In this document: positions 1-64,000 of the stretch, piece by piece
Layout of the letters: every line of letters starts with the position of its first letter
How positions within the stretch are numbered: the stretch's first letter is position 1
Source: an archaeon
GTDB taxonomy: Archaea > Iainarchaeota > Iainarchaeia > Iainarchaeales > 0-14-0-20-34-12
Assembly: GCA_038046645.1 (NCBI GenBank)
Contig: JBBSVU010000006.1
Span: 1 to 64,000 of the forward strand
Direction: 5' to 3'
Length of the DNA stretch: 64,000 nt
Notes under the pieces: model-generated
What the model saw: the letters and a program-made list of their open reading frames with translations, nothing else
The model's database searches: none
Told to the model about the DNA's origin: nothing
Translations under genes and position numbers: made by a program

Positions 1-2
1 AT

Positions 3-134
3 GAAAGAATACATAAATGTGCATGTGGCCTTGAAATAGATAGAGACTACAATGCTGCATTGAATATATTAAAATTGGGTCTGGACAAGGCCTTTATGCC
101 TTTGGAGCTTCCTGTTAAGGAAGCGATGAATTAG
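3..134 (+). CDS. tnpB: TnpB (IS200/IS605 RNA-guided nuclease), C-terminal fragment truncated by the window edge
   Basis: Frame 3 reads ERIHKCACGLEIDRDYNAALNILKLG...MN*. It shows the zinc-finger end plus the RuvC-III motif DRDxNAAxNI. Not in the ORF track. Confidence 0.9.
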   Translation, partial: ERIHKCACGLEIDRDYNAALNILKLGLDKAFMPLELPVKEAMN

Positions 135-168
135 GAAGCCACAGCCTTTAGGCTGTGGAGGATGTCAC
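75..168 (+). mobile_element. IS200/IS605 right end / omegaRNA scaffold region (5' limit approximate)
   Basis: GGAAGCCACAGCCTTTAGGCTGTGGAGGATGTCAC: a subterminal hairpin ending in TCAC, directly after the tnpB stop. Confidence 0.8.
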
Positions 169-181
169 AAGTTATCACAAA

Positions 182-757
182 CTATTTAGATATTTTATAA
201 GCACATTGAGAAAAGGTTATTTTTGGTAAAAGTGATGAACGCCATTCAATGGTTTGAAAATCAAAAGATTGTAGAAATGTTTCCCAGTCTTTTTTGGATT
301 TAAAATAAAAGGGGGTAGGCACTTTGGCTAAAAAATTTCCAATGCGGTCTGCAATCTTTAAAACCTGTAACTCAAATTTGTTTTCATAATAATGGTCTTT
401 AATTAAAACGGATTTTTTAGCTACGCGAAAAGCTTCTTTCATTAAAATTTCTGAATTTTGGGCATGGTGCAGCACATCAATTAAGAATACGGAATCAAAT
501 GAGTTATCTGGAAACGGCAAGTTTTGGCCATCAAACAAATGAACATCAATCTTAGCGCTTTTTGCCCTATAAATATCTACGCCAACCAATTCAATGTTTA
601 ATTGTTCTTGAATTTTTTTAGACAAACGGCCGTTTCCGCATCCAACATCCAACCCGGTACGTTCTTCACCCAACAGTTTCTGAAATTCTTGAACAATACT
701 TTGGTCTCGTTTGCCAGATAAAAGATTCTCAAAAAAATTTGAAAACATGAAAATCAT
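182..757 (-). CDS. class I SAM-dependent methyltransferase
   Basis: LDVGCGNG motif I; LPFPDNSFDSV and VLHH motifs. Confidence 0.9.
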   Translation of the reverse strand: MIFMFSNFFENLLSGKRDQSIVQEFQKLLGEERTGLDVGCGNGRLSKKIQEQLNIELVGVDIYRAKSAKIDVHLFDGQNLPFPDNSFDSVFLIDVLHHAQNSEILMKEAFRVAKKSVLIKDHYYENKFELQVLKIADRIGNFLAKVPTPFYFKSKKDWETFLQSFDFQTIEWRSSLLPKITFSQCAYKISK

Positions 758-838
758 TTAGAATTAAAGAAACAAAATAAATAAAAAGCGATTTAATAAA
801 AAGGCAGATATTAGTTAATTTATACGTTTGGTCAGAAT

Positions 839-2731
839 CTATTTCAATCTCAGGGCATCAAGGTTTTGTGGCACATTTGTCCTGATTCCAAACTTGCCTT
901 GGGTTATCTGGGCCAAAGACATTGATTTTATCTTATTGCCATGATCGATTATAAGGCGCCTTGGCTTTGGTTTTAACCTTTTTAAATATTCAATAAGCTG
1001 TATCCTATCTGAATGCCCCGAGAAACCATCAACTGTTTCAATACGCATGTTTATTTTCAAAGACCTGGTTTTCCCATTTTCAACAGTTATTGGGATTTCA
1101 TTTGTGCCTTTTTGTATCTTTCTCCCTAAAGAGCCCTCTGATTGATACCCAACAAAGATTAAAGTATTCCTTGGATCTTCAGCCATCTTCTTGAAATATT
1201 CCAAAGAAGGGCCGCCGGTTAACATGCCGCTGCTTGCAATAAAAATATTCCCTTTGCTTTGCAATAATTTATCCCTATCCTCACTTTTGACTACTTCAAA
1301 TATTGGTGAAGAAAACGGTGAATCGTTCTGGAGTATTCTTCTTCTAACCTGTTCCCTCAAATACTCAGGATATGCTGTGTGAATCGCAGATGCTTCAGCA
1401 GTCATCCCATCAATATAACACTTAGTATCAAGTTTTCTTATTTTATAAAAATTTTCCAAGCACAGCATTATTTCTTGGCCCCTTCCAACTGCGAATACTG
1501 GAATTAAAACATTACCTCCTGCTTCAATCGTCTCGTTTATTATTTCAACAAGCCTTTGCTCAGCCATATTCCTGTTTGGCTGAATATCTGCTTTTCCGCC
1601 ATAAGTACTCTCCAGTATCAATGTTTCAATCCTTGGATAATTCAAATCAATATTGTCAAACAGCCTTACAAACCCATATTTTATATCACCAGAATAAACC
1701 AAGTTATGTGCTCCGTCCCCAATATGCAAATGAACAGAAGCCGAACCTAGTATATGTGCAGCATTTGTCAAAGTCAAGCGGATATCCGGTGCAATATCTG
1801 TTACTTCCCTATATCCGCGGGGTATGCAATACTTTAACATTTCTTTAACATCTTTTTCAGAATAAGGGCAGTCTTTCTGCTCTTTTGCAAAAACATCAAT
1901 ATAATCAAACTGCAATAAGGTCATTAAATCCCTTGTTGCGTCAGTCGAGTAAACCGGACCTCGATATCCCACCCTAAACAAATAAGGTAAAAAACCAGCA
2001 TGATCCATGTGCGCATGGCTGATTATTACTGCATCCAGCTCACTTAATGGAAAATGCAGGATATCTAGCATAGGATATGCATTTTTCTTTTGGCCTGCAA
2101 CATTTAAGCCACAATCAATCAATATTCTTGTTTCAGGGGTTTCAAGAAGGAAACAGCTTCTCCCTACTTCTTGAAAGCCTCCTAATGCTACAATACGCAC
2201 CCATTCGCTGGAATTTTCATTAGGATCCTTATAAATTCGTTCTGCAATCCCCTTCAATATTTGTTTCCTTTCATTGCTATTCTTGCTCAAATGATGCCTT
2301 ATGCCTCGGAGAATTTCAGAATTTGATGTTGGTGCTCGTATGATATTAGGCACCCATCCGGTCTCACTAATAATTTTCTTGGAGGTTTCCCCGCCTTTTC
2401 CAATTACCAATCCCGGCTTAATTGCTTCAATAACTGCTTCTGAAAAAGCAGGATTAAAAGAAATATCCTTTATTTGCGCATCTTCTGGCACCAATTTCAT
2501 TATTTTTTCTTTTGCTGTTGAAGGATCTTCCAAAAGAGTTTTATCAGTCCTTATATTTATTTTCTTTTTTAATGTATGCGCAACATTTGAAACAAATTCC
2601 TCATTATTGAAAAATGCTTCTGGCGAAGTAGTATAAATTGCAATTTCTGGCCCCTCAACCTCTATTTTGCTTATGCCAGCATTCTTAGGCAAAATCTCAT
2701 TTATCTTCTCCTTAATTTCTTCTATTTTCAT
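839..2731 (-). CDS. fttA: beta-CASP ribonuclease aCPSF1 / transcription termination factor FttA
   Basis: N-terminal KH domains (KPGLVIGKGG), SHAHMDH MBL motif, DGFSGHSD; 630 aa; next to psmB as in many archaea. Confidence 0.95.
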   Translation of the reverse strand: MKIEEIKEKINEILPKNAGISKIEVEGPEIAIYTTSPEAFFNNEEFVSNVAHTLKKKINIRTDKTLLEDPSTAKEKIMKLVPEDAQIKDISFNPAFSEAVIEAIKPGLVIGKGGETSKKIISETGWVPNIIRAPTSNSEILRGIRHHLSKNSNERKQILKGIAERIYKDPNENSSEWVRIVALGGFQEVGRSCFLLETPETRILIDCGLNVAGQKKNAYPMLDILHFPLSELDAVIISHAHMDHAGFLPYLFRVGYRGPVYSTDATRDLMTLLQFDYIDVFAKEQKDCPYSEKDVKEMLKYCIPRGYREVTDIAPDIRLTLTNAAHILGSASVHLHIGDGAHNLVYSGDIKYGFVRLFDNIDLNYPRIETLILESTYGGKADIQPNRNMAEQRLVEIINETIEAGGNVLIPVFAVGRGQEIMLCLENFYKIRKLDTKCYIDGMTAEASAIHTAYPEYLREQVRRRILQNDSPFSSPIFEVVKSEDRDKLLQSKGNIFIASSGMLTGGPSLEYFKKMAEDPRNTLIFVGYQSEGSLGRKIQKGTNEIPITVENGKTRSLKINMRIETVDGFSGHSDRIQLIEYLKRLKPKPRRLIIDHGNKIKSMSLAQITQGKFGIRTNVPQNLDALRLK

Positions 2732-2876
2732 TATTATTTCCTCTCCAACTAAAATCGATGGTGCTCCAGGTATTACTTACTAAAGCAACCTTTAAAAAAA
2801 TTATAAAAAACCCCGTTGACTATCTCTGATTAACTATGTTTAAATTGGATAAAAGCCATAGGTTCTAATAAAAAAC

Positions 2877-3524
2877 TTAGTTTGATTTTATTTGGTTAAT
2901 TATTTTGGTAACATCTTCTTCACTAAGCTCTTCTATCTTTTTTTTCCTGAGAACCATAACACTTATTGATTTTCCGCCTGTGTATATATCTCTTTTTTTG
3001 CTTGACATCACTGCTTTTATTGCTAATTCAACAAGCTCTTTTTCTGCTAGATTTGATTTATATCCTTGGTCAAAAACAGACATTGCAAACATAGTTCCTG
3101 AACCTGAAACCGCATACTGTTTCCTTTCTAATACCCCACCTTCTGGAGTAATTTCATAAAGTTCGGGTTTATCCAAATAACCTGCTAACAAAAATTGAAC
3201 TATATATGGATAAAATCTGTTGGAATTAAGCACTGTAGAGAGCAATGAAGCCATTGCCTTAGGCGTCATTTCTGTTTCACGTTCAATCTCATACATGCTA
3301 GCATGTGATTTTAAGAATCGAATAATAGTTAGTGAGTCCCCTACAACCCCGGCATTAGTCAATGCAGTATAGTCAGTTATCTTGTAAAGCTTTTGTGCTT
3401 CCTGGTCATAACTCATATTGCCCAGTGTTGCCTGCATATCTGCAGCCAAAACAATGCAATCCTTTCCGATTGCTGCCACGGTTGTTGTACCAGTCTTGAG
3501 CTTATCATCTTTATTTATGTGCAA
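2877..3524 (-). CDS. psmB: proteasome beta subunit
   Basis: Propeptide ending KTG|TTTV; SGSG and RDIYTGG motifs. Confidence 0.95.
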   Translation of the reverse strand: MHINKDDKLKTGTTTVAAIGKDCIVLAADMQATLGNMSYDQEAQKLYKITDYTALTNAGVVGDSLTIIRFLKSHASMYEIERETEMTPKAMASLLSTVLNSNRFYPYIVQFLLAGYLDKPELYEITPEGGVLERKQYAVSGSGTMFAMSVFDQGYKSNLAEKELVELAIKAVMSSKKRDIYTGGKSISVMVLRKKKIEELSEEDVTKIINQIKSN

Positions 3525-3659
3525 AAAATCACCAAAAAATAGGATATATATGAAAGCTAAGGAAGCAGAATGTTTAAAAAACTAGGCTTCGCTTCTCAGC
3601 ACGCCGAATGGCGCGTTTGTGGAATACTATTTTTACCTGAAGATGAATAAACATGATGG

Positions 3660-4391
3660 TTATTCATCCGTATCCTGCTCTTCGTCTTCCTTGCCTTTCT
3701 TATCTGTTTTCAGGAATTCCTCTTGGAAGGTAACCTTTTCAATATTGGTTATTTTCATTAATTTCCTGGCGAATAACCGCTTTACCTTGATTGCATGCAC
3801 TGATTGCATGCCTTTGTCCGCAGGAATTTTAACAGTTGCTTCCTTATCTTTAATTGAAAGCGCTGATTTATCCAAGAAATCAAAATATTTTGAGAATAAA
3901 AGCTCTGCTTTTGCTTTAGATTCTGCCACATTTTCAAGAACCTTAACATCAAACATAACATTTTTGCCTGCTAAAGGATGATTGAAATCAACCCTTACCC
4001 TGCCACCTGAAATTGACTGAACCCTACCTGAAAGATTATTAAGCTCAACAACCAAGCCCGGAAATGGATTAATGTTTCTATTCCTAAATTCTTGCAGCGC
4101 CACTACTTTAATAAATTCAGGATTTCTTTCTCCAAATGCCTTATCTGCGGTTAAATTTATTTCTTTTTGTTCCCCTGCTTTCATCTTAAGTATCTCTTCT
4201 TCCAGAGCAGGAAGAATTTCCTTATCCCCAACTATGAAAACTAAGGGGGAATATTTTATTTTATCATTAAATATGCCTGCTTCCTTTGCTTTTGATTCAC
4301 TAGAGGTATCAAAGATAACACCAGTTTCTTTCTCAGTTCCTACAAAATCTACTTTTATAATATCTCCAGTATTTGCCATAATATCACTCAT
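3660..4391 (-). CDS. long archaeal FKBP-type peptidyl-prolyl isomerase (SlyD-like)
   Basis: VIFDTS, AFGERNP and VDFNHPLAGK motifs. Confidence 0.92.
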   Translation of the reverse strand: MSDIMANTGDIIKVDFVGTEKETGVIFDTSSESKAKEAGIFNDKIKYSPLVFIVGDKEILPALEEEILKMKAGEQKEINLTADKAFGERNPEFIKVVALQEFRNRNINPFPGLVVELNNLSGRVQSISGGRVRVDFNHPLAGKNVMFDVKVLENVAESKAKAELLFSKYFDFLDKSALSIKDKEATVKIPADKGMQSVHAIKVKRLFARKLMKITNIEKVTFQEEFLKTDKKGKEDEEQDTDE

Positions 4392-4498
4392 TAACCATTT
4401 TATTGAAATTCGTTAATCAAACAGAATAATATTTCTTGCACAAATAGGTTTTTATAAGTAATCCAAATGATTTGCCGATCCTAAGTTATTAAACAATA

Positions 4499-4617
4499 TG
4501 TCAAAAACCACCCAATAAATTGGGTGGCATGATTTGGACAAACAAAACAGCACAGCGGTTTTTGACAGCTGTCAATTCCGGTATGCAACCACCCATTAAA
4601 AATAGGTGGAATTGACA
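4499..4617. repeat. two tandem nested inverted-repeat modules, resembling IS200/IS605 ends
   Basis: TGTCAAAAACC/GGTTTTTGACA and TGTCAATTCC/GGAATTGACA arms, each with a CCACCCA...GGTGG hairpin. Confidence 0.6.
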
Positions 4618-4736
4618 TTATTTAAAGATTGCCACTTTGCCGTAATTGTTAGCACAATTCGGCAACAAAACAAACATATTTATTAGTATTATCTTATTAT
4701 GAATCATACTCATTAAAGTAAAAATAGGGGGATAAT

Positions 4737-6161
4737 ATGGCTAAGGATACAATAAAATCAAAAAAAGACAACAGGCAGATAATAAACCTGATTTTGGCAA
4801 TTATAATGCTTACCTCAATTGTGGGGTTTGCTTTTTTGATGAGCCCAAAACAGCAAACAGATGACAATAAGCCCCCAATAACAGAACAACCACAAACAAT
4901 CACATTTACGGCAGATAAAGTAAATGCAACAGTAAAAAATACGCTTTCAGTTGTCAAATTAAGCGGATACACTAAAGAGACGAATATAAATGAGCTTGAC
5001 AAGAAACTTTTTTCAGTAAAAGGCATCTCTAATGTATTATCTTCAAGCTTCAGCAAAGACCCAAACAACAATATGCTAATTTATGTTGCCGAGATAACAA
5101 CAAAAATGCCTGATGAAAATATTTCTGAATTTGTTTACCAAATACAAAAATCAGTTGGCTTGCTTAACATATATGCAGCGAAGAAAGCATTGTTGAAGAT
5201 ACCAAAAACAGTAAAGATGAAAAACGCTGATTTAAACATTGAAAAAGAATTTGAATTTGAACAGCCATTTACTGAAGCACTTGTTGAGCTAGCAACAATC
5301 CCTGATGATAAAATAGAAATAAGCCTTGTTATAACGTCTTCAGGCAGTAAAATCATCTCCAGGACAGCATATGAAACAAACAATATCTCACTCTTGCCAG
5401 AACAATATTCAACAGAAGCCATGCTTAAAATAAATGAACTGAATTATTCCTTAGTTTTTTCAGGGCCTATTGATTATAATGGATTTGATGTGAATATTCT
5501 TGAAACTGCATTAATGAATGAATTGCCGGGCATAAATTTTGCCAGAATTGAGCTTGATGCCTTTGAACCAGTAGCATATTTAGGCATATTAAAAACCGCT
5601 TTAGTTGGAAATCTTGATCAAAATGTAATTAAGGAAGCACTACAGAATAACCTAGGATCTTTAGCCATAATAAACAATCTTGAATTCAGCGAGGATGAAA
5701 ATAAATTTATTGTAAAGCTAAGTGTAAACGGCCAAGAAAACTATTCTTTTGTTATTTCACTTGTGTCAGATTATTTGAAAGATTTAGGCCTTAATGATCA
5801 AGACTTTGGGTTCAAACCAATAACTGTAGACATTATGGGAGAAGCAAGATTTGGCACTAAAGAATTATATGATACTACATTATCCCTTGAAAAAATCTTG
5901 AAAAACAATGGAATTATCATAATTGCTAGGCAAAAAGCAACAGTTTCATTAAATGAACCTTTAACTGCAAATGGCCAAACACACAATTATGATGAAAACT
6001 TTGTCGGATTATTAATTCCAAAACATGTTGAAAATGAAGTATATAAAATAAAAGTTAATTTTGCGGTTCAGAGAGGAAAAGTAACTGTAATACAGGCAGT
6101 TGAAAATAAGGATTTGATTGATGTGTTAAAAGAAAAACCAATTGTAATCCAAACAGAATGA
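4737..6161 (+). CDS. hypothetical N-terminally membrane-anchored protein
   Basis: 474-aa ORF with a GGGGGA RBS and a single N-terminal hydrophobic helix. Confidence 0.75.
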   Translation: MAKDTIKSKKDNRQIINLILAIIMLTSIVGFAFLMSPKQQTDDNKPPITEQPQTITFTADKVNATVKNTLSVVKLSGYTKETNINELDKKLFSVKGISNVLSSSFSKDPNNNMLIYVAEITTKMPDENISEFVYQIQKSVGLLNIYAAKKALLKIPKTVKMKNADLNIEKEFEFEQPFTEALVELATIPDDKIEISLVITSSGSKIISRTAYETNNISLLPEQYSTEAMLKINELNYSLVFSGPIDYNGFDVNILETALMNELPGINFARIELDAFEPVAYLGILKTALVGNLDQNVIKEALQNNLGSLAIINNLEFSEDENKFIVKLSVNGQENYSFVISLVSDYLKDLGLNDQDFGFKPITVDIMGEARFGTKELYDTTLSLEKILKNNGIIIIARQKATVSLNEPLTANGQTHNYDENFVGLLIPKHVENEVYKIKVNFAVQRGKVTVIQAVENKDLIDVLKEKPIVIQTE

Positions 6162-6202
6162 AAAACAAAATTAAGATGCAAGCAAAAAGTTAGCAACCCA
6201 TA

Positions 6203-6532
6203 TTATTTGAGGGCCAATATTGCTTTTGCAATATCCCCTTCATTTTCTTCCAAAGCCTTTTTTGCTTTTTCTTTAGGCACATTCGCCTGTTCAGCAACCA
6301 TAACAATATCCGCATCAGGAATCTGGGATTCTTCCTTTGGTTCCCCAATAACATTATATATTTTCTGGCCCTGCATGGCTATGCAAGTAACTGCAGGATT
6401 TTCCAGAATAAGTTTTTTGTCATCCATCTCAAATATAACCCGTTTAGCCTTCAGATCCTCAGTTTTTATCCCTAATTGCCTCATGAGTTGTTTCATTTGT
6501 GCTGGGTTCATCCCACCCATTCCCGGAAACAT
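6203..6532 (-). CDS. nac: nascent polypeptide-associated complex protein
   Basis: MNPAQMKQLMRQLGI N-terminus; UBA-like end GDIAKAILAL. Confidence 0.95.
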   Translation of the reverse strand: MFPGMGGMNPAQMKQLMRQLGIKTEDLKAKRVIFEMDDKKLILENPAVTCIAMQGQKIYNVIGEPKEESQIPDADIVMVAEQANVPKEKAKKALEENEGDIAKAILALK

Positions 6533-6615
6533 AATAAATCACTAAAATAACCAATACTCTTTAAAGCTTCAAGCTACACACTGTTTTTTAACCTATTTTT
6601 TAGTATGCATATTAT

Positions 6616-7260
6616 ATGGTTCAAAAGATAATATCAGGAATTGGGGAATTATCACTCATCCCTAATATTAATTTGGAGCAGCTACCACAAAGAAAAAAAG
6701 CTGTCCAGCATTATTTTTCAGACGGCGGCATATTAAAATTAGATATTTCAAAAGAAGCCATCAGTTTAGCCTATCCGACAAAGTCAAGATTGCAGCAGAT
6801 GATAAAGGAAAAACAATCAGCAAAATCTGACCTTGAAAAAAAGAAAACGGTTTGGAAAAATAAATACAATGAAGCCAAGCAGTATTATGCCATCCAGAAC
6901 ATAAAAAAATTCTCATCCCCAATTTATTGGAAACATGTGGTGAAATGCGTTCAAGATAAGAATTACAAAACAAAGGCGGATAAGATAAAATTGCCTGTTC
7001 ACCTTGTTTCAGACCAACGATGGCAACCGATGGTGAAAACTTTTTTGGAGAATGAAGATTACCGCAATCAGCTAACCGAAACCGTAGAGAATTCTTTAGT
7101 GTATAAAGATAAAAAGGAGGTTGCAGGCTATGCAAAAAAACTGCAGGAATTCAGGGAAGAACACTCATTAAGGAATGTAAAAAATATTGATGAAAAAATT
7201 ATTAAATTGGAAAAAAGCATTGAATCATTGCAAGAATTAATGAAATGGGCGAATAAATAA
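6616..7260 (+). CDS. hypothetical coiled-coil protein, stop overlapping the pantothenate kinase start
   Basis: 214-aa ORF; TAATG stop/start overlap. Confidence 0.7.
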   Translation: MVQKIISGIGELSLIPNINLEQLPQRKKAVQHYFSDGGILKLDISKEAISLAYPTKSRLQQMIKEKQSAKSDLEKKKTVWKNKYNEAKQYYAIQNIKKFSSPIYWKHVVKCVQDKNYKTKADKIKLPVHLVSDQRWQPMVKTFLENEDYRNQLTETVENSLVYKDKKEVAGYAKKLQEFREEHSLRNVKNIDEKIIKLEKSIESLQELMKWANK

Positions 7261-8057
7261 TGGCTAGGATATTGGGCATTGATTTTGGGTCAAGCACTAC
7301 TGATTTTATAGTTTTAGATAATAAAAAAATTGTTTATGAAAACCAAATGGTTTCAAAACCAATAGAATATATTTTACCGGAGCTCGAACAAAAAGATTTC
7401 AAGAAAATTGATGAAATACATGTTACTGGCCATGGTGCTGCGCCATTCCCAAAATATTTCAATGGATTTAAAGTAAGCAAGATTGATGAAATAGAAGCAA
7501 TAGCACTTGGAACAAAGTTTTTCTTCAATAAAAATGATTTTTTAGCTGCATCTTTAGGGTCTGGCACCTGTTTTGTTTCGTATAAAAAAGGCAGGATAAA
7601 ACATGTTGGTGGCACACCAATCGGAGGCATGACGTTAGTTGGATTATCCAAGTTATTATTTGGTCTTGATGACTTTAAAACAATAGAAAAGCTCGCAACT
7701 AAAGGAAATTTAGGATCAGTTGATCTAGAATTAAAGGATATCTACCCCCAAGGCTTAGGCGCATTAAAAAAAGACGCAACAGCAAGCCATTTTGGCAAAA
7801 TAAAGAATCCAAAAAAAGAAGATATTGCCTTGGGCCTCTTTAATCTTGTCGCGCAGGGGGTTGGCATAAATGCTTATTTTGCAGCCAAAGCCGCAAAGCA
7901 TACAGAGGTAATTCTTAGCGGAAAATTATCTGAATCAGCGATAATCAAAAAATTAATTGAGAATAAAATATGTTCTTCCGTGCCTGAAATAAAATTCAAT
8001 TTTACAAGGAAGGCATCTTTTGTAACAGCCTGCGGGGCAGCAATTTCAAAAGATTAA
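7260..8057 (+). CDS. type II pantothenate kinase (CoaW/Fumble-like, ASKHA fold)
   Basis: GIDFGSS, IHVTGHGA, DEIEAIALG, SLGSGT, GGTPIGGMTLVGL, VDLELKDIY and ASHFGK motifs. Confidence 0.8.
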   Translation: MARILGIDFGSSTTDFIVLDNKKIVYENQMVSKPIEYILPELEQKDFKKIDEIHVTGHGAAPFPKYFNGFKVSKIDEIEAIALGTKFFFNKNDFLAASLGSGTCFVSYKKGRIKHVGGTPIGGMTLVGLSKLLFGLDDFKTIEKLATKGNLGSVDLELKDIYPQGLGALKKDATASHFGKIKNPKKEDIALGLFNLVAQGVGINAYFAAKAAKHTEVILSGKLSESAIIKKLIENKICSSVPEIKFNFTRKASFVTACGAAISKD

Positions 8058-8136
8058 ACATAAAGCAAATTTTTATTTTATCTTTGCAAATGCGCTTTTT
8101 TGGTTTTTCTTTTCTTTGAACAGTGAGCCATTCTTT

Positions 8137-8350
8137 TCTTTCTTTTAATACAATTAAAATTCTTATGAATTTTAATGTACACTAAAATCCTTTGGATTTT
8201 AGTTGTAACCTACTTTTTCTTTCTCTTTTCTTTCGGCAACCCATATTTTCTTTTCTCTTTTTCTTTTGACAGCCTATATTTTCTTTTTCTCTTCCTAAGA
8301 GAAAAAGAAAAGACGGAGTTCAGGGGAAATCTACTCTTCCAAAGCATTTA
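8137..8350. repeat. dispersed modular hairpin/pyrimidine-rich repeat, copy A
   Basis: 8199-8350 is the exact reverse complement of 27714-27865; 8137-8201 matches 27956-28020 with 2 mismatches. Confidence 0.9.
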
Positions 8351-8354
8351 AATG
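8319..8354 (+). promoter_or_regulatory. 27-bp box TTCAGGGGAAATCTACTCTTCCAAAGC plus TATA (TTTAAAT), copy 1
   Basis: Identical box at 27719-27745 (-) and 55813-55839 (+), each followed by a TATA-like sequence. Confidence 0.6.
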
Positions 8355-8388
8355 CTAGAAAAAAGCAAGGTGTTTGGGGGGGTAATAT

Positions 8389-8652
8389 ATGGTAAAACCT
8401 GTCGTAAAATATTCTATAGGAGTAATAAATGTAGCAGTATGGGAAAATGAAGGCAAGGAAGGGACTAAATTCAATACAGTTACAATTAATAGAAGGTATA
8501 AAGATAAGGATGAAACCTGGAAAAGCAGCAATTCATTAAGGGTAAATGACATACCAAAAGCAATTATGGTTTTAAACAAAGCCTATGAAACACTTGCAGT
8601 GAAGCAACACCTAGGAACTGAGTTTGAACAAACAGAAGAAAACAATGTTTAA
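8389..8652 (+). CDS. small hypothetical protein, possibly a PC4/SpoVG-like single-stranded nucleic-acid binder
   Basis: Beta-rich AVWEN...RRYKDKD.WKSSNS then a helix and acidic tail; GGGGGGT RBS. The fold is an inference. Confidence 0.6.
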   Translation: MVKPVVKYSIGVINVAVWENEGKEGTKFNTVTINRRYKDKDETWKSSNSLRVNDIPKAIMVLNKAYETLAVKQHLGTEFEQTEENNV

Positions 8653-8690
8653 TAACTAAAGCAGGGATAAGTACTCTAAACAATAATCTA

Positions 8691-10829
8691 TTGATAATAA
8701 TGTCAAACCAGATAAATCAGGAACAGCTCCTAACTAAAGTTCTAGAAATAAATGGGTTTAAAGAATTAAACCCAGTGCAAAAAGAAGCTTTTGAAAAGGG
8801 TGCGTTCAGCAAAAACATTATTATTTCTTCTCCAACGAGCAGTGGTAAAACCCTTGTTGCAGAAATTTCCGCATTAAATGTGATTCTTAATAAGGGCAAA
8901 AAGATTATGTATACCTGCCCGTTGAAAGCCCTTGCTTTTGAGCATTTTTCCGAATTCAAATCAAAATATTCAAGAAAATTTAAAATAAAAGCTGCGCTAA
9001 GCACTGGTGACTTAGATTCTTCAAGCAAATATTTGAACAATTATGATGCAATATTTACCACTTATGAAAAGATAGATTCATTGATACGGCATGAGTCTTC
9101 TTGGTTAAACCAAGTAGGATTGCTTGTAGTAGATGAGATACATGAAATAGGGACAAATAGAGGCGCTACCTTAGAAATAGTGATATCTAAATTAAAGATA
9201 CTCAATCCAGAACTACAAATAATTGCACTTTCAGCAACCATGCCTAACCTAAATGAAATATCATCCTGGTTAAATGCTAATTATGTTAAAAGCGATTTTA
9301 GGCCTGTAAACTTGAAAGAAGGAATTCTCTTTGAAAATTCAATTGAATTTAAAGATGGTTCTTTGGAAGAAATAGGCATTATTGATGAATCACTTGAAAA
9401 TATAATTGAAAATACTTTAACAAAAAAAGAAAAACAATGCTTGGTTTCAGTAAATTCAAGAAAAAGCGCTGTTTCTTATGCAAAAAAACTTTCAACAATT
9501 ACTGAAAAGGCACTCAATAAAAAAAATCAAAAAGCTCTTGAAAAATGTTCTGAAAAAATATTGAGTATTTTAGAGCCGCCCACCGAACAATGTAAATTAA
9601 TTGCTGACTTAGTAAAAAGTGGCGTGGCATTCCACCATGCCGGCATAATGAGAAAACAATTAAAAGAAATAGAAGCTTGTTTTAAAGAAAAAAACATCAA
9701 AGTTATTGTTGCTACCCCGACATTAAACTTAGGGGTTAATATTCCCGCGTATCGGGTAATAATCCCTTCAACATACCGTTATTCTGAGCAAGGAATGGTC
9801 CCTATTTCAGTAAGGGAATACCATCAGATAATAGGCAGGGCTGGAAGGCCAAAGTATGATAGTGAAGGGCAAGGAATATTAATTGCAAAAAATGAAAATG
9901 ATAAGCAAAGGCTTATTGAAAATTATTTGTTCGGTTCAGATGAAGAAGTGCTATCCCAATTAGGATTCATGCCCGTGCTAAGAATGCATATCCTCGGGTT
10001 AATTTCAACAAATTTTATAAATGATTTTGAAACAACAAGGAATTTTTTTGCAAAAACACTGTATGCCAAGCAGTATGAAGACTTATCCTCATTAGAAAAC
10101 AAATTAAAATCAATTATTGAAGAATTAAATGAATTGAAATTTATTGAAATAATTGATAATAAATTCAAAATAACCCTGCTTGGAAAAAGGGTCTCAGAAC
10201 TTTATTTAGATCCATTATCCGCAAAAAACATAATTGACTGCATCCCAAAAATAAACAATGAAAGTTCTGCTATGTTTACGATTTCAAATACTGGTGAGTT
10301 TTCACCATGGTTTTTAGTAGGCAAGATAAGAGAATCTGAAATACTTATAAAAATGTTTGAAAATAAACAGTTACTGCCAATATCTGTTGAAGAACAGCAA
10401 ATGTGGGATATTAACTTATTACAAAAATATTATTCCTCACTTTTAATTTTGGATTGGATAAATGAAAAAGCTGAGCAAGACCTGCTTGAACAGTATAACA
10501 TACAACCAGGCATTTTGCACAGCAAACTGCTTATTTGTGATTGGATAGCTTACGCAATACAAGAATTGGCCAAAATACTTAACATGGATGAAAAGGCAGC
10601 TTATTTTTCACAAATTAGAAAAAGATTAAAATATGGCATAAAATCAGAATTAGTTGAATTAGTTGAATTGAAAAATATTGGAAGGATTAGAGCAAGAAGA
10701 TTATTTAAAGCAGGAATAAAAAGCATTTCTGATTTGAAAAAAACAGACATAAAAGATGTTGAACGGGTTGTTGGAAAACAGTGCGCTGAATCTGTTTTTG
10801 AACAGCTGCACCTAAGTAAGCAGTCATAA
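8691..10829 (+). CDS. hel308: Ski2-like DNA helicase Hel308/Hjm
   Basis: SPTSSGKT, DEIH, SAT, FHHAG and QIIGRAGRP motifs; C-terminal HhH IGRIRARRLF. Confidence 0.93.
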   Translation: MIIMSNQINQEQLLTKVLEINGFKELNPVQKEAFEKGAFSKNIIISSPTSSGKTLVAEISALNVILNKGKKIMYTCPLKALAFEHFSEFKSKYSRKFKIKAALSTGDLDSSSKYLNNYDAIFTTYEKIDSLIRHESSWLNQVGLLVVDEIHEIGTNRGATLEIVISKLKILNPELQIIALSATMPNLNEISSWLNANYVKSDFRPVNLKEGILFENSIEFKDGSLEEIGIIDESLENIIENTLTKKEKQCLVSVNSRKSAVSYAKKLSTITEKALNKKNQKALEKCSEKILSILEPPTEQCKLIADLVKSGVAFHHAGIMRKQLKEIEACFKEKNIKVIVATPTLNLGVNIPAYRVIIPSTYRYSEQGMVPISVREYHQIIGRAGRPKYDSEGQGILIAKNENDKQRLIENYLFGSDEEVLSQLGFMPVLRMHILGLISTNFINDFETTRNFFAKTLYAKQYEDLSSLENKLKSIIEELNELKFIEIIDNKFKITLLGKRVSELYLDPLSAKNIIDCIPKINNESSAMFTISNTGEFSPWFLVGKIRESEILIKMFENKQLLPISVEEQQMWDINLLQKYYSSLLILDWINEKAEQDLLEQYNIQPGILHSKLLICDWIAYAIQELAKILNMDEKAAYFSQIRKRLKYGIKSELVELVELKNIGRIRARRLFKAGIKSISDLKKTDIKDVERVVGKQCAESVFEQLHLSKQS

Positions 10830-10835
10830 CGTCTA

Positions 10836-11009
10836 GGAACCCACGCCTAAAGGCGTGACAGAGTATCGAATAAGTATTAATAAAAAAATAGTTTAATAGT
10901 TTGAAGGCATATATTATTAAAAGTTCGATACTCTGTTGGGCTTGTGGATAATGCTATTAATGTTCAAGAAAACAATGCCATTGCCTAAAGGCAATGGCTT
11001 CCACAAGCC
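10836..11009. mobile_element. non-autonomous IS200/IS605-derived miniature element
   Basis: Two CCTAAAGG-centred hairpins like the tnpB end; 13-bp and 10-bp internal inverted repeats; 72 bp recurs inverted at 50416-50487. Confidence 0.65.
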
Positions 11010-11079
11010 AGACGTTATGAGTGACATTGCCATCGCTCTCCAATATGAATTTTCACTCCCATCATTGCCTGCTGATTAT

Positions 11080-11703
11080 TCATTTATTCTTAGTTTTGGG
11101 GTATTTGCAATATTCTTTAATTCTGCAAATTTCACATTTTGGGTTTATAGGCAAGCAAATATTTTGGCCAAATTTCACGAAAAGATTATTTATATATTTC
11201 CAATATTTATTAGGGACTTTTTGCATTAATTTTTGCTCTGTTTCTTCTGGCTTTTTTGTCTTTACTAACCCCAACCTGTTTGAGATTCTGTGAACATGGG
11301 TGTCAACTGCAATTCCATCCAAATCAAATGCATAAATTCTGACACATTGGGCTGTTTTTCTACCAACCCCAGGGAGGAATAATAAGTCAGCAAGAGTAGA
11401 AGGGACTTTTCCATGCCAATTATCTAATAAAATGCGGCTTAATTGTTTAATTCTAGCAGCTTTAACTTTATAAAATCCAACTTTCTTTATCAATTTTTTT
11501 ATGTTTTTTAAATCAGCCCCTGCCAATTTTTCCGCTGTTGGATATTTCTCAAACAAAGAATCTGCGGCCTTTTTTGTTGTTTCATCCCTTGTCCTTGCAC
11601 TTAGAACAGTCGAAACCAGAACCTTAAAATCAGAATTATATTTGAGTATTGGTTTGCTGAATTTATGTTTTTGTAATTCTTCAAAAATCCTTAAAAATTG
11701 CAT
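11080..11703 (-). CDS. nth: endonuclease III
   Basis: VLSART.DE, HhH LPGVGRKTA, VDTHVHR and the C-x6-C-x2-C-x5-C Fe-S motif. Confidence 0.95.
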   Translation of the reverse strand: MQFLRIFEELQKHKFSKPILKYNSDFKVLVSTVLSARTRDETTKKAADSLFEKYPTAEKLAGADLKNIKKLIKKVGFYKVKAARIKQLSRILLDNWHGKVPSTLADLLFLPGVGRKTAQCVRIYAFDLDGIAVDTHVHRISNRLGLVKTKKPEETEQKLMQKVPNKYWKYINNLFVKFGQNICLPINPKCEICRIKEYCKYPKTKNK

Positions 11704-11707
11704 TAAA

Positions 11708-12922
11708 TCACTTTTTCGGGCAGAGAATGGTTTTTGTGAATTCTTCAGGCACTGCCTCTTTGCAGACTGTTTGGATATCTTTCTTTGTTTTTAGTGTGGC
11801 TAAGGCCAAAAAATCCTCAAACTGCCTAAATCCAAAAGTGTCAGCAAATATATTCTGCTCAGCCATCACTAAGGGGTCTTCTCTAGCTATAAGTTGTTTC
11901 CCTTTGAAATACGCCCTTGCACGAGCTAATTGTTTGTCGGTAATACTGCCGTTCTTCAAATTATTGAATTCTTGCTCTATTAGATGGATTGCTTTCAAAT
12001 AATTTTTAGGGTTTGTTGCTAGATATACACAAAAAAAAGCGTGATTTTTATCCCCATCTACAAAGCTGTGCACATCATAGCAAAGCCCCCTTTTTTCCCT
12101 TAATTCTTGAAAAAGCACTGAACTTAATCCTTCACCTAACATCGCACTTAATAAGTTAAAAACAGCTAATTGATTATTATCCTTTGATGAAAATGGAAAA
12201 CCCATGCAAACATGGGTCTGCTCCAAATCCTTAAGCAACATGCTTTCCCTTGGTTTCCAGCTAGAAAGATTAAACTTTTTCATCCCTGCTGGTTGCTTGC
12301 GTTTTTTTAAATCTGGAAGCCTTCTTTCCACTGAATCCAGTATCCTCCTTGCGGGAATCGACGTATTTATGCTAAAGCAAAAATTATTAGGGGAATAACA
12401 TTCTTTAAAATATCTTTCAATATCCTTCTTTTTAATTGAAGAAACACTCTTTTCAGTTCCAGCTGTTTCAAAACCTAATGGGTGTTTGTGGTATAAATCA
12501 GATAAAAAATTCTGAAAAACAAATCTTGTGGGATTATCCTTTATTTCAGTAATCTCACTTAAGATTATTTTCCTCTCTGTCTCAATCTCTTTTTTATCAA
12601 AAACACTATTAAAAAGACAGTCAAATAGGATATCTAAGTTTTTTTCAAAAAAATCAGGCAATCCTTTTACATAGTAAGCCGTAGCTTCTTTTTTTGTATA
12701 CGCATTAGTTATGCTACCTGTCTTTTCAATATTGAAAGAAATCTCTTTACGGGTATGTTTTCTTGTTTTAGTAAAAAGCAGATGCTCAATGAAGTGGGCA
12801 ACTCCAGCATATCTTTCTTCTTCCAATGCAGACCCAAAAGGTATATTTGCTAATGTCACTGTGCTGTATTTTGAAGAATCATAAAGTAGCTTAGCCCCAG
12901 ATTCTAGCTGAAACACATTCAT
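11708..12922 (-). CDS. M16 (pitrilysin-family) zinc peptidase
   Basis: HFIEH (HxxEH), NAYT and LFQELREKRGLCY motifs. Confidence 0.9.
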   Translation of the reverse strand: MNVFQLESGAKLLYDSSKYSTVTLANIPFGSALEEERYAGVAHFIEHLLFTKTRKHTRKEISFNIEKTGSITNAYTKKEATAYYVKGLPDFFEKNLDILFDCLFNSVFDKKEIETERKIILSEITEIKDNPTRFVFQNFLSDLYHKHPLGFETAGTEKSVSSIKKKDIERYFKECYSPNNFCFSINTSIPARRILDSVERRLPDLKKRKQPAGMKKFNLSSWKPRESMLLKDLEQTHVCMGFPFSSKDNNQLAVFNLLSAMLGEGLSSVLFQELREKRGLCYDVHSFVDGDKNHAFFCVYLATNPKNYLKAIHLIEQEFNNLKNGSITDKQLARARAYFKGKQLIAREDPLVMAEQNIFADTFGFRQFEDFLALATLKTKKDIQTVCKEAVPEEFTKTILCPKK

Positions 12923-12940
12923 AAAAACAACTATAGATAA

Positions 12941-13135
12941 TTATGTTTTTTTGTTCCTGTTTCTGCCAAAATTAGCATATTTTCTATACTTTATTTCAGT
13001 CCAAGGTTTTGGCTGTTTTGATCGCATTTTTAATTCTTCAGCCAATAACTTTTTCCTCATATCTTCAGTTACTTGCCCAAATAACAAACCTTTGAAATCA
13101 AAGTCGTCTTTAAATGAGGGATCTTCTCTAGTCAT
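12941..13135 (-). CDS. small hypothetical protein
   Basis: 64-aa ORF co-oriented with, and 18 bp upstream of, the M16 gene. Confidence 0.5.
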   Translation of the reverse strand: MTREDPSFKDDFDFKGLLFGQVTEDMRKKLLAEELKMRSKQPKPWTEIKYRKYANFGRNRNKKT

Positions 13136-13188
13136 ATAACAGTCTATGCACCAGACTCTTTAAAAAGGTTATTAAAAACAACAGAATT

Positions 13189-14070
13189 ATGCCGCAGGAA
13201 AAAGTTATTGGTAATGACCAAAAAAACCCGGTTATGCAAAACAACAAGGAAGAGTTAATTAAAAAGTTTTCAAATGAGTTAATTGTTGCTGGGTACTCCC
13301 CAAAAACAGTGGTTATGTATTGCGGATATGTTTCTGAATTTTTTAACACACTAAAAAAGCCAATAACTGAATCAACGCATGATGATATAATTGCTTTTTT
13401 AGTAAATAAGAAATCTAAGAACGTAACTAATACTACTTTAGCACTAATCTATTCTGCGTTGAATTTTTTCTTCAAAAATTTCCTAAAAATAAAAATTTTA
13501 GAAGAGATAAAAAGGCCCAAAATAGGGAAAAAGATACCGATAGTTCTCACAAAAAATGAAGTAATCGCATTAATTTCGGCTGCAACAAAAAAAACGGATT
13601 CGTTAATTTTAAGCTTTTTATATTCCAGCGGCTGTAGGGTAAGTGAATGCACAAAATTAAAGGTAAATGACCTTGATATGGATAATTATACTGCAACTGT
13701 TTTTGGGGGCAAAGGAAATAAAGACCGCATCGTGATATTATCAAAAAAATGGGTTGAAGACATAAAACAGTACTTAAAAACAAGAAAATTACTAAGTGAA
13801 TTTGTTTTTTGCAATTCATCTGGCAACAAAATATCTGAAGATGTGGTTCAGCGGATAGTAAAAAAATGCGCTAAAAAGGCAAACATAACTAAAGACACAA
13901 CCCCGCACACTTTGCGCCACTCTTATGCAACCCATCTTTTGGAAAGTGGGGAAAGCATAAGAAAAATACAAGTTTTGTTGGGCCACTCAAATTTATCGAC
14001 AACCCAAATATATACTAGGGTAAGTACTGATGAGTTAAAAAAAGTAAAAAGCCCCCTTGATTCTTTATGA
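13189..14070 (+). CDS. xerA: tyrosine recombinase XerA-like
   Basis: SGCRVSE, GKGNKDR, HTLRHSYATH and LGHSNLSTTQIYT catalytic set; the true start may be the second Met. Confidence 0.88.
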   Translation: MPQEKVIGNDQKNPVMQNNKEELIKKFSNELIVAGYSPKTVVMYCGYVSEFFNTLKKPITESTHDDIIAFLVNKKSKNVTNTTLALIYSALNFFFKNFLKIKILEEIKRPKIGKKIPIVLTKNEVIALISAATKKTDSLILSFLYSSGCRVSECTKLKVNDLDMDNYTATVFGGKGNKDRIVILSKKWVEDIKQYLKTRKLLSEFVFCNSSGNKISEDVVQRIVKKCAKKANITKDTTPHTLRHSYATHLLESGESIRKIQVLLGHSNLSTTQIYTRVSTDELKKVKSPLDSL

Positions 14071-14218
14071 TGGGGGCGCACTTCCACTATTTTTTTAGCT
14101 GTTTTTTAGTTTAAAAACAAGAAAAAAGGCAAACATTTAAATAAACAAAATACATTATCTTATAAAAATAATTCTAAAAAATTAATAAATTAAAGGGCGG
14201 AATAAGCGGGTGATTTAA

Positions 14219-14539
14219 ATGACATTAAGGCTTTCAGAGCTATTTGGGAAGGAAATTTTCACTTCCAAATCGGAACATAAAGGCAAGATCTTTGATCTTG
14301 TCATTAATTTAGAGAAGGGTAGAATTGAAACAATAACTACTGAATCATTAAAGGTAAAATCAAAACAAGAAGCCAGAAAAATAATAACTGAAAAAAGCAT
14401 TCCATATAGAAAGGTAATGTCAGTAAAGGATATTGTTTTGGTGAGAGGGGATTCAGAAGTTGTTGAAGCTGAAGAAGAGCCTGTTGCTCAAAAAACAATT
14501 CAACCTGGTGCGAGTTATAGATTAAGGCATAGAAGATAA
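14219..14539 (+). CDS. PRC-barrel domain protein
   Basis: LSELFGKEIFT...GKIFDLVI...IPYRKVMSVKDIVLV; GGTGA RBS. Confidence 0.85.
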   Translation: MTLRLSELFGKEIFTSKSEHKGKIFDLVINLEKGRIETITTESLKVKSKQEARKIITEKSIPYRKVMSVKDIVLVRGDSEVVEAEEEPVAQKTIQPGASYRLRHRR

Positions 14540-14653
14540 AGAATACAACGAAAGCACAGTAATTACTTGATTTTAAGTGTTTTAAGTAATAGTTTTTAAA
14601 GTTGTATGTATCATCTCTATACATAAGTAGCGAATAAATATGTTATAATTTAA

Positions 14654-15253
14654 TTGTGGAAGTGTGGGGGTAGTATGTCTACTGTAAAAGGATATTTTGT
14701 CCAATATAAATTTATTTTTCCGGATTCAATTAAACATTCATCCTACACATACCAAAAGCTATTTAGGGCTATTTATGGATACACCCAAGTGGTTTTCAAA
14801 TCATCTGGCAAGCGTTATCGTTATCATAGGCAGGGAGTTTTATCTGAAGTTCCCTATATTCGATCAGGGAAAAACTGCGTAATTATCCCCCAAGCTGCGC
14901 TTCAAAAACTAACTACTTTTTTTAGGACTGGAATAAACCCAACCCATAAATGGCATGTTAAAGGAAATTGGAAGGCGGTTTATTATGTTGGGGAAAAAGA
15001 ACTTAATCCAACTACGGTTAAAGATTCATTAGAGAAACAACTTGATCGTCTGTATTTATCTGAAGGTAAATCTGTTTTTAATGAGTTAAAAAGGTGTGAG
15101 GTGGGGGAGGTTAGTGAATCATATGCCAAGCATCTACTTTCCGAAGCTGAGAAAATAATAAAACAACCGTGGTTTGTTGTGGTTTATTCTTCTTCCCAAA
15201 ATTTAAAAGATTTTAAGACTCTTTATTCAAAAATATTAACTAAATACCCCTAA
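14654..15253 (+). CDS. hypothetical protein (ATG at 14675 is the likelier start)
   Basis: ORF of about 190 aa with a GGGGG RBS before the ATG; no recognised family. Confidence 0.7.
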   Translation: MWKCGGSMSTVKGYFVQYKFIFPDSIKHSSYTYQKLFRAIYGYTQVVFKSSGKRYRYHRQGVLSEVPYIRSGKNCVIIPQAALQKLTTFFRTGINPTHKWHVKGNWKAVYYVGEKELNPTTVKDSLEKQLDRLYLSEGKSVFNELKRCEVGEVSESYAKHLLSEAEKIIKQPWFVVVYSSSQNLKDFKTLYSKILTKYP

Positions 15254-15257
15254 CTTA

Positions 15258-15722
15258 TCAATTACTCTCTGAAATAAGCTTTATTTTCTTTTTTTGTGGT
15301 TCTTTAGCCCTCAACTCATCTCTTATTTCATCAACCAACTCAAATAAAAACTCATTTTTCTTCCATTTTCTTATTCCCCCAACACTACTAGCCTCAAAAA
15401 AACCAACATCAACCATTGTTTTTATGTATGGGTATAAACTTCTTTCATTTAAATATTCAATACCCACAACCACCTTTATCCTCCTTCTTATTTCTTCCAT
15501 TGAAATCCACTCATCAAACCCAACTACTTTAGAAAGATGGTCGGCTTGAGTATCCTTCTTAAATCGAACAAAATCCCATACAGCGTATATTTTTTTTACC
15601 TTCTTATCCACAAATTCATCTTTAAATACTTCATTCATTTCTTTTTCTTTCGGTTCTGTTGCCCACACAACTATTGAATCTATGCGTTTTAGTAAAGATC
15701 GTATTATTAGTTTAATTACCAT
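15258..15722 (-). CDS. hypothetical protein, probable winged-helix DNA-binding domain
   Basis: WISMEEIRRRI...ERSLYPYIKTMVDVGFFE...RKWK fits a wHTH pattern. Confidence 0.6.
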   Translation of the reverse strand: MVIKLIIRSLLKRIDSIVVWATEPKEKEMNEVFKDEFVDKKVKKIYAVWDFVRFKKDTQADHLSKVVGFDEWISMEEIRRRIKVVVGIEYLNERSLYPYIKTMVDVGFFEASSVGGIRKWKKNEFLFELVDEIRDELRAKEPQKKKIKLISESN

Positions 15723-16068
15723 ATTTACCTTATTGATAGTAATTACTTAAAAATATTACGGTAATTACCTTATTGCCCCCAAACGCCACATATCTCTAAA
15801 GTAAGTGCTTTTTTATGCATTTTTATTTACCCACGCAACCCGCCTTAGTTTGATTTAATATTAAAAAACAAAGTAATTGATTTTTCATTAATGAAAAATC
15901 ATCCCCTTGTTAGAAATCTAGTCTATTTTTTGAAAGTAATGATCCGTTTTTTATGTTTTTATCCCTTATCTTTAGGTTAGGACGTACCTAAAATCAGAGT
16001 AATTGTTAATTTTAATATACTTTATTAAAAAAATCTACCATGGCCCATAAAATTAGAAAGTAATGGTA

Positions 16069-16158
16069 TAGCGGAGGAAGGATTTGAACCTTCGACCTTC
16101 GGGTTTCCAACATTAAAGTTATGAGCCCGACGGGCACTCCTGGCTGCCCTACCCCGCT
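16069..16158 (-). tRNA. initiator tRNA-Met(CAT) with a 15-nt intron at 37/38 (16105-16119)
   Basis: A1-T72 pair, GGG/CCC anticodon stem, TTCAAAT T-loop. Confidence 0.92.
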
Positions 16159-16329
16159 ATTTTTCAGTAAATATAAGGACAAAAACGGTAGTATTCTATT
16201 TTAATCGTTCTAAATTTACGTGTTTTACTAATCCTTGTTGCTTTTTATCCTTTTATTTAATAAAAAAGGAAAATACTCCTTTTTAAAGTTTAATTATTAA
16301 TTCTAAAATACATCCAAGTTTATGTGTTT

Positions 16330-16860
16330 TTATGACATCTTTTTGAACTCTTTTACTATATTTTCTGCCTCATTTATCCTTTTTTTTGTTTTTTTTATTC
16401 TAACATTACTATCTAATGAATTCATCTCTTTACCACAATCCGGGCAAATAAAGTTATATTGCGATGCTATTTCAAAAACTGCCTCAGAACAGCCCTTTTC
16501 ACAAGAAAAAAAGCAATAATCCTGCATTTTTTCAATTTCCTTAGTTAATTTAGTTATTTCTTCTTGTTTATCCTTAATTAAATACTCTAAAATCTTTTTA
16601 TTATTTATTTTCCAAGTATATGAATACCATCCAGTATTCTTATTCTTCTTTCTTGCGTATTCAACAATTCCTTTATAATGCAGCCTATTTAAAGCAGTTC
16701 TTATCTCTGTGACTTTTAGCTTTAATTTTTTTGCTACATCCTCATCCGAAAAACCATCTGATAAATAATATTTAGCTATTAATGGCATTGCTAATTGGCC
16801 ACCATTATTGGTCAAAAAATCTTGAACAAAATCATACTTAAAAATAGATTTTTTTACCAT
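16330..16860 (-). CDS. tfe: transcription factor E alpha
   Basis: DEDVAKKL...RTALNRL wHTH, GWYSYTW and the CPDCG zinc ribbon. Confidence 0.92.
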   Translation of the reverse strand: MVKKSIFKYDFVQDFLTNNGGQLAMPLIAKYYLSDGFSDEDVAKKLKLKVTEIRTALNRLHYKGIVEYARKKNKNTGWYSYTWKINNKKILEYLIKDKQEEITKLTKEIEKMQDYCFFSCEKGCSEAVFEIASQYNFICPDCGKEMNSLDSNVRIKKTKKRINEAENIVKEFKKMS

Positions 16861-16911
16861 ATACTATCTCCTATAATAAAAGGTATATAAACAAATCTCT
16901 TATTAGTTCAT

Positions 16912-17445
16912 TTAATTTGTTTTTATTATATCTTTATTTGAATTACTTGGATTGATCTTTATTTTAGCATTTTTAAAATTAGCGTACATTGTTTTATCCT
17001 TCATAATTTTATTCAAAAATATTGCCAAGGCAGCAATTTCTGAATGGGGTTGGTTCCCTATGCTGATATTATACTCACTTATTTCATAAACTTCTTTTGG
17101 AACTTTTTGAGACCCTATTATGACCATAATTTTATTTTTCCTCTTTATTGATTTGATTTTTTTATAAATCTCTTTCCCATACATCGTTAAATGAATTAGG
17201 CAGTATCCTTCTTTTTTATAACTTTTTAAAGACTGCTTCCAATTATCAGTAAACTCAACCTTAAAATTGCCTCCCCATAAGGAGTTTATTTTAGAAATGG
17301 TATCTTCTAATTCTTTATCATAAAATCCATCAATTATTATTTTTGAGGCATTTAGCGCCCTAGACACCAAACAAACATGGGTTGTTACTCTTAAATCTCT
17401 TACGACCCGATGCCCATATCTAAATACAATAACTTCCTTTACCAT
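16912..17445 (-). CDS. trm56: tRNA (cytidine56-2'-O)-methyltransferase
   Basis: GHRVVRDLRVTTHVCL, HLTMYG and NQPHSEIAALA motifs. Confidence 0.95.
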   Translation of the reverse strand: MVKEVIVFRYGHRVVRDLRVTTHVCLVSRALNASKIIIDGFYDKELEDTISKINSLWGGNFKVEFTDNWKQSLKSYKKEGYCLIHLTMYGKEIYKKIKSIKRKNKIMVIIGSQKVPKEVYEISEYNISIGNQPHSEIAALAIFLNKIMKDKTMYANFKNAKIKINPSNSNKDIIKTN

Positions 17446-17464
17446 ATCTAAGAGACCAGTAGAA

Positions 17465-18772
17465 ATGTATTTAACTGTTTTTTATTATGTGTTAGGTATG
17501 CTAGATATTAATCAAATTAGGCAAGCTCCGGATTTTGTTATTAAAAACATCGAACGAAGGAAAAATACGGAGAAAATACAATTATTGAAAGAATTAATAA
17601 TTAAAGATGAAAAATGGAGAAAAGCAATTGCCGGCCTTAATGACTTAAACCATGTGCGTAATAATATTTCTAAAGAAATCAATGAGCTTAAGTTGAATGG
17701 GAAAGATATTTCAACGAAACTTGGGGAAGCAAAAAAACTTCCATTAGCAATAAAAGAAGCAGAAACCCTAGAAAATAATTTAAAGGACGAAGTGGATTCC
17801 CTGCTTTTAAAAATTCCGAATTTGTTGCATGAGTCAGTTCCTTATGGGGGGTCTGATGCTGATAATGTGGTAATTAAAACAAATGGAAAAATAAAGAAAC
17901 CTACTTTTGAATTAATTCACCACGGGGATTTGGCGGTCAATCTGGATTTGGCAGAATTCAAAAGAGCAACAAAAATCTCTGGTGTTGGGTTTTTTTATTT
18001 GAAAAATCAATTAGTGCTTTTAGATTTAGCATTGCAGCGATATGCTTTAGACATTTTAATTAAAAAGGGGTTTAGCCCAATCCAGCCACCTTTTTTAATC
18101 AGAAAAGAGCCATATCGGGGGGTTACCGACTTAGATTTCTTTGAAAATCAATTATACAAAACAGACGAGGATTTATTTTTGATTGCAACTGCAGAACATC
18201 CAATCGCCGCAATGTATATGAATGAAACCTTAAACGAGGATGATTTGCCTATAAAATATGCTGGTCTTTCCCCTTGCTTTAGGAAGGAAATAGGCAAACA
18301 CAATATTGATGAAAAGGGGTTCTTTAGGGTGCATCAATTCAATAAAGTAGAGCAGTTCATTTTTTGTACTGAAGAGCAGTCTTGGGACCTTTTCGAAGGA
18401 TTAGCTGAAAATTCTGAGAATTTGCTTACTGCTTTGGAAATACCCTACCAAAAAGTAAATGTGTGTACCGGGGATATAGGTGAAATTGCTACCAAAAAAT
18501 ATGATATAAACGGATGGTCCCCAAGAGAGCAAAAATATATTGAATTAATGTCATGCTCACACTGTTCTGATTACCAAGCAAGACGGTTAAAAATAAAGTA
18601 TTTGAAAGGGAATGAGAAGAAATTTGTGACCACTCTGAATAACACAATGGTTGCGACAACAAGATTGTTGAGAATACTTTTAGAGACTTATCAAACTAAA
18701 GAGGGCACATTTAAGGTCCCTAAGGTTTTGCAACCTTATTTGAATTGTAAGGAAATCACCAACCATAACTAG
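17465..18772 (+). CDS. serS: seryl-tRNA synthetase (likely start at MLDIN, 17498)
   Basis: ATAEHP, CFRKE and RVHQFNKVEQF motifs; N-terminal coiled coil. Confidence 0.95.
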   Translation: MYLTVFYYVLGMLDINQIRQAPDFVIKNIERRKNTEKIQLLKELIIKDEKWRKAIAGLNDLNHVRNNISKEINELKLNGKDISTKLGEAKKLPLAIKEAETLENNLKDEVDSLLLKIPNLLHESVPYGGSDADNVVIKTNGKIKKPTFELIHHGDLAVNLDLAEFKRATKISGVGFFYLKNQLVLLDLALQRYALDILIKKGFSPIQPPFLIRKEPYRGVTDLDFFENQLYKTDEDLFLIATAEHPIAAMYMNETLNEDDLPIKYAGLSPCFRKEIGKHNIDEKGFFRVHQFNKVEQFIFCTEEQSWDLFEGLAENSENLLTALEIPYQKVNVCTGDIGEIATKKYDINGWSPREQKYIELMSCSHCSDYQARRLKIKYLKGNEKKFVTTLNNTMVATTRLLRILLETYQTKEGTFKVPKVLQPYLNCKEITNHN

Positions 18773-18812
18773 CGTTTTTAAATACTATCCTAAAAGGTTA
18801 TTTGTACAAAAT

Positions 18813-18885
18813 GGGCCCGTAGCTCAGTTGGCAGAGCACTGGACTTTTAATCCAGGTGTCAGGGGTTCAAATCCCCTCGGGCTCG
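18813..18885 (+). tRNA. tRNA-Lys(TTT)
   Basis: GGGCCCG/CGGGCTC acceptor stem; CTTTTAA anticodon loop. Confidence 0.95.
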
Positions 18886-18979
18886 TTCTGCCTTTATTTT
18901 CTAAAAAAAAGAAGTTTTGTAATATAAAAAAGATTTAGGGAATGAATGGAATAGTTTAATATATTTTAGAAAGCAATTA

Positions 18980-19053
18980 GGGACAGTAGCTCAGCCTGGG
19001 AGAGCACACGGCTGAAGACCGTGGTGTCGCGAGTTCAAATCTCGCCTGTCCCA
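18980..19053 (+). tRNA. tRNA-Phe(GAA)
   Basis: GGGACAG/CTGTCCC acceptor stem; CTGAAGA anticodon loop. Confidence 0.95.
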
Positions 19054-19086
19054 TATTTATTCTTAAATTAAGAGGTAAATTCAAGG

Positions 19087-19827
19087 TTATACTTCTTTAT
19101 ATTCTTCTTCAATTTTTTTAATTATAATTCCCTTTTCAGCAATTTCTAAAGGATGCAGGTCTTCAGAATGTTTTGTTGCCCTCATTTTTCGTATATGCAA
19201 TGTTCTGTTGCTTTGGGTGCCTATTCCCATATAATGAAGCACAACAACCCCATCTGCAACATATTCTTCTACCCCATATTTGCCGTATTTATTCTCCCCT
19301 TCATTTGTTTCAGATATTATAATTGAAGTAGTGCCGCTTCTCATTAACATATAACTTATTTTCAAAACCGCCTTTCGTATTTCTTCCTCAGCCCCCAAGT
19401 TAAATCCTAATGCTGCAATTGAATCAATTACGACCCTTTTTGCCCCAATCCTTTTTATATTCCTAATAATCTCCAAAAGCAATTTATCCACATCAAGACC
19501 TGAAGAAGGTAGAGAATATTCCTCTTCAGAAGGCATGCCCAATCTAGCTAATGAACCATCAATAATTGCTATTTTGTTTGCCCTTTCCAATTCTCTTAAA
19601 TCCCATTTAAACCTTAAACAGTCTTCTCTTATAAGTTCAGGCCTCTCATCTAAACTAATATAAATCCCAGGTTCATTGAATTTTGTCGCCCCATTATAAA
19701 TGAATTGCATTGAAAATATTGTTTTCCCAGTTCCACAACCGCCACTTACTAAGAAGCACCTTCCTTTAGGTAACCCCCCTTCTACAAGGTCATCAAATCC
19801 AACAATGCCTGTTTTTATCCTATCCAT
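19087..19827 (-). CDS. single-domain KaiC-like RecA-superfamily ATPase
   Basis: RIKTGIVGFD, GCGTGKT, RVVIDS and KMRAT motifs. Confidence 0.9.
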   Translation of the reverse strand: MDRIKTGIVGFDDLVEGGLPKGRCFLVSGGCGTGKTIFSMQFIYNGATKFNEPGIYISLDERPELIREDCLRFKWDLRELERANKIAIIDGSLARLGMPSEEEYSLPSSGLDVDKLLLEIIRNIKRIGAKRVVIDSIAALGFNLGAEEEIRKAVLKISYMLMRSGTTSIIISETNEGENKYGKYGVEEYVADGVVVLHYMGIGTQSNRTLHIRKMRATKHSEDLHPLEIAEKGIIIKKIEEEYKEV

Positions 19828-19863
19828 ATTGCCAGTCCCCTCTCATATTATACTTTTCTTCTA

Positions 19864-21732
19864 TTAAATTCTTTCTGCCTGCTTAACTATTGGTATTCTA
19901 TTTATGTCTGATAAAATCTGTTTTAGTTGGTCGCTTTTTGGCATATCTAGTTCTAATTCTATTTTAACGAGGTTTCCACTCTCATAATTTGCTTTTGTCG
20001 TTTTTACTAAAGATTTGTTGCGCTCAATTATTTTTAGTATGTCTGGGAGAAGATGAGGATAATCTACTGCAGTTAATGCAATCTTAGTGGAATATGTCTT
20101 TTCTTTCAAGCCCCCGAGCAAAAAGGGAGCTAATTTACTAATATCGCTTTTTATCCCTGTACAGTCTTTTCTATGTATTGTTGCTTTTCTTTTTGTTGTT
20201 TTATATGAAACAACAATATCCCCCGGCAGTGGGTTACAACATTTTGCCAGCCTTATTTTTTCATATGGGTTTAAGATTTTCATTTTATCTTCTTTTTGTT
20301 TTATCCCACCTAAAGACATGCCTAATTTTTTCCTGATTTTCATCCTTGCTCTATCCGTTTTTACAAAGTTTATCCATTGTTTTTTTATTTCATCCTTTTC
20401 CCCCTTTAATATTTCTACTGCATCCCCATTTACTAGCTCATAATCCAAGCCAACAGGTTTTTTATTTACTAGCACTTTTTTGCATTTGCTCCCTAAATCA
20501 GTGTGTATTTCAAAAGCAAAATCTAAAGCAGTACTGCCTGCCGGCAAAAGTACAACATCATTCTTTGGGGTAACAACAAATATTTTATTAGTCCCAAATT
20601 CAATCTTTAATGATTCAAGCATGTTGCTTTTTGCCTTCCAATTCATTATTTGTTTTGCTAAAATAAGTTTTTTGTCAAAGAAAGGGTCTCTCCAGAATTT
20701 TTTATACTGCCAGTGTGCGGCAAGCCCATCTTCAGCATCTTGGTGCATATCATAAGTCCTTATTTGTATTTCTACTTTATTTTTTCCCCAGCCTATTACT
20801 GTGTGAATGGACCGATACCTATTTGATTTTGGGTGTGCAATATAATCATCAAAATGTGGAAATTGGTTATATGCCCCATGAATTATCCCTAATATTGTGT
20901 AGCACTCCTCTACGCTATTGCATATCACCCTTATGCCTAGTAAATCTGCCAAGTCAGAGACCTTTTTCCCTTGTGATTGTGTTTTTTTGAAGATGCTATA
21001 AAAGCTTTTAGGCCTTCCATAAATAGTTGCTTCAATACCCTGCTGTTTTAATTTTTCATTCAAATCTACAATTATTTCCTTTATTACCTTCTCTCTTTTT
21101 TCCCGCGTTTCCACAATTTCTTTTTTAATTGAGTAATATGCTTCGGGATTTAATATTTTGAAGCTTAAATCCCTAAGCTCCCAAGATATTTCATATAACC
21201 CTAATTTATGCGCAATTGGGGCGTATACCTCTTCAGTCAGTTTTGCTAATTCATAAGTTTTTTGCTTTGGCATGTTTTGGGTATTCCTTAGATTATCTAA
21301 AGCCCCCGCGATTTCAACAAAAATAGTCCTGATGTCATTTGCAAGTATTAATATAATTAATCGTAGTTTGTCATTATTTAGTTTCCCAAAGTTTCTCCCG
21401 ATTACTTCGCTTATCTTTGCAGCTTCTTCAGAGATATTTGCTGCGTCTTTACCAACTAAATTTTCTAATGTTTTTTTCTGGTCAAGGTTGTTGTCCAAGA
21501 AATCATGAGTTAATCCTGCACATATTGTCGTAAAATCCATATGTTGCTCGGCTAAACTAGTTGATACATTCAATAAATGTGAAATAAATGGCTTTCCAGA
21601 TTCACGTTTCTTTTCAGCATATTGTTTGTTTATAAAATCAAACGTCTTTTTAAGTAGTTCTGCATCGTATTCTGAATTGTATTTCCCCAGCTCTAGCTTT
21701 AGGTCTTCAAATGATGCATCAACATATCTCAT
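19864..21732 (-). CDS. long RelA/SpoT homologue (HD-SYNTH-TGS-ZFD-ACT)
   Basis: GRPKSFYSI, DLLGIRV, DDYIAHPK..YRSIHT, EIQIRT and AAHWQYK; TGS ALDFAFEIHT; CCNPLPGD. Confidence 0.93.
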   Translation of the reverse strand: MRYVDASFEDLKLELGKYNSEYDAELLKKTFDFINKQYAEKKRESGKPFISHLLNVSTSLAEQHMDFTTICAGLTHDFLDNNLDQKKTLENLVGKDAANISEEAAKISEVIGRNFGKLNNDKLRLIILILANDIRTIFVEIAGALDNLRNTQNMPKQKTYELAKLTEEVYAPIAHKLGLYEISWELRDLSFKILNPEAYYSIKKEIVETREKREKVIKEIIVDLNEKLKQQGIEATIYGRPKSFYSIFKKTQSQGKKVSDLADLLGIRVICNSVEECYTILGIIHGAYNQFPHFDDYIAHPKSNRYRSIHTVIGWGKNKVEIQIRTYDMHQDAEDGLAAHWQYKKFWRDPFFDKKLILAKQIMNWKAKSNMLESLKIEFGTNKIFVVTPKNDVVLLPAGSTALDFAFEIHTDLGSKCKKVLVNKKPVGLDYELVNGDAVEILKGEKDEIKKQWINFVKTDRARMKIRKKLGMSLGGIKQKEDKMKILNPYEKIRLAKCCNPLPGDIVVSYKTTKRKATIHRKDCTGIKSDISKLAPFLLGGLKEKTYSTKIALTAVDYPHLLPDILKIIERNKSLVKTTKANYESGNLVKIELELDMPKSDQLKQILSDINRIPIVKQAERI

Positions 21733-21806
21733 AAATAACTTAAATCACCTCTCTTTAAATCCTTTTTCGCCTTCATAATTAAATACTTTTTGTTGGTTAT
21801 TCTTTT

Positions 21807-22475
21807 ATGGAAAGAATTCTTTTTATTAATTTTAAGACTTATGAACAATCCACAGGCAAAAATGCCTTGAAATTAGCAAAAATTGCCGAGTCAGCCGCAA
21901 AAAAACACAATAAAAAAATAGTCCTTGTAGTGCAGCCTTTTGATTTGCAAGAAATTGCAAAGTCAGTTAGATTAGAAATTTTTGCACAACACATTGACCC
22001 TGTTGTTTATGGGGCAAATACCGGCAGCATTCTGCCTGAAGCTGTGAAGCAAGCTGGCGCTATTGGCACTATTTTAAACCATGCTGAAAAAAAGGTGGAT
22101 GATTTCTTTTTGGAAAAAGCGATTGCTAGGGCAAAAGAGGTTAACTTAAAGGTAATGTGCTGCGCTGAGAATATTGAAAGGGCAAAGAAAATAGCCTCAT
22201 TTAAGGCTAAGCCAGATTTGATTGCAATTGAGCCGCCTGAATTAATTGGTGGAACAATTTCAGTTTCAGAAGCAAAGCCTGAAATAATTGAGGATGCGGT
22301 AAAAGAGATTCATAAAATAGCAAATATTGATGTAGTAACTGGGGCAGGCATAAATACTGTAAAAGATGTAGCCAAAGCAATTGAGCTTGGTTGTGTCGGG
22401 GTATTTGTTGCATCATCCATAGTAAAATCAAATAACCCTGAGAAAGCAATTGAGGAATTGCTTTCCGGATTATGA
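21807..22475 (+). CDS. tpiA: triosephosphate isomerase (archaeal type)
   Basis: INFKTY, LNHAE and IEPPELIG motifs. Confidence 0.95.
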   Translation: MERILFINFKTYEQSTGKNALKLAKIAESAAKKHNKKIVLVVQPFDLQEIAKSVRLEIFAQHIDPVVYGANTGSILPEAVKQAGAIGTILNHAEKKVDDFFLEKAIARAKEVNLKVMCCAENIERAKKIASFKAKPDLIAIEPPELIGGTISVSEAKPEIIEDAVKEIHKIANIDVVTGAGINTVKDVAKAIELGCVGVFVASSIVKSNNPEKAIEELLSGL

Positions 22476-22591
22476 CATGATTTTTCGCCCGCACGGTTAA
22501 AATATCGACATTTGTTAAATTATCTGAAAAATATTAGCATACTGTATTTATACTTTTTTATATTGAATATATCAGTTATATCATTTGGTGA

Positions 22592-23740
22592 GTGGTTGTT
22601 ATGGATTTGTCTGATTTTAAGGTAAAAGATCTTATTTCGAAAGAATATCTTGCTTTGAATGTTGAAGATACACTTAGTGCTTATGTGGGTAAAATAGAAT
22701 CCTGGAAACACGCAGAGGGATTAGTTTTTGATGATACTAATTCATTTAAAGGGATAATTTCTTTCAAAGGTTTGCTTAGGAAAAAAATAGACCCTTCCCA
22801 AGTTAAACTCAAAAAATTAATTGTTCAATTTCCAAAAATAAATGAAGAAGATAATATCATAAAGGTTGCTGAGTTGATGTATTATTCTGGTGCAAGGCTG
22901 CTTCCAGTCTTTTCAGGAAGTTCTTTTGCTGGCGTTATTTATGCGCAAGATATTATAAAGCAACTAGGAAAAGTTGATGATTTTAGGAAGATACGGGCTG
23001 AAGAGCTTGCAACCCAAAAACCACAATGCTTGAAAGAGTCTGACTCTTTTGAAAAAGCCTTACTTTTAATGGATAATACAAGAGTTAGAAAAATTCCAAT
23101 AGTTAATAAAGAAGGAAGATTAACTGGCCTGTTGCTTATGGAAGATGCCCTAAAAAGGTACTATTCAAACATTTCAGCGCCAATGCAAATTTACGGGGCC
23201 AGCCCGCAAAGTCATTTTCCTGAAAAAACAGACCTTCTGAAGGTTTCAATAACTAGGGATATCAGCACAGATTATGCTGAAATTACCGAAAATGAAACAT
23301 TGCCCCAAATTTTAAGTTCATTCCAGATTGATAAGGGGGTAATAATTACCAAGAACGGAATTCCGAGTGGGATAATTACTGCTAAAAATTTGTTGCAATT
23401 ATTCTTAAGATTGAAGAAAGAAGAGAGAAATATTAGAATTAGCGATATGCCTGCTTTGGATGAAATAGATAAAGCAAAAGCAATTAATACAATAAATAAA
23501 ACATATGATAAAATTGACCGTATTTTAGGGAATAAACCAATGGTTTATTTTTATTTTAAGCATTATGCAAAGGAAGGGATGAGAAAAAAACATGTTGTGC
23601 ATATCAGAACTGCAGTTGGCAGCAAGAAGATCATAGTTGAGAAAAATGATTGGAAATTTCTTAATTGCCTACAGGATGTTTGTTCAGCATTTGAGACAGC
23701 AGTAATAAGGCAGTTCAAGAAAAAAGATTACCGGAAATAA
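22592..23740 (+). CDS. CBS-domain protein with a C-terminal HPF/RaiA-like domain (putative ribosome hibernation factor)
   Basis: Four CBS repeats followed by a basic module of about 95 aa ending DWKFLNCLQDVCSAFETAV. Confidence 0.7.
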   Translation: MVVMDLSDFKVKDLISKEYLALNVEDTLSAYVGKIESWKHAEGLVFDDTNSFKGIISFKGLLRKKIDPSQVKLKKLIVQFPKINEEDNIIKVAELMYYSGARLLPVFSGSSFAGVIYAQDIIKQLGKVDDFRKIRAEELATQKPQCLKESDSFEKALLLMDNTRVRKIPIVNKEGRLTGLLLMEDALKRYYSNISAPMQIYGASPQSHFPEKTDLLKVSITRDISTDYAEITENETLPQILSSFQIDKGVIITKNGIPSGIITAKNLLQLFLRLKKEERNIRISDMPALDEIDKAKAINTINKTYDKIDRILGNKPMVYFYFKHYAKEGMRKKHVVHIRTAVGSKKIIVEKNDWKFLNCLQDVCSAFETAVIRQFKKKDYRK

Positions 23741-23752
23741 ATTGCATTGAAA

Positions 23753-24020
23753 TGGGCATCTAAAGATCGAAGATGTTAAGCGAGGCAAATTTAGCCTATT
23801 AAATTGCTTAATTCCGTACTCCGATAGCACCCAAAGCATAGACTACCGTTGCTTTCTTCCGAACCTGGCGGGGTTCTTCTATGTAAAGGGCCTATTGGAA
23901 CAGAATATCATTGCAATATAACAGATTTGCATTGCAAAACAAATCCTTTCTTTAGCATTCAGCCCCAGCGTATAGCGGATTTCTGGTTACAAGGAACCGC
24001 TAACTCCCCAGCCTAGCCCA
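23753..24020 (-). ncRNA. ffs: archaeal SRP (7S) RNA
   Basis: Alu-like 5' GGGCTAGGCTGGGG...TGTAACC; helix 8 CCGCCAGGTTCGGAAGAAAGCAACGG; ends pair TGGGC/GCCCA. Confidence 0.9.
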
Positions 24021-24099
24021 AATATTTTTCGTTAATTGTTTTTATAAAGCAGATTGTTGTCGGCAAACTGTTTTAATTAATTGCTGATAATGTATATTT

Positions 24100-25239
24100 A
24101 TGGATATTTTTGAGCAATCTTTGATTAGTCATGGCAAATGGAAAGGCAAGATTTCTACTTCAGCAAAGGTCAAATTAAAAAACAAAAAATTGCTCTCTTT
24201 AGCATATACCCCCGGGGTAGCAGAACCCTGCAAAAAGATTGCACTGAACAAGAATAGTCTTTATAACTATACAATAAAATCAAATTCTGTTGCAGTAATT
24301 AGTGACGGATCAGCTATTTTGGGTTTGGGGAATCTTGGAGCCGAAGCAGCTATCCCGGTTATGGAAGGCAAAGCCTTGATATTCAAAGAGTTTGCAAATA
24401 TTGATGCATTTCCTATTGTGATTAAAAATCAAAACCCTGAAAAAATTGTTGAAATAATTGAAAATATCTCCCCTGTGTTTGGTGCAATAAACCTTGAGGA
24501 TATTGCAGCGCCAAAATGTTTTTACATAGAAGAAAACTTGCAAAATTTGGGCATACCTGTTTTTCATGATGACCAGCATGCTACAGCTGTTGTGGTTCTT
24601 GCAGGCTTGTTTAATTCCTTAAAATTAGCAAAAAAGGAATTTTCTGATTGCAAAATAGTAATTAATGGCATAGGGGCTGCAGGTACTGCTATTACTAGAT
24701 TACTTTTGAGTTATGGCAAGCCTAAGGAGATTTTATTGTGTGATAAATATGGCCTTTTAGACCCACTAGATGTAAGAATTAGCGAAGAACAAAAACAATT
24801 AGCTAGAGAAATAGGTCAGTCCAGAAAAGGTTCACTTGCGGATTCTTTAGAAAATGCTGATATTTTTATTGGGGTGTCAGCACCAAATATCATCTCTAAA
24901 GATATGGTTAAATCAATGAGTAAAAAGCCAATAATTTTTGCTTTGGCTAATCCAATCTCGGAGATTTCACCGAAAGAAGCTAAAAAGGCTGGTGCCTTTA
25001 TTGTTGCAACCGGAAGAAGTGATTTTCCAAACCAAGTTAATAATGCATTGGTGTTCCCGGGATTTTTTAAGGGTTTGCTTGATTCAAGGGCAAAAAAAGC
25101 TACGTTGAAGATGAAATTAGCAGCAGCTTTTGCCCTTGCTAATATTGAAAAACCAAGTACTGAGAAAATATTACCGAATATTTTTAACAAAAAAATAGTT
25201 CCTTCAATTGCGAAGGCAGTCATAAATGCAAGCAAGTGA
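24100..25239 (+). CDS. NAD(P)-dependent malic enzyme
   Basis: AYTPGVA, MEGKA, NLEDI, HDDQH and ATGRSDFPNQVNN motifs. Confidence 0.93.
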   Translation: MDIFEQSLISHGKWKGKISTSAKVKLKNKKLLSLAYTPGVAEPCKKIALNKNSLYNYTIKSNSVAVISDGSAILGLGNLGAEAAIPVMEGKALIFKEFANIDAFPIVIKNQNPEKIVEIIENISPVFGAINLEDIAAPKCFYIEENLQNLGIPVFHDDQHATAVVVLAGLFNSLKLAKKEFSDCKIVINGIGAAGTAITRLLLSYGKPKEILLCDKYGLLDPLDVRISEEQKQLAREIGQSRKGSLADSLENADIFIGVSAPNIISKDMVKSMSKKPIIFALANPISEISPKEAKKAGAFIVATGRSDFPNQVNNALVFPGFFKGLLDSRAKKATLKMKLAAAFALANIEKPSTEKILPNIFNKKIVPSIAKAVINASK

Positions 25240-26099
25240 TTTTTATGCAGTTTAAAGAAGATTTGGGAAATGCATTAGTTGAGTTATATAAGATAACCTC
25301 GAACGTTTTGCCCTCAGATGTTATTTCTGCATTAAAAAAAGCACAGGAAACAGAAAAAGGCAATTCTAAACTTTTCATAGACTTTATTTTACAAAATATT
25401 GAAATAGCAAAGCAGGAATCTAGGCCTATTTGCCAAGATACTGGTTTCCCTTTCTTTATTGTTTATTGCCCTAAAGGCGAATCAACTAAAGAGCTTGCGG
25501 AAATAATCCATTCATCATCCGAAAAAGCAACTGCTAATTTCCTTAGGCCTAATTCAGTTAATCCTATTTCAGAAAAGAATATTGGAAATATTCCAGAAAT
25601 ACATTTTAGGGAATGGGATAAAAACTATTTGCAGTTTGATTTGATGTTGAAGGGGGCTGGCAGTGAAAATGTTTCTTTTCAATACTCTTTGCCTGATATT
25701 TCTTTGAATGCACATCGGGATTTTGAGGGGGTTTTCAAATGCGCCTTGGATGCAGTTTTTAGAGCGCAGGGCAATGGCTGCCCCCCGGGCATTTTAGGGC
25801 TTTGTATTGGCGGTTCTAAAAATAATTCAATGCTTGAGGCAAAAAAACAGCTTTTCAGAAAGATTGATGATGTCAATTCAGATAAAAGGCTGGCTTTGCT
25901 TGAAAAAAACATTCTTTCTAAATCAAATAAATTAAAAATAGGGCCAGCAGGTTTAGGTGGCAAAAATACTTTGTTGGCTGTCAAAGCAACTGTTTTGCCA
26001 AGGCATCCTGCATCCTACTTTGTTTCTTTTTCCTATTCCTGTTGGGCTTTAAGAAGGCATTCGCTTAGATTCAAGGAAGGGGTGATTAAGTTTGATTAA
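25236..26099 (+). CDS. class I fumarate hydratase / tartrate dehydratase alpha subunit
   Basis: PICQDTG, KGAGSEN, GCPP and SCWALR motifs. Confidence 0.9.
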   Translation: MIFMQFKEDLGNALVELYKITSNVLPSDVISALKKAQETEKGNSKLFIDFILQNIEIAKQESRPICQDTGFPFFIVYCPKGESTKELAEIIHSSSEKATANFLRPNSVNPISEKNIGNIPEIHFREWDKNYLQFDLMLKGAGSENVSFQYSLPDISLNAHRDFEGVFKCALDAVFRAQGNGCPPGILGLCIGGSKNNSMLEAKKQLFRKIDDVNSDKRLALLEKNILSKSNKLKIGPAGLGGKNTLLAVKATVLPRHPASYFVSFSYSCWALRRHSLRFKEGVIKFD

Positions 26100-26664
26100 A
26101 CTTAAGCTGCCGATCACTCCTAAAAAATTAAATGATTTAAATGTTGGTGACTATGTGGAGATATCCGGCAGAATATTTACTGCAAGAGACAAAGCTAGTA
26201 GATGGTTATCATCAGAAAAAATCCCTGAAAAATTAAGTTCAAAGATAAAAAATTCCGTGATTTACCATTGTGGCCCAATCATGGCAGGAAAAAAATCCTT
26301 TGTTGCACTATCAGCAGGGCCAACAACCAGCGAAAGAATGTTCCCTTATTTAACTGATTTAAATAAAAAATATAGGGTTAAGGCAGTTATTGGAAAAGGG
26401 GGTTTTAGGAATACAAATATTTTCAAGAAAAATAAAATGGTATATTTGCATTCTTTAAGTGGGTGTGGAGCATTGCTCGCAAAGAAAATTATAAAAGTGC
26501 ATTCAGTATTCGGGCTGAAAGAATTTGGGATGCCTGAAGCAATATGGGAAATTGAAGTAAAAGATTTTCCAGTTTTAGTAACAATAGATAGCAAAGGGAA
26601 TAATCTCCACGATAAGATTTATGCTGAATCTGGAAAAATTGCTAAAAAATTGGAAAACAGTTAG
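26092..26664 (+). CDS. class I fumarate hydratase / tartrate dehydratase beta subunit
   Basis: TARD, HCGP, AGPTTS.RM, IGKGG and GMPEAIW motifs. Confidence 0.9.
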   Translation: MIKLKLPITPKKLNDLNVGDYVEISGRIFTARDKASRWLSSEKIPEKLSSKIKNSVIYHCGPIMAGKKSFVALSAGPTTSERMFPYLTDLNKKYRVKAVIGKGGFRNTNIFKKNKMVYLHSLSGCGALLAKKIIKVHSVFGLKEFGMPEAIWEIEVKDFPVLVTIDSKGNNLHDKIYAESGKIAKKLENS

Positions 26665-26719
26665 AAAAATAGGTGAAATATTCCCCACCTATTCTCCAAA
26701 ACTGCAGATTTTTAGGTGA

Positions 26720-27676
26720 TTATTTATCTTCCTCTAAATCCTCGATTCCATTTTCAGTTATCTGGTAAATGGCTTCTCCGTCTGGCAAGAATGGGGAATC
26801 AACAAGCTTTGCCACTCTTTTTGATGCCTTGCTCTTTCTGAGATATAATCGAGTTTTAGAAGCATGCCCTACTACATGTCCACCTATTGGGGCAGTAGGA
26901 TCTCCGAATAGTATATCAGGCCTGCTCATTACCTGATTTGTTACAAGAACTGCAATATTATGGGCCTCAGCTAACTTCATCAGTTGCCTCATATGTTTGT
27001 TTAATTTCTGTTGTCTTTCAGCTAAAAGGCCTCTTCCAATATATTCAGATCTAAACTGTGCGGTTAACGAATCCACAATTAACAGTTTGATATTTTTCTC
27101 CTTAATTATTTGGTCTGCTTTTTCAGTAAGAATCATTTGATGATCAGCATTATATGCCTTTGCAACAAAAATATTTTTTAGTGTTTTTTCCGGTTCCAAA
27201 CCTTTTGCCTTTGCAATACTTACAATTCTTTCTGGCCTAAATGATGATTCAGAATCAATGTACAAAGTATTTCCCCCCAATCCTCCTTTATCTTTTGCTA
27301 ATTGGACCATTACTGCTAACTGGAAACACCATTGGGTTTTGCTTGAAGACATCTCACCATATACCTCAGTAATGCTTTGGGTTTCTACCCCCCCTCCAAG
27401 CAAAGTATCTAATTCATTGCTCCCTGTGCTTATCTTCCCAATTATTTCCCTTCTTTTAAGTATCTTTTCCGCGCTTTCAAAACCCATATCAAGGGCATCC
27501 CTGGCGGCTTTAATTATCTTTTCAGCGGTTTTTTCCCCTAATTCTGCCACTTCCATCAATTCCCTTGGGGAAGCCACAGCAATATTCTCCAATGATTTAT
27601 AATTAGCTTTATATAGTTTCTCGGCTGCTTGCGGTCCAACACCAGGCAAGTCAGTAATTTCCTTTATTTCTGCCAT
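26720..27676 (-). CDS. radA: DNA repair and recombination protein RadA
   Basis: N-terminal HhH, LLGGGVETQSITEVYG, FRPERI and LAERQQKLN motifs. Confidence 0.96.
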   Translation of the reverse strand: MAEIKEITDLPGVGPQAAEKLYKANYKSLENIAVASPRELMEVAELGEKTAEKIIKAARDALDMGFESAEKILKRREIIGKISTGSNELDTLLGGGVETQSITEVYGEMSSSKTQWCFQLAVMVQLAKDKGGLGGNTLYIDSESSFRPERIVSIAKAKGLEPEKTLKNIFVAKAYNADHQMILTEKADQIIKEKNIKLLIVDSLTAQFRSEYIGRGLLAERQQKLNKHMRQLMKLAEAHNIAVLVTNQVMSRPDILFGDPTAPIGGHVVGHASKTRLYLRKSKASKRVAKLVDSPFLPDGEAIYQITENGIEDLEEDK

Positions 27677-27713
27677 TTTTTCACCATACTATGCTTGTGC
27701 GATTTTTTATTTA

Positions 27714-28020
27714 TAAATGCTTTGGAAGAGTAGATTTCCCCTGAACTCCGTCTTTTCTTTTTCTCTTAGGAAGAGAAAAAGAAAATATAGGCTGTCAAAA
27801 GAAAAAGAGAAAAGAAAATATGGGTTGCCGAAAGAAAAGAGAAAGAAAAAGTAGGTTACAACTAATATCAAAGGACAAAAATAAAGAAACAAAAGTCGTC
27901 CTTTGATGGCTATAAAAAGACATTATAAAAGTTTCTAGATTAATGTCTTTTTATATAAAATCCAAGGGATTTTAGTGTACATTAAAATTCATAAGAATTT
28001 TAATTGTATTAAGAGAAAGA
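27714..28020. repeat. dispersed modular repeat, copy B (inverted, with about 90 bp of extra double hairpin); includes the 27-bp box at 27719-27745
   Basis: Exact 152-bp inverted match to 8199-8350; extra hairpins ATCAAAGGAC/GTCCTTTGAT and TATAAAAAGACATTA/TAATGTCTTTTTATA. Confidence 0.9.
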
Positions 28021-28095
28021 AAACTTTGGTTGCCAAGAAAAAGAAAAGAGAATGTAAGTTGCTATTAAAAATAACTGATTTATACTTGGCCTTTG

Positions 28096-29397
28096 TTATG
28101 GTAGGTTAAAACTTCTTACCCCTACTCCTAATTTATCTTCAAATGTATTCTTTCTCACATTGCCTTCTAGTTCAATCTTTTTTCCTAAAATGTTGTTTGA
28201 AATTTCCTCAATAAGGTCATCGCTATTTTTTGTTTCTAATTCACTTTTAATTTTATCCGCTTCCTTCCCAATTATTGCCTCAGCGTTTTCCCTGAAAAAT
28301 GTTGTGTCAATGCTGCCTGTGCCGTCATCTACTGTTAATGAAATTATCGCGGTGGGCATCCCCTTTTGTTTGCATTCATCACATTCCCCTGTTTCCCTGT
28401 TCACTTTCTTGCTGCACTGCGGGCAGCTGTCATAAACAAGCCTTCCGCGGTTTACTGAAAGGATTGTGCCAGAAATTTTTATTCTTGAATCAGTTTCAGT
28501 TATCTCTGATATTTTTTTTTCAACAGCCGATTTTATGCCCCCAAGCTCTTCTAATTCAGGAATTTTTTCTTCTGTTTTTGGGGTTTTTAAAACTCTGGCA
28601 GAATACCCTAAATGCAATTCAATATCCTTTAATCCTTGTTTGGTATAAGCCCCCTCAATTTTAATTAAATCGCCTGCTTTTAATTTTAAAATCTCATCAA
28701 CCATATCATTCCATGCAGTAGCCCTTATTGCCTTTGTCCCGTCATTTAGCATGAAATTTATTACCCCCTTTTTTATTCCATCTTTTTCAAAATAGTTTAC
28801 AGGAAAAATATTTATTACCCGGGCTATCACATCAACATTCTGCAACCCCTCTTTTATTTCATTTAATTTCATCAGATTATTTGATTCACTTAATATGATA
28901 GTTTCATTTGTATTCTTATCAATCTGCGAGGAAAAGCCAATATTCAAAGAAGGTTTTTCATTGAACATCGAAATATAGCAATTTTTAAGCAGCAGGATGT
29001 GATTCTTCTGCACATCTTCAAGCTCTTTTACGTGGTTATGCCAGGCGGTTGCCCTGCATTCCCCGGTTTCATCTTCCACAAGCATATTGCACAACAGCCC
29101 TTTTTTCCCGTTTTTCTCAAACTTTTTTGGTGCATAAATGTGTTTTACCCGCACTAAAATTGTAACTGTTTGCATGCCCTCTTTTAACTCATTTATTTTC
29201 GACCTTACAACATTAGCTTCCAAATCAATTCCATAATCCTTTGCAACCATAAATGCTGCGCCTTCCTTGCTTAAAAGCCCAGCCATTTTTTTTTGCTTTC
29301 TGTCTATTTTATCAAGGATTTCTTCATTGCTCTTGCCTGTCTCCTTTATTATCCTTTCAAGAATGCTTTCAAAATTTGCCGCTTGCATAGTATTCAA
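28096..29397 (-). CDS. rpa: replication protein A (three OB folds plus zinc finger)
   Basis: Repeated D.TG..R.T.W OB motifs; CPQC...CDEC. Confidence 0.88.
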   Translation of the reverse strand: MNTMQAANFESILERIIKETGKSNEEILDKIDRKQKKMAGLLSKEGAAFMVAKDYGIDLEANVVRSKINELKEGMQTVTILVRVKHIYAPKKFEKNGKKGLLCNMLVEDETGECRATAWHNHVKELEDVQKNHILLLKNCYISMFNEKPSLNIGFSSQIDKNTNETIILSESNNLMKLNEIKEGLQNVDVIARVINIFPVNYFEKDGIKKGVINFMLNDGTKAIRATAWNDMVDEILKLKAGDLIKIEGAYTKQGLKDIELHLGYSARVLKTPKTEEKIPELEELGGIKSAVEKKISEITETDSRIKISGTILSVNRGRLVYDSCPQCSKKVNRETGECDECKQKGMPTAIISLTVDDGTGSIDTTFFRENAEAIIGKEADKIKSELETKNSDDLIEEISNNILGKKIELEGNVRKNTFEDKLGVGVRSFNLP

Positions 29398-29444
29398 TTA
29401 TCCCTTACAAACAATTTTAACCTTATGCGAACCAGCATTATTTT

Positions 29445-30095
29445 ATGGTTCATGAGATTAAACCGAAGATTTTTACCTTAAAATCAAACAATGAAGGATC
29501 CAATGTTTATTTAATAAAAGACAAATTAAATGTGCTTATTGATTCCTCCTTATCCAAGAATTTTGATTTGATTATTGGTCTCTTGCGCAAGTTGGATTTA
29601 GCGCCGGTTGATATTGATTTGATTCTGCACACCCACGGGCACGCAGACCACATAGGTTGCTCAGCCTTTTTCGAGAAAGCAAAGAGAGCCATGCATCCAT
29701 TCGATGCTTTCCAAGTGAATGAAAAGAAAGATGATTTTTCCTATGCCTATTTTTTCAATCAGAAAGAATATCCTGAAATAGGCAAATTTCTTTCAGATTC
29801 AGAAATAATTGATTGTGGCAGCATTAAACTAAATGTAATTTTTACGCCAGGGCATACAAAAGGCTCGGTTTGTTTTTTTGAACCAAAAAACAAAATACTT
29901 TTTTCTGGTGATACCTTGTTTTATGGGGCATATGGAAGGACAGACCTGACTTCAAGTGATGAAGCAGACATGAAATCATCTCTTGAAAAACTTTCAAATA
30001 TTGATTTTGAGGTTTTGCTTCCAGGGCACGGAAGGTTTTTGACTGGAAAAAAAGCGCAGAAATCAAATATTGAAAATTTGCTGGCTTTGTTTTAG
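29445..30095 (+). CDS. MBL-fold metallohydrolase
   Basis: THGHADHIG, TPGHT, SGDTLF and PGHG motifs. Confidence 0.92.
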   Translation: MVHEIKPKIFTLKSNNEGSNVYLIKDKLNVLIDSSLSKNFDLIIGLLRKLDLAPVDIDLILHTHGHADHIGCSAFFEKAKRAMHPFDAFQVNEKKDDFSYAYFFNQKEYPEIGKFLSDSEIIDCGSIKLNVIFTPGHTKGSVCFFEPKNKILFSGDTLFYGAYGRTDLTSSDEADMKSSLEKLSNIDFEVLLPGHGRFLTGKKAQKSNIENLLALF

Positions 30096-30136
30096 TTCGA
30101 AGAGAAATAGCGCACAGCATGGTTTAAATACCTGTT

Positions 30137-30940
30137 TTGCCCCTATTTTATCTTATGATTAAAGACCATTTTGGGAAAACCTATCAGAAGATTGTGGCTG
30201 AATTGGATAAAAAAAAGGGTTTGGCATTTTTGGTCATAGACCCGCCAAATCAGGAACCGAAGTTAGCAGGAAAGCTGGCGCAGATTGCAGAATCCAATAA
30301 TTTCGGCGCAATTGCCATTGGGGGGTCAGTTGGGGCGGAAGGAAAACTGCTTGAAGAAACCCTGCAGGAGATAAAGGATAACTGCAAGCTTCCTAGAGTT
30401 TTATTCCCTGGCAATATCTCAACATTGTCGGCAAATGCTGATGCTATTTATTTTATGAGCATGTTAAATTCAACAGATCCTTATTATATTACCGGGGCAC
30501 AAATAGCTTCCTCCTCATCTATTAAAAGAATTAAATTAGAAGCAATCCCTACTTCCTATATTATTGTTGAGCCAGGAAGGGCAGTTGGGTGGATGGGCAA
30601 AGCCAAATTAATACCCAGGGATGTTCCGTATCTAGCAGCAATAACTGCGTTAGCAGGGCAATATATGGGGGCTCATTGGGCAATCCTTGAATCAGGGGGA
30701 GGAGCACCAGAACCAGCTCCGCTTGAGATGATTTCATTCACAAAGAAAATGATTGATATTCCGTTAATTGTTGCTGGTGGTGTCAGAACTCCTGATTGGG
30801 CCTATAAAGTAATCAAGGCTGGGGCAGATATCATTCACATTGGCGCTGCAATAGAGGCAACAAATGGAGATTTGAAAAAAGCAGATTCCAGGATTTCAGA
30901 ATTCAGCAAAGCAGTTGAAAAAGCAGCAAGGGAAAAATAA
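30137..30940 (+). CDS. geranylgeranylglyceryl phosphate synthase
   Basis: IDP, IGGS, LFPG, LESGGGA and VAGGVR motifs. Confidence 0.9.
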   Translation: MPLFYLMIKDHFGKTYQKIVAELDKKKGLAFLVIDPPNQEPKLAGKLAQIAESNNFGAIAIGGSVGAEGKLLEETLQEIKDNCKLPRVLFPGNISTLSANADAIYFMSMLNSTDPYYITGAQIASSSSIKRIKLEAIPTSYIIVEPGRAVGWMGKAKLIPRDVPYLAAITALAGQYMGAHWAILESGGGAPEPAPLEMISFTKKMIDIPLIVAGGVRTPDWAYKVIKAGADIIHIGAAIEATNGDLKKADSRISEFSKAVEKAAREK

Positions 30941-30976
30941 TTCTTTTTCTTATCCCTATTTTTGCAATAACCTAAA

Positions 30977-31897
30977 TTATTTTCTTATCTTTTTCTCTTT
31001 TTCTAGAATCTCAAAAACAGTCCTTGCAATCGCTTCCTTAGTATCATAGCTTGGTTTCCAGCCTAATGCCTTTATTTTTTCTATGCTATACCATCTCCCC
31101 CTTGTTAACCTGTCAAGATGCTCTGGGCTTACAATTGATTTTTTGCCAAATAGTTTTCCAATAACTAAGTAAAAATATGCCAAAATTTTTCCAATAACAG
31201 TAGGAACGCTTTTCTGGTTTTTGTTCATTCCCAAGGATTTTCTTATTTCAAGTATTACCTCTTTCAATGTAAGCGGGCTTTCTTCTGCAATATTCAATGT
31301 TTCCCCAGCTGCTTTTTTGTGTTCAACCACAAATATGAGTGCATTAACCAAATCAGTAATATAGATCATCTGCCATTTATTCTCCCCATTCCCTATTAGT
31401 GGGAAATCCTTTCTAATTAGCTGAATTATTTTTTCCCAATATTCATTTTGCCCGAGAATAATTGTCGGCCTTAGAATATTTATAGTAATTAACTCTTGAT
31501 ATTCATTCAGAATACGCTCTGCTAATAATTTAGTTTTTTCATAATGTGTTTTGGGGTTTAATTTAGATTCTTCTGTTTTTATTTCTTCACAATCGCCATA
31601 AACCCCTACCGAACTCATTAAAATAAATCTTGAAACTTTGTTTTCAACAGCTGCTTTAATCAGATTTTCAGTTCCAGTAATATTTACTTTATTTAGCAGC
31701 GGTGAATGTTCATCCAAAACAGCAGCCAAATGCAGGACAATATCAATTGAGCCGCACGCAGCTCTGCACTGCCCCACATCTAAAATGTCTTCCCCTTTTT
31801 TGGAATCAAATTCCCGGATCCAATGCCCCCTTTTTCTAAGAACCTCAACAATTCTCTGCCCAACAAAACCTGAAGAGCCGGTTACTAAAATACGCAT
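30977..31897 (-). CDS. NAD-dependent epimerase/dehydratase
   Basis: GSSGFVG, HLAA and YxxxK (YEKTK) motifs. Confidence 0.9.
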   Translation of the reverse strand: MRILVTGSSGFVGQRIVEVLRKRGHWIREFDSKKGEDILDVGQCRAACGSIDIVLHLAAVLDEHSPLLNKVNITGTENLIKAAVENKVSRFILMSSVGVYGDCEEIKTEESKLNPKTHYEKTKLLAERILNEYQELITINILRPTIILGQNEYWEKIIQLIRKDFPLIGNGENKWQMIYITDLVNALIFVVEHKKAAGETLNIAEESPLTLKEVILEIRKSLGMNKNQKSVPTVIGKILAYFYLVIGKLFGKKSIVSPEHLDRLTRGRWYSIEKIKALGWKPSYDTKEAIARTVFEILEKEKKIRK

Positions 31898-32056
31898 GAT
31901 TATCCACAGTGTTTTATGATGTTAAAAAAAAATAATATATTGTACTGAGTTAAGTATAATTTATTAATAAATGTTTTTGTTGACAATCTTTTTTCCAATA
32001 ACTATGAAATTTCACCAAATGCTCTATTTTTAACCTTTTTTTTGGTTTGATTAGTT

Positions 32057-33124
32057 ATGATAGGCATAGATGGAGCACACGGTGAGTCCGGAGGGCAGAT
32101 TTTAAGGACAACTTTGGCATTATCCGCACTTTTGCAAAAAGAAATAGAAATAAAAGATATTAGAAAAGGCCGTGAGAAACCAGGCTTGAGGCCACAGCAT
32201 TTAGCTGCAGTAAAAACAATGGCTAATGTTTGCAATGCCAGGATTTCTGGCCTGTTTGAAAATAGCACTGCTTTAACTTTTAATCCTACAAAAATCCAGT
32301 CAGCACAATTGAATATTAATATTTCAACCGCAGGTTCAGCTGCATTGCTTTTGCAGCAATTATTTCCAGTTGCATTGTTGGAGGAATTTACCTTTAGAAT
32401 TGTTGCTGGCACCGATGTTCCATTTTCTCCATCACTTAATTATTTGAATGCTGTTTTTTGCCCTATCATCAAAAAATTGGGTGCGAATTTTTCACTTGAA
32501 CAAATGGCTCATGGCTATTATCCCATAGGAAATGGCCGTGTTGTTTTTAGTTCAAAAAAAGCAAAGCTTCCATTAAAACCAATAAACATCAGCAAATTAG
32601 GCAATCTTGAGTGCTTTAAACTATTTTCACATTCTTCAGGGCTGCCAATGGAGGTAGTGGATAATCAATTATGTGCAGCAAAAAATATTCTCTCAAAGAA
32701 TTTTGAGGGTATTGATATTTTTGACAAGATTGATTTTTCATCCAGAAAGGATACGATAGGCTCAGGGATAGACATCTTTGCATGTTTTTCCTCTGGTGCG
32801 GTTTTAGGCACAAATTCTTTAGGTAAAAAAGGCATTCCGGCAACAAACGTTGGGAATGAGGCAGCAGAAAAAATCGTTTCAGAATTAAAAGCTGAAAAAC
32901 CTTGCGATTCCCATTTGGCTGACCAGCTTATTATATATATGGCTCTTGCAAAAGGCATTTCAAAGATAGAGTGCACAAAATTGACAAACCATGCTCTGAC
33001 AAATATCTGGGTCATAGAGCAATTTTTGCCAGTAAAATTCCAAGTAACTGGGAATCTTAATGAAGCAGCAGAGATTTCAGTTGAAGGCATTGGATTTACC
33101 CTCCAAGATAACCCAAGTCTTTAG
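32057..33124 (+). CDS. rtcA: RNA 3'-terminal phosphate cyclase
   Basis: GGQILRT, PGLRPQH, HLADQL and the catalytic TNHALTN motif. Confidence 0.95.
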   Translation: MIGIDGAHGESGGQILRTTLALSALLQKEIEIKDIRKGREKPGLRPQHLAAVKTMANVCNARISGLFENSTALTFNPTKIQSAQLNINISTAGSAALLLQQLFPVALLEEFTFRIVAGTDVPFSPSLNYLNAVFCPIIKKLGANFSLEQMAHGYYPIGNGRVVFSSKKAKLPLKPINISKLGNLECFKLFSHSSGLPMEVVDNQLCAAKNILSKNFEGIDIFDKIDFSSRKDTIGSGIDIFACFSSGAVLGTNSLGKKGIPATNVGNEAAEKIVSELKAEKPCDSHLADQLIIYMALAKGISKIECTKLTNHALTNIWVIEQFLPVKFQVTGNLNEAAEISVEGIGFTLQDNPSL

Positions 33125-33160
33125 AATTAAAATAAGTAGTTATTCAGAATTCCTTGCTGC

Positions 33161-34354
33161 TTATTCTTTACGGTATTTCTTTTTTGCATTATTTAATGCA
33201 ATGTGCACTGCCTGAGTACTTAAAGGCATTTCAGGGTCTAATACCTTACCAACTTCCCACAAATAAGGGAACCTTCCCTTTTCCCTAATTGTCCTTCTTA
33301 CAAGTTTTGTATAGGCAGCAACAGCCCTTCTTTCTGAGGGTGCTAGATTGGCAGGCATTTCCTGCGTAAAAAATTCAGAATATCTATTTTGACTAACAAT
33401 GCTTGACCTCCCATCTGAAGGTATGCTTGTAGTTTCTGCAACCTCCCTATATCTTTGTAATGTACTTCTTTCTCTTTTACTTTTTCTGAAAGTATTCAAT
33501 ATAAAAAAATTAGTGTGCATTCCAATAAAGGAATGTACTTTCATTCCTTTCGTTGGATCATACTCATCCAATTTTTCAAATAGCATTGCAGTTATTGCAG
33601 CAAACATCTCACTATTATTGCAATTATACCTTTTCATAATGCTGTAGATTAAGCCTTTATTTTCTTTTATTTTATTGGCTTTTTCCCTAGGGCTGAAAAG
33701 ATTTGTTTTTACTGCTTTATGCTCAATCCTTTTTGCTTTTCCCTTTTGCCTTAATTTTTCATAAATAGAGACTACATCATTTTTAGTTATGGTTCCATCG
33801 CCATGTTCTTTTATATACTGTGGAATGTCATTTATTCGAATTTTTCTGGCAGGATCCGTTAAAATTTTCTTAACCATTGCTAAATCCCTTTCGCTAGGTA
33901 AAGGCCCTTGGCGATGTGTCTCTAGAAAAGCTAATTTTCCTAATCTTCTAATTTCTGGTTCAGTCCTTAATCCAGAATTTATTAAAATGGCACGCACAGT
34001 TCTTCCAGCGACTTTAATTCCTTCATCACCCATTTTTCTGGTGATCTCCTCAACATTCAATTTTCTAGTCTTCCCTAAAGGGCTTTCCACTTCTGAAGCA
34101 GCCAATTCTTTTATCTTTTCTATTGTTTCTGTAGGAACCTTCTGGTCTGAAAGTGCAATTCTTTTTGCCCTATCCCATTGTTCTTTTGATAGTCTTGAAT
34201 ACTTTCGAACAGTAGTTGTATCAACCCCAATACGCTCTGCTATCTCTATTTGTGTTAATGGCCTTTTTCTTGGTCTTTTTGCAAGTTTTCTTATTGTTGC
34301 TGTAACTTTTTTATTAGGAACCTTGGCGTTTGGGAATCTTCCTTTTGCTAGCAT
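33161..34354 (-). CDS. divergent sigma70-like protein (regions 2 and 4) with N-terminal tandem HTHs
   Basis: NKGLIYSIMKRY...EKLDEYDPTKGMKVHSF resembles region 2; LAPSERRAV...LWEVGKVL...STQAVHIALNNAKKK resembles region 4. Confidence 0.6.
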   Translation of the reverse strand: MLAKGRFPNAKVPNKKVTATIRKLAKRPRKRPLTQIEIAERIGVDTTTVRKYSRLSKEQWDRAKRIALSDQKVPTETIEKIKELAASEVESPLGKTRKLNVEEITRKMGDEGIKVAGRTVRAILINSGLRTEPEIRRLGKLAFLETHRQGPLPSERDLAMVKKILTDPARKIRINDIPQYIKEHGDGTITKNDVVSIYEKLRQKGKAKRIEHKAVKTNLFSPREKANKIKENKGLIYSIMKRYNCNNSEMFAAITAMLFEKLDEYDPTKGMKVHSFIGMHTNFFILNTFRKSKRERSTLQRYREVAETTSIPSDGRSSIVSQNRYSEFFTQEMPANLAPSERRAVAAYTKLVRRTIREKGRFPYLWEVGKVLDPEMPLSTQAVHIALNNAKKKYRKE

Positions 34355-34424
34355 AATCTTATTACTTATAAAATAGTTATTAAATTGTATGGAATGGTTA
34401 TCCTGATTTTGTCTTCAATTAAAT

Positions 34425-34805
34425 TTAAAGCAATTCATTTTCAAGCAAATCAACAATCATATTCTTTACAATTTCATTGCACCTTTTCTTTGGCTTTAAA
34501 ATCCTGCAGCATGCTACTTTATTCCTTGCAATAAATTTCTGGTGCAGTTTATTGCTGATTGCATAAGCTTCAGCTTTGCTCAAATCCTTGTTTTTCAGGT
34601 TGGAAATTAAGATTGCTCCGATTAATGCCCCACATACACACCCCGAATTCAAACCAGAGCCAAAAAACTGTGCCAAATTTTCAAATTCTTTTTTGTTTTC
34701 CAAACCTAGCTTCTCTGTGCATATTTTAAGGACACATTCACAACAATTCTTTTTGCCATACATTTCATTTACTAATTTCTCAATTTCTTTTTCATCAATC
34801 TTCAT
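34425..34805 (-). CDS. C-GCAxxG-C-C family putative redox protein
   Basis: NCCECV, GCVCGALIG, CC..L and final C. Confidence 0.85.
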   Translation of the reverse strand: MKIDEKEIEKLVNEMYGKKNCCECVLKICTEKLGLENKKEFENLAQFFGSGLNSGCVCGALIGAILISNLKNKDLSKAEAYAISNKLHQKFIARNKVACCRILKPKKRCNEIVKNMIVDLLENELL

Positions 34806-34813
34806 AAGAACCC

Positions 34814-35587
34814 CTATTTTGTTATCTTTTTAATTAATTTTCCTTCACAATTCTTATCTGCAACTTTCCACAATTTTTCGAAATGTTCTGCATATGTTTC
34901 CGCTAACTGTTTATTCCTTATCATAATTACGCTGATTGGCATCTGCCAAATCACAATGGCAATTTTATCTCCATAAATAAAAGTGTTAGTGGGGTTTAGG
35001 TATTCGGATTCAAGAAATCTATATTTTGTGGATGGGTTATCAAAAATCAGAATGCCTTTCTTCTTGAGGGAAATTACCCTTTCCTTTATGCCATTTTCCC
35101 TGAGCTTTCTGAAGTATTGTGGCATAAAAATTGGCAAAGTTTCATCATATTTTGTGTCATCAAGCCCGAATAAGCAAACATCTTTTTTTGTGCGGATAAT
35201 ATCCGTCAAAAATACCTTCAAACCTTCTTTTCCCTTAAACACTTCTACTTTTGTCTCCAGGTTATCTTCTTGTGACCAAGAAATAAGATCGGGCAAGCAA
35301 TTCTGAAGCTCTTCTTTAGTTTTTGCTATTTCATTATTTTTTTCTTCAAGATACTCTAAAAGCTTGTTAGGGTGATGTGCTTGGAACACCTTCTTTTTAC
35401 CTTTATGCACATAGCTTATTAGTCCTCTTTTTAGTAATGTTTCAAGTTTGTCGTAAACATGTGGTCTATAAATGCCTGTTTTTTGTGAAAGTTCATATGC
35501 TGAAGCTTCTCCACCCCTCAACAATGACACATATATTTGAATTTCATTATCAGATAGCCCCATTTTCTTTAATACTTCTAATTTCAT
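34814..35587 (-). CDS. TrmB-family transcriptional regulator
   Basis: GLSDNEIQIYVSLL...RPHVYDKLETLLKRGLI wHTH; C-terminal FEKLWK. Confidence 0.9.
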   Translation of the reverse strand: MKLEVLKKMGLSDNEIQIYVSLLRGGEASAYELSQKTGIYRPHVYDKLETLLKRGLISYVHKGKKKVFQAHHPNKLLEYLEEKNNEIAKTKEELQNCLPDLISWSQEDNLETKVEVFKGKEGLKVFLTDIIRTKKDVCLFGLDDTKYDETLPIFMPQYFRKLRENGIKERVISLKKKGILIFDNPSTKYRFLESEYLNPTNTFIYGDKIAIVIWQMPISVIMIRNKQLAETYAEHFEKLWKVADKNCEGKLIKKITK

Positions 35588-35621
35588 AAAAATTACTTGT
35601 GTAAATGTCTTTAAAATATTT

Positions 35622-35640
35622 TCGTCCTAGTTCTGGACGA
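35622..35640. promoter_or_regulatory. putative operator TCGTCC-N7-GGACGA
   Basis: GC-rich inverted repeat in the divergent intergenic region between the TrmB gene and 35677. Confidence 0.5.
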
Positions 35641-35676
35641 CAGAAACATATTAACAAAAGAAATTATTGTTAATAT

Positions 35677-36045
35677 ATGTTCGTGGAAATAATTTGGCAT
35701 TTGATTCAGTTTGATATCATTTGGTTTGTTGATTTGCTTTTAGCCAATCTGCACTGGGCTTTTGCATTCTTTGCCTTGGGTTTTATCTTCTTTAATGGCA
35801 AAAACCCCTGGAAGAAATTTATTGTATTGGCAACAGTCCCGCTTATTTGGGAGGACTTTAGCGCTTTAACAGGGATTGTTTTATTTATTACAGAGTTCTT
35901 GGCAATTTACTATGTTATACAGATAGCAACCTTAAGATTTGCTGAGGATTATCCGCAAATATCCAATAAATTGCACTGGGTGGAAGAATTTTTCACAATG
36001 GCTTTAGTTCTTTTGTTTAATTTTGGAGGTTTGTTATGGCAATAA
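35677..36045 (+). CDS. small multi-pass membrane protein (cassette 1, protein A)
   Basis: Hydrophobic; similar to 49805-50161. Confidence 0.8.
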   Translation: MFVEIIWHLIQFDIIWFVDLLLANLHWAFAFFALGFIFFNGKNPWKKFIVLATVPLIWEDFSALTGIVLFITEFLAIYYVIQIATLRFAEDYPQISNKLHWVEEFFTMALVLLFNFGGLLWQ

Positions 36046-36209
36046 CAAGAATATTTTTTGCATTTTCAATAGCATTCCTTCTGCATATGTTTGCAGGCCT
36101 TTTTTTAGGGCCTGGGATTGGGAATTTACAGGAAGGTTTTTTCACTCCTTTTGGTTTTTTATTAACTGCGGGAGTAGCGTTTGTTGAAATGACTTTTCTG
36201 GCCCAATAA
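36036..36209 (+). CDS. 57-aa two-helix membrane protein (cassette 1, protein B)
   Basis: MAITRIFFAFSIAFLLHMFAGLFLGPGIGNLQEGFFTPFGFLLTAGVAFVEMTFLAQ; GGAGG RBS; overlaps the upstream gene end; not in the ORF track. Confidence 0.7.
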   Translation: MAITRIFFAFSIAFLLHMFAGLFLGPGIGNLQEGFFTPFGFLLTAGVAFVEMTFLAQ

Positions 36210-36224
36210 TTGGAATCAAATCAC

Positions 36225-36259
36225 TGACGCTCCATGGGCTGAAGCCCATGGAGCGTCAC
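36225..36259. repeat. 34-bp palindrome ending GTCAC (REP/IS605-end-like; possible terminator)
   Basis: TGACGCTCCATGGGCT-GA-AGCCCATGGAGCGTCA between convergent genes. Confidence 0.7.
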
Positions 36260-37341
36260 ATCTGTTTTGTGCGGAGCATCAAATCTTTGCCGCTTTTTTT
36301 GATGTCCAATATTTTCAGCTTAGCTTTTACTGTTTCATCAATAAAATCAATTCCATTTTTTACTTTTTTTTGGGAAATAAAAAATAAAATTTCATCATTT
36401 AATCTTTCTTTCAAAAAACTTGAATTAATCTTCTGTCCCCCCTCTACAAGAATGCTGGTAATTCCTCTCTTGCCAATTTCTCTTAGAACCTCTTTCAGAT
36501 TCAAGAAGCCGTTTTTTTGCGTCACCTTAATAATTTCAATCTTTTTGTTTGGATTTTTCCCCAGCATCTCTTTTTCTTTGTTTTTTCCCCTATTTTTCGA
36601 GCAGAAAATTATTGTTTTAGCATTGCTTTTAAACAATTTCGCATTTTTTGGAGTTTTCAATTCAGGGTCAAGAATAATTTTTATTGGATCTCTCCCAGTT
36701 TTCAATCTGCAATTTAATTTTGGATTATCCTTCAAAACAGTATTTATGCCAACAAGCAAAGCATTACACTTATTTCTTAATTCATGCACTTTTTTTTGGC
36801 TTTCTTTGCCTGTGATTTTTCTCCCTTTGCCGTCCCCCCAAGTAATCTTTCCATTTTTTGTAATCGCAATCTTCAGAAGCACATAAGGTTTCTTTGTTTT
36901 CATCCATATTATGTATTCTTTATTCAATTCTTCTGCTTCTTTCCTGCACAACCCAACTTTAATCTTAATTCCTGCATTTTCCAATTCTTTAATTCCTCTG
37001 CCCGCAACAATTGGATTGACATCAAGCATTGCAACATTAACTTTTTTGATTCCGGCTTTAATTATTGCCTTTGTGCAAGGTCCGGTTTTTCCATAATGGC
37101 AGCAAGGCTCTAATGTAACAAACATTTCTACATTTTCAGTTGATTTCCTGCCCTTTCTTTTCCAAGCATCTGCAATTGCATTAATCTCAGCATGCTCTTT
37201 TCCAAATTCTTTATGCCAGCCTTTACCAATGATTTTCCCGTTCTTTGCAATTACGCAGCCTACTGATGGGTTTGGGTGTGTAAAACCAGTGCCTTCCTTA
37301 GCAAGTTTAATCGCCAATTGCATGAAATACTTTTTTCCCAT
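36256..37341 (-). CDS. ribD: bifunctional riboflavin deaminase/reductase
   Basis: PNPSVGCV, HAE, TLEPCCH..KTGPC and VEGG motifs. Confidence 0.95.
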   Translation of the reverse strand: MGKKYFMQLAIKLAKEGTGFTHPNPSVGCVIAKNGKIIGKGWHKEFGKEHAEINAIADAWKRKGRKSTENVEMFVTLEPCCHYGKTGPCTKAIIKAGIKKVNVAMLDVNPIVAGRGIKELENAGIKIKVGLCRKEAEELNKEYIIWMKTKKPYVLLKIAITKNGKITWGDGKGRKITGKESQKKVHELRNKCNALLVGINTVLKDNPKLNCRLKTGRDPIKIILDPELKTPKNAKLFKSNAKTIIFCSKNRGKNKEKEMLGKNPNKKIEIIKVTQKNGFLNLKEVLREIGKRGITSILVEGGQKINSSFLKERLNDEILFFISQKKVKNGIDFIDETVKAKLKILDIKKSGKDLMLRTKQM

Positions 37342-37542
37342 TAGCCTACTTAATAAAAAGCTTTTTTTAAACTGAATTCTGCATTATGTTTTTGAAAGTA
37401 TTGAATATATGGTTCCTTGCCCTAGAAATAGCTTTTTAAACCTTATATTGAATAATTTCTTCCTATATAGATTCTATTTTTGTTAGAGTCTCCGGCCTTA
37501 GGGCCGCAGAAAATATCCCCTGTAAAGGGTTGAGGTGAATAG

Positions 37543-38154
37543 ATGGCAGTATATGACGTTCCTGCAAGGGAATTAATTGAAGCAGTTGCTCTAGATTTGG
37601 AAAGTAAATTTAACATAGTGCAACCAGCATTTGTTGAATACGTAAAATCAGGCTCGCACAAGGAAAGGGCACCTGACCAAAAAAATTGGTTTTACGTAAG
37701 AATGGCCTCTTTATTATATAGGGTTTATAAAGAAGGTTCTGTTGGTGTTAGTTCATTAAGAACTTATTATGGTGGAAAAAAAAGGAGAGGGGTTAAGCCG
37801 CCAATATTCAGGAAAGCCTCAGGCAAGGTTATTAGGTTAGGTTTGCAGAATTTAGAGAAATCAGGCTTAATACAAAAAGGCGCAAAAGGTAGGGTTATTT
37901 CGCCAAAAGGGGTTTCATATTTAAACAAAAAATCAAATGAAGTAAAGAAAGTAGTGGCTGATAAAGTAAAGTTTGCGGCAGAAAAGAGATTGCAGGAATT
38001 GCAGGAAGCAGAAAAAAGAAGATTGTTGGCTGAAAAACAACAAAAAGAGAAACAAGCGGCAATGCAAAAGCCCCAAAGAAAAGACGCTAATGCCCCAAAA
38101 CAAGCCAAGCCAGAATTTGAGAAAAAGCAAGAGGAGCATAAGAAAGAGAAATAA
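37543..38154 (+). CDS. rps19e: ribosomal protein S19e with a charged C-terminal extension
   Basis: VKSGSHKERAP..NWFYVR and YGGKKRRG motifs. Confidence 0.95.
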   Translation: MAVYDVPARELIEAVALDLESKFNIVQPAFVEYVKSGSHKERAPDQKNWFYVRMASLLYRVYKEGSVGVSSLRTYYGGKKRRGVKPPIFRKASGKVIRLGLQNLEKSGLIQKGAKGRVISPKGVSYLNKKSNEVKKVVADKVKFAAEKRLQELQEAEKRRLLAEKQQKEKQAAMQKPQRKDANAPKQAKPEFEKKQEEHKKEK

Positions 38155-38177
38155 GGGAGATTTTTCTTTCTTGGTGA

Positions 38178-38483
38178 TTGCATATGGATGCTGAATTAGA
38201 AGAGTTAAAACAGCAAAGGGCATTCCAATTGAAGCAAGCCGAGCAGCAGGCCCAGGCAGAAGCACAATTGAAGCAATTGCTTGACATCATTATGACCCAA
38301 AAAGCAAAAGAGAGAATAATGAATGTTCGCTTGGTAAATAAGGAGCTTTATTTAAAAGCAGCCCAGTATATACTATTAATGTACCGCGCCGGGAAGCTGC
38401 AAGGAAAGCTCGAGGAAGAAGGATTAATCCAATTGTTAAAATCATTATCCCAAAAAAGGGAAATAAAGATCGTGAGGAAATAA
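38178..38483 (+). CDS. PDCD5-like DNA-binding protein
   Basis: ELEELKQQR, AKERIMNVRLV and REIKIVRK; conserved position after rps19e. Confidence 0.88.
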   Translation: MHMDAELEELKQQRAFQLKQAEQQAQAEAQLKQLLDIIMTQKAKERIMNVRLVNKELYLKAAQYILLMYRAGKLQGKLEEEGLIQLLKSLSQKREIKIVRK

Positions 38484-38485
38484 TT

Positions 38486-38689
38486 ATGGCAGCTAGAAAA
38501 GATCAAGAATTCAAGGATTTTCTTGTTTCCAAAAGGAATAGCATAAAACCAGGGATAAGTAGTGCCCCGGTTTGGGTTTTCCAGAAGGCAAACAAGAGAA
38601 TTTGGAATCCTGTACAAAAAAGGCACTGGAAGGATGTTGATTTTGGAAAGAAATTTGAACACAACAAGGTTTCAGAGCATAAGAAATAA
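38486..38689 (+). CDS. rpl39e: ribosomal protein L39e
   Basis: APVWV...KRHWK; operon position. Confidence 0.8.
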   Translation: MAARKDQEFKDFLVSKRNSIKPGISSAPVWVFQKANKRIWNPVQKRHWKDVDFGKKFEHNKVSEHKK

Positions 38690-38700
38690 ATGGTGAAAAT

Positions 38701-39120
38701 ATGGATTTGCAGGAATTAAAGATTAGCTTTAGGGATGTTTTTGAATTGCCTAAAAGCAAAAGGGCTAATAAATTAGTGAATAAACTTAAAAATTTGTATA
38801 AAACAAAGAAAATGCCGGTAAAACTTTCAAATAAATTGAACGAATTTATTTGGGAAAGGGGCAGGGAAAAGGTTCCACGTTTGCTAGACCTTATTGTTGC
38901 AAAGGAAAAGGATGCAATATATATGTTCTTAGCAACAGAGAGAAAGGAAGCAGAAAAAATGCTTGCTGAGAAGAAGAAAAAATCAGAAAAAGAGAAAGTA
39001 AAGAAGGAAGAAAAATCCAAGGTCTCAAAGGAAGAGAAGAAAGAACTAGAAGTACAGGAGAAAAAGACTGAAGAAAAGCAGGCATTAGAACAAGATTTCG
39101 CAAAGACAGCTATGAAGTAA
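38701..39120 (+). CDS. rpl31e: ribosomal protein L31e with a K/E-rich tail
   Basis: KRANK and LNEFIWERG..KVP motifs. Confidence 0.85.
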   Translation: MDLQELKISFRDVFELPKSKRANKLVNKLKNLYKTKKMPVKLSNKLNEFIWERGREKVPRLLDLIVAKEKDAIYMFLATERKEAEKMLAEKKKKSEKEKVKKEEKSKVSKEEKKELEVQEKKTEEKQALEQDFAKTAMK

Positions 39121-39136
39121 TTGTTAGTGTTTTTTC

Positions 39137-39799
39137 ATGCATATTGATAAAGGATACATCAGAGCAAGCCCCTATGTCGGGATTTTTATGCGGGCTTCTG
39201 ATGACTTTATCCTTGTGCCTGATTCTATTTCTGATAAAGAATTTTCACAGGTTGCAAGTGTTTTTACAAACACTAAAATCATTAAATGCTCAATGGCTGG
39301 TTCTCAGTTAATAGGCATACTAAGTATTTCACTGAAGAATAAAATAGCAGTTTCGGATATTGTTACTGAGAAAGAAATTGCGCATTTAAGGCATTACGGA
39401 TTGCAAGTCCATGTAATAAAAGGGGTAAGTGCCATTGGAAACCTTGTTTGTTTGAATGAATTTGGCGGGTTGTGCAGCAAGGCATTAACCGAATCCCAAG
39501 TTAAAGAACTCGCAACCTTTTTTGAAATACCCTTTCTGAGAATGACAATTGCAAAGTCTGACCTTGTTGGGGCATCATGTGTTGCAACAAGCAAAGGATT
39601 TATTGTTAATCCTGGAATTAATGAGGAAGAATTCAAAAAAATAAAATCAATTTTTAAAATAAATGGCCAATTAACCTCTTCAAATTATGGTGACCGTTTT
39701 GTTGGCAATGGCATTATTGCTAACAACAATGGTGTTTTGGTCGGTGACCATACCACAACACATGAGCTAATAAGGATAGATGAAGCTTTCAGGGAATGA
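39137..39799 (+). CDS. eif6: translation initiation factor aIF6
   Basis: PYVGIF and ANNNGVLVGDHTTTHEL motifs. Confidence 0.92.
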   Translation: MHIDKGYIRASPYVGIFMRASDDFILVPDSISDKEFSQVASVFTNTKIIKCSMAGSQLIGILSISLKNKIAVSDIVTEKEIAHLRHYGLQVHVIKGVSAIGNLVCLNEFGGLCSKALTESQVKELATFFEIPFLRMTIAKSDLVGASCVATSKGFIVNPGINEEEFKKIKSIFKINGQLTSSNYGDRFVGNGIIANNNGVLVGDHTTTHELIRIDEAFRE

Positions 39800-39867
39800 G
39801 CTTTTAGGCAAAACATACATAATTATTATTTGTTAACATGATATATGATTACAAATAAGGTGATTTT

Positions 39868-40356
39868 ATGGCAGAAGCAAATAAGGAAGTGAAGCTTTCT
39901 TTAGACCAAGTATTTAATTTATATCAAACCCAAAGAAATCAGTTGGAAGGGATTGCCCAGCAGATGAATACTCTTAACAATTATGTTATTGATGTAAACA
40001 ATGCAGAGCAGTCAATGAAGGAATTGCAGGAAAATACAGCAAATGAGATATTATTTTCAATAGGTTCTGGAGTTCATATTGCTGCGGAGCTCAAGGATTT
40101 GAAAAAAGTAAAAGTAAATTTGGGAGTAGATATCTTTGAAGATATGTCCTTAGATAACACAAAAACATTTCTAGAGAAGAAAAAGGCAGATTTGGTTAAA
40201 GTAATGGAGCGTTTAAAGCAACAGGAGCAGGAGCTTCTGAAAAGTATTGCTGGCTTGGAACAGGTATTGAATGCCGCACAGCATAAAATGGTTGAAGCGC
40301 AAAAAGCCCAGCAAGCCCAAGGAAATGTAAAGAAACCATTGCCAATCATCTCGTAA
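39868..40356 (+). CDS. pfdA: prefoldin alpha subunit
   Basis: Coiled coil with IGSGV and VNLG hairpins. Confidence 0.9.
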   Translation: MAEANKEVKLSLDQVFNLYQTQRNQLEGIAQQMNTLNNYVIDVNNAEQSMKELQENTANEILFSIGSGVHIAAELKDLKKVKVNLGVDIFEDMSLDNTKTFLEKKKADLVKVMERLKQQEQELLKSIAGLEQVLNAAQHKMVEAQKAQQAQGNVKKPLPIIS

Positions 40357-40501
40357 TTGGCAATCTTTTTTCTATTTGTCAAAAATTCTTCTTTTTGACT
40401 TACAACGTTAGGCTTGCGCAAGCTGCAGATTTCCGATATTTTTAGGGAAATTTAGTGGATTTATTAATCCAAATATTTTTAGGCATTCCCTTGCTTAATT
40501 C

Positions 40502-41716
40502 TTGAATACTATGTTTGATATTTTAAAGAATAAAATAAAGGGATTTACTGACAAGCTAAAGCAAAAAATTGGTGCTGAGCCGCAGGCCGAAAAAGTACAA
40601 GCAGAAGAAAAACAGGCTGATGCAGAAATTATTGAAAAATCCCCTTTGCCTGAAGAAACCTTCGCTGAAGAACCAATTGAAGAAAAACCAGCAGAATTGG
40701 AAGAACCCGAAAGTTTAGAAAAACCTGCTGCAGAACCGGCTAAAGAAACTCAAAAAATTACTGAAGTTCAAAAGAATGGCAGCATTGATTTAGAGAAATT
40801 AAAAGTAGATGATAAAAGAGAAATTAAGGCATCGGTTTCAGCCACTTCCCAACTAAAAAGCTTTTTTAGTTCCCATATTGTTATTTCAGAAAAAGATATT
40901 GACGAGTTATTGTATGATTTTGAATTAGCATTGCTCGAATCCGATGTTGACCAGGATACTGCAACATTCCTTTGTGAAAAAATAAAAAAAGAGCTTGTTG
41001 GCAAGAAGATTCCAAAAGGAAAAGAATTTGACAATTTCATCAAGCAGGAAATAAAGAATGTATTTGCAGAATCAATTTGTGTTGAACACCAGAATATTTT
41101 ATCTTTGATAAAAAATAAAACAGAAAAGCCGTTTGTGATTCTTTTTTTAGGCCCTAACGGAGCTGGGAAAAGCACCAGCATGGCAAAATTAACAAACCTG
41201 CTTCAGAAAAACAATCTTTCAGTTATTTGGTCTGCTTCTGATACTTTCAGGGCAGCAGCAATTGAACAGCTTGAAAAGCATGCCGAGCGTCTGAATGTTA
41301 GATTAGTGAAACATAAATATGGATCAGATCCTGCAGCTGTTGCATTTGATGCGGTCAGTTCCGCAAAGGCAAAGAAGATTGACCTTGTTTTGATTGATTC
41401 TGCTGGAAGGCAAGATACTAACCAGAACCTTATGGAAGAACTCAAAAAAATCGTGAGAGTAATTAAACCAGATTTGAAAATCTTTGTTGGGGAAGCCCTC
41501 TCCGGAAGATCCCTCTTGGAGCAAGCAAAAGTATTTGATAAGGAATTATCAATAGATGGCTTTATCCTGACAAAGATAGATACTGACACAAAGGGCGGAA
41601 CATCTATTTCTTTATTGCATACCCTGAAAAAACCAATTTTCTATATTGGAATTGGTCAGGGATATGATGATCTGTTAGAATTCAGCAATGAGTTTATTGT
41701 TGATAGAATTGTATAA
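40502..41716 (+). CDS. ftsY: SRP receptor FtsY (ATG at 40511)
   Basis: Acidic N-terminus; GPNGAGKST, DTFRAAA, DSAGR and TKID motifs. Confidence 0.95.
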   Translation: MNTMFDILKNKIKGFTDKLKQKIGAEPQAEKVQAEEKQADAEIIEKSPLPEETFAEEPIEEKPAELEEPESLEKPAAEPAKETQKITEVQKNGSIDLEKLKVDDKREIKASVSATSQLKSFFSSHIVISEKDIDELLYDFELALLESDVDQDTATFLCEKIKKELVGKKIPKGKEFDNFIKQEIKNVFAESICVEHQNILSLIKNKTEKPFVILFLGPNGAGKSTSMAKLTNLLQKNNLSVIWSASDTFRAAAIEQLEKHAERLNVRLVKHKYGSDPAAVAFDAVSSAKAKKIDLVLIDSAGRQDTNQNLMEELKKIVRVIKPDLKIFVGEALSGRSLLEQAKVFDKELSIDGFILTKIDTDTKGGTSISLLHTLKKPIFYIGIGQGYDDLLEFSNEFIVDRIV

Positions 41717-41811
41717 ATTCCATTATTTTTTAGCTAAAACATAAAAGTAATAAAGCAAAAATAGAAAAATAAAGGGAAAAATCCCTTTACTTTATTAAAA
41801 TTTTACTTATT

Positions 41812-42942
41812 TTACACTAAGGTTTTTGGCTCAACGAAAGGCAAACCAAATGCGTCCGCAACTCCCTTGTGGGTAATCTTTCCCTTGTATATATTCAATC
41901 CTCTCATGAAACCATCATCATCCTTCAATGCCTTCAATCCCTTGTTTGCAAGCTTTATTGCATAAGGCAAGGTAGCTGTTGTTAATGCAATTGTGCTAGT
42001 CCTTGGATATGCCCCAGGCATATTAGCAACACAATAATGTGTTACCCCCCCTACCTTATATACTGGGTCTGCATGCGTTGTTGCATGGCTTGTTTCTACA
42101 CATCCACCCTGGTCAATCGCAACATCCACAATAACTGAACCGTCCTGCATTGTCAGTACCATGTCTTTAGAAATTACTTTCGGGGCTTTTGCTCCTTCAA
42201 CTAAAACTGCGCCAACAACTAAATCAGCATCTAAAATTTCTTTCGCAACCTTTGCTTTGTCTGATTTTTCAAATCTTGCTTTAGGGTATTTTTTCTTCAA
42301 TTCTGCTATTCTTTTATCACTTAATTCAAAAAGAACTACATCTCCCCTTAACCCATATGCATTCATTAGGGCATTCTCACCTACAACCCCTCCTCCAATA
42401 ATAACTGTTTTTGAAGGTTTGGTATTTTCTACTGGTGACAACAACATCCCTCTCCCTTGGAACGGTTTTGCCAGATAATAAGCACCCATTATTACTGCCA
42501 TTTGCCCAGCTACCTCACTCATCGGCTTTAAGAGTGGCAATTTTCCGTCTTTTTCAACAGTTTCATATGCTACACAACATATCTTTCTTTTTAACATTTC
42601 ATCAGTCAATTGTTTTCCCGAGGCAAAGTGGAAATAGGTAAACAATATTTGGTCTTCTCTGAAATGGTCATATTCCTGAGGCAATGGTTCTTTTACTTTT
42701 ATTACCATATCTGATTTTGTGCATACCTCTTTTGGTGTTGCCAATAGTTGAGCACCAGCAGCAGTATATTCCTCATCCTTAAATCCAGAACCTAAGCCTG
42801 CTCCCTTCTCTACAAAAACAGTATGGCCGGCTTTTGTTAATTCTTTTGCTCCGCTAGGAGCCAAACCAACCCTGTTTTCGTTGTTTTTTATTTCTTTAAT
42901 AGTTCCAACTATCAAATTCTCGCCCCCCATCATAGATGGCAA
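41812..42942 (-). CDS. ald: alanine dehydrogenase (bacterial AlaDH/PNT type)
   Basis: KEIKNNENRV, KVKEP, PMSEVAG, DVAIDQGGC and VANMPG motifs. Confidence 0.95.
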   Translation of the reverse strand: MPSMMGGENLIVGTIKEIKNNENRVGLAPSGAKELTKAGHTVFVEKGAGLGSGFKDEEYTAAGAQLLATPKEVCTKSDMVIKVKEPLPQEYDHFREDQILFTYFHFASGKQLTDEMLKRKICCVAYETVEKDGKLPLLKPMSEVAGQMAVIMGAYYLAKPFQGRGMLLSPVENTKPSKTVIIGGGVVGENALMNAYGLRGDVVLFELSDKRIAELKKKYPKARFEKSDKAKVAKEILDADLVVGAVLVEGAKAPKVISKDMVLTMQDGSVIVDVAIDQGGCVETSHATTHADPVYKVGGVTHYCVANMPGAYPRTSTIALTTATLPYAIKLANKGLKALKDDDGFMRGLNIYKGKITHKGVADAFGLPFVEPKTLV

Positions 42943-43088
42943 ACAAACTCTGAGATTAAAGTATTAAATAGCTTTGCTTTTTCAAGCTGCAGATTCCCTG
43001 CAATTGTCGATTATCAACTGCAGGGTTGTTTTTATGCAGTAAAAAGCGTTCAATTATTTGATAAATATTATGTTTTACAAAAGTAACT

Positions 43089-44435
43089 ATGCTTGGCGAA
43101 AAACTAAGACAGGCCTTGGACATACTTCAACATTCTGCTTTAGACCGAGATACAATTAAAGCAGTAACAAAAGAAATGCAAAGAGCCTTAATCTCAAGTG
43201 ACGTTCCCCTTGATTTAGTTTTAGACTTAAGCAAAAAGATTGAAGAATTCTCAAATGAAAAGCCGCAAGCAAATATTACTATTAGGGAACATTTGATAAG
43301 AAAAATTTATGATAGTTTGGCAGAATTGCTTGGCGGAGATTTTGAATTACCACAAACAAAAAAAATTCTCCTTGTTGGACTTTTTGGGACTGGTAAAACG
43401 ACAACCACCGCTAGATTGGCAAAGTGGTATGCAAAAAGAGGCAAGTCTGTTTTAGTTGTTTGTGCAGATACTTTTAGGCCAGCAAGTTATGAACAATTGC
43501 AGCAGCTTTCCGAGAAAGCACAAGTAGCGTTTTATGGTGAAAAAAATGAAAAATTGCCTTATAAAATTGTCCAAAATGCTTTGCAGAAATTCAAGGATAA
43601 AGACATTATAATTGTTGATTCAGCAGGAAGAAGTGCTCTTGATAGGGAAATGGTTGATGAGGTAAAAGACATCCACATGGTATTTGCTGCAGATCAGAAC
43701 TGGCTTGTTCTTTCAGCAGATATCGGGCAGGTTGCGAACAAACAAGCAAAAGCATTCCATGATGCTATCGGAGTTAACGGAATTATAATTACCAAGATGG
43801 ATGGTTCAGCAAAAGGAGGAGGTGCATTAGCAGCATGTCACCAGACAAAAGCGCCTGTTTATTTCATTGGAGTAGGGGAAAAGCTTGAGGATTTGGAACA
43901 GTTTAATGCTACGCGTTATTTGAGCAGGATACTTGGATATGGCGATTTGCAATCCTTAATTGAAAAAACAGCAGAGCTTTCATCTGATGAAGAATTGTCG
44001 CCAGAGGATTTGTTAAAAGGCGATTTTACATTAAAAACATTTTACAAACAATTAGAAATGGCCCGTAAGATTGGGCCTTTTGCCAAAGTAGCGGAAATGC
44101 TTGGCATGAAACAGCATCTACAGGCCGAACAGCTAAAAGTAGGGGAAGAGAAACTTAAATCCTATAAAGTAATCATGGACAGCATGACTCCGCAAGAGTT
44201 AAATGACCCTGATATTTTAAGCAAGCAAAGAATCCACAGGATTGCAAAAGGTTCAGGAAAATCAGAATCAGATGTCCGTGACCTTATCAAGCAGTACAAC
44301 CAAATGGCAAAGATGTTCAAGCAGTTCAGCAAGCTGAATGAAAAGGATTTGCAAAATATGGATCAATCAAAGATGCAGCGCATGATGAAAAAAATGCAGC
44401 TTGGCGGAAAGAAAAAGAGATTGCTCATACGGTAA
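43089..44435 (+). CDS. srp54: signal recognition particle protein SRP54
   Basis: GTGKTTT, DSAGR and TKMDGSAKGGG motifs; Met-rich M domain. Confidence 0.95.
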   Translation: MLGEKLRQALDILQHSALDRDTIKAVTKEMQRALISSDVPLDLVLDLSKKIEEFSNEKPQANITIREHLIRKIYDSLAELLGGDFELPQTKKILLVGLFGTGKTTTTARLAKWYAKRGKSVLVVCADTFRPASYEQLQQLSEKAQVAFYGEKNEKLPYKIVQNALQKFKDKDIIIVDSAGRSALDREMVDEVKDIHMVFAADQNWLVLSADIGQVANKQAKAFHDAIGVNGIIITKMDGSAKGGGALAACHQTKAPVYFIGVGEKLEDLEQFNATRYLSRILGYGDLQSLIEKTAELSSDEELSPEDLLKGDFTLKTFYKQLEMARKIGPFAKVAEMLGMKQHLQAEQLKVGEEKLKSYKVIMDSMTPQELNDPDILSKQRIHRIAKGSGKSESDVRDLIKQYNQMAKMFKQFSKLNEKDLQNMDQSKMQRMMKKMQLGGKKKRLLIR

Positions 44436-44465
44436 AAAAATAAATCTAAGTATTGTTGATGGCTT

Positions 44466-45269
44466 ATGTTATTTTTGGAAATCAGATTGGCAATATTATT
44501 TTTAGTCTGCGTTCTGGCAACAATTACTGACCTAAAAAAAGGCTTAATCTATGATAAAATTACCCTGCCCGCCGTAGGTTTAGGGATCATCCTTAATATC
44601 CTTGATTTTAACATTTATAATTTTGCAATCCCCTTTTTTGTTTTCATCTTCTTTTTGATTTTATATTACTTAGGCAAGCTTGGGGGCGGGGATGTTAAAT
44701 TATTCCTAGCAGTTTCTTTATTGCTCCCATTTTACAACGACCAAATCTTTATCATTCCGGCATTATTTTTTTCTGCGTTGTTTTCAGTTATTTTCCTTTC
44801 GGTTTTTTACACAGTGAAATATATAAAATCAGGGATTGATTTGCAGAAAAACAAAAAGGGCATTCTGCAAGCATCAGTGCTTGCAATGTTGATTTTAGTT
44901 TACGGCTTTTTTATGTTATCTACAGCCACACTTTCACTGAATTCTGTTTTGTTCATTACAATTCCATTGCTTTTTGCCATGCCTTTTTTGGCTTTCCAGA
45001 GCGGAATAAAGGAAAAATTCTTTTTGAAATATGTTTCTCTTTCTGATCTTGAGGAAGATGAGGTAATTGCAAAGGAATTCTTTGAAAATAAGGAGATGTT
45101 CCAGGCAAAAGGGATAATTACTGAAGAGGATAAAATAAAATTAAAACAACTAGATATAGACAAAGTCCCTGTTTACCGGGAATTGCCGCCATTTGCCCCC
45201 TTCTTTCTAGTTGGAACAATTTTGGCATTATTATTCCCAAATTTTTTAAGCCTGCTTTTTATTTCCTGA
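44466..45269 (+). CDS. A24-family prepilin/prearchaellin peptidase
   Basis: ITDLK and GGGDVK aspartate motifs; C-terminal PFAPF. Confidence 0.88.
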   Translation: MLFLEIRLAILFLVCVLATITDLKKGLIYDKITLPAVGLGIILNILDFNIYNFAIPFFVFIFFLILYYLGKLGGGDVKLFLAVSLLLPFYNDQIFIIPALFFSALFSVIFLSVFYTVKYIKSGIDLQKNKKGILQASVLAMLILVYGFFMLSTATLSLNSVLFITIPLLFAMPFLAFQSGIKEKFFLKYVSLSDLEEDEVIAKEFFENKEMFQAKGIITEEDKIKLKQLDIDKVPVYRELPPFAPFFLVGTILALLFPNFLSLLFIS

Positions 45270-45351
45270 AACGTTAATTATAAATTCTGCAGATGTGCTA
45301 TACATATACCACACAGTAAATTTGGATTTATATTCTTTGGAGGGATTTTTT

Positions 45352-45864
45352 ATGGCAAAGAGTCATGGCATTAACAGAGGTTTATGGGTTACCTTGGGAG
45401 TTGTTGCTGCTGTTGCCGGCGGGTTTGCTGGTTCGCAGGTTAATACAATGGGCCAAGCATATGATTTGGCAAGAAGGGAATTTTCTGAAGCAGAAGTTAG
45501 GAAATATACTAAAGAGATTGATAGGTTAACTTGGGCTGTTGCTGGTGAAAAAATAAATTTGGGCATAGATACAGTTGTAGGAAAAGATACTGCCTGGAGA
45601 GAAAAAAAGATAGATTCAATGGCCAAGCGTGTTGAAGGAATGAAATTTGATAAATACCGTATTGGAACCGGAAGGCTTTCTTTTTTGGAGCATTTTAAAG
45701 TAATAAAAGGCGCACCAAAATTCTTTAAACCAACTCTCCCAAAAACGGCTAAACGAATGAAGCAGGCTGGAATGGGTGCAGGTGCAGGGGCTGGATTTAT
45801 TGCTTTAGGTGCTGCAGCAGCTGCAATCAGGAGAAGAAGAAGCCATCACCACGCAAGAAGATAA
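45352..45864 (+). CDS. hypothetical protein with N- and C-terminal hydrophobic helices
   Basis: GGAGGG RBS before MAKSHGINRGLWVTLGVV; C-terminal hydrophobic stretch plus RRRR. Confidence 0.7.
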   Translation: MAKSHGINRGLWVTLGVVAAVAGGFAGSQVNTMGQAYDLARREFSEAEVRKYTKEIDRLTWAVAGEKINLGIDTVVGKDTAWREKKIDSMAKRVEGMKFDKYRIGTGRLSFLEHFKVIKGAPKFFKPTLPKTAKRMKQAGMGAGAGAGFIALGAAAAAIRRRRSHHHARR

Positions 45865-46065
45865 TTATAATTATAGCAAACGACATTAATTTTTGAACAA
45901 ATATTATCGTTTACTAGATAGCAAATGACATTGAGTTGGTCAATTATTTTTGTCATTTGCTATATCTTCTTATCCCCCTGAGTTTATTCCTTGCGCAGAA
46001 AAATCCTCCTGCCTTAAACCTATGCAAGGCATGAAAAAATAAGAGAAATTCAGATTAAAAAGAAA

Positions 46066-46866
46066 TTATTTTATTGGTTTAAGCAGATTATAATCTACAG
46101 GAATCTTCTTGATTAAGCTATAATTTATTGGGATCTTTTTGAATTTTCCAACACTTGAATATAATACAAACAGCCCAAATTTATCCCCTGCCTCTAATGT
46201 CCTTAAATCATAGCTTCCTTTAGTACTTTGTGCCATCCCAAACATAGTATTGCTTTCACAACCTTGGGCCCAAACATCCGCCAACCCTATGGCATGGCCT
46301 AATTCATGTGTTAATATCCCTTGAAAATCTATTTTGTTCTGGTTCTGCAAGTAATCGCCCCAGTCAAAATCCTTTGCATTGAATTCTATGTTTGCGCCAA
46401 TTATCTTGTCTCCATAATAGTAATATTTTGCTTGTGCTGGTATGTATTTTCCCAATTTTGAATCCTTATTGAAATAAATGAAAGTATTGTCACCAGAGGT
46501 TTCTATGCTTGAATTAGGGTCAATTCCTACGATCCCAAATATGTTCGTGTTATACATTTCCCAAGCATTTATTGTATTTTTTGTTGCATTTTCTACTGCC
46601 AAACTGCTTAATCCGGAATAATTTGTCGGGTTTACCAAAATATTCAGCGGTTCTTTTACCTTTGGCCCAATGAATCCATAGCATTTCTGTTCTGGCTCAG
46701 GTGATGATGATGCCAATGGCAGAAAATTCGGATTTTGAGGAATAGTTTTTTCTGTGAGATTGTTCTTTTTTGCATACTCCTGGCTGATTGCATATGAAAA
46801 TCCAGCCAGTAAAACTATCAGAATTATTATGCTAAATAATCGCATTACATTTACCTTATTGCTCAT
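46066..46866 (-). CDS. secreted matrixin-like metzincin metalloprotease
   Basis: Signal peptide; HELGHAIGLAD; Met-turn NTMF. Confidence 0.85.
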   Translation of the reverse strand: MSNKVNVMRLFSIIILIVLLAGFSYAISQEYAKKNNLTEKTIPQNPNFLPLASSSPEPEQKCYGFIGPKVKEPLNILVNPTNYSGLSSLAVENATKNTINAWEMYNTNIFGIVGIDPNSSIETSGDNTFIYFNKDSKLGKYIPAQAKYYYYGDKIIGANIEFNAKDFDWGDYLQNQNKIDFQGILTHELGHAIGLADVWAQGCESNTMFGMAQSTKGSYDLRTLEAGDKFGLFVLYSSVGKFKKIPINYSLIKKIPVDYNLLKPIK

Positions 46867-46934
46867 AATAATCTTCTGAAAAGAACTGTTTAAAAAGGCG
46901 GAATTTATTGGGTTTTCCCTTATTTCTGCTATGC

Positions 46935-47276
46935 TTAATTAACTGCTTTTCTTAAGGCTTTCTTAAAACCGCACTCCTTGCAAACAACCCTTTCAAAGCC
47001 TTTTTCAATAACAATCTCGGCATTTTTCCCTTTCTTCAAGAATGCACCGCATTTCTTGCAGAATTTTTCCTTGAATTCCTTTGGAATCTTTACCCTATTC
47101 CGTGTTCCGATCTTCCTTACCAATTCAACATATCTCTTGCTTCTTTCAGGGTGCTTTTCAAACTCTGTTTCAGCTAACTCAAATAATCGGTAAATCCTTT
47201 CCAAAGAAATCTTTTCCACAAAACCCTTATTTGCCATAAAAATCATTTTCTTTTTGTTATCCTTAGAAACATTCAT
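46935..47276 (-). CDS. rnp4: RNase P protein Rpp21
   Basis: ERIYRLF, RYV, FCKKC and CKECG motifs. Confidence 0.9.
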   Translation of the reverse strand: MNVSKDNKKKMIFMANKGFVEKISLERIYRLFELAETEFEKHPERSKRYVELVRKIGTRNRVKIPKEFKEKFCKKCGAFLKKGKNAEIVIEKGFERVVCKECGFKKALRKAVN

Positions 47277-47385
47277 GCAGGCATACTGAAACTGGATTAA
47301 CTGTTATTTTAAACTGAATTATTAATTCATGCGATAGAAAGGGTTAAAAAGATATTACTCTATTATTAACAATATTAAAATTATA

Positions 47386-48714
47386 GTGTATACTAAAATT
47401 CATAAGTATATTATTTTGGTAATGAGGCAAAAACATATGCTGGAAAATAAAAATGGGAAATTTTTCCCAAGAAAACTGTTTTCGCCTTTGTTGTCGCTGG
47501 CAAGGGATAAAAAAGTTTCTTTGATTTTAGGCGCAAGACAGACAGGAAAAACCACCCTTCTAAAGCAGCTTTACTTAGAATTTTCTAAGGCTAACAAATG
47601 CCTTTTTTTAGATTTGGATGTTTTGTCAAATTATGAAAAAGTCAGCACCTTTGAAAAGTTGTTGAACACCATTAAAGTTAATGAGTATGCTGAAGATCAG
47701 AAGGATTTCTTTTTTCTGTTTCTTGATGAATTCCAAAAATATCCTTCAATGACAAAGATTATGAAAAATGTTTATGATAACTTAGACAATGTTAAGATCT
47801 ATGCGTCAGGTTCTTCTTCTGTGACTATAAAAGATCAGGTGCAGGAATCATTAGCTGGGAGAAAGAGGATTATCGAGCTTTTTCCGCTTGATTTTGAAGA
47901 ATTTTTATGGTTCAAGCAAAGGCATAAGCTTGCTAAAAACCTTTTAAATATAAGCAAATTGAAGGGGAGGGATTTGCATTCTTCACTGAAGGAGTATTAT
48001 GCCTTGTTGGAGGAATTTCTCATTTTTGGCGGTTACCCTGAGGTTGCCTTGAAAAGCACTAAGGAAGAAAAAATCGAGGTGCTCTCAAGCATTTTTGATC
48101 TTTATGTTAAAAAAGACCTGGTTGAGTACTTAAATATGGAAAAAATTCTTGAAACAAAGAAGTTGATTGAATTTTTAGCAGTGAATAACGGGCAAAAAAT
48201 AAAATATGAGGCTCTATCTGCAATTACTTCTTTAACGTTTAATGAAATAAAAAGGCAGATTGAAATATTAAGCGAAACTTATGTTATTGAAGTTTTGAGA
48301 CCATTTTACACCAATAAGAATAAAGAGATAGTAAAGATCCCCAAGATTTATTTTGTAGACCCTGGCGTAAGAAATTTTTTCATAAATAATTTCAATGGAT
48401 TAGCATTAAGGAATGACTATGGTTTCCTGTTTGAAGGGTTTGTGATATCCGAACTTTTGAAGAAGGGAACAAGAAACCTGAAATTCTGGCAAGATAAGAA
48501 CGGAAATGAAGTTGATATCATTATTGAAGGTACTGGTTTAATTCCAATTGAAGTAAAATTCAAGCAAAACCTAAAGTCAGAAGATTTTAGGGGCATTGAA
48601 GCGTTCTTGAAGGAATACACTAAAGTGAAAAAGAGTTATTTAATCAACCTGAATTTCCAAAAAACCCAAAGAAAAATCAAATTCATTTTGCCATACTGCC
48701 TAAATCTGCGGTGA
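47386..48714 (+). CDS. AAA+ ATPase, AAA_14/DUF4143 family
   Basis: GARQTGKTT, LDEFQ, SLAGR, GGYPE, KIYFVDPG and EVD..IPIEVK motifs. Confidence 0.92.
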   Translation: MYTKIHKYIILVMRQKHMLENKNGKFFPRKLFSPLLSLARDKKVSLILGARQTGKTTLLKQLYLEFSKANKCLFLDLDVLSNYEKVSTFEKLLNTIKVNEYAEDQKDFFFLFLDEFQKYPSMTKIMKNVYDNLDNVKIYASGSSSVTIKDQVQESLAGRKRIIELFPLDFEEFLWFKQRHKLAKNLLNISKLKGRDLHSSLKEYYALLEEFLIFGGYPEVALKSTKEEKIEVLSSIFDLYVKKDLVEYLNMEKILETKKLIEFLAVNNGQKIKYEALSAITSLTFNEIKRQIEILSETYVIEVLRPFYTNKNKEIVKIPKIYFVDPGVRNFFINNFNGLALRNDYGFLFEGFVISELLKKGTRNLKFWQDKNGNEVDIIIEGTGLIPIEVKFKQNLKSEDFRGIEAFLKEYTKVKKSYLINLNFQKTQRKIKFILPYCLNLR

Positions 48715-48737
48715 GTTTCTGGCAAAATAAATTTTTT

Positions 48738-49709
48738 CTAAGTTATCAACGAATAATTCAGTTTATGCTCCTTTGTGATTGTTAAAATCTCGCAAGAATC
48801 AATAATATCGGAGAACTTCTCCCTTAGTTCATCCATTATTTTCCTTAGCTCTTCCCTTCCTTTTACCTCAAAATCAAAATGGACATCAGCCAACCCAATC
48901 TCCTGTATTAAATAAATTACATTTGGATGGTTCTCCCCATAACCTACAAAATCCTGCAGCCTTTTTGCAGTAATATTCCTCAATGAAAATATTGCCTTGA
49001 AATAATAAAGCCCGATCTTCTCCAAATTTAATCTAATCCAATGGTGGATTAACCCTATCTTTTCAAGCCTTTTAATCCTATAGCTTACTGCTTCCGGGGT
49101 AATTCCTGCCTCTTTTGCCAATTCCTGCAATGTTGCCCTTGAATTTTTTGATAATTTCAATCCAATTTCAATATCAATTTTATCCAATTCTGCTTTCTCT
49201 GCAGGCACAAAAATATTCCTTGAACTTTCTTTAGGTATTTTCTCCTCAATGAGGTATTTTCTGTTGAAATAACTCAATCTTGTCCTGAAATAAAAAGTTC
49301 TAGCTTTAATCTTTTCCCCAAATTTGTATGTAAATTGCTGCAAAAAATCAAAATAATCTGCAATTGTCTTCCATCTAGTATTTATTAATAAATCCCAATG
49401 GCCTTCAGTTGAAACAACCCAGCTAACGTTATTGCTTTCTTTAAAATAATTTATTATTTGATTTTCATCTTCTTTTGTTGCTCCCTTGAATTTGAATAAG
49501 ATTGCATAGTCTGTGTAACCCAATGCCCCAATATTCCATGTTGTAATAAACTCTTCAATTATCCCTCTTTCTAACATCCTTTCAATCCTGAATTTCACTA
49601 CTTGTTTGCTTAACCCTACTTTTTTTGCTATTTCTGAATATGATTTCCTTGAATTTCTATCTAATTCAAATAAAATCTTGCGGTCCTTCAAATCTAGTTC
49701 ATATGCCAT
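48738..49709 (-). CDS. tandem Lrp/AsnC-family transcriptional regulator
   Basis: Two LD..D..I...L..NSR HTH-RAM units. Confidence 0.9.
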   Translation of the reverse strand: MAYELDLKDRKILFELDRNSRKSYSEIAKKVGLSKQVVKFRIERMLERGIIEEFITTWNIGALGYTDYAILFKFKGATKEDENQIINYFKESNNVSWVVSTEGHWDLLINTRWKTIADYFDFLQQFTYKFGEKIKARTFYFRTRLSYFNRKYLIEEKIPKESSRNIFVPAEKAELDKIDIEIGLKLSKNSRATLQELAKEAGITPEAVSYRIKRLEKIGLIHHWIRLNLEKIGLYYFKAIFSLRNITAKRLQDFVGYGENHPNVIYLIQEIGLADVHFDFEVKGREELRKIMDELREKFSDIIDSCEILTITKEHKLNYSLIT

Positions 49710-49804
49710 ATATATAACTATCCTAAATAGTTATATTTAATTATTTTGTTTTGACAAAAAATTGACTACTAATGTATTTCTTTTACAAAAGCAATATGTT
49801 CTAT

Positions 49805-50161
49805 ATGGGTGAGTATTTTTTCAGGTTTTTGTCAGAGCTGCTTTCATTTAATTTTACTTGGATTATTGATGCTGCTTTGCTTAACCTGCAATGGGTTTTT
49901 GTTTTCGCTTTGTTTGCTTTTTTCCTTATTGGGGAAAAGAATTTGCTGAAAAATACTTTTTTTGTTTTCTTTTACTTGTTTGCGTTCACTTCCATAATCC
50001 TTTTTATTGGCTGGAGCTTTGGTGCATTGTACCTCTTCTGCAATTTTATACTCCAGTGCTTTATAAGAATTTTCATTCCGAACAGCAAGTATTTTTACCA
50101 AATTCTAGCTTCCAGCATTTACTGTTTGATTGGATTTTTAAGCCTGGGCGGTTTTTTATGA
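49805..50161 (+). CDS. small multi-pass membrane protein (cassette 2, protein A; start could be 49772 or 49796)
   Basis: FNFTWIIDAALLNLQWVFVF aligns with FDIIWFVDLLLANLHWAFAF of 35677. Confidence 0.75.
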   Translation: MGEYFFRFLSELLSFNFTWIIDAALLNLQWVFVFALFAFFLIGEKNLLKNTFFVFFYLFAFTSIILFIGWSFGALYLFCNFILQCFIRIFIPNSKYFYQILASSIYCLIGFLSLGGFL

Positions 50162-50325
50162 TAAAACAATTCCTAAAAGCAGTGAACATTTCAATTTCCC
50201 TGCTCATATTATTTTTCATATTGGGCCTTTTTGGGTTTCAATTAGTCTCTCCCCAAACATTTTCCTTGTCAGGCCTGGCAGTTTTTATTACCGTGGCTTA
50301 CTGTGAGGTTTTGTTTGGGATTTGA
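50158..50325 (+). CDS. 55-aa two-helix membrane protein (cassette 2, protein B)
   Basis: ATGA overlap; FSLSGLAVFITVAYCEVLF aligns with FTPFGFLLTAGVAFVEMTF of 36036. Confidence 0.7.
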   Translation: MIKQFLKAVNISISLLILFFILGLFGFQLVSPQTFSLSGLAVFITVAYCEVLFGI

Positions 50326-50415
50326 TTAAAAACAAAATTTATAGTAATTAAAATTTTAGTATGAGCTTGCTTTTGTTATCAGTTATTCCCATTTATAAAG
50401 GATTTCTACAGAGCT

Positions 50416-50487
50416 CCTTCAAACTATTAAACTATTTTTTTATTAATACTTATTCGATACTCTATCACACCTTTAGGTGTGGGTTCC
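50416..50487. mobile_element. partial second copy of the IS200/IS605-derived miniature element
   Basis: 72-bp inverted match to 10836-10907 with 3 mismatches, two of them compensatory in the hairpin. Confidence 0.75.
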
Positions 50488-50522
50488 CATACGCTTTGAC
50501 TAGCTATAACTGTCTTTTCAAA

Positions 50523-51062
50523 CTACCAACTTATGACTATTACTGCAGGGCCTTCAAATACTTCTGTTCCAATAGTAATTCTTATGCTGCCTGTCGTATC
50601 TTCAGGATTACTGCTTTGAGTTAACATTACTTCAATGGGCTTTGTTATCCAAGAAATGTTTCCTGTTGGGTTTGCTGTGAATTCCAAGGTTCCTTCTAAT
50701 TGATTGTATAGGCCAGTTTTAGCTGTTTTCCAATGAACTTTCTTTCCATCCTTTACTGAAGACAGATTTCCATTACCTTTGAGCCATACATTGTAATATA
50801 TATCTGTCATTGTAACAAATTTTCCACCGCCACTGATATCGATTGTTTTTCCTCCACTAGTAAGGTCTGTGGCAGAAAAACTAAACGTGCGAATGGCTGT
50901 CCAATCAGATTTGTTGTTCAATATAGCTGTCGTGAGCAGGGTAGTAGTGTTGTTCAAGTTTATTGTTGTTATTGTCAAAACAACTAAGAGTGCAAGCGTT
51001 AGCACAATTACTGCGGCAAGATGTACCTTTCTTTCATCCCAAAACATAACTTTTTCTTCCAT
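50523..51062 (-). CDS. hypothetical membrane-anchored/secreted beta-rich protein
   Basis: N-terminal hydrophobic helix; T/G/S-rich body. Confidence 0.75.
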   Translation of the reverse strand: MEEKVMFWDERKVHLAAVIVLTLALLVVLTITTINLNNTTTLLTTAILNNKSDWTAIRTFSFSATDLTSGGKTIDISGGGKFVTMTDIYYNVWLKGNGNLSSVKDGKKVHWKTAKTGLYNQLEGTLEFTANPTGNISWITKPIEVMLTQSSNPEDTTGSIRITIGTEVFEGPAVIVISW

Positions 51063-51173
51063 ATGTTAATTATTAAAGTTTTCAAGTATTTAAAACCAAT
51101 GCTTTAGTTCGTTGATAACTTTAAACCAAAACCTTCTTCTTTTAGGATTTCTAATTCTGCTTCTCATTTTGAA

Positions 51174-51331
51174 TGCAGCCGACGGGATTCGAACCCGTGT
51201 CAAGACCTATCCTCATTTTTTAAATATCCAAAATTCTTTTCTTTGGATAATACCTAGACTTTCTTTTCTTTCTAAGAAAAGAAAGGCTTGGTTTTGGAAG
51301 GGTCTGATGCTAACCACTACACAACGGCTGC
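51174..51331 (-). tRNA. tRNA-Gly(TCC) with an 86-nt intron at 37/38 (51209-51294)
   Basis: GCAGCCG/CGGCTGC acceptor stem, AGACC/GGTCT anticodon stem, CTTC/GAGG BHB helix. Confidence 0.88.
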
Positions 51332-51490
51332 TTTTAGAGCATATACAACATTCCTTAATGCTATTTTTATTACTTTCCATTCTTTCGAGTACTGAGTATT
51401 ATCCACGCAGGGATAAACCAATGAACAATATATTTTTATTTACTCAATACCTGTTCCATATAGTTATTGGGAGTAATAAGGGGATTATAG

Positions 51491-52120
51491 ATGAAAGGCG
51501 CTTTTATAGTATTTGAAGGATTAGATGGCTCGGGAAAAGGCACAATGCTTGCTAGGGCTGCGGATTATTTATTTAATGAATATAAGTCATTTGACCGCTT
51601 GATGATAACAAGGGAACCAACCTATTCTGGCACAGGAAAACAGATAAGGAAAATGCTGCAGCAAAGCGATTCGCCAATGAGCGATGCAAAGAGATTATTG
51701 CAATTATATTTAGATGATAGAAAAGACCATTTGGAATTTTTAAGGCCTTTAATAAACAAAAATTGTGTCATACTTTGCGACCGTTATAAATATTCAACTT
51801 TAGCATACCAGCAAACACAGGGAATTCCATTAGATAGCATTGTAAAATTACATGAAAAAATGTTGGTTCCTGACATTGTTTTCTTTTTGGATGTTTCTCC
51901 AGCAGTTGCATTGCAGAGGATTAAAGAAAGCAGGTCTTCAACAGAAAAATTCGAAAAGGAATTCTTCTTTGAGGAATTAAGAAGTAATTATTTAAAACTT
52001 CCAAGCCTTTTACCAAATGAAAACATAAAAATAATTGATGCAAACAGGTCAAAGGATGAAGTTTTTGAGCAGATAAAGTCTCATTTGGATATTTTCTTTA
52101 AAAGCAAAATGTCTGAGTAG
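51491..52120 (+). CDS. tmk: thymidylate kinase
   Basis: FEGLDGSGKGT, TREP and CDRYKYSTLAYQ motifs. Confidence 0.95.
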   Translation: MKGAFIVFEGLDGSGKGTMLARAADYLFNEYKSFDRLMITREPTYSGTGKQIRKMLQQSDSPMSDAKRLLQLYLDDRKDHLEFLRPLINKNCVILCDRYKYSTLAYQQTQGIPLDSIVKLHEKMLVPDIVFFLDVSPAVALQRIKESRSSTEKFEKEFFFEELRSNYLKLPSLLPNENIKIIDANRSKDEVFEQIKSHLDIFFKSKMSE

Positions 52121-52163
52121 CAGCATGTTTCCTAAAAACAAATAAAGGACAAAAGGTGATTTT

Positions 52164-53210
52164 GTGAATATTTCAGAAGCAATTAATTTCTCTATTTTTT
52201 CCTGGATAAGGAAGAAGGAATTTTTTAGCAAAGCATTGCCTTTTTGGGTTTCATTCATTGTTTTTTATGCACTTCTTATTGCATTTGTCCTATACTTCTT
52301 TGCGGATTTATTCTCCGCCTTGGCATCCAACACCTTTGAACAGTACCTTCTTACTTTATTTAAGCCAGCCTATCTTTCAGAATTCCTAGGCAAGATGTTC
52401 CTGGCAATATTCCTTATCCTGATTATAGTTGTTTTATTCTGCGTTGCCATTAATTATTTTTATTTCAAGCTTTTGCAATATGCATTAACCCAAAAAGGGG
52501 TAAAATCGCAGAATCTAACCATAAATCTTTTCATAAGGCTTTTTATCCTTCAAATCCTTGCCTTTTTTGCCTTATTATTTTACCCTCAAGACAAAAAGCT
52601 TTTAGCTATACAATGGCTTAGCCTTATTCTTTTCGTTTTTGCCATACTTTTTAGTTCATTAACCCCCGTTGTTGCAATATTTGGCCTTTGCATATTGCCG
52701 TATGCCCTTCTTGTAATCCATAATGCCATACGGTATTCACAAACAGTAACCTGCATGCTTGTTGGTAATTCATCCTATTCAGAATCATTGAAAAATTCTT
52801 GGAATCTTACTGAGAATAGGTTCTGGGAAATACTTTTTACCCAATTTGTTGTCCTTATCGTGATGGCTTTGCTTTTGGCAGGGCTAAGCTTTGTGTTATC
52901 TGCAATTGTGAACATTATCTTAGTATTAGCGGTTCAAAATGAGGTTATCCGCTATATTATTTCTGATTCCTTCTCCAATATTGTATTTGCACCAGTAGGC
53001 TATTTTGTCCAGGCTTTTCTTTTAGCTTTCATATATTCAAACCTTATTTCGGGAAAAGGCAACCTTTGCTGTGCTGGGGAAAAATCTGAAAAAGAACCCA
53101 GTGAAGAAATCGCTAAAACAGAGGAACATAAAGAAAAGAAAGCTGTTCCTAAGGCTGAAGCAAAAAAGGCTAATTTAACAAAAAATTCAAAACTCAAAAC
53201 TAAAAAATAG
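52164..53210 (+). CDS. hypothetical polytopic membrane protein
   Basis: Multiple TM helices; ESLKNSWNLTENRFW; GGTGA RBS. Confidence 0.8.
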   Translation: MNISEAINFSIFSWIRKKEFFSKALPFWVSFIVFYALLIAFVLYFFADLFSALASNTFEQYLLTLFKPAYLSEFLGKMFLAIFLILIIVVLFCVAINYFYFKLLQYALTQKGVKSQNLTINLFIRLFILQILAFFALLFYPQDKKLLAIQWLSLILFVFAILFSSLTPVVAIFGLCILPYALLVIHNAIRYSQTVTCMLVGNSSYSESLKNSWNLTENRFWEILFTQFVVLIVMALLLAGLSFVLSAIVNIILVLAVQNEVIRYIISDSFSNIVFAPVGYFVQAFLLAFIYSNLISGKGNLCCAGEKSEKEPSEEIAKTEEHKEKKAVPKAEAKKANLTKNSKLKTKK

Positions 53211-53212
53211 AG

Positions 53213-53285
53213 TGCGGCCACCGGGAATCGAACCCGGCTCCCAACCTTGGCAAGGTTGAATCATCAGCCAATAGACCATGGCCGC
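53213..53285 (-). tRNA. tRNA-Gly(GCC)
   Basis: GCGGCCA/TGGCCGC acceptor stem; CAACC-TTGCCAA-GGTTG anticodon arm. Confidence 0.93.
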
Positions 53286-53321
53286 ATTTTTTACTAACTA
53301 AATAAATTCCTTGAAATAGTA

Positions 53322-53498
53322 TTAAAAACTAATTCTTTTGCTCTTCAGTTCCTTCTTTAGGTTGTGTTTTATCACTGGATCAGTAGTTGTTTCAAGCAAT
53401 TGCCTTACATCGTCAGGGCTAACCTCAACAGTCCTGAATACCAATTCTCCGTTTTGCCCTGTTACTAACATATCGATTTTGACCTTCTTGTTTGCCAT
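53322..53498 (-). CDS. 58-aa hypothetical protein
   Basis: MANKKVKIDMLVTGQNGELVFRTVEVSPDDVRQLLETTTDPVIKHNLKKELKSKRISF; protein-like composition; below the ORF-track cutoff. Confidence 0.6.
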   Translation of the reverse strand: MANKKVKIDMLVTGQNGELVFRTVEVSPDDVRQLLETTTDPVIKHNLKKELKSKRISF

Positions 53499-53624
53499 AC
53501 ATTAAAAGTATGCCTTTGTTTAATAAAATGCTTTTGAATGGCTTGAACTGATATTCAGTTGTGCCTTATTGCAAAAAATTATCTAGGATTACCCTTTTTA
53601 TTAACAATTAGACATTTACTTATT

Positions 53625-54602
53625 ATGCGTTATTTTACAATAGTTTTGATTTTGATTGTATTTACCCTGCTAGCAGCAACAGCAAGCGCTAAATATTCTT
53701 CAAAAGACTGTTTTTTCAAAGAACATAAATTAAAAATAATCAAACCGCTTTCCTTGGCAAAGGACAACCTTTTAGTTAATGCTATCAATAAAAAAATTAC
53801 CCCAATTAATATTTCATTATGCAATTTATCCAATTTTATCGAAAGAAAAACACCGCCAGAAGTTATTGCAACATACTCAGCTGTTTTGCTAAAAGGAAAG
53901 CCAACAATTAAGGTAGATATTGAGTATTCAAAAAAAATTTCCAAAAAAGAAAATTCACAGAATAAAATCTATCGCCTTTATATTGATCCAGTAACTGCCA
54001 ATATTACTCTAATAAAATACCAGTCAAGGTTAGTTAGAAAGGCGTATTCAAGGTATGCTGCAAATTATTTCCTTTCTGACCGCGATTTGAACCTTTTAAA
54101 ATATTTAATCATGCCAAAAACCGCTATTTTTGCGAAATATTTTAACGAATCTAAATCTACAGATGAAGCATCACCAGAGCAAGCAATGCCACAAGATGAT
54201 TATTTTGAATTCCCGCAAGATGCTAACATATTACAGGGAGATGGGATACACCCAAGTGCCTCAGGGACAAAGGTAATCGCAAACAATAATGTTGCAATTC
54301 AATTCAACAAAATAGCCATAATAGGCGATTCACAGATATCCTTGCTTTTTGACATTTATATCGGTGAGGAAAAACTGAATATTATGCCATTGATTATTTC
54401 AGGCAGCATCTTTTCATTTGAAGGCAAATTCTATGGCTTGAAGGTGAATGTGGATAAAAGCTATCAGGTGCAAGGCATTCCACTTAAGCAAATTGTCAAA
54501 TTAATTAAAAATTCAAACTATATTTCCATTGAAATTTCCTCGCTTATTTCTGAGAAGGTTACATCCTGTGCAATTTTACAACAAATGTTTAGAAAAAAAT
54601 GA
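53625..54602 (+). CDS. secreted hypothetical protein (possibly the N-terminal part of a split gene)
   Basis: Signal peptide MRYFTIVLILIVFTLLAATASA. Confidence 0.7.
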   Translation: MRYFTIVLILIVFTLLAATASAKYSSKDCFFKEHKLKIIKPLSLAKDNLLVNAINKKITPINISLCNLSNFIERKTPPEVIATYSAVLLKGKPTIKVDIEYSKKISKKENSQNKIYRLYIDPVTANITLIKYQSRLVRKAYSRYAANYFLSDRDLNLLKYLIMPKTAIFAKYFNESKSTDEASPEQAMPQDDYFEFPQDANILQGDGIHPSASGTKVIANNNVAIQFNKIAIIGDSQISLLFDIYIGEEKLNIMPLIISGSIFSFEGKFYGLKVNVDKSYQVQGIPLKQIVKLIKNSNYISIEISSLISEKVTSCAILQQMFRKK

Positions 54603-55812
54603 TGCAATGTCCTGCAGCTTAATATGCCCAAATATGCCTTTAAATAACCAGGAAAAAATAACAACAGAAAACATTAATTTCTTTTTTTCACAAACATTTG
54701 ATGCAGCATTGAAAGAATCAGTTCAAGCGGCCTTTGCAGAGTGTTATCCTAAGGTAAAGAATTATCTCCAAATTATGCCATATTCAAAATTAAATGTTAA
54801 AGCATATTCCAAGCAAGATTGCCCTGACTGCACTTATTATGTCACAAATATCGGTGGAATTGATTTAACCTTGTATGAACAACAAGAATGCGGTGAAACA
54901 TTTGCCCATGAGCTTACCCATTATTTTAATTATGCCAGCTCTCTTTCCCCTAATATTCTTGAAGAAGGCAGAGCAGTATTTATTTCAAAAGACATTGTTT
55001 CTGAAAATCAGGGGATGCAATCAAGCAAGGGCATAGATTGCTTGGCTGATTCATGGAAATATTCAGGGGAAAAGCCATTATCTGAAAAGATTGGGGAAGA
55101 GACCGTTTGTGTTAATAATGCTACATCCAATTGCGGCAAAAAAACACTTTGGCAGATCGTAAATACCCCAGTATCTTTACTGACAAAAACATTTTCTAAT
55201 GGTTACACCTTGAAGGTACAGGATTATTCATCCAATAAATTATCTTTTGACCTTTTTGATGAAGCAAATCAATTTTTGGAAAATGTAACATTAAAGCCAT
55301 TGGAGTTTTTTGAAGGAAATAATTTCTTAGTCCATTTCGGCAAAATTATTACCCCATCTCCAATAAATCAGCAAATAGTACTGTTATTGATGCTTGATGA
55401 TTATAATTTACAGTGCTTTGTTGAAAATAAGCAGCAGTGCAATGTAAAAGCATCAAGCTGGCCGGAGAATAAATTTGCAAAGCTTGAAGAAGCGACATAT
55501 TCAATCAATTCTTTGAATACTGGATATTGTTTCTTCAAAGCCCTTAATTCTTTAAGTGCGGGCATTGTTAAAGCGTTATCTGAAAAAATGGCGTCTTCAA
55601 GAAATGACTTCAAGGTATTCTGCACTGAAGATTTTCTTAAAACAAAGATTCAGCCATCAGATTTAAACATATTAAAGCAAAAATACGGCCTTGAAACTTA
55701 TATTGACCAATGCAAATTTTCAGCAATCCCGGCAGCACTTTTAGGCTGCCCAATGAACCTTGGATGTTACAGCTATTATGACCCTGTACAAGGTTGGGTT
55801 AATATTGAATAA
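54529..55812 (+). CDS. Cys-rich gluzincin-like metallopeptidase domain protein
   Basis: AHELTH followed by ILEEGRAVF; overlaps the upstream ORF in another frame. Confidence 0.7.
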   Translation: MKFPRLFLRRLHPVQFYNKCLEKNDAMSCSLICPNMPLNNQEKITTENINFFFSQTFDAALKESVQAAFAECYPKVKNYLQIMPYSKLNVKAYSKQDCPDCTYYVTNIGGIDLTLYEQQECGETFAHELTHYFNYASSLSPNILEEGRAVFISKDIVSENQGMQSSKGIDCLADSWKYSGEKPLSEKIGEETVCVNNATSNCGKKTLWQIVNTPVSLLTKTFSNGYTLKVQDYSSNKLSFDLFDEANQFLENVTLKPLEFFEGNNFLVHFGKIITPSPINQQIVLLLMLDDYNLQCFVENKQQCNVKASSWPENKFAKLEEATYSINSLNTGYCFFKALNSLSAGIVKALSEKMASSRNDFKVFCTEDFLKTKIQPSDLNILKQKYGLETYIDQCKFSAIPAALLGCPMNLGCYSYYDPVQGWVNIE

Positions 55813-55850
55813 TTCAGGGGAAATCTACTCTTCCAAAGCTAATTTAAATG
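55813..55850 (+). promoter_or_regulatory. 27-bp box plus TATA (TTTAAAT), copy 3
   Basis: Identical to 8319-8345 and the reverse complement of 27719-27745. Confidence 0.6.
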
Positions 55851-55869
55851 ATAAAAAGCAACAATAACT

Positions 55870-56658
55870 ATGAATCTTTCTTTGATGTCTATTGAATATT
55901 TAACTAATTCATTGTTAGATCCAAAAGTAATCACAAGAGAAGTAAAAGTCACTAAAAGAGATGCTTACTTTGATTTTATTGTTTATAGGAATGCAAGACG
56001 TTCGAGAATTCCGTTTGAACTTAATTCATCCATTGCATATCTTTGTGGAGTTATTTTAGGGGACGGTAGCATATCACTAATTCATAGGAAAAAAGTAAAT
56101 ACCGTTCTACCTTATACCTTTCTAAAAATATTCAACCAATCATTACCATTCTTACTTCAAATTAATCGCCTTTTTAAAGAAAATTTTGGGACTGAAGGCA
56201 AACTATATAAAAAAAATTATTGTAACTGTTATGTTCTTCAAGTTTCTAATAAAATAGTTTGGTTATATTTTGTTAAACTACTTGGTTTGCCTATTGGTAA
56301 AAAAAGCAACATTAGTATTCCCCGATCTTTATTAAATAAGAATATTTTCAAATATTTTGTTGCAGGTCTAATGGATACTGATGGTTATTTTTCAGAAAAC
56401 TCCTTTGGAATAATGCTTTCTGGATCTAATTTGATTTTTTTGGAGTCAATAAAAAAATATTGCAAGTGCTTTTATGGCATTAATTTTAGAAAAACTAATA
56501 TAAATACTTTAGAAGTTAATGGTAAATTATTTCAAAGAGCGCAGATAACTACTTCTGCGAATTCCATGAATACGTTTAAAGGAATAATTCCCCTATGTCA
56601 TGAAAAATGGGATGGGCCCGGTGAGGATCGAACTCACGAGTTCCACCGTACCCAGTGA
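55870..56658 (+). CDS. free-standing double-motif LAGLIDADG homing endonuclease
   Basis: AYLCGVILGDGSI and YFVAGLMDTDGYF; no intein splice junction recognised. Confidence 0.85.
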   Translation: MNLSLMSIEYLTNSLLDPKVITREVKVTKRDAYFDFIVYRNARRSRIPFELNSSIAYLCGVILGDGSISLIHRKKVNTVLPYTFLKIFNQSLPFLLQINRLFKENFGTEGKLYKKNYCNCYVLQVSNKIVWLYFVKLLGLPIGKKSNISIPRSLLNKNIFKYFVAGLMDTDGYFSENSFGIMLSGSNLIFLESIKKYCKCFYGINFRKTNINTLEVNGKLFQRAQITTSANSMNTFKGIIPLCHEKWDGPGEDRTHEFHRTQ

Positions 56659-56729
56659 TTAAACTTGTAAGGGTTACGCACCCCCCATTTCTGGAAGATT
56701 TGGCGTCCTAACCACTAGACCACGAGCCC
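56613..56729 (-). tRNA. tRNA-Val(TAC) with two introns: 29/30 (56674-56700) and 37/38 (56649-56665)
   Basis: Removing both gives CCACC-CTTACAC-GGTGG; BHB helices ACGC/GCGT and CTTA/TGGG; intron 1 is a GAAA-capped stem. Confidence 0.85.
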
Positions 56730-56830
56730 ATATCATTTTCTTCTTTATTCCAAAGAAGAATGATAGTCCATTATATTATACGAATAGCAATATTTAAATA
56801 TAAAAGTCTTCTATTACTAATAATATTTAT

Positions 56831-57250
56831 ATGATTGGTGGTGTAAAAATGCAAGGCTTAATGAATGTAAGGGTTGCTGGTCAGCAAATTCAGCTGATTA
56901 AGCTAATGGGCGCGTTCGTGATATTTGCTGCAATACTGATGTTTTTCATGGCTGCAGCCGAGATGTTTGAATATTGGGGCAATATCAAAACAATTGACAG
57001 CTGTTTAGGCATTGCAAAAGGGGATGTAGACTTCTTCAAGGAATGCAAAACAATGGCTTTTGAAGCCTTTGGCGTTTTTGTAAAGCCAGACCAGTCTGCC
57101 TTAAATGGCAAGCAGCTTTATATTGTTTTGATTAAACCTGTAGCATCCTTATTCATCTGGATTGCAATTTTAATCCTGGGATTCATAATATATGGTTTGC
57201 CATCAAAGGTAATGGTTCCAGTAAAAAAAGACTTTAAAGTAAAAAAATAG
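56831..57250 (+). CDS. hypothetical two-TM membrane protein
   Basis: Two hydrophobic helices around a Cys-containing loop. Confidence 0.75.
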   Translation: MIGGVKMQGLMNVRVAGQQIQLIKLMGAFVIFAAILMFFMAAAEMFEYWGNIKTIDSCLGIAKGDVDFFKECKTMAFEAFGVFVKPDQSALNGKQLYIVLIKPVASLFIWIAILILGFIIYGLPSKVMVPVKKDFKVKK

Positions 57251-57314
57251 AAAAATAAATTAAAGGGAAGTATTCCTTCCCTCTTTTTCAAATTTTAATT
57301 TTTAGTTGTCGCTT

Positions 57315-58562
57315 TTACTCTGCAGCAATAATTCTTGTTTTATTGCCTTCTTTTACATTGCCTTTCTTAATCCCGACAAGGAAATCCACATTGGATTCTT
57401 CGCAAGTATCCAATAATCTCTTTGTTATGATTCCATCGAAGACAACAGCCTTAATCCCCTTTTCTTTAGTAATGCTTTTTACCAAATCGCGGACATTTAC
57501 TGTTTCTATTTCTTCATGTGCTGCATTTAGCAATTTTGCTGTCAGGCTTCCTTTTATTGAAGCCAGGATTGTTGGGAATTTGTCTGGCATTGGAGCTTCA
57601 ACAGCAGCTGCTGTTTCAACAACCGGTTCGGCTGCTTGCTCTGTTAACCCTTCTGCTGGTCTTTCAAAGCTCTCAGGCCTTTCAATCCTTTCAGGTCTTG
57701 GTTCATATGATGGCCTGTATTCCGCTTGCTCATATCTTTCCCTTGGATTTTGGGCAGCAGCGAATTTCTTTCTTAAGGCCATTTCTATTTCCTTCCTTGT
57801 TAATTCCTCTACTTCTTTGCCATCAGGTGCCCTAGCTATATAATCTATTTTTGCGGAACCCATCAATTTTCTGATTATTAAATCTCCGCCCCTGTCCCCA
57901 TCTATGAATGCTATCACTTGTTTCTTCTTTGCTAGTTCAGCAATGCTTGGTGGAATATTTCCGCCCTGCATCCCAACAACATTTTTGATGTTGTGCTTTA
58001 GCATGTTCAAGACATCAGCCCTTCCTTCAACCAAAATTATTGAATCGCTTTCTTCAATTGAAGGGCCAGCAGGCAGCTTATCTTTGCCATAACTTGTTAC
58101 TTGGCTTTTCTTTACTTCTTCCTTTACCCTATCTGCTATTTCAGTAGAGTCAGGCATTTCTTCATGCAATAATTTTTGCAATAAAGCAACAGCCCTTTGT
58201 GTAATAAATTCTCTCTTCTTTGACCTCATATCCTGTATGCTCACTGCCTTGAATACTGATTTGTAAGGCCCTACCTTATCAACAGTTTCAATTGCTGCTG
58301 CAAGTATGCATGTTTCAACCATGTCCATTGAACTTGGTATGATTAAATCACCAAAAGTATTGCCTTCCTGCAATCTTTGGTTTATTTCAATCCTTCCAAT
58401 CTTGCCAGAGTTTTGCAATTCCCTAAGGTCTAAATCCTCGCCAACAAGGCCTTCACTCTGACCAAATACTGCTCCAACAATATCGTGCTTTTCTACTATG
58501 CCCTCAATCCTGAAGTTTACCAAAACTTCATATTTGGCAGTATTAATATATGTTTTTGCCAT
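57315..58562 (-). CDS. dnaG: archaeal DnaG-like primase (exosome-associated)
   Basis: VGAVFGQSEGL, VEGRADV, DGDRGG and FDGIIT motifs. Confidence 0.95.
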   Translation of the reverse strand: MAKTYINTAKYEVLVNFRIEGIVEKHDIVGAVFGQSEGLVGEDLDLRELQNSGKIGRIEINQRLQEGNTFGDLIIPSSMDMVETCILAAAIETVDKVGPYKSVFKAVSIQDMRSKKREFITQRAVALLQKLLHEEMPDSTEIADRVKEEVKKSQVTSYGKDKLPAGPSIEESDSIILVEGRADVLNMLKHNIKNVVGMQGGNIPPSIAELAKKKQVIAFIDGDRGGDLIIRKLMGSAKIDYIARAPDGKEVEELTRKEIEMALRKKFAAAQNPRERYEQAEYRPSYEPRPERIERPESFERPAEGLTEQAAEPVVETAAAVEAPMPDKFPTILASIKGSLTAKLLNAAHEEIETVNVRDLVKSITKEKGIKAVVFDGIITKRLLDTCEESNVDFLVGIKKGNVKEGNKTRIIAAE

Positions 58563-58631
58563 AAATTCACCTTTTTTGTATATTATTCAAACTTTACTTC
58601 AGATAAAAAATTAATTTTACAAAAGTAAAAT

Positions 58632-58895
58632 TTATTCTAGAGAATTAGAGTTTAATTTTAAGGAATTTAACATATCCGCAGTACAATCAAGGCCAATGGC
58701 CTTGTTCTTGCTTGTTTTTCCTTTTAAAATCCTTACTTCACAATTACAAAGCTTCCGCAATTCCTTAACAAGCTCAAGATTTGCCTTGCCCTCTTCAGGC
58801 CTTGATTTCAGATGAATTTTAAATAAATCCTTATCAGAATCAAAGCAAATCCCAAAGCCTTTGCTGTTAGGAATCACTTTAGCGTTAATTATCAT
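58632..58895 (-). CDS. DUF167/YggU-family protein
   Basis: KVIPNS, PEEGKANLEL and GKTSKNK motifs. Confidence 0.85.
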   Translation of the reverse strand: MIINAKVIPNSKGFGICFDSDKDLFKIHLKSRPEEGKANLELVKELRKLCNCEVRILKGKTSKNKAIGLDCTADMLNSLKLNSNSLE

Positions 58896-59013
58896 AGATA
58901 TTAAGAATGATCAATTAAACTCTAAATCTTCCAATAAACATTACAGTGCTAGACACTGATTTATATATGTTTATAATTACTCCCTATTACATTCAATTAA
59001 AAAAGGTATTCTA

Positions 59014-59406
59014 ATGGCCTATTACGACAAAGGAGCTAATGCAGAAAGGGAATTGCTTTATTTATTTGCAGAAAGAGGCTTTTCCGTGGTTAGATCTGCA
59101 GGATCTGGCAAAATAGACCTTCCAACGCCAGATATAGTTGCAATGAGCCCCCGAAATCAGTATGCTATAGAATGCAAGGCACAAGCTGGTGCCTATTTGA
59201 ATATAAAGAATGAGCAGATGTTTGAGCTTATAAAATGGGCAAAGAATGCCTGCATTGACTTGTGTATTGCATGGAAGATTACAAGCAAGGGTTGGCGTTT
59301 CCTAAAGCCTGAACAATTCAAGCAGAACAAGAAAGGTTTTTTGATCTCAAAAGATGATGCTTTGGAAAACGGCCTTTCGCTGGAAGATTTTATCAGGCAG
59401 AACTAA
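59014..59406 (+). CDS. hjc: Holliday junction resolvase
   Basis: KGANAEREL, VVRSAGSG, PDIVA and IECK motifs. Confidence 0.93.
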   Translation: MAYYDKGANAERELLYLFAERGFSVVRSAGSGKIDLPTPDIVAMSPRNQYAIECKAQAGAYLNIKNEQMFELIKWAKNACIDLCIAWKITSKGWRFLKPEQFKQNKKGFLISKDDALENGLSLEDFIRQN

Positions 59407-59502
59407 CTTTGCAATTTCTCAGATGTGCTTAATCAGCCCTAATTTTTATGTGCTTGGTCTTCCCCCTTTACTTATAAAAATTGATTGATTCCCCTATTTT
59501 AT

Positions 59503-60441
59503 ATGCCAAACCTGAGGAGATTTTTTTCAGGGAAAAAGCCAAAATCTTTGCCGTCCGGCGTTTCAAAAAAAGACAGGCAGAGATATAAAAGCCTGAAAGG
59601 CAGAAGGATTCCAAAAAGACCTTCTGTGGGGGGGGCAAAATTGGAAAAAGGTCTTTCCCTGGCAACAAGAACAAAATTATTGGCCCCGAAGATTGAAGAA
59701 TTTCTGCGAGGAAAAACCAAAGGTAGGAATCTTCTTTATGCTGATACTCTTAGCTGGTCTCTTCGACGCGTTCTATTTACTATTTTTGAAACAGTTGGTG
59801 AAGGTTTGCCAAGGGAAGTTTTTGACAGATCATTACCTGAAATATTCGCTCAAGCCGTTAGGCAGAAAGGAATAAGGTCAATTGCTGAAGTAGGTGCAGG
59901 AGAAACAGGAATTTTGACCGAAGCAAATGATTTGCTTGGGAAATCTAGAGTAAAAAGATATTCTGTTGGTGGAATGTCTGATCGTGAAAAATCTGCTTGC
60001 CGAAGATTGGGCATTGAAGTTATTCCAGAATATGCGGGGGATTTATCTAGAAGACATAAAGGAAAATGTGATCTCATAGTCGCAAGCAATGTATTCAGTT
60101 TTGGTGGTTCAGATGCCGGAGTTGGTAGTAATTCAATGAATAGGGCTTTTCTACAAAATACTAAAGCAGTTGTTGATTTGATTAAAACTTTAAGCAATAA
60201 CCCAAATGCAAGGATTGTTTTGACAGAAGCAGAAGATTGTTTATTATTAGCTAGAAAAGAAATTGAGAGATATGCTAGAGTTGAAAGATGGCAACAAACA
60301 GATATGCCCAATGCACGTTATATTAGGGATCCTTTTTTCATAGAATTAAATGCAAGAAAAGCAGGCGGTCCTGCCCTTGCAAGAAAAATGAAAGAAGCAC
60401 CAAATATTGTTGTGCTTGCCCCACCACGTAAAATTCAATGA
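59503..60441 (+). CDS. hypothetical protein with a basic N-terminus and possible methyltransferase-like fold
   Basis: IAEVGAG and CDLIVASNVF resemble class I MTase motifs. Confidence 0.6.
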   Translation: MPNLRRFFSGKKPKSLPSGVSKKDRQRYKSLKGRRIPKRPSVGGAKLEKGLSLATRTKLLAPKIEEFLRGKTKGRNLLYADTLSWSLRRVLFTIFETVGEGLPREVFDRSLPEIFAQAVRQKGIRSIAEVGAGETGILTEANDLLGKSRVKRYSVGGMSDREKSACRRLGIEVIPEYAGDLSRRHKGKCDLIVASNVFSFGGSDAGVGSNSMNRAFLQNTKAVVDLIKTLSNNPNARIVLTEAEDCLLLARKEIERYARVERWQQTDMPNARYIRDPFFIELNARKAGGPALARKMKEAPNIVVLAPPRKIQ

Positions 60442-60526
60442 ATTTTAAATGGAAAGAAAAAATAAACCCAAGAGTTTACTAATTTCAGCAAGTTAAAATA
60501 AAAGCTATTTGTTACTAGTTTTTTAT

Positions 60527-60679
60527 ATGAACAAAATAAAATGTATTTGTGGAAAAGCAGCCAATCAAAAAGATTTCAATATCCAAGGTTTTCAAGTAAA
60601 AGGCTGGCAGTGCCCAAGTTGCAAAAGGATTGAATATTCAGATGATATAAATAAAGTTTTGGTTATTCAAAAAGCGTAG
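60527..60679 (+). CDS. 50-aa zinc-ribbon protein (YgiT/MqsA-type-like, possibly truncated)
   Basis: MNKIKCICGK...VKGWQCPSCKRIEY; not in the ORF track. Confidence 0.55.
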   Translation: MNKIKCICGKAANQKDFNIQGFQVKGWQCPSCKRIEYSDDINKVLVIQKA

Positions 60680-60789
60680 AAAATTATTGAATGTACTTTC
60701 TTAGCATCTATTTCTTTTTTAGCAATAGTTTCTTTTCTCTTGCAGACCTATTTTCTCTTTTCTTTTTTAAAGAAAAGAGAAAACGGTAA

Positions 60790-60892
60790 CGAGCCCGCTG
60801 GGATTCGAACCCAGGACACCCAGATTAAGAGTTTCACCTCATGTTATAATCAAATAACAGAACTGGTGCTCTGCCAACTGAGCTACGGGCCC
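60790..60892 (-). tRNA. tRNA-Lys(CTT) with a 30-nt intron at 30/31 (60833-60862)
   Basis: Spliced arm CCAGA-CTCTTAA-TCTGG; BHB helix CACC/GGTG with 3-nt bulges. Confidence 0.9.
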
Positions 60893-60936
60893 ATTGCACA
60901 AAATACCTTTTCTGGGTAGTGTTTAAAAATAGAACT

Positions 60937-61122
60937 TTAGTGCTTTGATTCCTTGTTCATTGCCTTTTCCTTTTCTTCCTCATCAAGCAAAGATTTCACT
61001 TTTTTCAGGCGTTCTATGGCTTCCTTAATTAAGACCCTTCTTCTTACGCTGTTTTCAGCCAAAGACCTTCTTTCCAATTCAACAATAATCTGCTCTAATT
61101 CAAGAAACATCATAGAAATCAA
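60937..61122 (-). CDS. small helical hypothetical protein
   Basis: Charged amphipathic ORF of about 58 aa. Confidence 0.55.
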   Translation of the reverse strand: MISMMFLELEQIIVELERRSLAENSVRRRVLIKEAIERLKKVKSLLDEEEKEKAMNKESKH

Positions 61123-61168
61123 TATCAGTATAATAAAACAGAACTTTTAAATAATCACTCTTTTGAAT

Positions 61169-61723
61169 CTAATGCAATAACAATCTCCTGCTTAATCTTG
61201 CAGTTTTGGCACCAACAGCTTCTTTTCTTTTTTTAAACTCGCTCACTTCTTTTGGTTTAAAATAGGATACATCGGTTCTGGCGTGTGCGGATAAATTATA
61301 GTCACCCTTTAAAACAATAATTCCTATTGAAGGAAAATTTTTTCTTAATCTCTCCATCGCTTCTGCACAACACCGCTCTTTATATAATCCTGCTAAAAGA
61401 ACCCTTGTTGGGGCAATTCCTAATTCAGCACAGCGAGCTTCCATATTTTTTGGCTCTTCTGTGCCGTGCAGCAAATGAAATCTTCCTTTTTCAATTCCCA
61501 TTCTTTTGAAAAAGCGGTCCATTCTTTTTTCTTGGTACTCATTAATAACTTCCCAAAAAACAGGCAAATTATGTTCTCCTGCAAACCTTAAAAGTTTTTC
61601 AATTTTCTTTAAATGGTTAAGGTCTTTAGCTTCGAGCGGGTGGTTAATTACCTCTGGTTCTGGTTTTTGTGAAGGGCTATGCACTATGTAAACAACAGGG
61701 CCTTTGTAATTTGCAGTTGTCAT
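61169..61723 (-). CDS. hypothetical protein, weak cysteine-hydrolase (isochorismatase)-like
   Basis: VLLAGLYKERCCAEA resembles the catalytic-Cys segment. Confidence 0.55.
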   Translation of the reverse strand: MTTANYKGPVVYIVHSPSQKPEPEVINHPLEAKDLNHLKKIEKLLRFAGEHNLPVFWEVINEYQEKRMDRFFKRMGIEKGRFHLLHGTEEPKNMEARCAELGIAPTRVLLAGLYKERCCAEAMERLRKNFPSIGIIVLKGDYNLSAHARTDVSYFKPKEVSEFKKRKEAVGAKTARLSRRLLLH

Positions 61724-61804
61724 ACTTGAATAAGCAGCATAAAATTAAAAAGAACCTTGATTTTCTGAAGTTCAAATTCAGTTGGATGAACTAAGTAAAA
61801 TATG

Positions 61805-62464
61805 TTACATCAAGGTAGCAACAAATAACAGTGTAATGCCGATAAGCGCCATTATTACTGTGACTATTATTGAATCCATAGTCATTGCCTGGCTGTTTGT
61901 AAAAAACATGTATAAAGCACCTAAGCAGAATATTAATCCAAGTGCTATTAATCCCAAGGAAATAAATTTATTTCTTGACCCTACTCCCTTAACCTTCATC
62001 TCTTCCATGTCTTTTTCAATTGTATTAATCCTTAAGCCTAATTCATTTAACGCATTTTTTGTCCTGTCTGTCAAATCTGTTACTGCTCGTATATTTTCGC
62101 CCATCTGCTGCTGGAATGTCTTGCTCTGCCCTGTAATATTCTTTTCATAATCTTCCAAGTCTTTCATTACCTCAGAACTCACTTTCTTTTTCATATCCTT
62201 GCTTACAACTTCAGATTGATCCTGCAAATATTTTATTATTTTTGGCTTTTCATTATCCATATCTGTTGAAACAATTTTGCTGATTTCATTTCTCAATAAT
62301 GCAAAGGTGTCTGCCTGCCCTAATAAAAGAAGCCTTTTTGCCTTTTCAGGCTCTACCCCCAAAGATTGCAATGTTTGTATTATTTTTTCTTCAGATTCCC
62401 CTTCCTTTACCATATCTTGGATTATTTGGATAATGCTTGACTCCTTTTGTTCTTTTGCAGCCAT
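61805..62464 (-). CDS. coiled-coil protein with two C-terminal TM helices
   Basis: Heptad-like body and hydrophobic C-terminus. Confidence 0.8.
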   Translation of the reverse strand: MAAKEQKESSIIQIIQDMVKEGESEEKIIQTLQSLGVEPEKAKRLLLLGQADTFALLRNEISKIVSTDMDNEKPKIIKYLQDQSEVVSKDMKKKVSSEVMKDLEDYEKNITGQSKTFQQQMGENIRAVTDLTDRTKNALNELGLRINTIEKDMEEMKVKGVGSRNKFISLGLIALGLIFCLGALYMFFTNSQAMTMDSIIVTVIMALIGITLLFVATLM

Positions 62465-63117
62465 TATTCAATCACCGTTTCTATTTTCAATTCCTTTATA
62501 GTATCTAGTACCTTTACTTTAAATATTATCTGTGCAGTTCCTTTTCCTATTGCTGTGAATTCAAATTCTTCAGTAACGCATTTCCCTTCTTCTTTAGTGA
62601 TTAACCTATCTAACGAGCCGTCATTATCAATATTTGAGTCATCAGCTTCCAGCAGTTTTTCATCAATGTTTATTTCAATCTCCCCTTCTTCCATTTCATC
62701 CGAGCATATTTCTAAGTATATTTTAAAATTCATCCCTGATTTAACCATCTTAGGGTAATTAGCGCTTAGGTTTAAAGGGATGCCAGCCTCCATTTTTATT
62801 ATGGCAGTGCTTACAGGCACATGCCAAGGGGCAGAAGCAGTTATTTTGGCAATATTTTTAGGCATATCAATTTCTTTCTTTTCTAACGGCTTTAACTCTT
62901 CAATAAAGCCTATTTTATTTCCTTTTTCGTCTAAAATATCAATGTTTTTTATCAAATGTGAGGTGGTGTTGCTGATGAATAATTTTTCCCCTGCTGAAGT
63001 AACTTCCCTGTCTAGTTTTAGCCCGCTATTAAAAAAAAGCAGAAGCAGAAAAATTGCTATGAATATGGCATAAATTATCCCGAAAAAAAAGATCACTCTT
63101 TTTTTATTCTCAAGCAT
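62464..63117 (-). CDS. membrane-anchored hypothetical protein
   Basis: N-terminal TM helix; stop overlaps the next start. Confidence 0.75.
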   Translation of the reverse strand: MLENKKRVIFFFGIIYAIFIAIFLLLLFFNSGLKLDREVTSAGEKLFISNTTSHLIKNIDILDEKGNKIGFIEELKPLEKKEIDMPKNIAKITASAPWHVPVSTAIIKMEAGIPLNLSANYPKMVKSGMNFKIYLEICSDEMEEGEIEINIDEKLLEADDSNIDNDGSLDRLITKEEGKCVTEEFEFTAIGKGTAQIIFKVKVLDTIKELKIETVIE

Positions 63118-63189
63118 ACTATGCTAATAGATATTCTTTTAATAAAGTTAACCGTGCAAATGAGAAATCTAAATTTTTTAAAAATATTT

Positions 63190-63666
63190 TTAGCAGTCAG
63201 CAGCATTTGCCAACTGTTTTAATGTATATTCTCCTTTCAATATCTGGCCATTTATTGCCCAAGTAGGATAGTCTGAAATATTTGCTTTTTCACATTCATT
63301 AGAAAGTTCTATGCCAGTAATACATTCGATATAATTAATGTGTACAAAAGCGCTTCCAAATGCTTCTTTCTGGCTTACCGTATGTTTACTCCAATTTGCG
63401 CCATATAATTTCGCATTCTTACTGCCTAAACACACTGCAATATCCGTATTTGCAATCTCTATTGTTTCAGGTGATTCTTCAAGTATATCTTCCTGAAATT
63501 CAGTTTGTGTTTTGTTGCTGCCAGCATCAAGCCATATTGCTGCCAATCCCCGTAATCCACTGCCGGCTAGGGGATTTGCCTTATTGGATAGGCTCATAAA
63601 TCCAAAAGCCACAATCAGCAAAACAAAAATCCAGAAGGCTTTGCTTAATACAAATCTCTCAAACAT
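63190..63666 (-). CDS. membrane-anchored thioredoxin-fold protein lacking CxxC
   Basis: AKLYGANWSKHT.SQKEAFG...YIEC...C...YPTW.ING. Confidence 0.75.
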   Translation of the reverse strand: MFERFVLSKAFWIFVLLIVAFGFMSLSNKANPLAGSGLRGLAAIWLDAGSNKTQTEFQEDILEESPETIEIANTDIAVCLGSKNAKLYGANWSKHTVSQKEAFGSAFVHINYIECITGIELSNECEKANISDYPTWAINGQILKGEYTLKQLANAADC

Positions 63667-63676
63667 GGTTTACTCA

Positions 63677-63997
63677 TTATATTAATTTGAGATTGCCAGT
63701 GATTTTATCTATATCTATCTCAGGCACAGGGCCTATGGCAAAGCAGGTCTTTGTCCCTGCAATAATTTGGGTTCTTCCAGCATCAGTAATTAGTGCTGGC
63801 ATTCCCTGAAACCTTTTCTTAACAGCTTCAAACATCTCAAGCAATTCCTTTTCGCTTCCAACCTTTAAAACAACCTTTTCTTGGCCAGAATTTTTCCAAG
63901 CATCAACCCATTCAGGCTCTTTATTCAATGCCTTTTCATATGCCCCCAAAGATGCATGCGAAGATTGCGCAGCTAATTTCCCTTTACCCATCTTCAA
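63677..63997 (-). CDS. pth2: peptidyl-tRNA hydrolase Pth2 (5' end outside the window)
   Basis: MGKGKLAAQ..HAS, KVVLK and DAGRTQI motifs. Confidence 0.95.
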   Translation of the reverse strand: MKMGKGKLAAQSSHASLGAYEKALNKEPEWVDAWKNSGQEKVVLKVGSEKELLEMFEAVKKRFQGMPALITDAGRTQIIAGTKTCFAIGPVPEIDIDKITGNLKLI

Positions 63998-64000
63998 ATC

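Follow-up and report, generated by a model that had tools for sequence, protein, structure and literature searches.

A 27-bp box beside the core promoters of radA, a hel308 operon and a homing endonuclease gene as a candidate control site in an iainarchaeal genome

Results

Genes and repeats of the locus

The stretch of DNA analysed here (the window; 64,000 nucleotides of contig JBBSVU010000006.1, assembly GCA_038046645.1) carries three copies of a 27-bp sequence, hereafter the box, each located upstream of a gene or operon (Table 1). The recombinase gene scored above the cut-offs of two RadA equivalogs (NF003301, 478 versus 259 bits; TIGR02236, 468 versus 361 bits). The helicase gene has a Hel308-type domain architecture and a likely ATG at 8701, and its scores against Hel308-type NCBIfam models fell under the curated cut-offs (647 versus 887 and 495 versus 1200 bits). 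It starts 38-48 nt past the gene for an 87-aa protein, and the two genes probably form one operon because no TATA-like hexamer lies in this gap. Pfam, NCBIfam and PDB sequence searches with the 87-aa protein returned no match, and its family comprised 33 clusters in one search and 4757 representative clusters at E ≤ 0.001 in another. An AF2 model of the protein (pLDDT 82.5) showed four strands and a long helix, a topology (four-stranded sheet plus C-terminal helix) like that of PC4/Pur-alpha-type single-strand DNA binders. The fold search with this model gave weak matches that included Pur-alpha, PC4, Sub1 and a T5 PC4-like protein (E 0.2-1.4, TM 0.26-0.41), with none in the PDB at E ≤ 0.001. 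Directly upstream of the radA intergenic region, and on the same strand, lies a gene for an RPA-type protein whose own promoter lacks the box.

Table 1. Features of the window that bear on the box
Feature	Position	Strand	Basis
Intergenic module 1	8105..8350	+	Inverted repeat pairs, alignment, folds, palindrome search
Box copy 1, before the 87-aa gene/hel308 operon	8319-8345	+	Exact match
87-aa gene, uncharacterised but widespread small-protein family	8389..8652	+	Homologue clusters
Hel308-type helicase gene	8691..10829	+	Pfam DEAD, Helicase_C, archaeal helicase domain 4
radA	26720..27676	-	Pfam Rad51 308 bits; NCBIfam RadA equivalogs
Intergenic module 2, inverted copy of module 1	27714..28052	-	Repeat search, alignment
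Box copy 2, before radA	27719-27745	-	Exact match
RPA-type single-strand-binding protein gene	28096..29397	-	Pfam, NCBIfam
729-aa signal-peptide protein gene, ends at box copy 3	53625..55812	+	Two frames in window
Box copy 3, before the LAGLIDADG gene	55813-55839	+	Exact match
LAGLIDADG endonuclease gene, free-standing, double-motif	55870..56658	+	Pfam LAGLIDADG_3
Intron-bearing tRNA gene	56613..56729	-	Rfam tRNA 40.7 bits

Box copies and their register to the TATA-like hexamers

Three exact matches to the 27-mer were found in the window, and the number was unchanged when up to three mismatches were allowed, whereas none of 100 dinucleotide-preserving shuffles matched. Degenerate copies were absent from the window, where the next-best places differed at 9-10 of the 27 positions. 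All three copies had the orientation of the gene downstream and were followed by a TATA-like hexamer: TTTAAA at 8347-8352 and TTTATA at 27717-27712 on the minus strand, each 1 nt past the box, and TTTAAA at 55843-55848, 3 nt past it. The start codons at 8389, 27676 and 55870 followed the box by 43, 42 and 30 nt, respectively, with the hexamers at -43, -41 and -28 from the ATG. Hexamers of this type at -27 to -43 also precede several of the other 65 listed genes of the window, so those next to the box are plausibly real. The conserved core of the box, which ends in CCAA, stops 4, 4 and 6 nt short of the TATA in copies 1, 2 and 3. A preliminary description of this DNA had given the three positions and orientations, a hexamer 1-3 nt past each copy and a spacing of 30-43 nt to the start codon, and had named the genes as radA, hel308 and a LAGLIDADG gene; the search and a direct reading of all three copies bore out the former, and profile scores and domain architecture agreed with the latter (Hel308-type for the helicase).

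Inverted modules around copies 1 and 2

Copies 1 and 2 form the ends of an inverted intergenic repeat of ∼250 nt, in which 8192-8350 aligned with 27714-27872 (159 nt, 99%) and 8105-8201 with 27956-28052 (97 nt, 86%). Because ∼152 nt around both copies are identical, the two are not independent evidence. Module 1 begins with an opposite-strand promoter-like segment of 40 nt and an AAAATCC-N3-GGATTTT palindrome (8184-8200), and continues with two pyrimidine-rich repeats of 33 nt, a perfect 15-bp palindrome (8279-8311), a 7-nt spacer and the box. Module 2 contains ∼90 extra nt (roughly 27873-27955) with a palindrome of its own. Gene conversion between the inverted modules may keep the radA and hel308 copies identical over this distance, and the conversion tract would be limited by the ∼90-nt indel on one side and by the diverged TATA-proximal sequence on the other. 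The arrangement also predicts an invertible segment of 19.4 kb, both isomers of which would leave both genes behind the box promoter.

Two mobile-element readings were rejected. As a MITE- or IS-type repeat the module should not be classified, for inspection of its ends (8105/8350 and 28052/27714) revealed neither a terminal inverted repeat nor a flank duplication, and there are just two long copies. Phage and plasmid collections held no match to the module. As an att site, the box would enclose housekeeping genes (SerRS, S19e, SRP54, FtsY and eIF6) between its direct copies at 8.3 and 55.8 kb, and the sole integrase-family gene in the window is the chromosomal XerA by score (266 bits versus a cut-off of 220).

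Endonuclease gene and copy 3

The LAGLIDADG_3 profile matched the endonuclease with 42.7 bits (cut-off 22.5). Its motifs, ILGDGS and MDTDGY, keep both catalytic Asp positions, and G64-D65-G66 and D169-T170-D171-G172 were invariant in all five aligned sequences. Three foreign homologue clusters were obtained among 495 candidates in a word-indexed search of a kind that misses distant relatives. The last 46 nt of the open reading frame run antisense over the 3' part of the tRNA gene, for which ARAGORN (introns allowed) proposed Gly(TCC), and a homologue with 80% identity has the same C-terminal 16 residues. Both this location and the patchy occurrence of the gene fit a LAGLIDADG homing endonuclease. 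On its other side, copy 3 directly abuts the stop codon (55810-55812) of the conserved 729-aa protein gene; that stop codon is native, since a homologue with 47% identity shows conservation of the C-terminus of the protein. The window and the public 729-aa protein are one frameshift apart.

Copy 3 has only the box and TATA region in common with the radA copy (48 nt at 83%) and is devoid of the upstream palindromes, the 7-nt spacer and all other upstream parts of the module. The bases past its box are closest to those of the hel308-operon promoter (19 of 20, with one 3-nt gap). Since the upstream module parts are missing and the similarity past the box is highest with the hel308-operon promoter, the endonuclease copy of the box looks host-derived.

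Box in a Diapherotrites genome

When the exact 22-base core was scanned against one representative genome each of 185,579 species, a single match was obtained, before mcm in the metagenome-assembled genome (MAG) of a related species, a Candidatus Diapherotrites. There the core ends 5 nt before the TATA, which lies at -37 from the ATG. Box bases 1-24 are identical to those of the window at 24 of 24 positions, compared in the box-anchored alignment with 5 of 7 at -7 to -1, 20 of 45 at +1 to +45 and 24 of 80 at -120 to -41, where a fraction of 0.27 is expected at random. Judged from this alignment with one other species, the box is conserved above its flanks. The full identity of these bases next to upstream sequence at random identity points to selection on the box, or else to a very recent transfer confined to these bases. 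The 6 kb analysed from the MAG contained no further site at up to 8 mismatches in 23. In both species a perfect palindrome stops exactly 7 nt before the box (15 bp in the window, 13 bp in the MAG), its structure conserved and its sequence different, and the AAAATCC-N3-GGATTTT palindrome is found in both modules and in the MAG.

Discussion

A candidate control site for replication and recombination genes

The reading that we put forward, at even confidence for and against, is that the box would be a conserved cis-regulatory site next to the BRE/TATA, common to replication and recombination genes, from which the endonuclease gene copied a promoter segment. The site would lie immediately upstream of the BRE/TATA core promoter and partly overlap it, where it is probably recognised by a sequence-specific factor, which could be a variant TFB or else a transcription factor. 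Such a factor would couple the transcription of genome-maintenance genes, namely radA, the 87-aa/hel308 operon and, in the Diapherotrites MAG, mcm. The units behind the box are these three functionally related ones plus one selfish gene, and about 9 of the 68 open reading frames listed in the window belong to DNA metabolism; by a rough estimate, two independent placements (the window module and the MAG) before such genes would arise by chance with a probability of roughly 0.02. The box is known from four occurrences in two genomes, two of which represent one duplicated module. The LAGLIDADG gene would be a selfish element lodged against the tRNA gene that took from the promoter of the hel308 operon a piece of ∼50 nt, comprising the box, the TATA and the sequence as far as the likely start site, and the endonuclease would thereby be expressed together with the host recombination genes. 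A stronger version is held more tentatively and at clearly lower confidence: the box may be the operator of a dedicated Diapherotrites replication-recombination regulon, with a factor footprint of at least 24 bp, and the tRNA-associated endonuclease, having copied ∼50 bp, may be made only when break repair is on.

The wider claims of the preliminary description stood in part. It had proposed a search for the box among relatives; one match before mcm was found, and the exact core preceded radA in no represented relative, the Diapherotrites MAG included (by exact matching, and with MAGs being incomplete). A recombination regulon agrees with boxes before radA, the hel308 operon and the mcm of the MAG; against it, the RPA, DnaG, Hjc and XerA genes of the window have no box, nor have its endonuclease III-like and thymidylate kinase genes. 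The term DNA-damage box is conjectural, and the mcm case points to replication and recombination rather than to damage alone. Capture of the box by the endonuclease gene is consistent with a promoter that looks copied from the host, with the hel308-operon promoter as its best match.

Alternative explanations

A somewhat unlikely alternative has no dedicated regulator: recombination would have duplicated a core-promoter cassette (terminator-like T-runs, palindromes, upstream segment and BRE/TATA), and the 27-mer would simply be the part that was also copied before the endonuclease gene. The ∼152 identical nt around copies 1 and 2 favor it, as do the exactness of every copy with no degenerate sites and the similarity of copy 3 that runs through the TATA to about +20, as a copied promoter segment would. 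Transcription-factor regulons do not usually lack degenerate sites, and their absence here fits copying in the recent past. The cassette accounts poorly for a box that is 24/24 identical in the MAG while the 41-120 nt upstream are at random identity, and for the fact that all three non-selfish placements precede DNA-maintenance genes. A site of the Orc1/Cdc6 type (ORB-like), read by an initiator paralogue as regulator or forming part of an origin near radA, is an improbable identity for the box. In its favor, the box begins TTC...GAA, repeats and palindromes occur in the modules, origins of Thermococcales are found near radA in the accessible text of one report (PMC4640148), and Orc1-2 binds DNA-damage-response promoters in Saccharolobus in that of another (PMC6061795). 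However, the similarity to the ORB sequence in the accessible part of PMC1904270 requires a 1-nt gap and misses the 'TTCC' core. Each locus has one box, with no cluster and no inverted pair around an A/T-rich unwinding element, and a pair of near-identical modules separated by 19.4 kb, together with one more box, is unlike an origin. A scan of 71 open reading frames of the window revealed no orc1/cdc6 gene, which usually lies beside such origin boxes, the GC skew of the window merely tracks gene strand, and the ANTTTC hexamer of Sulfolobales is absent from both box strands.

Long specific sites are typical of LAGLIDADG enzymes, and the 24-27 bp of the box, its exactness and its loose dyad (GGAA-N8-TTCC) would fit a recognition or binding site of this kind, or else sequence carried along in gene conversion associated with homing. 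In both genomes the box has a LAGLIDADG gene as a neighbor, which lies downstream of it in the window and ∼290 nt upstream in the MAG, and the mcm of the MAG also holds a LAGLIDADG intein. In the free-standing protein of the MAG, the alignment shows that neither catalytic acidic residue is retained; its N-terminal part is HTH-like, and the protein could be a DNA binder. We nevertheless regard a link to homing as quite improbable: both catalytic Asp are intact in the window enzyme, three intact targets in its own genome would be self-destructive and two of them precede essential repair genes, the free-standing proteins of the window and the MAG are 25% identical with no homologue of the latter in the window, and a tRNA gene, not the box, seems to be what consistently neighbors the window enzyme family. 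A role at the RNA level, as a small RNA or as a 3'-end or 5'-leader element of palindromes plus box, seems very improbable even though both palindromes persist as perfect hairpins despite changed sequence, the short palindrome gave z = -3.9 and -4.6, the 79-nt gene-strand stretches with the long palindrome and the box gave z = -2.1 and -2.6, and the two-sequence alignment contains two compensated pairs. All Rfam families scored far under the gathering score, and the gene-strand upstream sequence is full of T-runs, which should stop archaeal RNA polymerase. Moreover, no hairpin accompanies the box of copy 3, the box itself has no convincing structure, and relative to the TATA and start codon it is placed as upstream promoter DNA is. 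Metagenome reads mis-joined into repeats are exceedingly improbable; the source is likely metagenome-derived and the 729-aa gene shows the frameshift mentioned above, but the three copies have unique and sensible flanks with intact genes on both sides, and the same core occurs in an independent public assembly.

Comparison with known systems

For the proposed control site, close positional counterparts are the archaeal activator sites directly upstream of the BRE, such as those of Ptr2 (Methanocaldococcus) and TFB-RF1 (Pyrococcus), and the repressor operators that overlap the BRE/TATA. The box resembles these sites in that its core ends 4-6 nt before the TATA and touches the BRE, and it is longer and more exact than typical archaeal activator or repressor sites. 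Eukaryotic G1/S regulons (E2F, MCB/MBF) co-regulate MCM, RAD51 and RPA genes, and there, as behind the box, the replicative helicase is grouped with the recombinase; the likeness is an analogy only, and in contrast to those regulons the RPA gene of the window has no box. The LexA SOS box of bacteria follows the same proposed logic, in that recA-type and helicase genes stand behind one operator, but SOS boxes are 16-20-bp palindromes that are degenerate over many promoters and have a known repressor, and none of these features is evident for the box.

The DNA-damage-responsive element of Sulfolobales, bound by Orc1-2, is likewise a short promoter-proximal element common to genome-maintenance-related genes, in an archaeon without LexA and within about 20-55 bp of the start codon, as far as the accessible text describes it (PMC6061795). 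In that text the element is ANTTTC in a 20-bp consensus, a degenerate hexamer in many promoters, and its regulon consists of ups, ced and tfb3. By comparison, the box has 24 or more exact bases in few promoters, does not match the element in sequence (its reverse strand comes nearest, with GATTTC) and precedes radA, hel308 and mcm. Free-standing homing endonuclease genes (seg/mob) are known from T4-like phages, with SegB in a tRNA region, according to the accessible portions of PMC2790892 and PMC13096335. The window gene shares with the seg/mob genes so described an intergenic, free-standing location beside conserved or tRNA genes and the reliance on a nearby promoter. It differs in being a LAGLIDADG gene, rather than a GIY-YIG or HNH one, in a cellular archaeal chromosome, and in its promoter, which looks recognisably like one copied from a host repair gene.

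Implications

If the proposed reading is true, an element that links radA, hel308 and mcm would be a first handle on how replication and recombination are coordinated in reduced genomes, and the box would serve as a concrete DNA bait for finding its factor. Transcriptional regulation in DPANN archaea has, as far as we are aware, hardly been studied, and our literature search gave no publication about promoter motifs of Diapherotrites. In the endonuclease copy, nature would offer a clear example of a selfish nuclease that borrows the promoter of a host repair gene. Were the nuclease made only when break repair is on, the selfish gene would time its cuts to the repair capacity of its host; the borrowed promoter would bear on how homing elements avoid killing the cells that carry them.

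Three exact copies of the box adjoin TATA-like elements

The 27-bp box was recovered exactly at the three places given in the preliminary description, and the same three sites were the only matches in the window (G+C content of 34.6%) when up to three mismatches were allowed. No 27-mer match arose in any of 100 dinucleotide-preserving shuffles. A Hamming scan of both strands of the window, using the 27-mer and three 14-base sub-windows as queries, revealed no degenerate copy closer than 9/27 mismatches (next-best places, 9-10/27), a total absence that is atypical for a regulon. The claims of a TATA-like hexamer (TTTAAA or TTTATA) within 1-3 nt of each copy and of a start codon, read directly, 30-43 nt from the box also agreed with the sequence. 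When the 90 nt upstream of 68 window ORFs were listed, TATA-like hexamers recurred either ∼27-33 nt before the ATG, leaving no room for a leader, or ∼40 nt before it together with a GGTGA-type ribosome-binding site. The box promoters match this geometry, with TATA at -43 and -41 and purine-rich leaders for copies 1 and 2, and at -28 for the endonuclease gene. Within the window, no box was found before the genes for RPA, DnaG, Hjc, XerA, an endonuclease III-like protein, or thymidylate kinase.

The genes assigned to the three copies were likewise borne out. Copy 2 precedes radA (Pfam Rad51, 308 bits; NCBIfam equivalogs above cut-off), and the same-strand gene upstream of the radA module encodes an RPA-type protein. 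Copy 1 precedes a gene for an 87-aa protein, and a Hel308-type helicase begins 38-48 nt after that gene with no TATA-like hexamer in between; the helicase possesses DEAD, Helicase_C, and archaeal helicase domain 4 (Pfam), and its NCBIfam scores are high, yet under the curated cut-offs. Copy 3 precedes a gene encoding a double-motif LAGLIDADG protein.

The 87-aa protein, whose best-named relatives come from Candidatus Diapherotrites, like the sole genome match to the box (see below), is, as judged from homology searches, a member of a large unnamed family (33 clusters in one search; 4757 representative clusters at E≤0.001 and 1168 at E≤1e-10). It could not be named from Pfam, NCBIfam, Foldseek, the Atlas, or sequence and profile searches of the PDB, and neither 24 aligned members nor an additional 13 relatives, of which 10 are longer forms, gave a convincing Pfam match. 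Its look-alike clusters in the Atlas are labeled mostly Planctomycetota and Nanobdellota. The predicted model (pLDDT 82.5) consists of four strands plus a long helix; Foldseek returned nothing from the PDB at E≤0.001, and the weak fold matches were Pur-alpha, PC4, Sub1, and a phage T5 PC4-like protein (E 0.2-1.4, TM 0.26-0.41). These matches to a predicted model provide a lead toward a possible single-strand-binding role beside Hel308.

Coordinates of the box copies and other features (window positions except for the last entry)
Feature	Coordinates	Strand	Details
Box copy 1	8319-8345	+	TATA-like hexamer 1 nt, start codon 43 nt after box
Box copy 2	27719-27745	-	TATA-like hexamer 1 nt, start codon 42 nt after box
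Box copy 3	55813-55839	+	TATA-like hexamer 3 nt, start codon 30 nt after box
87-aa protein gene	8389-8652	+	
radA	26720-27676	-	
LAGLIDADG endonuclease gene	55870-56658		
729-aa signal-peptide protein gene	53625-55812	+	Stop codon 55810-55812
Intron-bearing tRNA gene	56613-56729	-	
Module 1	8105-8350		Ends in copy 1
Module 2	27714-28052		Ends in copy 2
Inverted repeat, part 1	8192-8350 and 27714-27872		159 nt, 99% identity
Inverted repeat, part 2	8105-8201 and 27956-28052		97 nt, 86% identity
Segment unique to module 2	27873-27955		∼90 nt
∼40-nt segment in modules	8152-8188 and 27969-28010		
∼40-nt segment elsewhere	47380-47420		Opposite strand
Perfect 15-bp palindrome	8279-8311		
86-nt inverted repeat	10822-10907 and 50416-50501		92% identity
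ORF before second 86-nt copy	50523-51062	-	
RelA/SpoT-type protein gene	19864-21732	-	622 aa
tRNA match	51174-51331	-	158 nt
tRNA match	60790-60892	-	103 nt
tRNA match	16068-16159	-	92 nt
Exact tRNA repeat	18810-18839 and 60866-60895		30 nt
297-aa protein gene (L001)	1813-2706	+	

Copies 1 and 2 belong to a duplicated module

A long inverted repeat, not noticed in the preliminary description, ends on its promoter-proximal sides in copies 1 and 2. Its two parts are split in the radA copy by ∼90 extra nt, and identity between the modules is complete from ∼8199 to 8350. Read toward the gene, each module comprises a ∼40-nt segment, the palindrome AAAATCC-N3-GGATTTT (exact matches in the window being confined to the two modules), two 33-nt pyrimidine-rich tandem repeats, the perfect 15-bp palindrome, and a 7-nt spacer followed by the box and then TATA. 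An AAA_14/DUF4143 ATPase gene has the ∼40-nt segment immediately ahead of its start; in both modules the strand of the segment points away from radA and hel308, and a second promoter-like element, divergent from the first, may be present there. The segment unique to the radA module holds its own long A/T-rich palindrome.

Because copies 1 and 2 lie within this duplicated module, their identity is not independent evidence of selection on the 27 bases; as far as the sequences indicate, their sameness reflects just module duplication or ongoing homogenization. The drop in identity from 100% to 86% at the indel is compatible with gene conversion confined by the interruption of homology. Given their inverted orientation and spacing of 19.4 kb, a crossover between the modules would flip the intervening DNA, with each gene simply exchanging its upstream neighbor for that of the other. 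A mobile-element origin was rejected: the module was absent from the phage and plasmid collections, and neither terminal inverted repeats nor target duplications were present.

The box precedes mcm in a second species

Representative genomes of 185,579 species, among which the genome of the window evidently is not included, were scanned with the exact central 22 bases of the box. A single match was obtained, on a Candidatus Diapherotrites metagenome-assembled contig (L001); it lies before the genome-maintenance gene mcm and not before radA. The TTTAAA of L001 is located 5 nt past the conserved core, an AGGAG-preceded ATG follows 37 nt past the TATA, and the gene encodes MCM with an intein (MCM_N, MCM_OB, MCM, Intein_splicing, and LAGLIDADG_3). 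The preliminary description had assigned the box to a set of recombination genes; radA and hel308 stand, and the L001 mcm widens the set to replication. The genome of L001 holds one exact core match only, and its radA and hel308 promoters either deviate from the exact core or are unassembled.

When identity was counted in ungapped register anchored on the box, bases 1-24 were the same in both species (24/24), compared to 5/7 at -7 to -1, 19/33 at -40 to -8 (the pyrimidine/purine palindrome region), 24/80 at -120 to -41 (random expectation of 0.27), and 20/45 at +1 to +45. In both cases, exactly 7 nt separate the box from the end of a perfect palindrome, which differs in length (15 bp in the window, 13 bp in L001) and in sequence, and the AAAATCC-N3-GGATTTT palindrome also occurs in L001, where its loop is inverted and one further compensated base pair is present. 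Since the palindromes were kept with changed sequence while the box is unchanged, the module architecture is old and has drifted, whereas the box has not. This pattern provides the strongest support for a putative functional, sequence-specific element.

At ∼290 nt upstream of the box, L001 encodes a free-standing 297-aa protein. Its C-terminal part matches LAGLIDADG_3, Asn and His occupy the positions of the two catalytic acidic residues, and its N-terminal part includes an HTH-like stretch; the protein is possibly a domesticated DNA binder beside an mcm gene with a LAGLIDADG intein.

The endonuclease gene follows a probably copied promoter

The similarity of copy 3 to the other copies starts at box base 1, the base after the stop codon of the upstream gene. 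The product of that gene corresponds to the C-terminal portion of a 729-aa signal-peptide protein, and the stop codon is native, since conservation of the C-terminus extends to a homologue with 47% identity. A public record of the 729-aa protein matches one window frame at 100% over residues 320-729 and another frame over residues 1-339, with a break near 54580-54629, so the window is frameshifted relative to that record; the gene may be a pseudogene, the strains may differ, or the sequence may contain an error. Past the box, 19 of 20 aligned bases of copy 3 are identical to copy 1, with one 3-nt gap, and the agreement with copy 2 is poorer; copy 3 has neither the palindromes nor the 7-nt spacer. 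Most simply, the hel308-operon promoter would have served as the donor, with ∼50 nt of it copied before the endonuclease gene, and not the reverse. The earlier idea of capture by the endonuclease is retained in modified form, with copy 1, and not the radA copy, as the closest relative.

The endonuclease keeps the acidic residue of both LAGLIDADG motifs in columns that are invariant in 5/5 aligned sequences. Only three foreign homologue clusters were found (80, 53, and 48% identity) by a search that is insensitive to distant relatives. The 3' end of the ORF overlaps by 46 nt, in antisense orientation, a tRNA gene that carries a long intron or introns. This tRNA was absent from the default ARAGORN and whole-window Rfam output; it scored 40.7 bits when Rfam was run on the sub-region, and ARAGORN, once introns were permitted, assigned Gly(TCC) with an odd extra arm. 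The 80% homologue has an identical 16-residue C-terminus, and the C-termini of the 53% and 48% homologues look like antisense tRNA 3' ends. The picture suggested is of a free-standing selfish gene lodged against a tRNA gene.

Additional features of the window

An 86-nt inverted repeat lies just past the stops of hel308 and of a minus-strand ORF. It holds a short hairpin with a compensated change between copies, the hel308-side copy has a 13-nt perfect inverted repeat flanking an A/T-rich stretch, and no Rfam family came near threshold. The window also encodes a full-length RelA/SpoT-type protein (HD_4, RelA_SpoT, TGS, ACT); to our knowledge, such long forms are unusual in archaea. Three tRNA matches extend far beyond 75 nt, implying introns, and the first 30-nt region of the tRNA-Lys at 18812 is repeated exactly at the 5' end of the 103-nt match.

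Alternative explanations

A copied promoter, of which the box would be a part, is a plausible though less likely explanation, in keeping with the complete lack of degenerate sites. An Orc1/Cdc6 paralogue acting at an ORB-like site is an attractive alternative: published work describes control of the damage response by Orc1-2 in Saccharolobus (PMC6061795), TTCC and GAA cores common to Pyrococcus ORB and mini-ORB repeats (PMC1904270), and Thermococcales origins near radA (PMC4640148). However, alignment of the box requires a gap, TTCC is missing, each locus has a single box, and the Sulfolobales ANTTTC hexamer is absent; no orc1/cdc6 gene was found within the window. A match to the Sulfolobales DDRE was also sought in the box without success, and a replication origin was rejected, as GC skew tracked gene strand only and the window held no ORB cluster.

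Recognition by a LAGLIDADG protein is suggested by the length of the box, by the LAGLIDADG gene adjoining it in both genomes, and by the features of the L001 297-aa protein, but the window enzyme looks active from its motifs, and three intact sites would harm its own genome. The proteins of the two genomes are, moreover, barely related: the window endonuclease shares 25% identity with the free-standing L001 protein and no significant similarity with the mcm intein, and tblastn of L001 proteins against the window gave no match. An RNA-level element is not supported, since copy 3 has no hairpin and Rfam (whole window at the gathering threshold; 8058-8400 and L001 at E≤1) yielded just generic hairpin matches far below threshold. 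Misassembly is unlikely because the flanks are unique and sensible and L001 is an independent assembly.

Proposed role of the box

With its conserved core ending 4-6 nt before TATA, the box abuts or overlaps the BRE, the position at which archaeal activators that recruit TFB and repressors that block TFB/TBP bind. A loose dyad within the box (GGAA-N8-TTCC) weakly suggests a dimeric binder. A literature search (supplements excluded) found no published account of the motif or of Diapherotrites promoter motifs, nor of an archaeal endonuclease gene with a host repair promoter or a LAGLIDADG-derived archaeal regulator. A predicted protein would bind the box beside the BRE and thereby couple transcription of radA and the hel308 operon; the corresponding site in the relative would bring mcm into the coupled set, and the endonuclease gene would ride along by way of the copied hel308-operon promoter. 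We consider the chance about even that the box is such a protein-bound regulatory site, coupling radA, the hel308 operon, and, in L001, mcm, and that the endonuclease gene is a free rider. As a promoter-proximal regulatory element, the box is of a kind already known; it is unusual in how long and how exact it is and in its apparent capture by a selfish gene.

Follow-up and report, generated by a model that had tools for sequence, protein, structure and literature searches.

What a gene of bacterial sigma-70 character does in an archaeon is the question raised by an open reading frame on the minus strand of the window, a stretch of 64,000 nucleotides of archaeal DNA. To our knowledge, archaeal transcription is thought to start solely with TBP, TFB and TFE, and the genome was observed to encode one archaeal RNA polymerase (RNAP) with one RpoA', one TFB and no bacterial RNAP. 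The product of the gene (P0001) is divided into the following parts.

33161..34354, minus strand: whole open reading frame, 397 amino acids plus stop (P0001), beginning with ATG and free of internal stops
34145..34312, minus strand: predicted HTH module 1, residues 15-70, with the recognition pair LTQIEIAERIGVDTTTVRKY (AF2 model, weak HTH matches)
33911..34144, minus strand: predicted HTH module 2 with a beta-hairpin, winged-helix-like, residues 71-148 (model)
33710..33910, minus strand: predicted third three-helix module, winged-helix-like, residues 149-215 (model)
33440..33709, minus strand: sigma-70 region 2-like domain (sigma2), residues 216-305 (Pfam, hhalign, structure matches)
33371..33439, minus strand: low-confidence acidic linker at the place of sigma3, residues 306-328 (model, identity, hhalign gap)
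33164..33370, minus strand: sigma-70 region 4-like HTH (sigma4), residues 329-397 (hhalign to region 4.2, structure)

The reading frame is intact and is located on an archaeal chromosome. That the host is an archaeon, as had been claimed in the first-pass annotation, is borne out by an Archaea_SRP RNA (124.5 bits) and by the single archaeal RpoA' and single TFB of the genome. The window also encodes RadA, RPA, PcrB, S19e, L31e, eIF6 and prefoldin. The genome is 1.17 Mb in size with a contamination of 0.43 %, and the P0001 gene, which occurs in one copy, lies on a contig of 213,056 bases and has a GC content similar to that of the remaining window. The closest named relatives belong to Diapherotrites/Iainarchaeum. 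The host, a small DPANN archaeon, comes from groundwater. Four sequencing runs, all in the form of contigs in which uncovered parts of the gene are uninformative, were compared with the gene. The groundwater DNA runs, from three studies, contained pieces identical to it with no other letters, and the RNA evidence consists of one 165-nt contig from a single metatranscriptome library and may stem from DNA carry-over.

All the peptides quoted in the first-pass annotation were found in the open reading frame, with ENKGLIYSIMKRY...FFILNTFRK located at residues 231-291, LTQIEIAERIGVDTTTVRKY at residues 33-52 and EEITRKMGDEGIKVAGRTVRAIL at residues 102-124. P0001 has a pI of 10.25 and a net charge of +39, and each folded module is basic including sigma2 (pI 9.95). 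No signal peptide, hydrophobic segment or membrane segment was found in the protein, where the highest 19-residue Kyte-Doolittle mean is 0.64. The AF2 model has a pLDDT of 79.3 and a pTM of 0.30, with the folded modules predicted confidently.

Residues 216-397 of P0001 are a sigma-70-family sigma2 and sigma4 module that is without sigma3 and without region 1.1. The likeness to regions 2 and 4 had been drawn by eye, and an hhalign comparison of the P0001 family with four true sigma factors recovered it in the same register (96.6 %, E 5.2e-10, 163 columns), running colinear over residues 223-395 and leaving the sigma3 stretch of the template as a gap opposite the 23-residue linker of P0001. Profiles built from the family gave significant matches as well, which settles in its favour the resemblance to region 2 that had been proposed. 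A 10-sequence profile searched against 177,635 PDB sequences returned sigma factors as 53 of the 56 matches at E<=10 (best E 3.4e-4), and a 21-sequence profile searched against a library of 5.8 billion proteins reached RpoD-type proteins at E 4.9e-7. Single sequences stay under the curated cut-offs, which are 24 bits for Sigma70_r2 (PF04542) and 42.9 bits for NCBIfam TIGR02937. P0001 matches the former with 18.5 bits (E 0.0018, residues 229-294 on profile positions 2-70/71) and the latter with 21.7 bits (E 1.2e-4), and its full-length homologue P0002 reaches 18.1 bits. No match to Pfam region 4 was obtained for P0001 itself, and a single-sequence phmmer search against the PDB gave no sigma match, its best rows being unrelated proteins at E 0.011.

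Based on the AF2 model, residues 216-305 are predicted to adopt the sigma2 fold. When this model was compared with 48,161 PDB chains, the best 15 were all sigma-factor entries (Z 8.6-7.1), with the domain-only rows among them showing an rmsd of 1.9-3.6 Å over 70-83 residues. Residues 314/329-397 gave sigma4-type matches with Z of 5.6-6.7 to sigma-28, SigF, SigD, sigmaE region 4 and the WhiA C-terminal HTH. All these Z scores are below 9, and by the caveat of the tool helical folds with Z under about 13 may share a common arrangement. Between the two domains the model falls below a pLDDT of 50 at residues 302-318, and the linker has a pI of 4.68. The rows returned by Foldseek for the whole model against the PDB were nearly all sigma chains, yet the best E was 0.059 with TM <=0.21, and nothing was found at E<=0.001 for either the whole or the N-terminal model. 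Against BFVD the top Foldseek rows were phage sigma factors (best E 0.04), and the Atlas feature neighbours at 0.95-0.96 were small sigma-like viral clusters.

The residues of region 2 were examined in the hhalign register. The melting and reading of the -10 element by primary sigmas depend on a Tyr, a Trp pair and a Gln in regions 2.3/2.4, and in this register these residues are not kept in P0001. The sigma t-y lies opposite S275-F276, the sigma w opposite H280 and the sigma q (Gln) opposite F283, and in region 2.2 the sigma consensus d-l-x-q lies opposite E249-M250-F251-A252. The earlier statement that the YxxWW aromatics are replaced is therefore correct in part: the conserved Trp is indeed changed to His280, which is preceded by Met279, but the Tyr position is Phe276 and so remains aromatic. 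ECF sigmas likewise are without the Trp pair, and for this reason its loss excludes only a group-1-like mechanism.

Upstream of the sigma-like unit, residues 15-215 are predicted to form three generic HTH/winged-helix modules. The extra N-terminal HTHs noticed in the first reading of the sequence, of which there were said to be at least two, are thus modelled as three three-helix modules at residues 15-70, 71-148 and 149-215. Module 1 has predicted helices at 15-26, 35-42, 46-52 and 57-69. Its residues 30-67 gave weak generic Pfam HTH matches (E 0.016-0.075), and it matched DNA-binding families of PHROG at E 8.3e-5 to 0.0016. Module 2, with helices at 75-86, 101-110, 117-126 and 132-147 and strands at 88-90 and 96-98, resembles the sigma-54 RpoN domain 8re4_M (Z 6.3, rmsd 2.5 Å and 24 % identity over 58 residues), a Timeless DNA-binding repeat (Z 6.1) and the ArgR N-domain (Z 5.3). 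Module 3 (helices 155-166, 174-184 and 191-203) was matched to the DprA C-terminal domain (Z 5.8) and to Fur-family DNA-binding domains (Z 5.4-5.7). The structure matches of all three modules were solely to DNA-binding HTH/winged-helix folds with Z of 5.0-6.3, and fold assignments at these values are generic. Foldseek with the N-terminal model returned noise only, such as calmodulin. The N-terminus matched just generic DNA-binding families in PHROGs, where one relative matched a phage 'sigma factor' family (E 2.4e-4).

P0001 is a long-form member of a small and patchy sigma-derived family in Iainarchaeota (Diapherotrites, DPANN). Its typical members are about 300 amino acids long, with sigma2, a spacer and sigma4 following a single N-terminal HTH. 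By alignment, module 2 of P0001 is the counterpart of this single HTH, and module 3 was found only in P0001, P0002 and P0003. The family is present in 16 of the 215 genomes of the phylum and was not found in a same-genus genome (74 % complete) or a same-family genome (94 % complete), so P0001 is no general factor. P0002 shares 59 % identity with P0001, where sigma4 (72.5 %) and sigma2 (67.8 %) are the best kept modules and the linker (39 %) is the worst. Among 1.84 billion representatives in the library, P0001 had five matches at E<=0.001. No relatives were found when genome contigs were searched with P0001, metagenome contigs with the family alignment and with P0003, or viral contigs with P0004, and the clusters of six relatives were all singletons that carry no informative names. 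Two other sigma-like open reading frames were noticed in the same genome. One on contig 5 (467 aa) has a Sigma70_r2 match of 22.5 bits, or 25.6 bits in a six-frame search of the genome, and the other on contig 7 (238 aa, FliA-like) matches Sigma70_r2 with 15.3 bits and Sigma70_r4 with 27.6 bits, the latter above the cut-off. As the hhalign probabilities of these two against the family are only 3.4 % and 10.6 %, they were rejected as close paralogues of P0001. Two further weak matches in the genome, L006 (a DnaG-like open reading frame) and L007, were judged spurious.

The neighbourhood of the gene is made up as follows.

32057..33124, plus strand: convergent neighbour RtcA (RNA 3'-phosphate cyclase; Pfam PF01137, E 9.6e-72)
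34355..34424, minus strand: AT-rich 70-nt intergenic spacer upstream of the open reading frame, with TATA-like runs (sequence reading)
34425..34805, minus strand: co-directional upstream C_GCAxxG_C_C Cys-rich putative redox protein, 126 aa (Pfam PF09719, E 4e-19)
34814..35587, minus strand: co-directional upstream TrmB-family regulator, 257 aa (Pfam PF01978, E 3.8e-16)

The spacer may hold a promoter of the gene's own. The gene order PcrB-epimerase-RtcA-sigma-like was observed to be common to the window and genome G106, and in genome G089 the sigma-like gene has immediately upstream of it a TrmB homologue (BLASTP 33 % over 237 aa, E 5e-43 against the TrmB of the window). A small QxWxPPFxK gene that lies upstream of the sigma-like genes of relatives was not found in the P0001 genome with one query. 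No anti-sigma domain was recognised in RtcA, the Cys-rich protein or TrmB. A scan for sigma-70-type promoters around the locus turned up 10, as many as chance would give (9.6 +/- 4.1), no inverted-repeat pairs were present around the gene and no secretion genes were seen near it in a Pfam scan of the window.

The known systems closest in layout are the two-domain ECF-like group 4 sigmas (PF04542 with PF04545/PF08281; TIGR02937), which share with P0001 the order of sigma2, a short linker and sigma4 and are likewise without sigma3 and region 1.1. Their sigma2 domains (RpoE/NepR, SigC, SigK, SigR, sigmaH and sigmaE) are among its best structural neighbours with Z of 8.6-7.6. Unlike the ECF sigmas, P0001 resides in a host with archaeal RNAP only, has 215 extra N-terminal residues that correspond to the three HTH modules and is basic throughout. 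It also lies under the curated cut-offs, has the d..q of region 2.2 and the w and q of regions 2.3/2.4 changed, and shows no anti-sigma-like neighbour recognised beside its gene. WhiA offers a precedent for a sigma-derived HTH being reused in a DNA-binding regulator. This protein has a LAGLIDADG-type N-terminal scaffold and is without sigma2, and residues 310/314-397 of P0001 match it (Z 6.6-6.7) in the HTH only. The N-terminus of P0001 has two successive HTHs on a linker in the manner of Tc3/IS630-type and TnsB/Mu transposases (Tc3 1u78, Z 5.7, residues 8-128; TnsB, Z 5.7). As all these Z scores are below 7, the likeness to transposases and to the RpoN domain is considered to be one of generic fold. 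In contrast to the IS630/Tc3, IS21 and IS481 transposases, P0001 is without a DDE domain, multiple copies and terminal inverted repeats, and the IS21/IS481/IS630 matches cover its N-terminal HTH region only, scoring 14-18 bits where the cut-offs are 100-224 bits.

Genes of the sigma-70 class in DPANN, Diapherotrites included, have already been published with a role that is not known (Castelle et al. 2021, PMC8204110), in agreement with the remark in the first-pass annotation that such genes had been noted in this group without a function. That survey likewise found no anti-sigma in DPANN. Its Table S3 records the family fam00359 in 0.16 of 25 Diapherotrites genomes and in 0.39 of 196 Woesearchaeota genomes, and about half of the members carry a KEGG primary sigma factor label (PMC8204110). 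The fam00359 genes and that of P0001 share the likeness to sigma-70 and a place on true DPANN chromosomes, with no anti-sigma recognised for either and neither assigned a role. At the level of the Table S3 summary, fam00359 proteins are about 280 aa long, compared with the 397 aa of P0001, which carries the N-terminal HTHs in addition and is sub-threshold in Pfam. In the full-text literature outside subscription journals, we found no paper testing the function of a DPANN sigma-like protein or describing the N-terminal HTH fusion seen here.

We consider P0001 to be probably a sigma-derived, sequence-specific DNA-binding transcription regulator, a reading that we hold to be somewhat better than an even choice and that agrees with the repurposed regulator put forward in the first-pass annotation. 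The sigma homology, the basic modules, the conservation in P0002, the conserved synteny and the purely archaeal RNAP/TFB setting were counted in its favour. P0001 would be a cytoplasmic, very basic and all-helical protein of five modules, three of them of HTH/winged-helix type followed by sigma2 and sigma4. Double-stranded DNA at or near promoters would be recognised by sigma4 and by the N-terminal HTHs, and the protein would modulate how the normal archaeal TBP/TFB/RNAP apparatus initiates transcription. The domain resembling sigma2 may have been kept as a surface for contact with protein, possibly the RNAP clamp, or with DNA, and would have no classical promoter-melting role.

Sigma2 is one of the two best kept modules and a plain HTH regulator does not need it, which leaves room for a real contact with RNAP. 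The clamp coiled-coil of RpoA' is homologous to the beta' clamp helices of bacteria and is conserved between the domains of life. P0001 could serve the archaeal RNAP as a true sigma-like factor, with sigma2 docked on the RpoA' clamp and the HTHs directing the enzyme to special promoters alongside or instead of TFB/TBP. This is consistent with the two-domain order being kept throughout the family, with the near invariance of the clamp coiled-coil segment among 19 relatives, with the persistence of several unrelated sigma-like genes in a genome of 1.17 Mb and with the acidic residue that the relatives of about 300 aa keep at the region 2.2 positions aligned with d and with the residue after q. 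However, those positions hold Ala/Ser in P0001 and P0002, His and Phe stand where regions 2.3/2.4 of sigma have Trp and Gln, sigma2 is basic, TFB is present and the family was found in a small minority of the genomes of the phylum and not in the same-genus and same-family genomes searched, and we regard this role as unlikely while giving it some weight. A complex prediction of RpoA' 1-340 (19-row alignment) with P0001 216-397 scored 0.00 in two runs without controls and is uninformative either way. We are rather doubtful of a bolder proposal, by which a bacterial-type sigma module was domesticated as an accessory initiation factor of the archaeal RNAP, with sigma2 gripping the RpoA' clamp and the HTHs selecting dedicated promoters. 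If it were true, some DPANN archaea would have a hybrid sigma and TFB/TBP initiation system.

The charge of +39, the five basic helical modules and the flexible linkers (pTM 0.30, pLDDT 79) would also suit an architectural or nucleoid-associated DNA binder of little sequence specificity, in which the sigma modules are reused as basic helical binders. The patchy, lineage-specific distribution, the conserved HTHs of recognition-helix type and the location of the gene beside a TrmB regulator argue against such a protein, and it seems improbable to us. We find it quite improbable that P0001 is a leftover of a mobile element or virus, or a regulator belonging to one. Here the N-terminal regions of NCBIfam IS21, IS481 and IS630 match (E 0.0015-0.026), the N-terminus resembles the paired HTHs of transposases such as the bipartite DNA-binding domains of Tc3 and TnsB, the nearest language-model neighbours of the sigma unit are phage sigma-like, the top Atlas clusters are viral and phage sigma factors head the BFVD matches (E >= 0.04). 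But all these matches lie far under the curated cut-offs, no transposase catalytic domain or inverted-repeat pair accompanies the single copy, its housekeeping neighbours stand in conserved order, its GC is like that of the window and P0004 found nothing in viral contigs. The extreme divergence of P0001, with its five library matches and its score under the Pfam cut-off, would fit a sigma gene that was transferred and now decays without a function, whereas the intact 397-codon frame, the confidently predicted folded modules and the full-length identity to P0002, conserved by domain with a poorly kept linker, make decay very improbable. Least probable of all, to a degree that we would hardly entertain it, is the suggestion made at the outset that the protein acts on the RNAP of a partner organism, taken here as export to a bacterial partner. 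It draws only on the sigma homology and on the symbiotic way of life that is commonly presumed for DPANN (PMC8204110). This suggestion fares poorly against a sequence with no hydrophobic signal or membrane segment, a conserved chromosomal neighbourhood that has no secretion genes nearby and residues that are not kept at the sigma-70 core-binding and melting positions.

The P0001 gene shows how far a sigma module can drift and yet stay conserved, being below the Pfam threshold, basic and fused to three HTHs. Its position is stable, adjoining RtcA and lying downstream of a TrmB regulator. Being compact and having well-marked domain boundaries, it is therefore a good candidate for asking whether an archaeal sigma-like protein binds DNA, RNAP or both. 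Binding to RNAP would make it part of a hybrid initiation system that crosses the domains of life, and binding to DNA only would make it another sigma module recycled as an ordinary regulator.

The gene of P0001, the sigma-like multi-HTH protein under study, is a single 397-codon open frame that begins with ATG (window 33161..34354, minus strand), and every peptide quoted in the first-pass annotation was found where that annotation had placed it in the protein. P0001 has a pI of 10.25 and a net charge of +39, and all of its folded modules are basic, the sigma2-like one included.

Modules of P0001
residues 1-14, basic tail
residues 15-70, HTH module 1 (predicted model)
residues 71-148, HTH module 2 with a beta-hairpin (predicted model and fold matches)
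residues 149-215, module 3, three-helix (predicted model and fold matches)
residues 216-305, sigma2-like, i.e. sigma-70 region 2 (Pfam, structural matches, hhalign)
residues 306-328, linker, acidic, poorly predicted and poorly conserved
residues 329-397, sigma4-like (region 4) three-helix HTH with a long first helix (model, structural matches, hhalign)

As a single sequence, P0001 lies under every curated threshold. Pfam Sigma70_r2 gave E 0.0018 and 18.5 bits (cut-off 24), with a match spanning profile positions 2-70 of 71, TIGR02937 (sigma70-ECF) gave 21.7 bits (cut-off 42.9), and phmmer matched no sigma factor in the PDB. The protein is nearly an orphan, as an exhaustive HMMER search of 1.84 billion representatives returned five proteins at E<=0.001. 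One of these, P0005, was rejected as an unrelated HTH repeat protein; the other four formed the first family profile together with P0001.

Database relatives of P0001
P0002, 398 aa, full-length homologue, 59 % identical to P0001
P0003, 494 aa
P0004, 194 aa, the C-terminal module by itself
P0006, 240 aa, has the N-terminal HTHs and the C-terminal HTH but lacks the region 2-like part

The first profile led to proteins of about 300 aa encoded elsewhere in the same order, and further relatives were found with a profile of the C-terminal module. Once relatives enter the profile, the sequence-level evidence for sigma homology is firm. With a 10-row family profile, 53 of the 56 PDB matches were sigma factors (best E 3.4e-4), aligned colinearly across regions 2 and 4. 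A 21-row profile, run against 5.8 billion proteins, reached 600-aa RpoD-type proteins with the full set of sigma Pfam domains (E 4.9e-7), and its hhalign comparison with four RpoD-type sigma factors gave 96.6 % probability and E 5.2e-10 over 163 columns (P0001 residues 223 to 395), the template sigma3 stretch (region 3) being a gap. These family profiles confirmed the sigma likeness that had been claimed from an alignment by eye. In the language-model Atlas, residues 205-397 were located near small (180-210 aa), mostly phage sigma-like clusters at 0.95-0.96.

The AlphaFold2 model has a mean pLDDT of 79.3 and a pTM of 0.30, as would be expected of modules arranged as beads on a string. When the model was compared with 48,161 PDB chains without a prefilter, each of the top 15 hits was a sigma-factor entry (Z 8.6-7.1) and residues 310-397 matched sigma4-type folds (sigma-28, SigF, SigD4, sigmaE region 4 and WhiA; Z 5.6-6.7); the tool itself cautions that Z-scores of this size are middling where folds are helical. 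Among the top 15, residues 215-304 superposed on 5uxx_C (80 residues, 2.4 A) and 2o7g_B (71 residues, 1.9 A). Foldseek matches of the whole model were almost all sigma chains, none at E<=0.001. Because the Z-scores are middling and Foldseek gave nothing at that level, the predicted structure supports the profile result without proving it alone.

A separate model of the N-terminal 215 residues (pLDDT 78.6) matched generic DNA-binding folds only. Module 2 resembled the sigma-54 RpoN domain (Z 6.3), the Timeless DNA-binding repeat (Z 6.1) and the ArgR N-domain (Z 5.3), module 3 the winged helices of DprA and the Fur family (Z 5.4-5.8), and modules 1 and 2 jointly the bipartite domains of Tc3, TnsB and sigma-N (Z 5.7). 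The predicted likeness of modules 1-3 is therefore generic, with no claimable family membership. In the family alignment, module 2 is the counterpart of the sole N-terminal HTH of the about-300-aa relatives, while modules 1 and 3 are additions observed solely in P0001, P0002 and P0003. Judged by sequence identity, constraint is strongest on the sigma-derived part.

Identity of P0001 and P0002 by part
sigma4, 72.5 %
sigma2, 67.8 %
module 3, 58 %
module 2, 54 %
module 1, 52 %
linker, 39 %

The family has a patchy distribution. Of the phylum's 215 genomes, 16 gave a match to the C-terminal-module profile; in one family 8 of 23 searched genomes did so, and neither the same-genus (74 % complete) nor the same-family (94 % complete) genome did. 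We observed a local family expansion in genome G104, with three tandem paralogues (303, 311 and 307 aa; L052:8961-11899, plus strand) and a truncated-looking fourth of 181 aa on another contig (L044:1486-2028, minus strand). The host genome holds two other sigma-like genes, which were rejected as close paralogues on comparison with the family. One of them, a 238-aa FliA-like sigma ORF, adjoins a tyrosyl-tRNA-synthetase-like gene, as does a 359-aa family member in genome G087 (loci L003:258-2118 and L029:355-2565, respectively); this neighbourhood may mark a second position on the chromosome at which sigma-like genes are conserved.

Though the family is patchy, the P0001 gene is chromosomal and positionally stable. 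The order PcrB, 157-aa ORF, epimerase, RtcA and sigma-like gene (window 30137..34354) recurs in genome G106, where the sigma-like gene has the opposite orientation, and a TrmB homologue lies upstream of the sigma-like gene in the window and immediately upstream of its counterpart in genome G089.

34814..35587, minus strand, TrmB, co-directional with the sigma-like gene
34425..34805, minus strand, gene of a C_GCAxxG_C_C Cys-rich putative redox protein, between TrmB and the sigma-like gene

The three co-directional genes are separated by gaps of 8 and 70 nt and could form an operon. One 165-nt metatranscriptome contig is identical to window 33793..33957 and is a weak hint of transcription, because DNA carry-over is possible. 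That the C_GCAxxG_C_C protein might act as a redox-sensing partner, much as zinc/redox anti-sigma factors do, is pure speculation; its gene was not seen beside the sigma-like genes of G089 or G106. In four genomes of two families, the sigma-like gene is directly preceded by a co-directional gene of ~125 aa that has the motif QxWxPPFxK and matches no Pfam family. Its product is a candidate partner of the sigma-like protein, and one query did not find it in the host genome.

QxWxPPFxK genes
L033:849-1226, plus strand
L031:756-1172, plus strand
L035:601-987, plus strand
L036:2877-3242, minus strand

The host belongs to the Diapherotrites/Iainarchaeota group of DPANN archaea, as placed by its archaeal markers, its RpoA' and TFB, and the named genomes closest to it by RadA ('Candidatus Diapherotrites', 94 %; 'Candidatus Iainarchaeum', about 70-74 %). 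The window carries an archaeal SRP RNA (124.5 bits) and encodes RadA, RPA, GGGP-synthase-type PcrB, S19e, L31e, eIF6 and prefoldin. Its tRNA genes include the following.

16068..16159, minus strand, tRNA-Met, 92 nt, presumably intron-bearing
51174..51331 (158 nt) and 60790..60892 (103 nt), minus strand, presumably intron-bearing archaeal tRNAs (Rfam matches without an ARAGORN call)

Host DNA also turned up in metagenomes of groundwater and aquifers from five studies. The assembly (1.17 Mb, 25 contigs, completeness 89 %, contamination 0.43 %) holds one archaeal RpoA', one TFB and no bacterial RNAP. Of 31 searched genomes, the host among them, 29 had a TBP (PF00352) match over the cut-off, the same-genus genome included, and the 89 %-complete host assembly had none; this absence is relevant to the transcription machinery but most likely reflects a gap in the assembly. 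A 92-aa ORF outside the window (L049:1432-1710, plus strand; host contig 6, 113335-113532) weakly matched a single TBP repeat (16 bits), and in 14 relatives comparable ORFs of 88-130 aa carry one such repeat, 9 of them over the Pfam cut-off; together they may represent a conserved single-repeat TBP-like protein. Another weak match (17.5 bits) fell on the N-terminus of a 241-aa ORF (L048:1381-2106, plus strand; host contig 5), which resembles an RNase H-type protein whose N-terminal domain is TBP-like.

As aligned by hhalign, E249-M250-F251-A252 of P0001 occupy the place of the sigma region 2.2 consensus d-l-x-q, and in regions 2.3/2.4 t-y falls on S275-F276, w on H280 and q on F283. We take these positions to be those at which primary sigmas contact the beta' clamp helices and melt and read the -10 element. 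The Trp pair is generally absent from ECF sigmas too, so the residue changes speak against a group-1-like mechanism and not against every sigma-like one. We lean slightly towards P0001 being a putative regulator that binds DNA sequence-specifically and descends from a two-domain sigma factor, since it is uniformly basic, helical and five-module, with at least four HTH-type units. How strongly the sigma2-like domain is conserved is the main fact that this regulator reading explains incompletely. The same conservation lends some weight to a domain that has retained docking to the RNAP clamp coiled-coil, which is nearly unchanged in RpoA' across 19 relatives; we consider such docking unlikely.

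An architectural DNA-binding protein would also be basic, and this role is given low odds. Low odds are also given to a mobile-element origin, the gene being single-copy in the host and flanked by no inverted repeats, and to a dead relic. Export to a bacterial partner is likewise improbable. P0001 has no hydrophobic segment, and for this reason the suggested action on a partner's RNAP was set aside, while the sigma homologue with N-terminal HTH modules was upheld.

The standard view of archaeal transcription, as outlined in the relevant part of a review (PMC7289017), is TBP/TFB/TFE. The sections of Castelle et al. 2021 (PMC8204110) that treat sigma-70-class genes (fam00359) report them in DPANN genomes, exclude mis-binning, describe no anti-sigma factors found and call the mechanism unclear; Table S3 there gives the family frequency as 0.16 among 25 genomes of Diapherotrites and 0.39 among 196 of Woesearchaeota. 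A full-text literature search returned no functional study of DPANN sigma-like proteins and no report of an HTH-fused form. P0001 is a strongly diverged, new architecture within the already reported class of DPANN sigma-like proteins, and RNAP binding by it, if demonstrated, would be of high interest.
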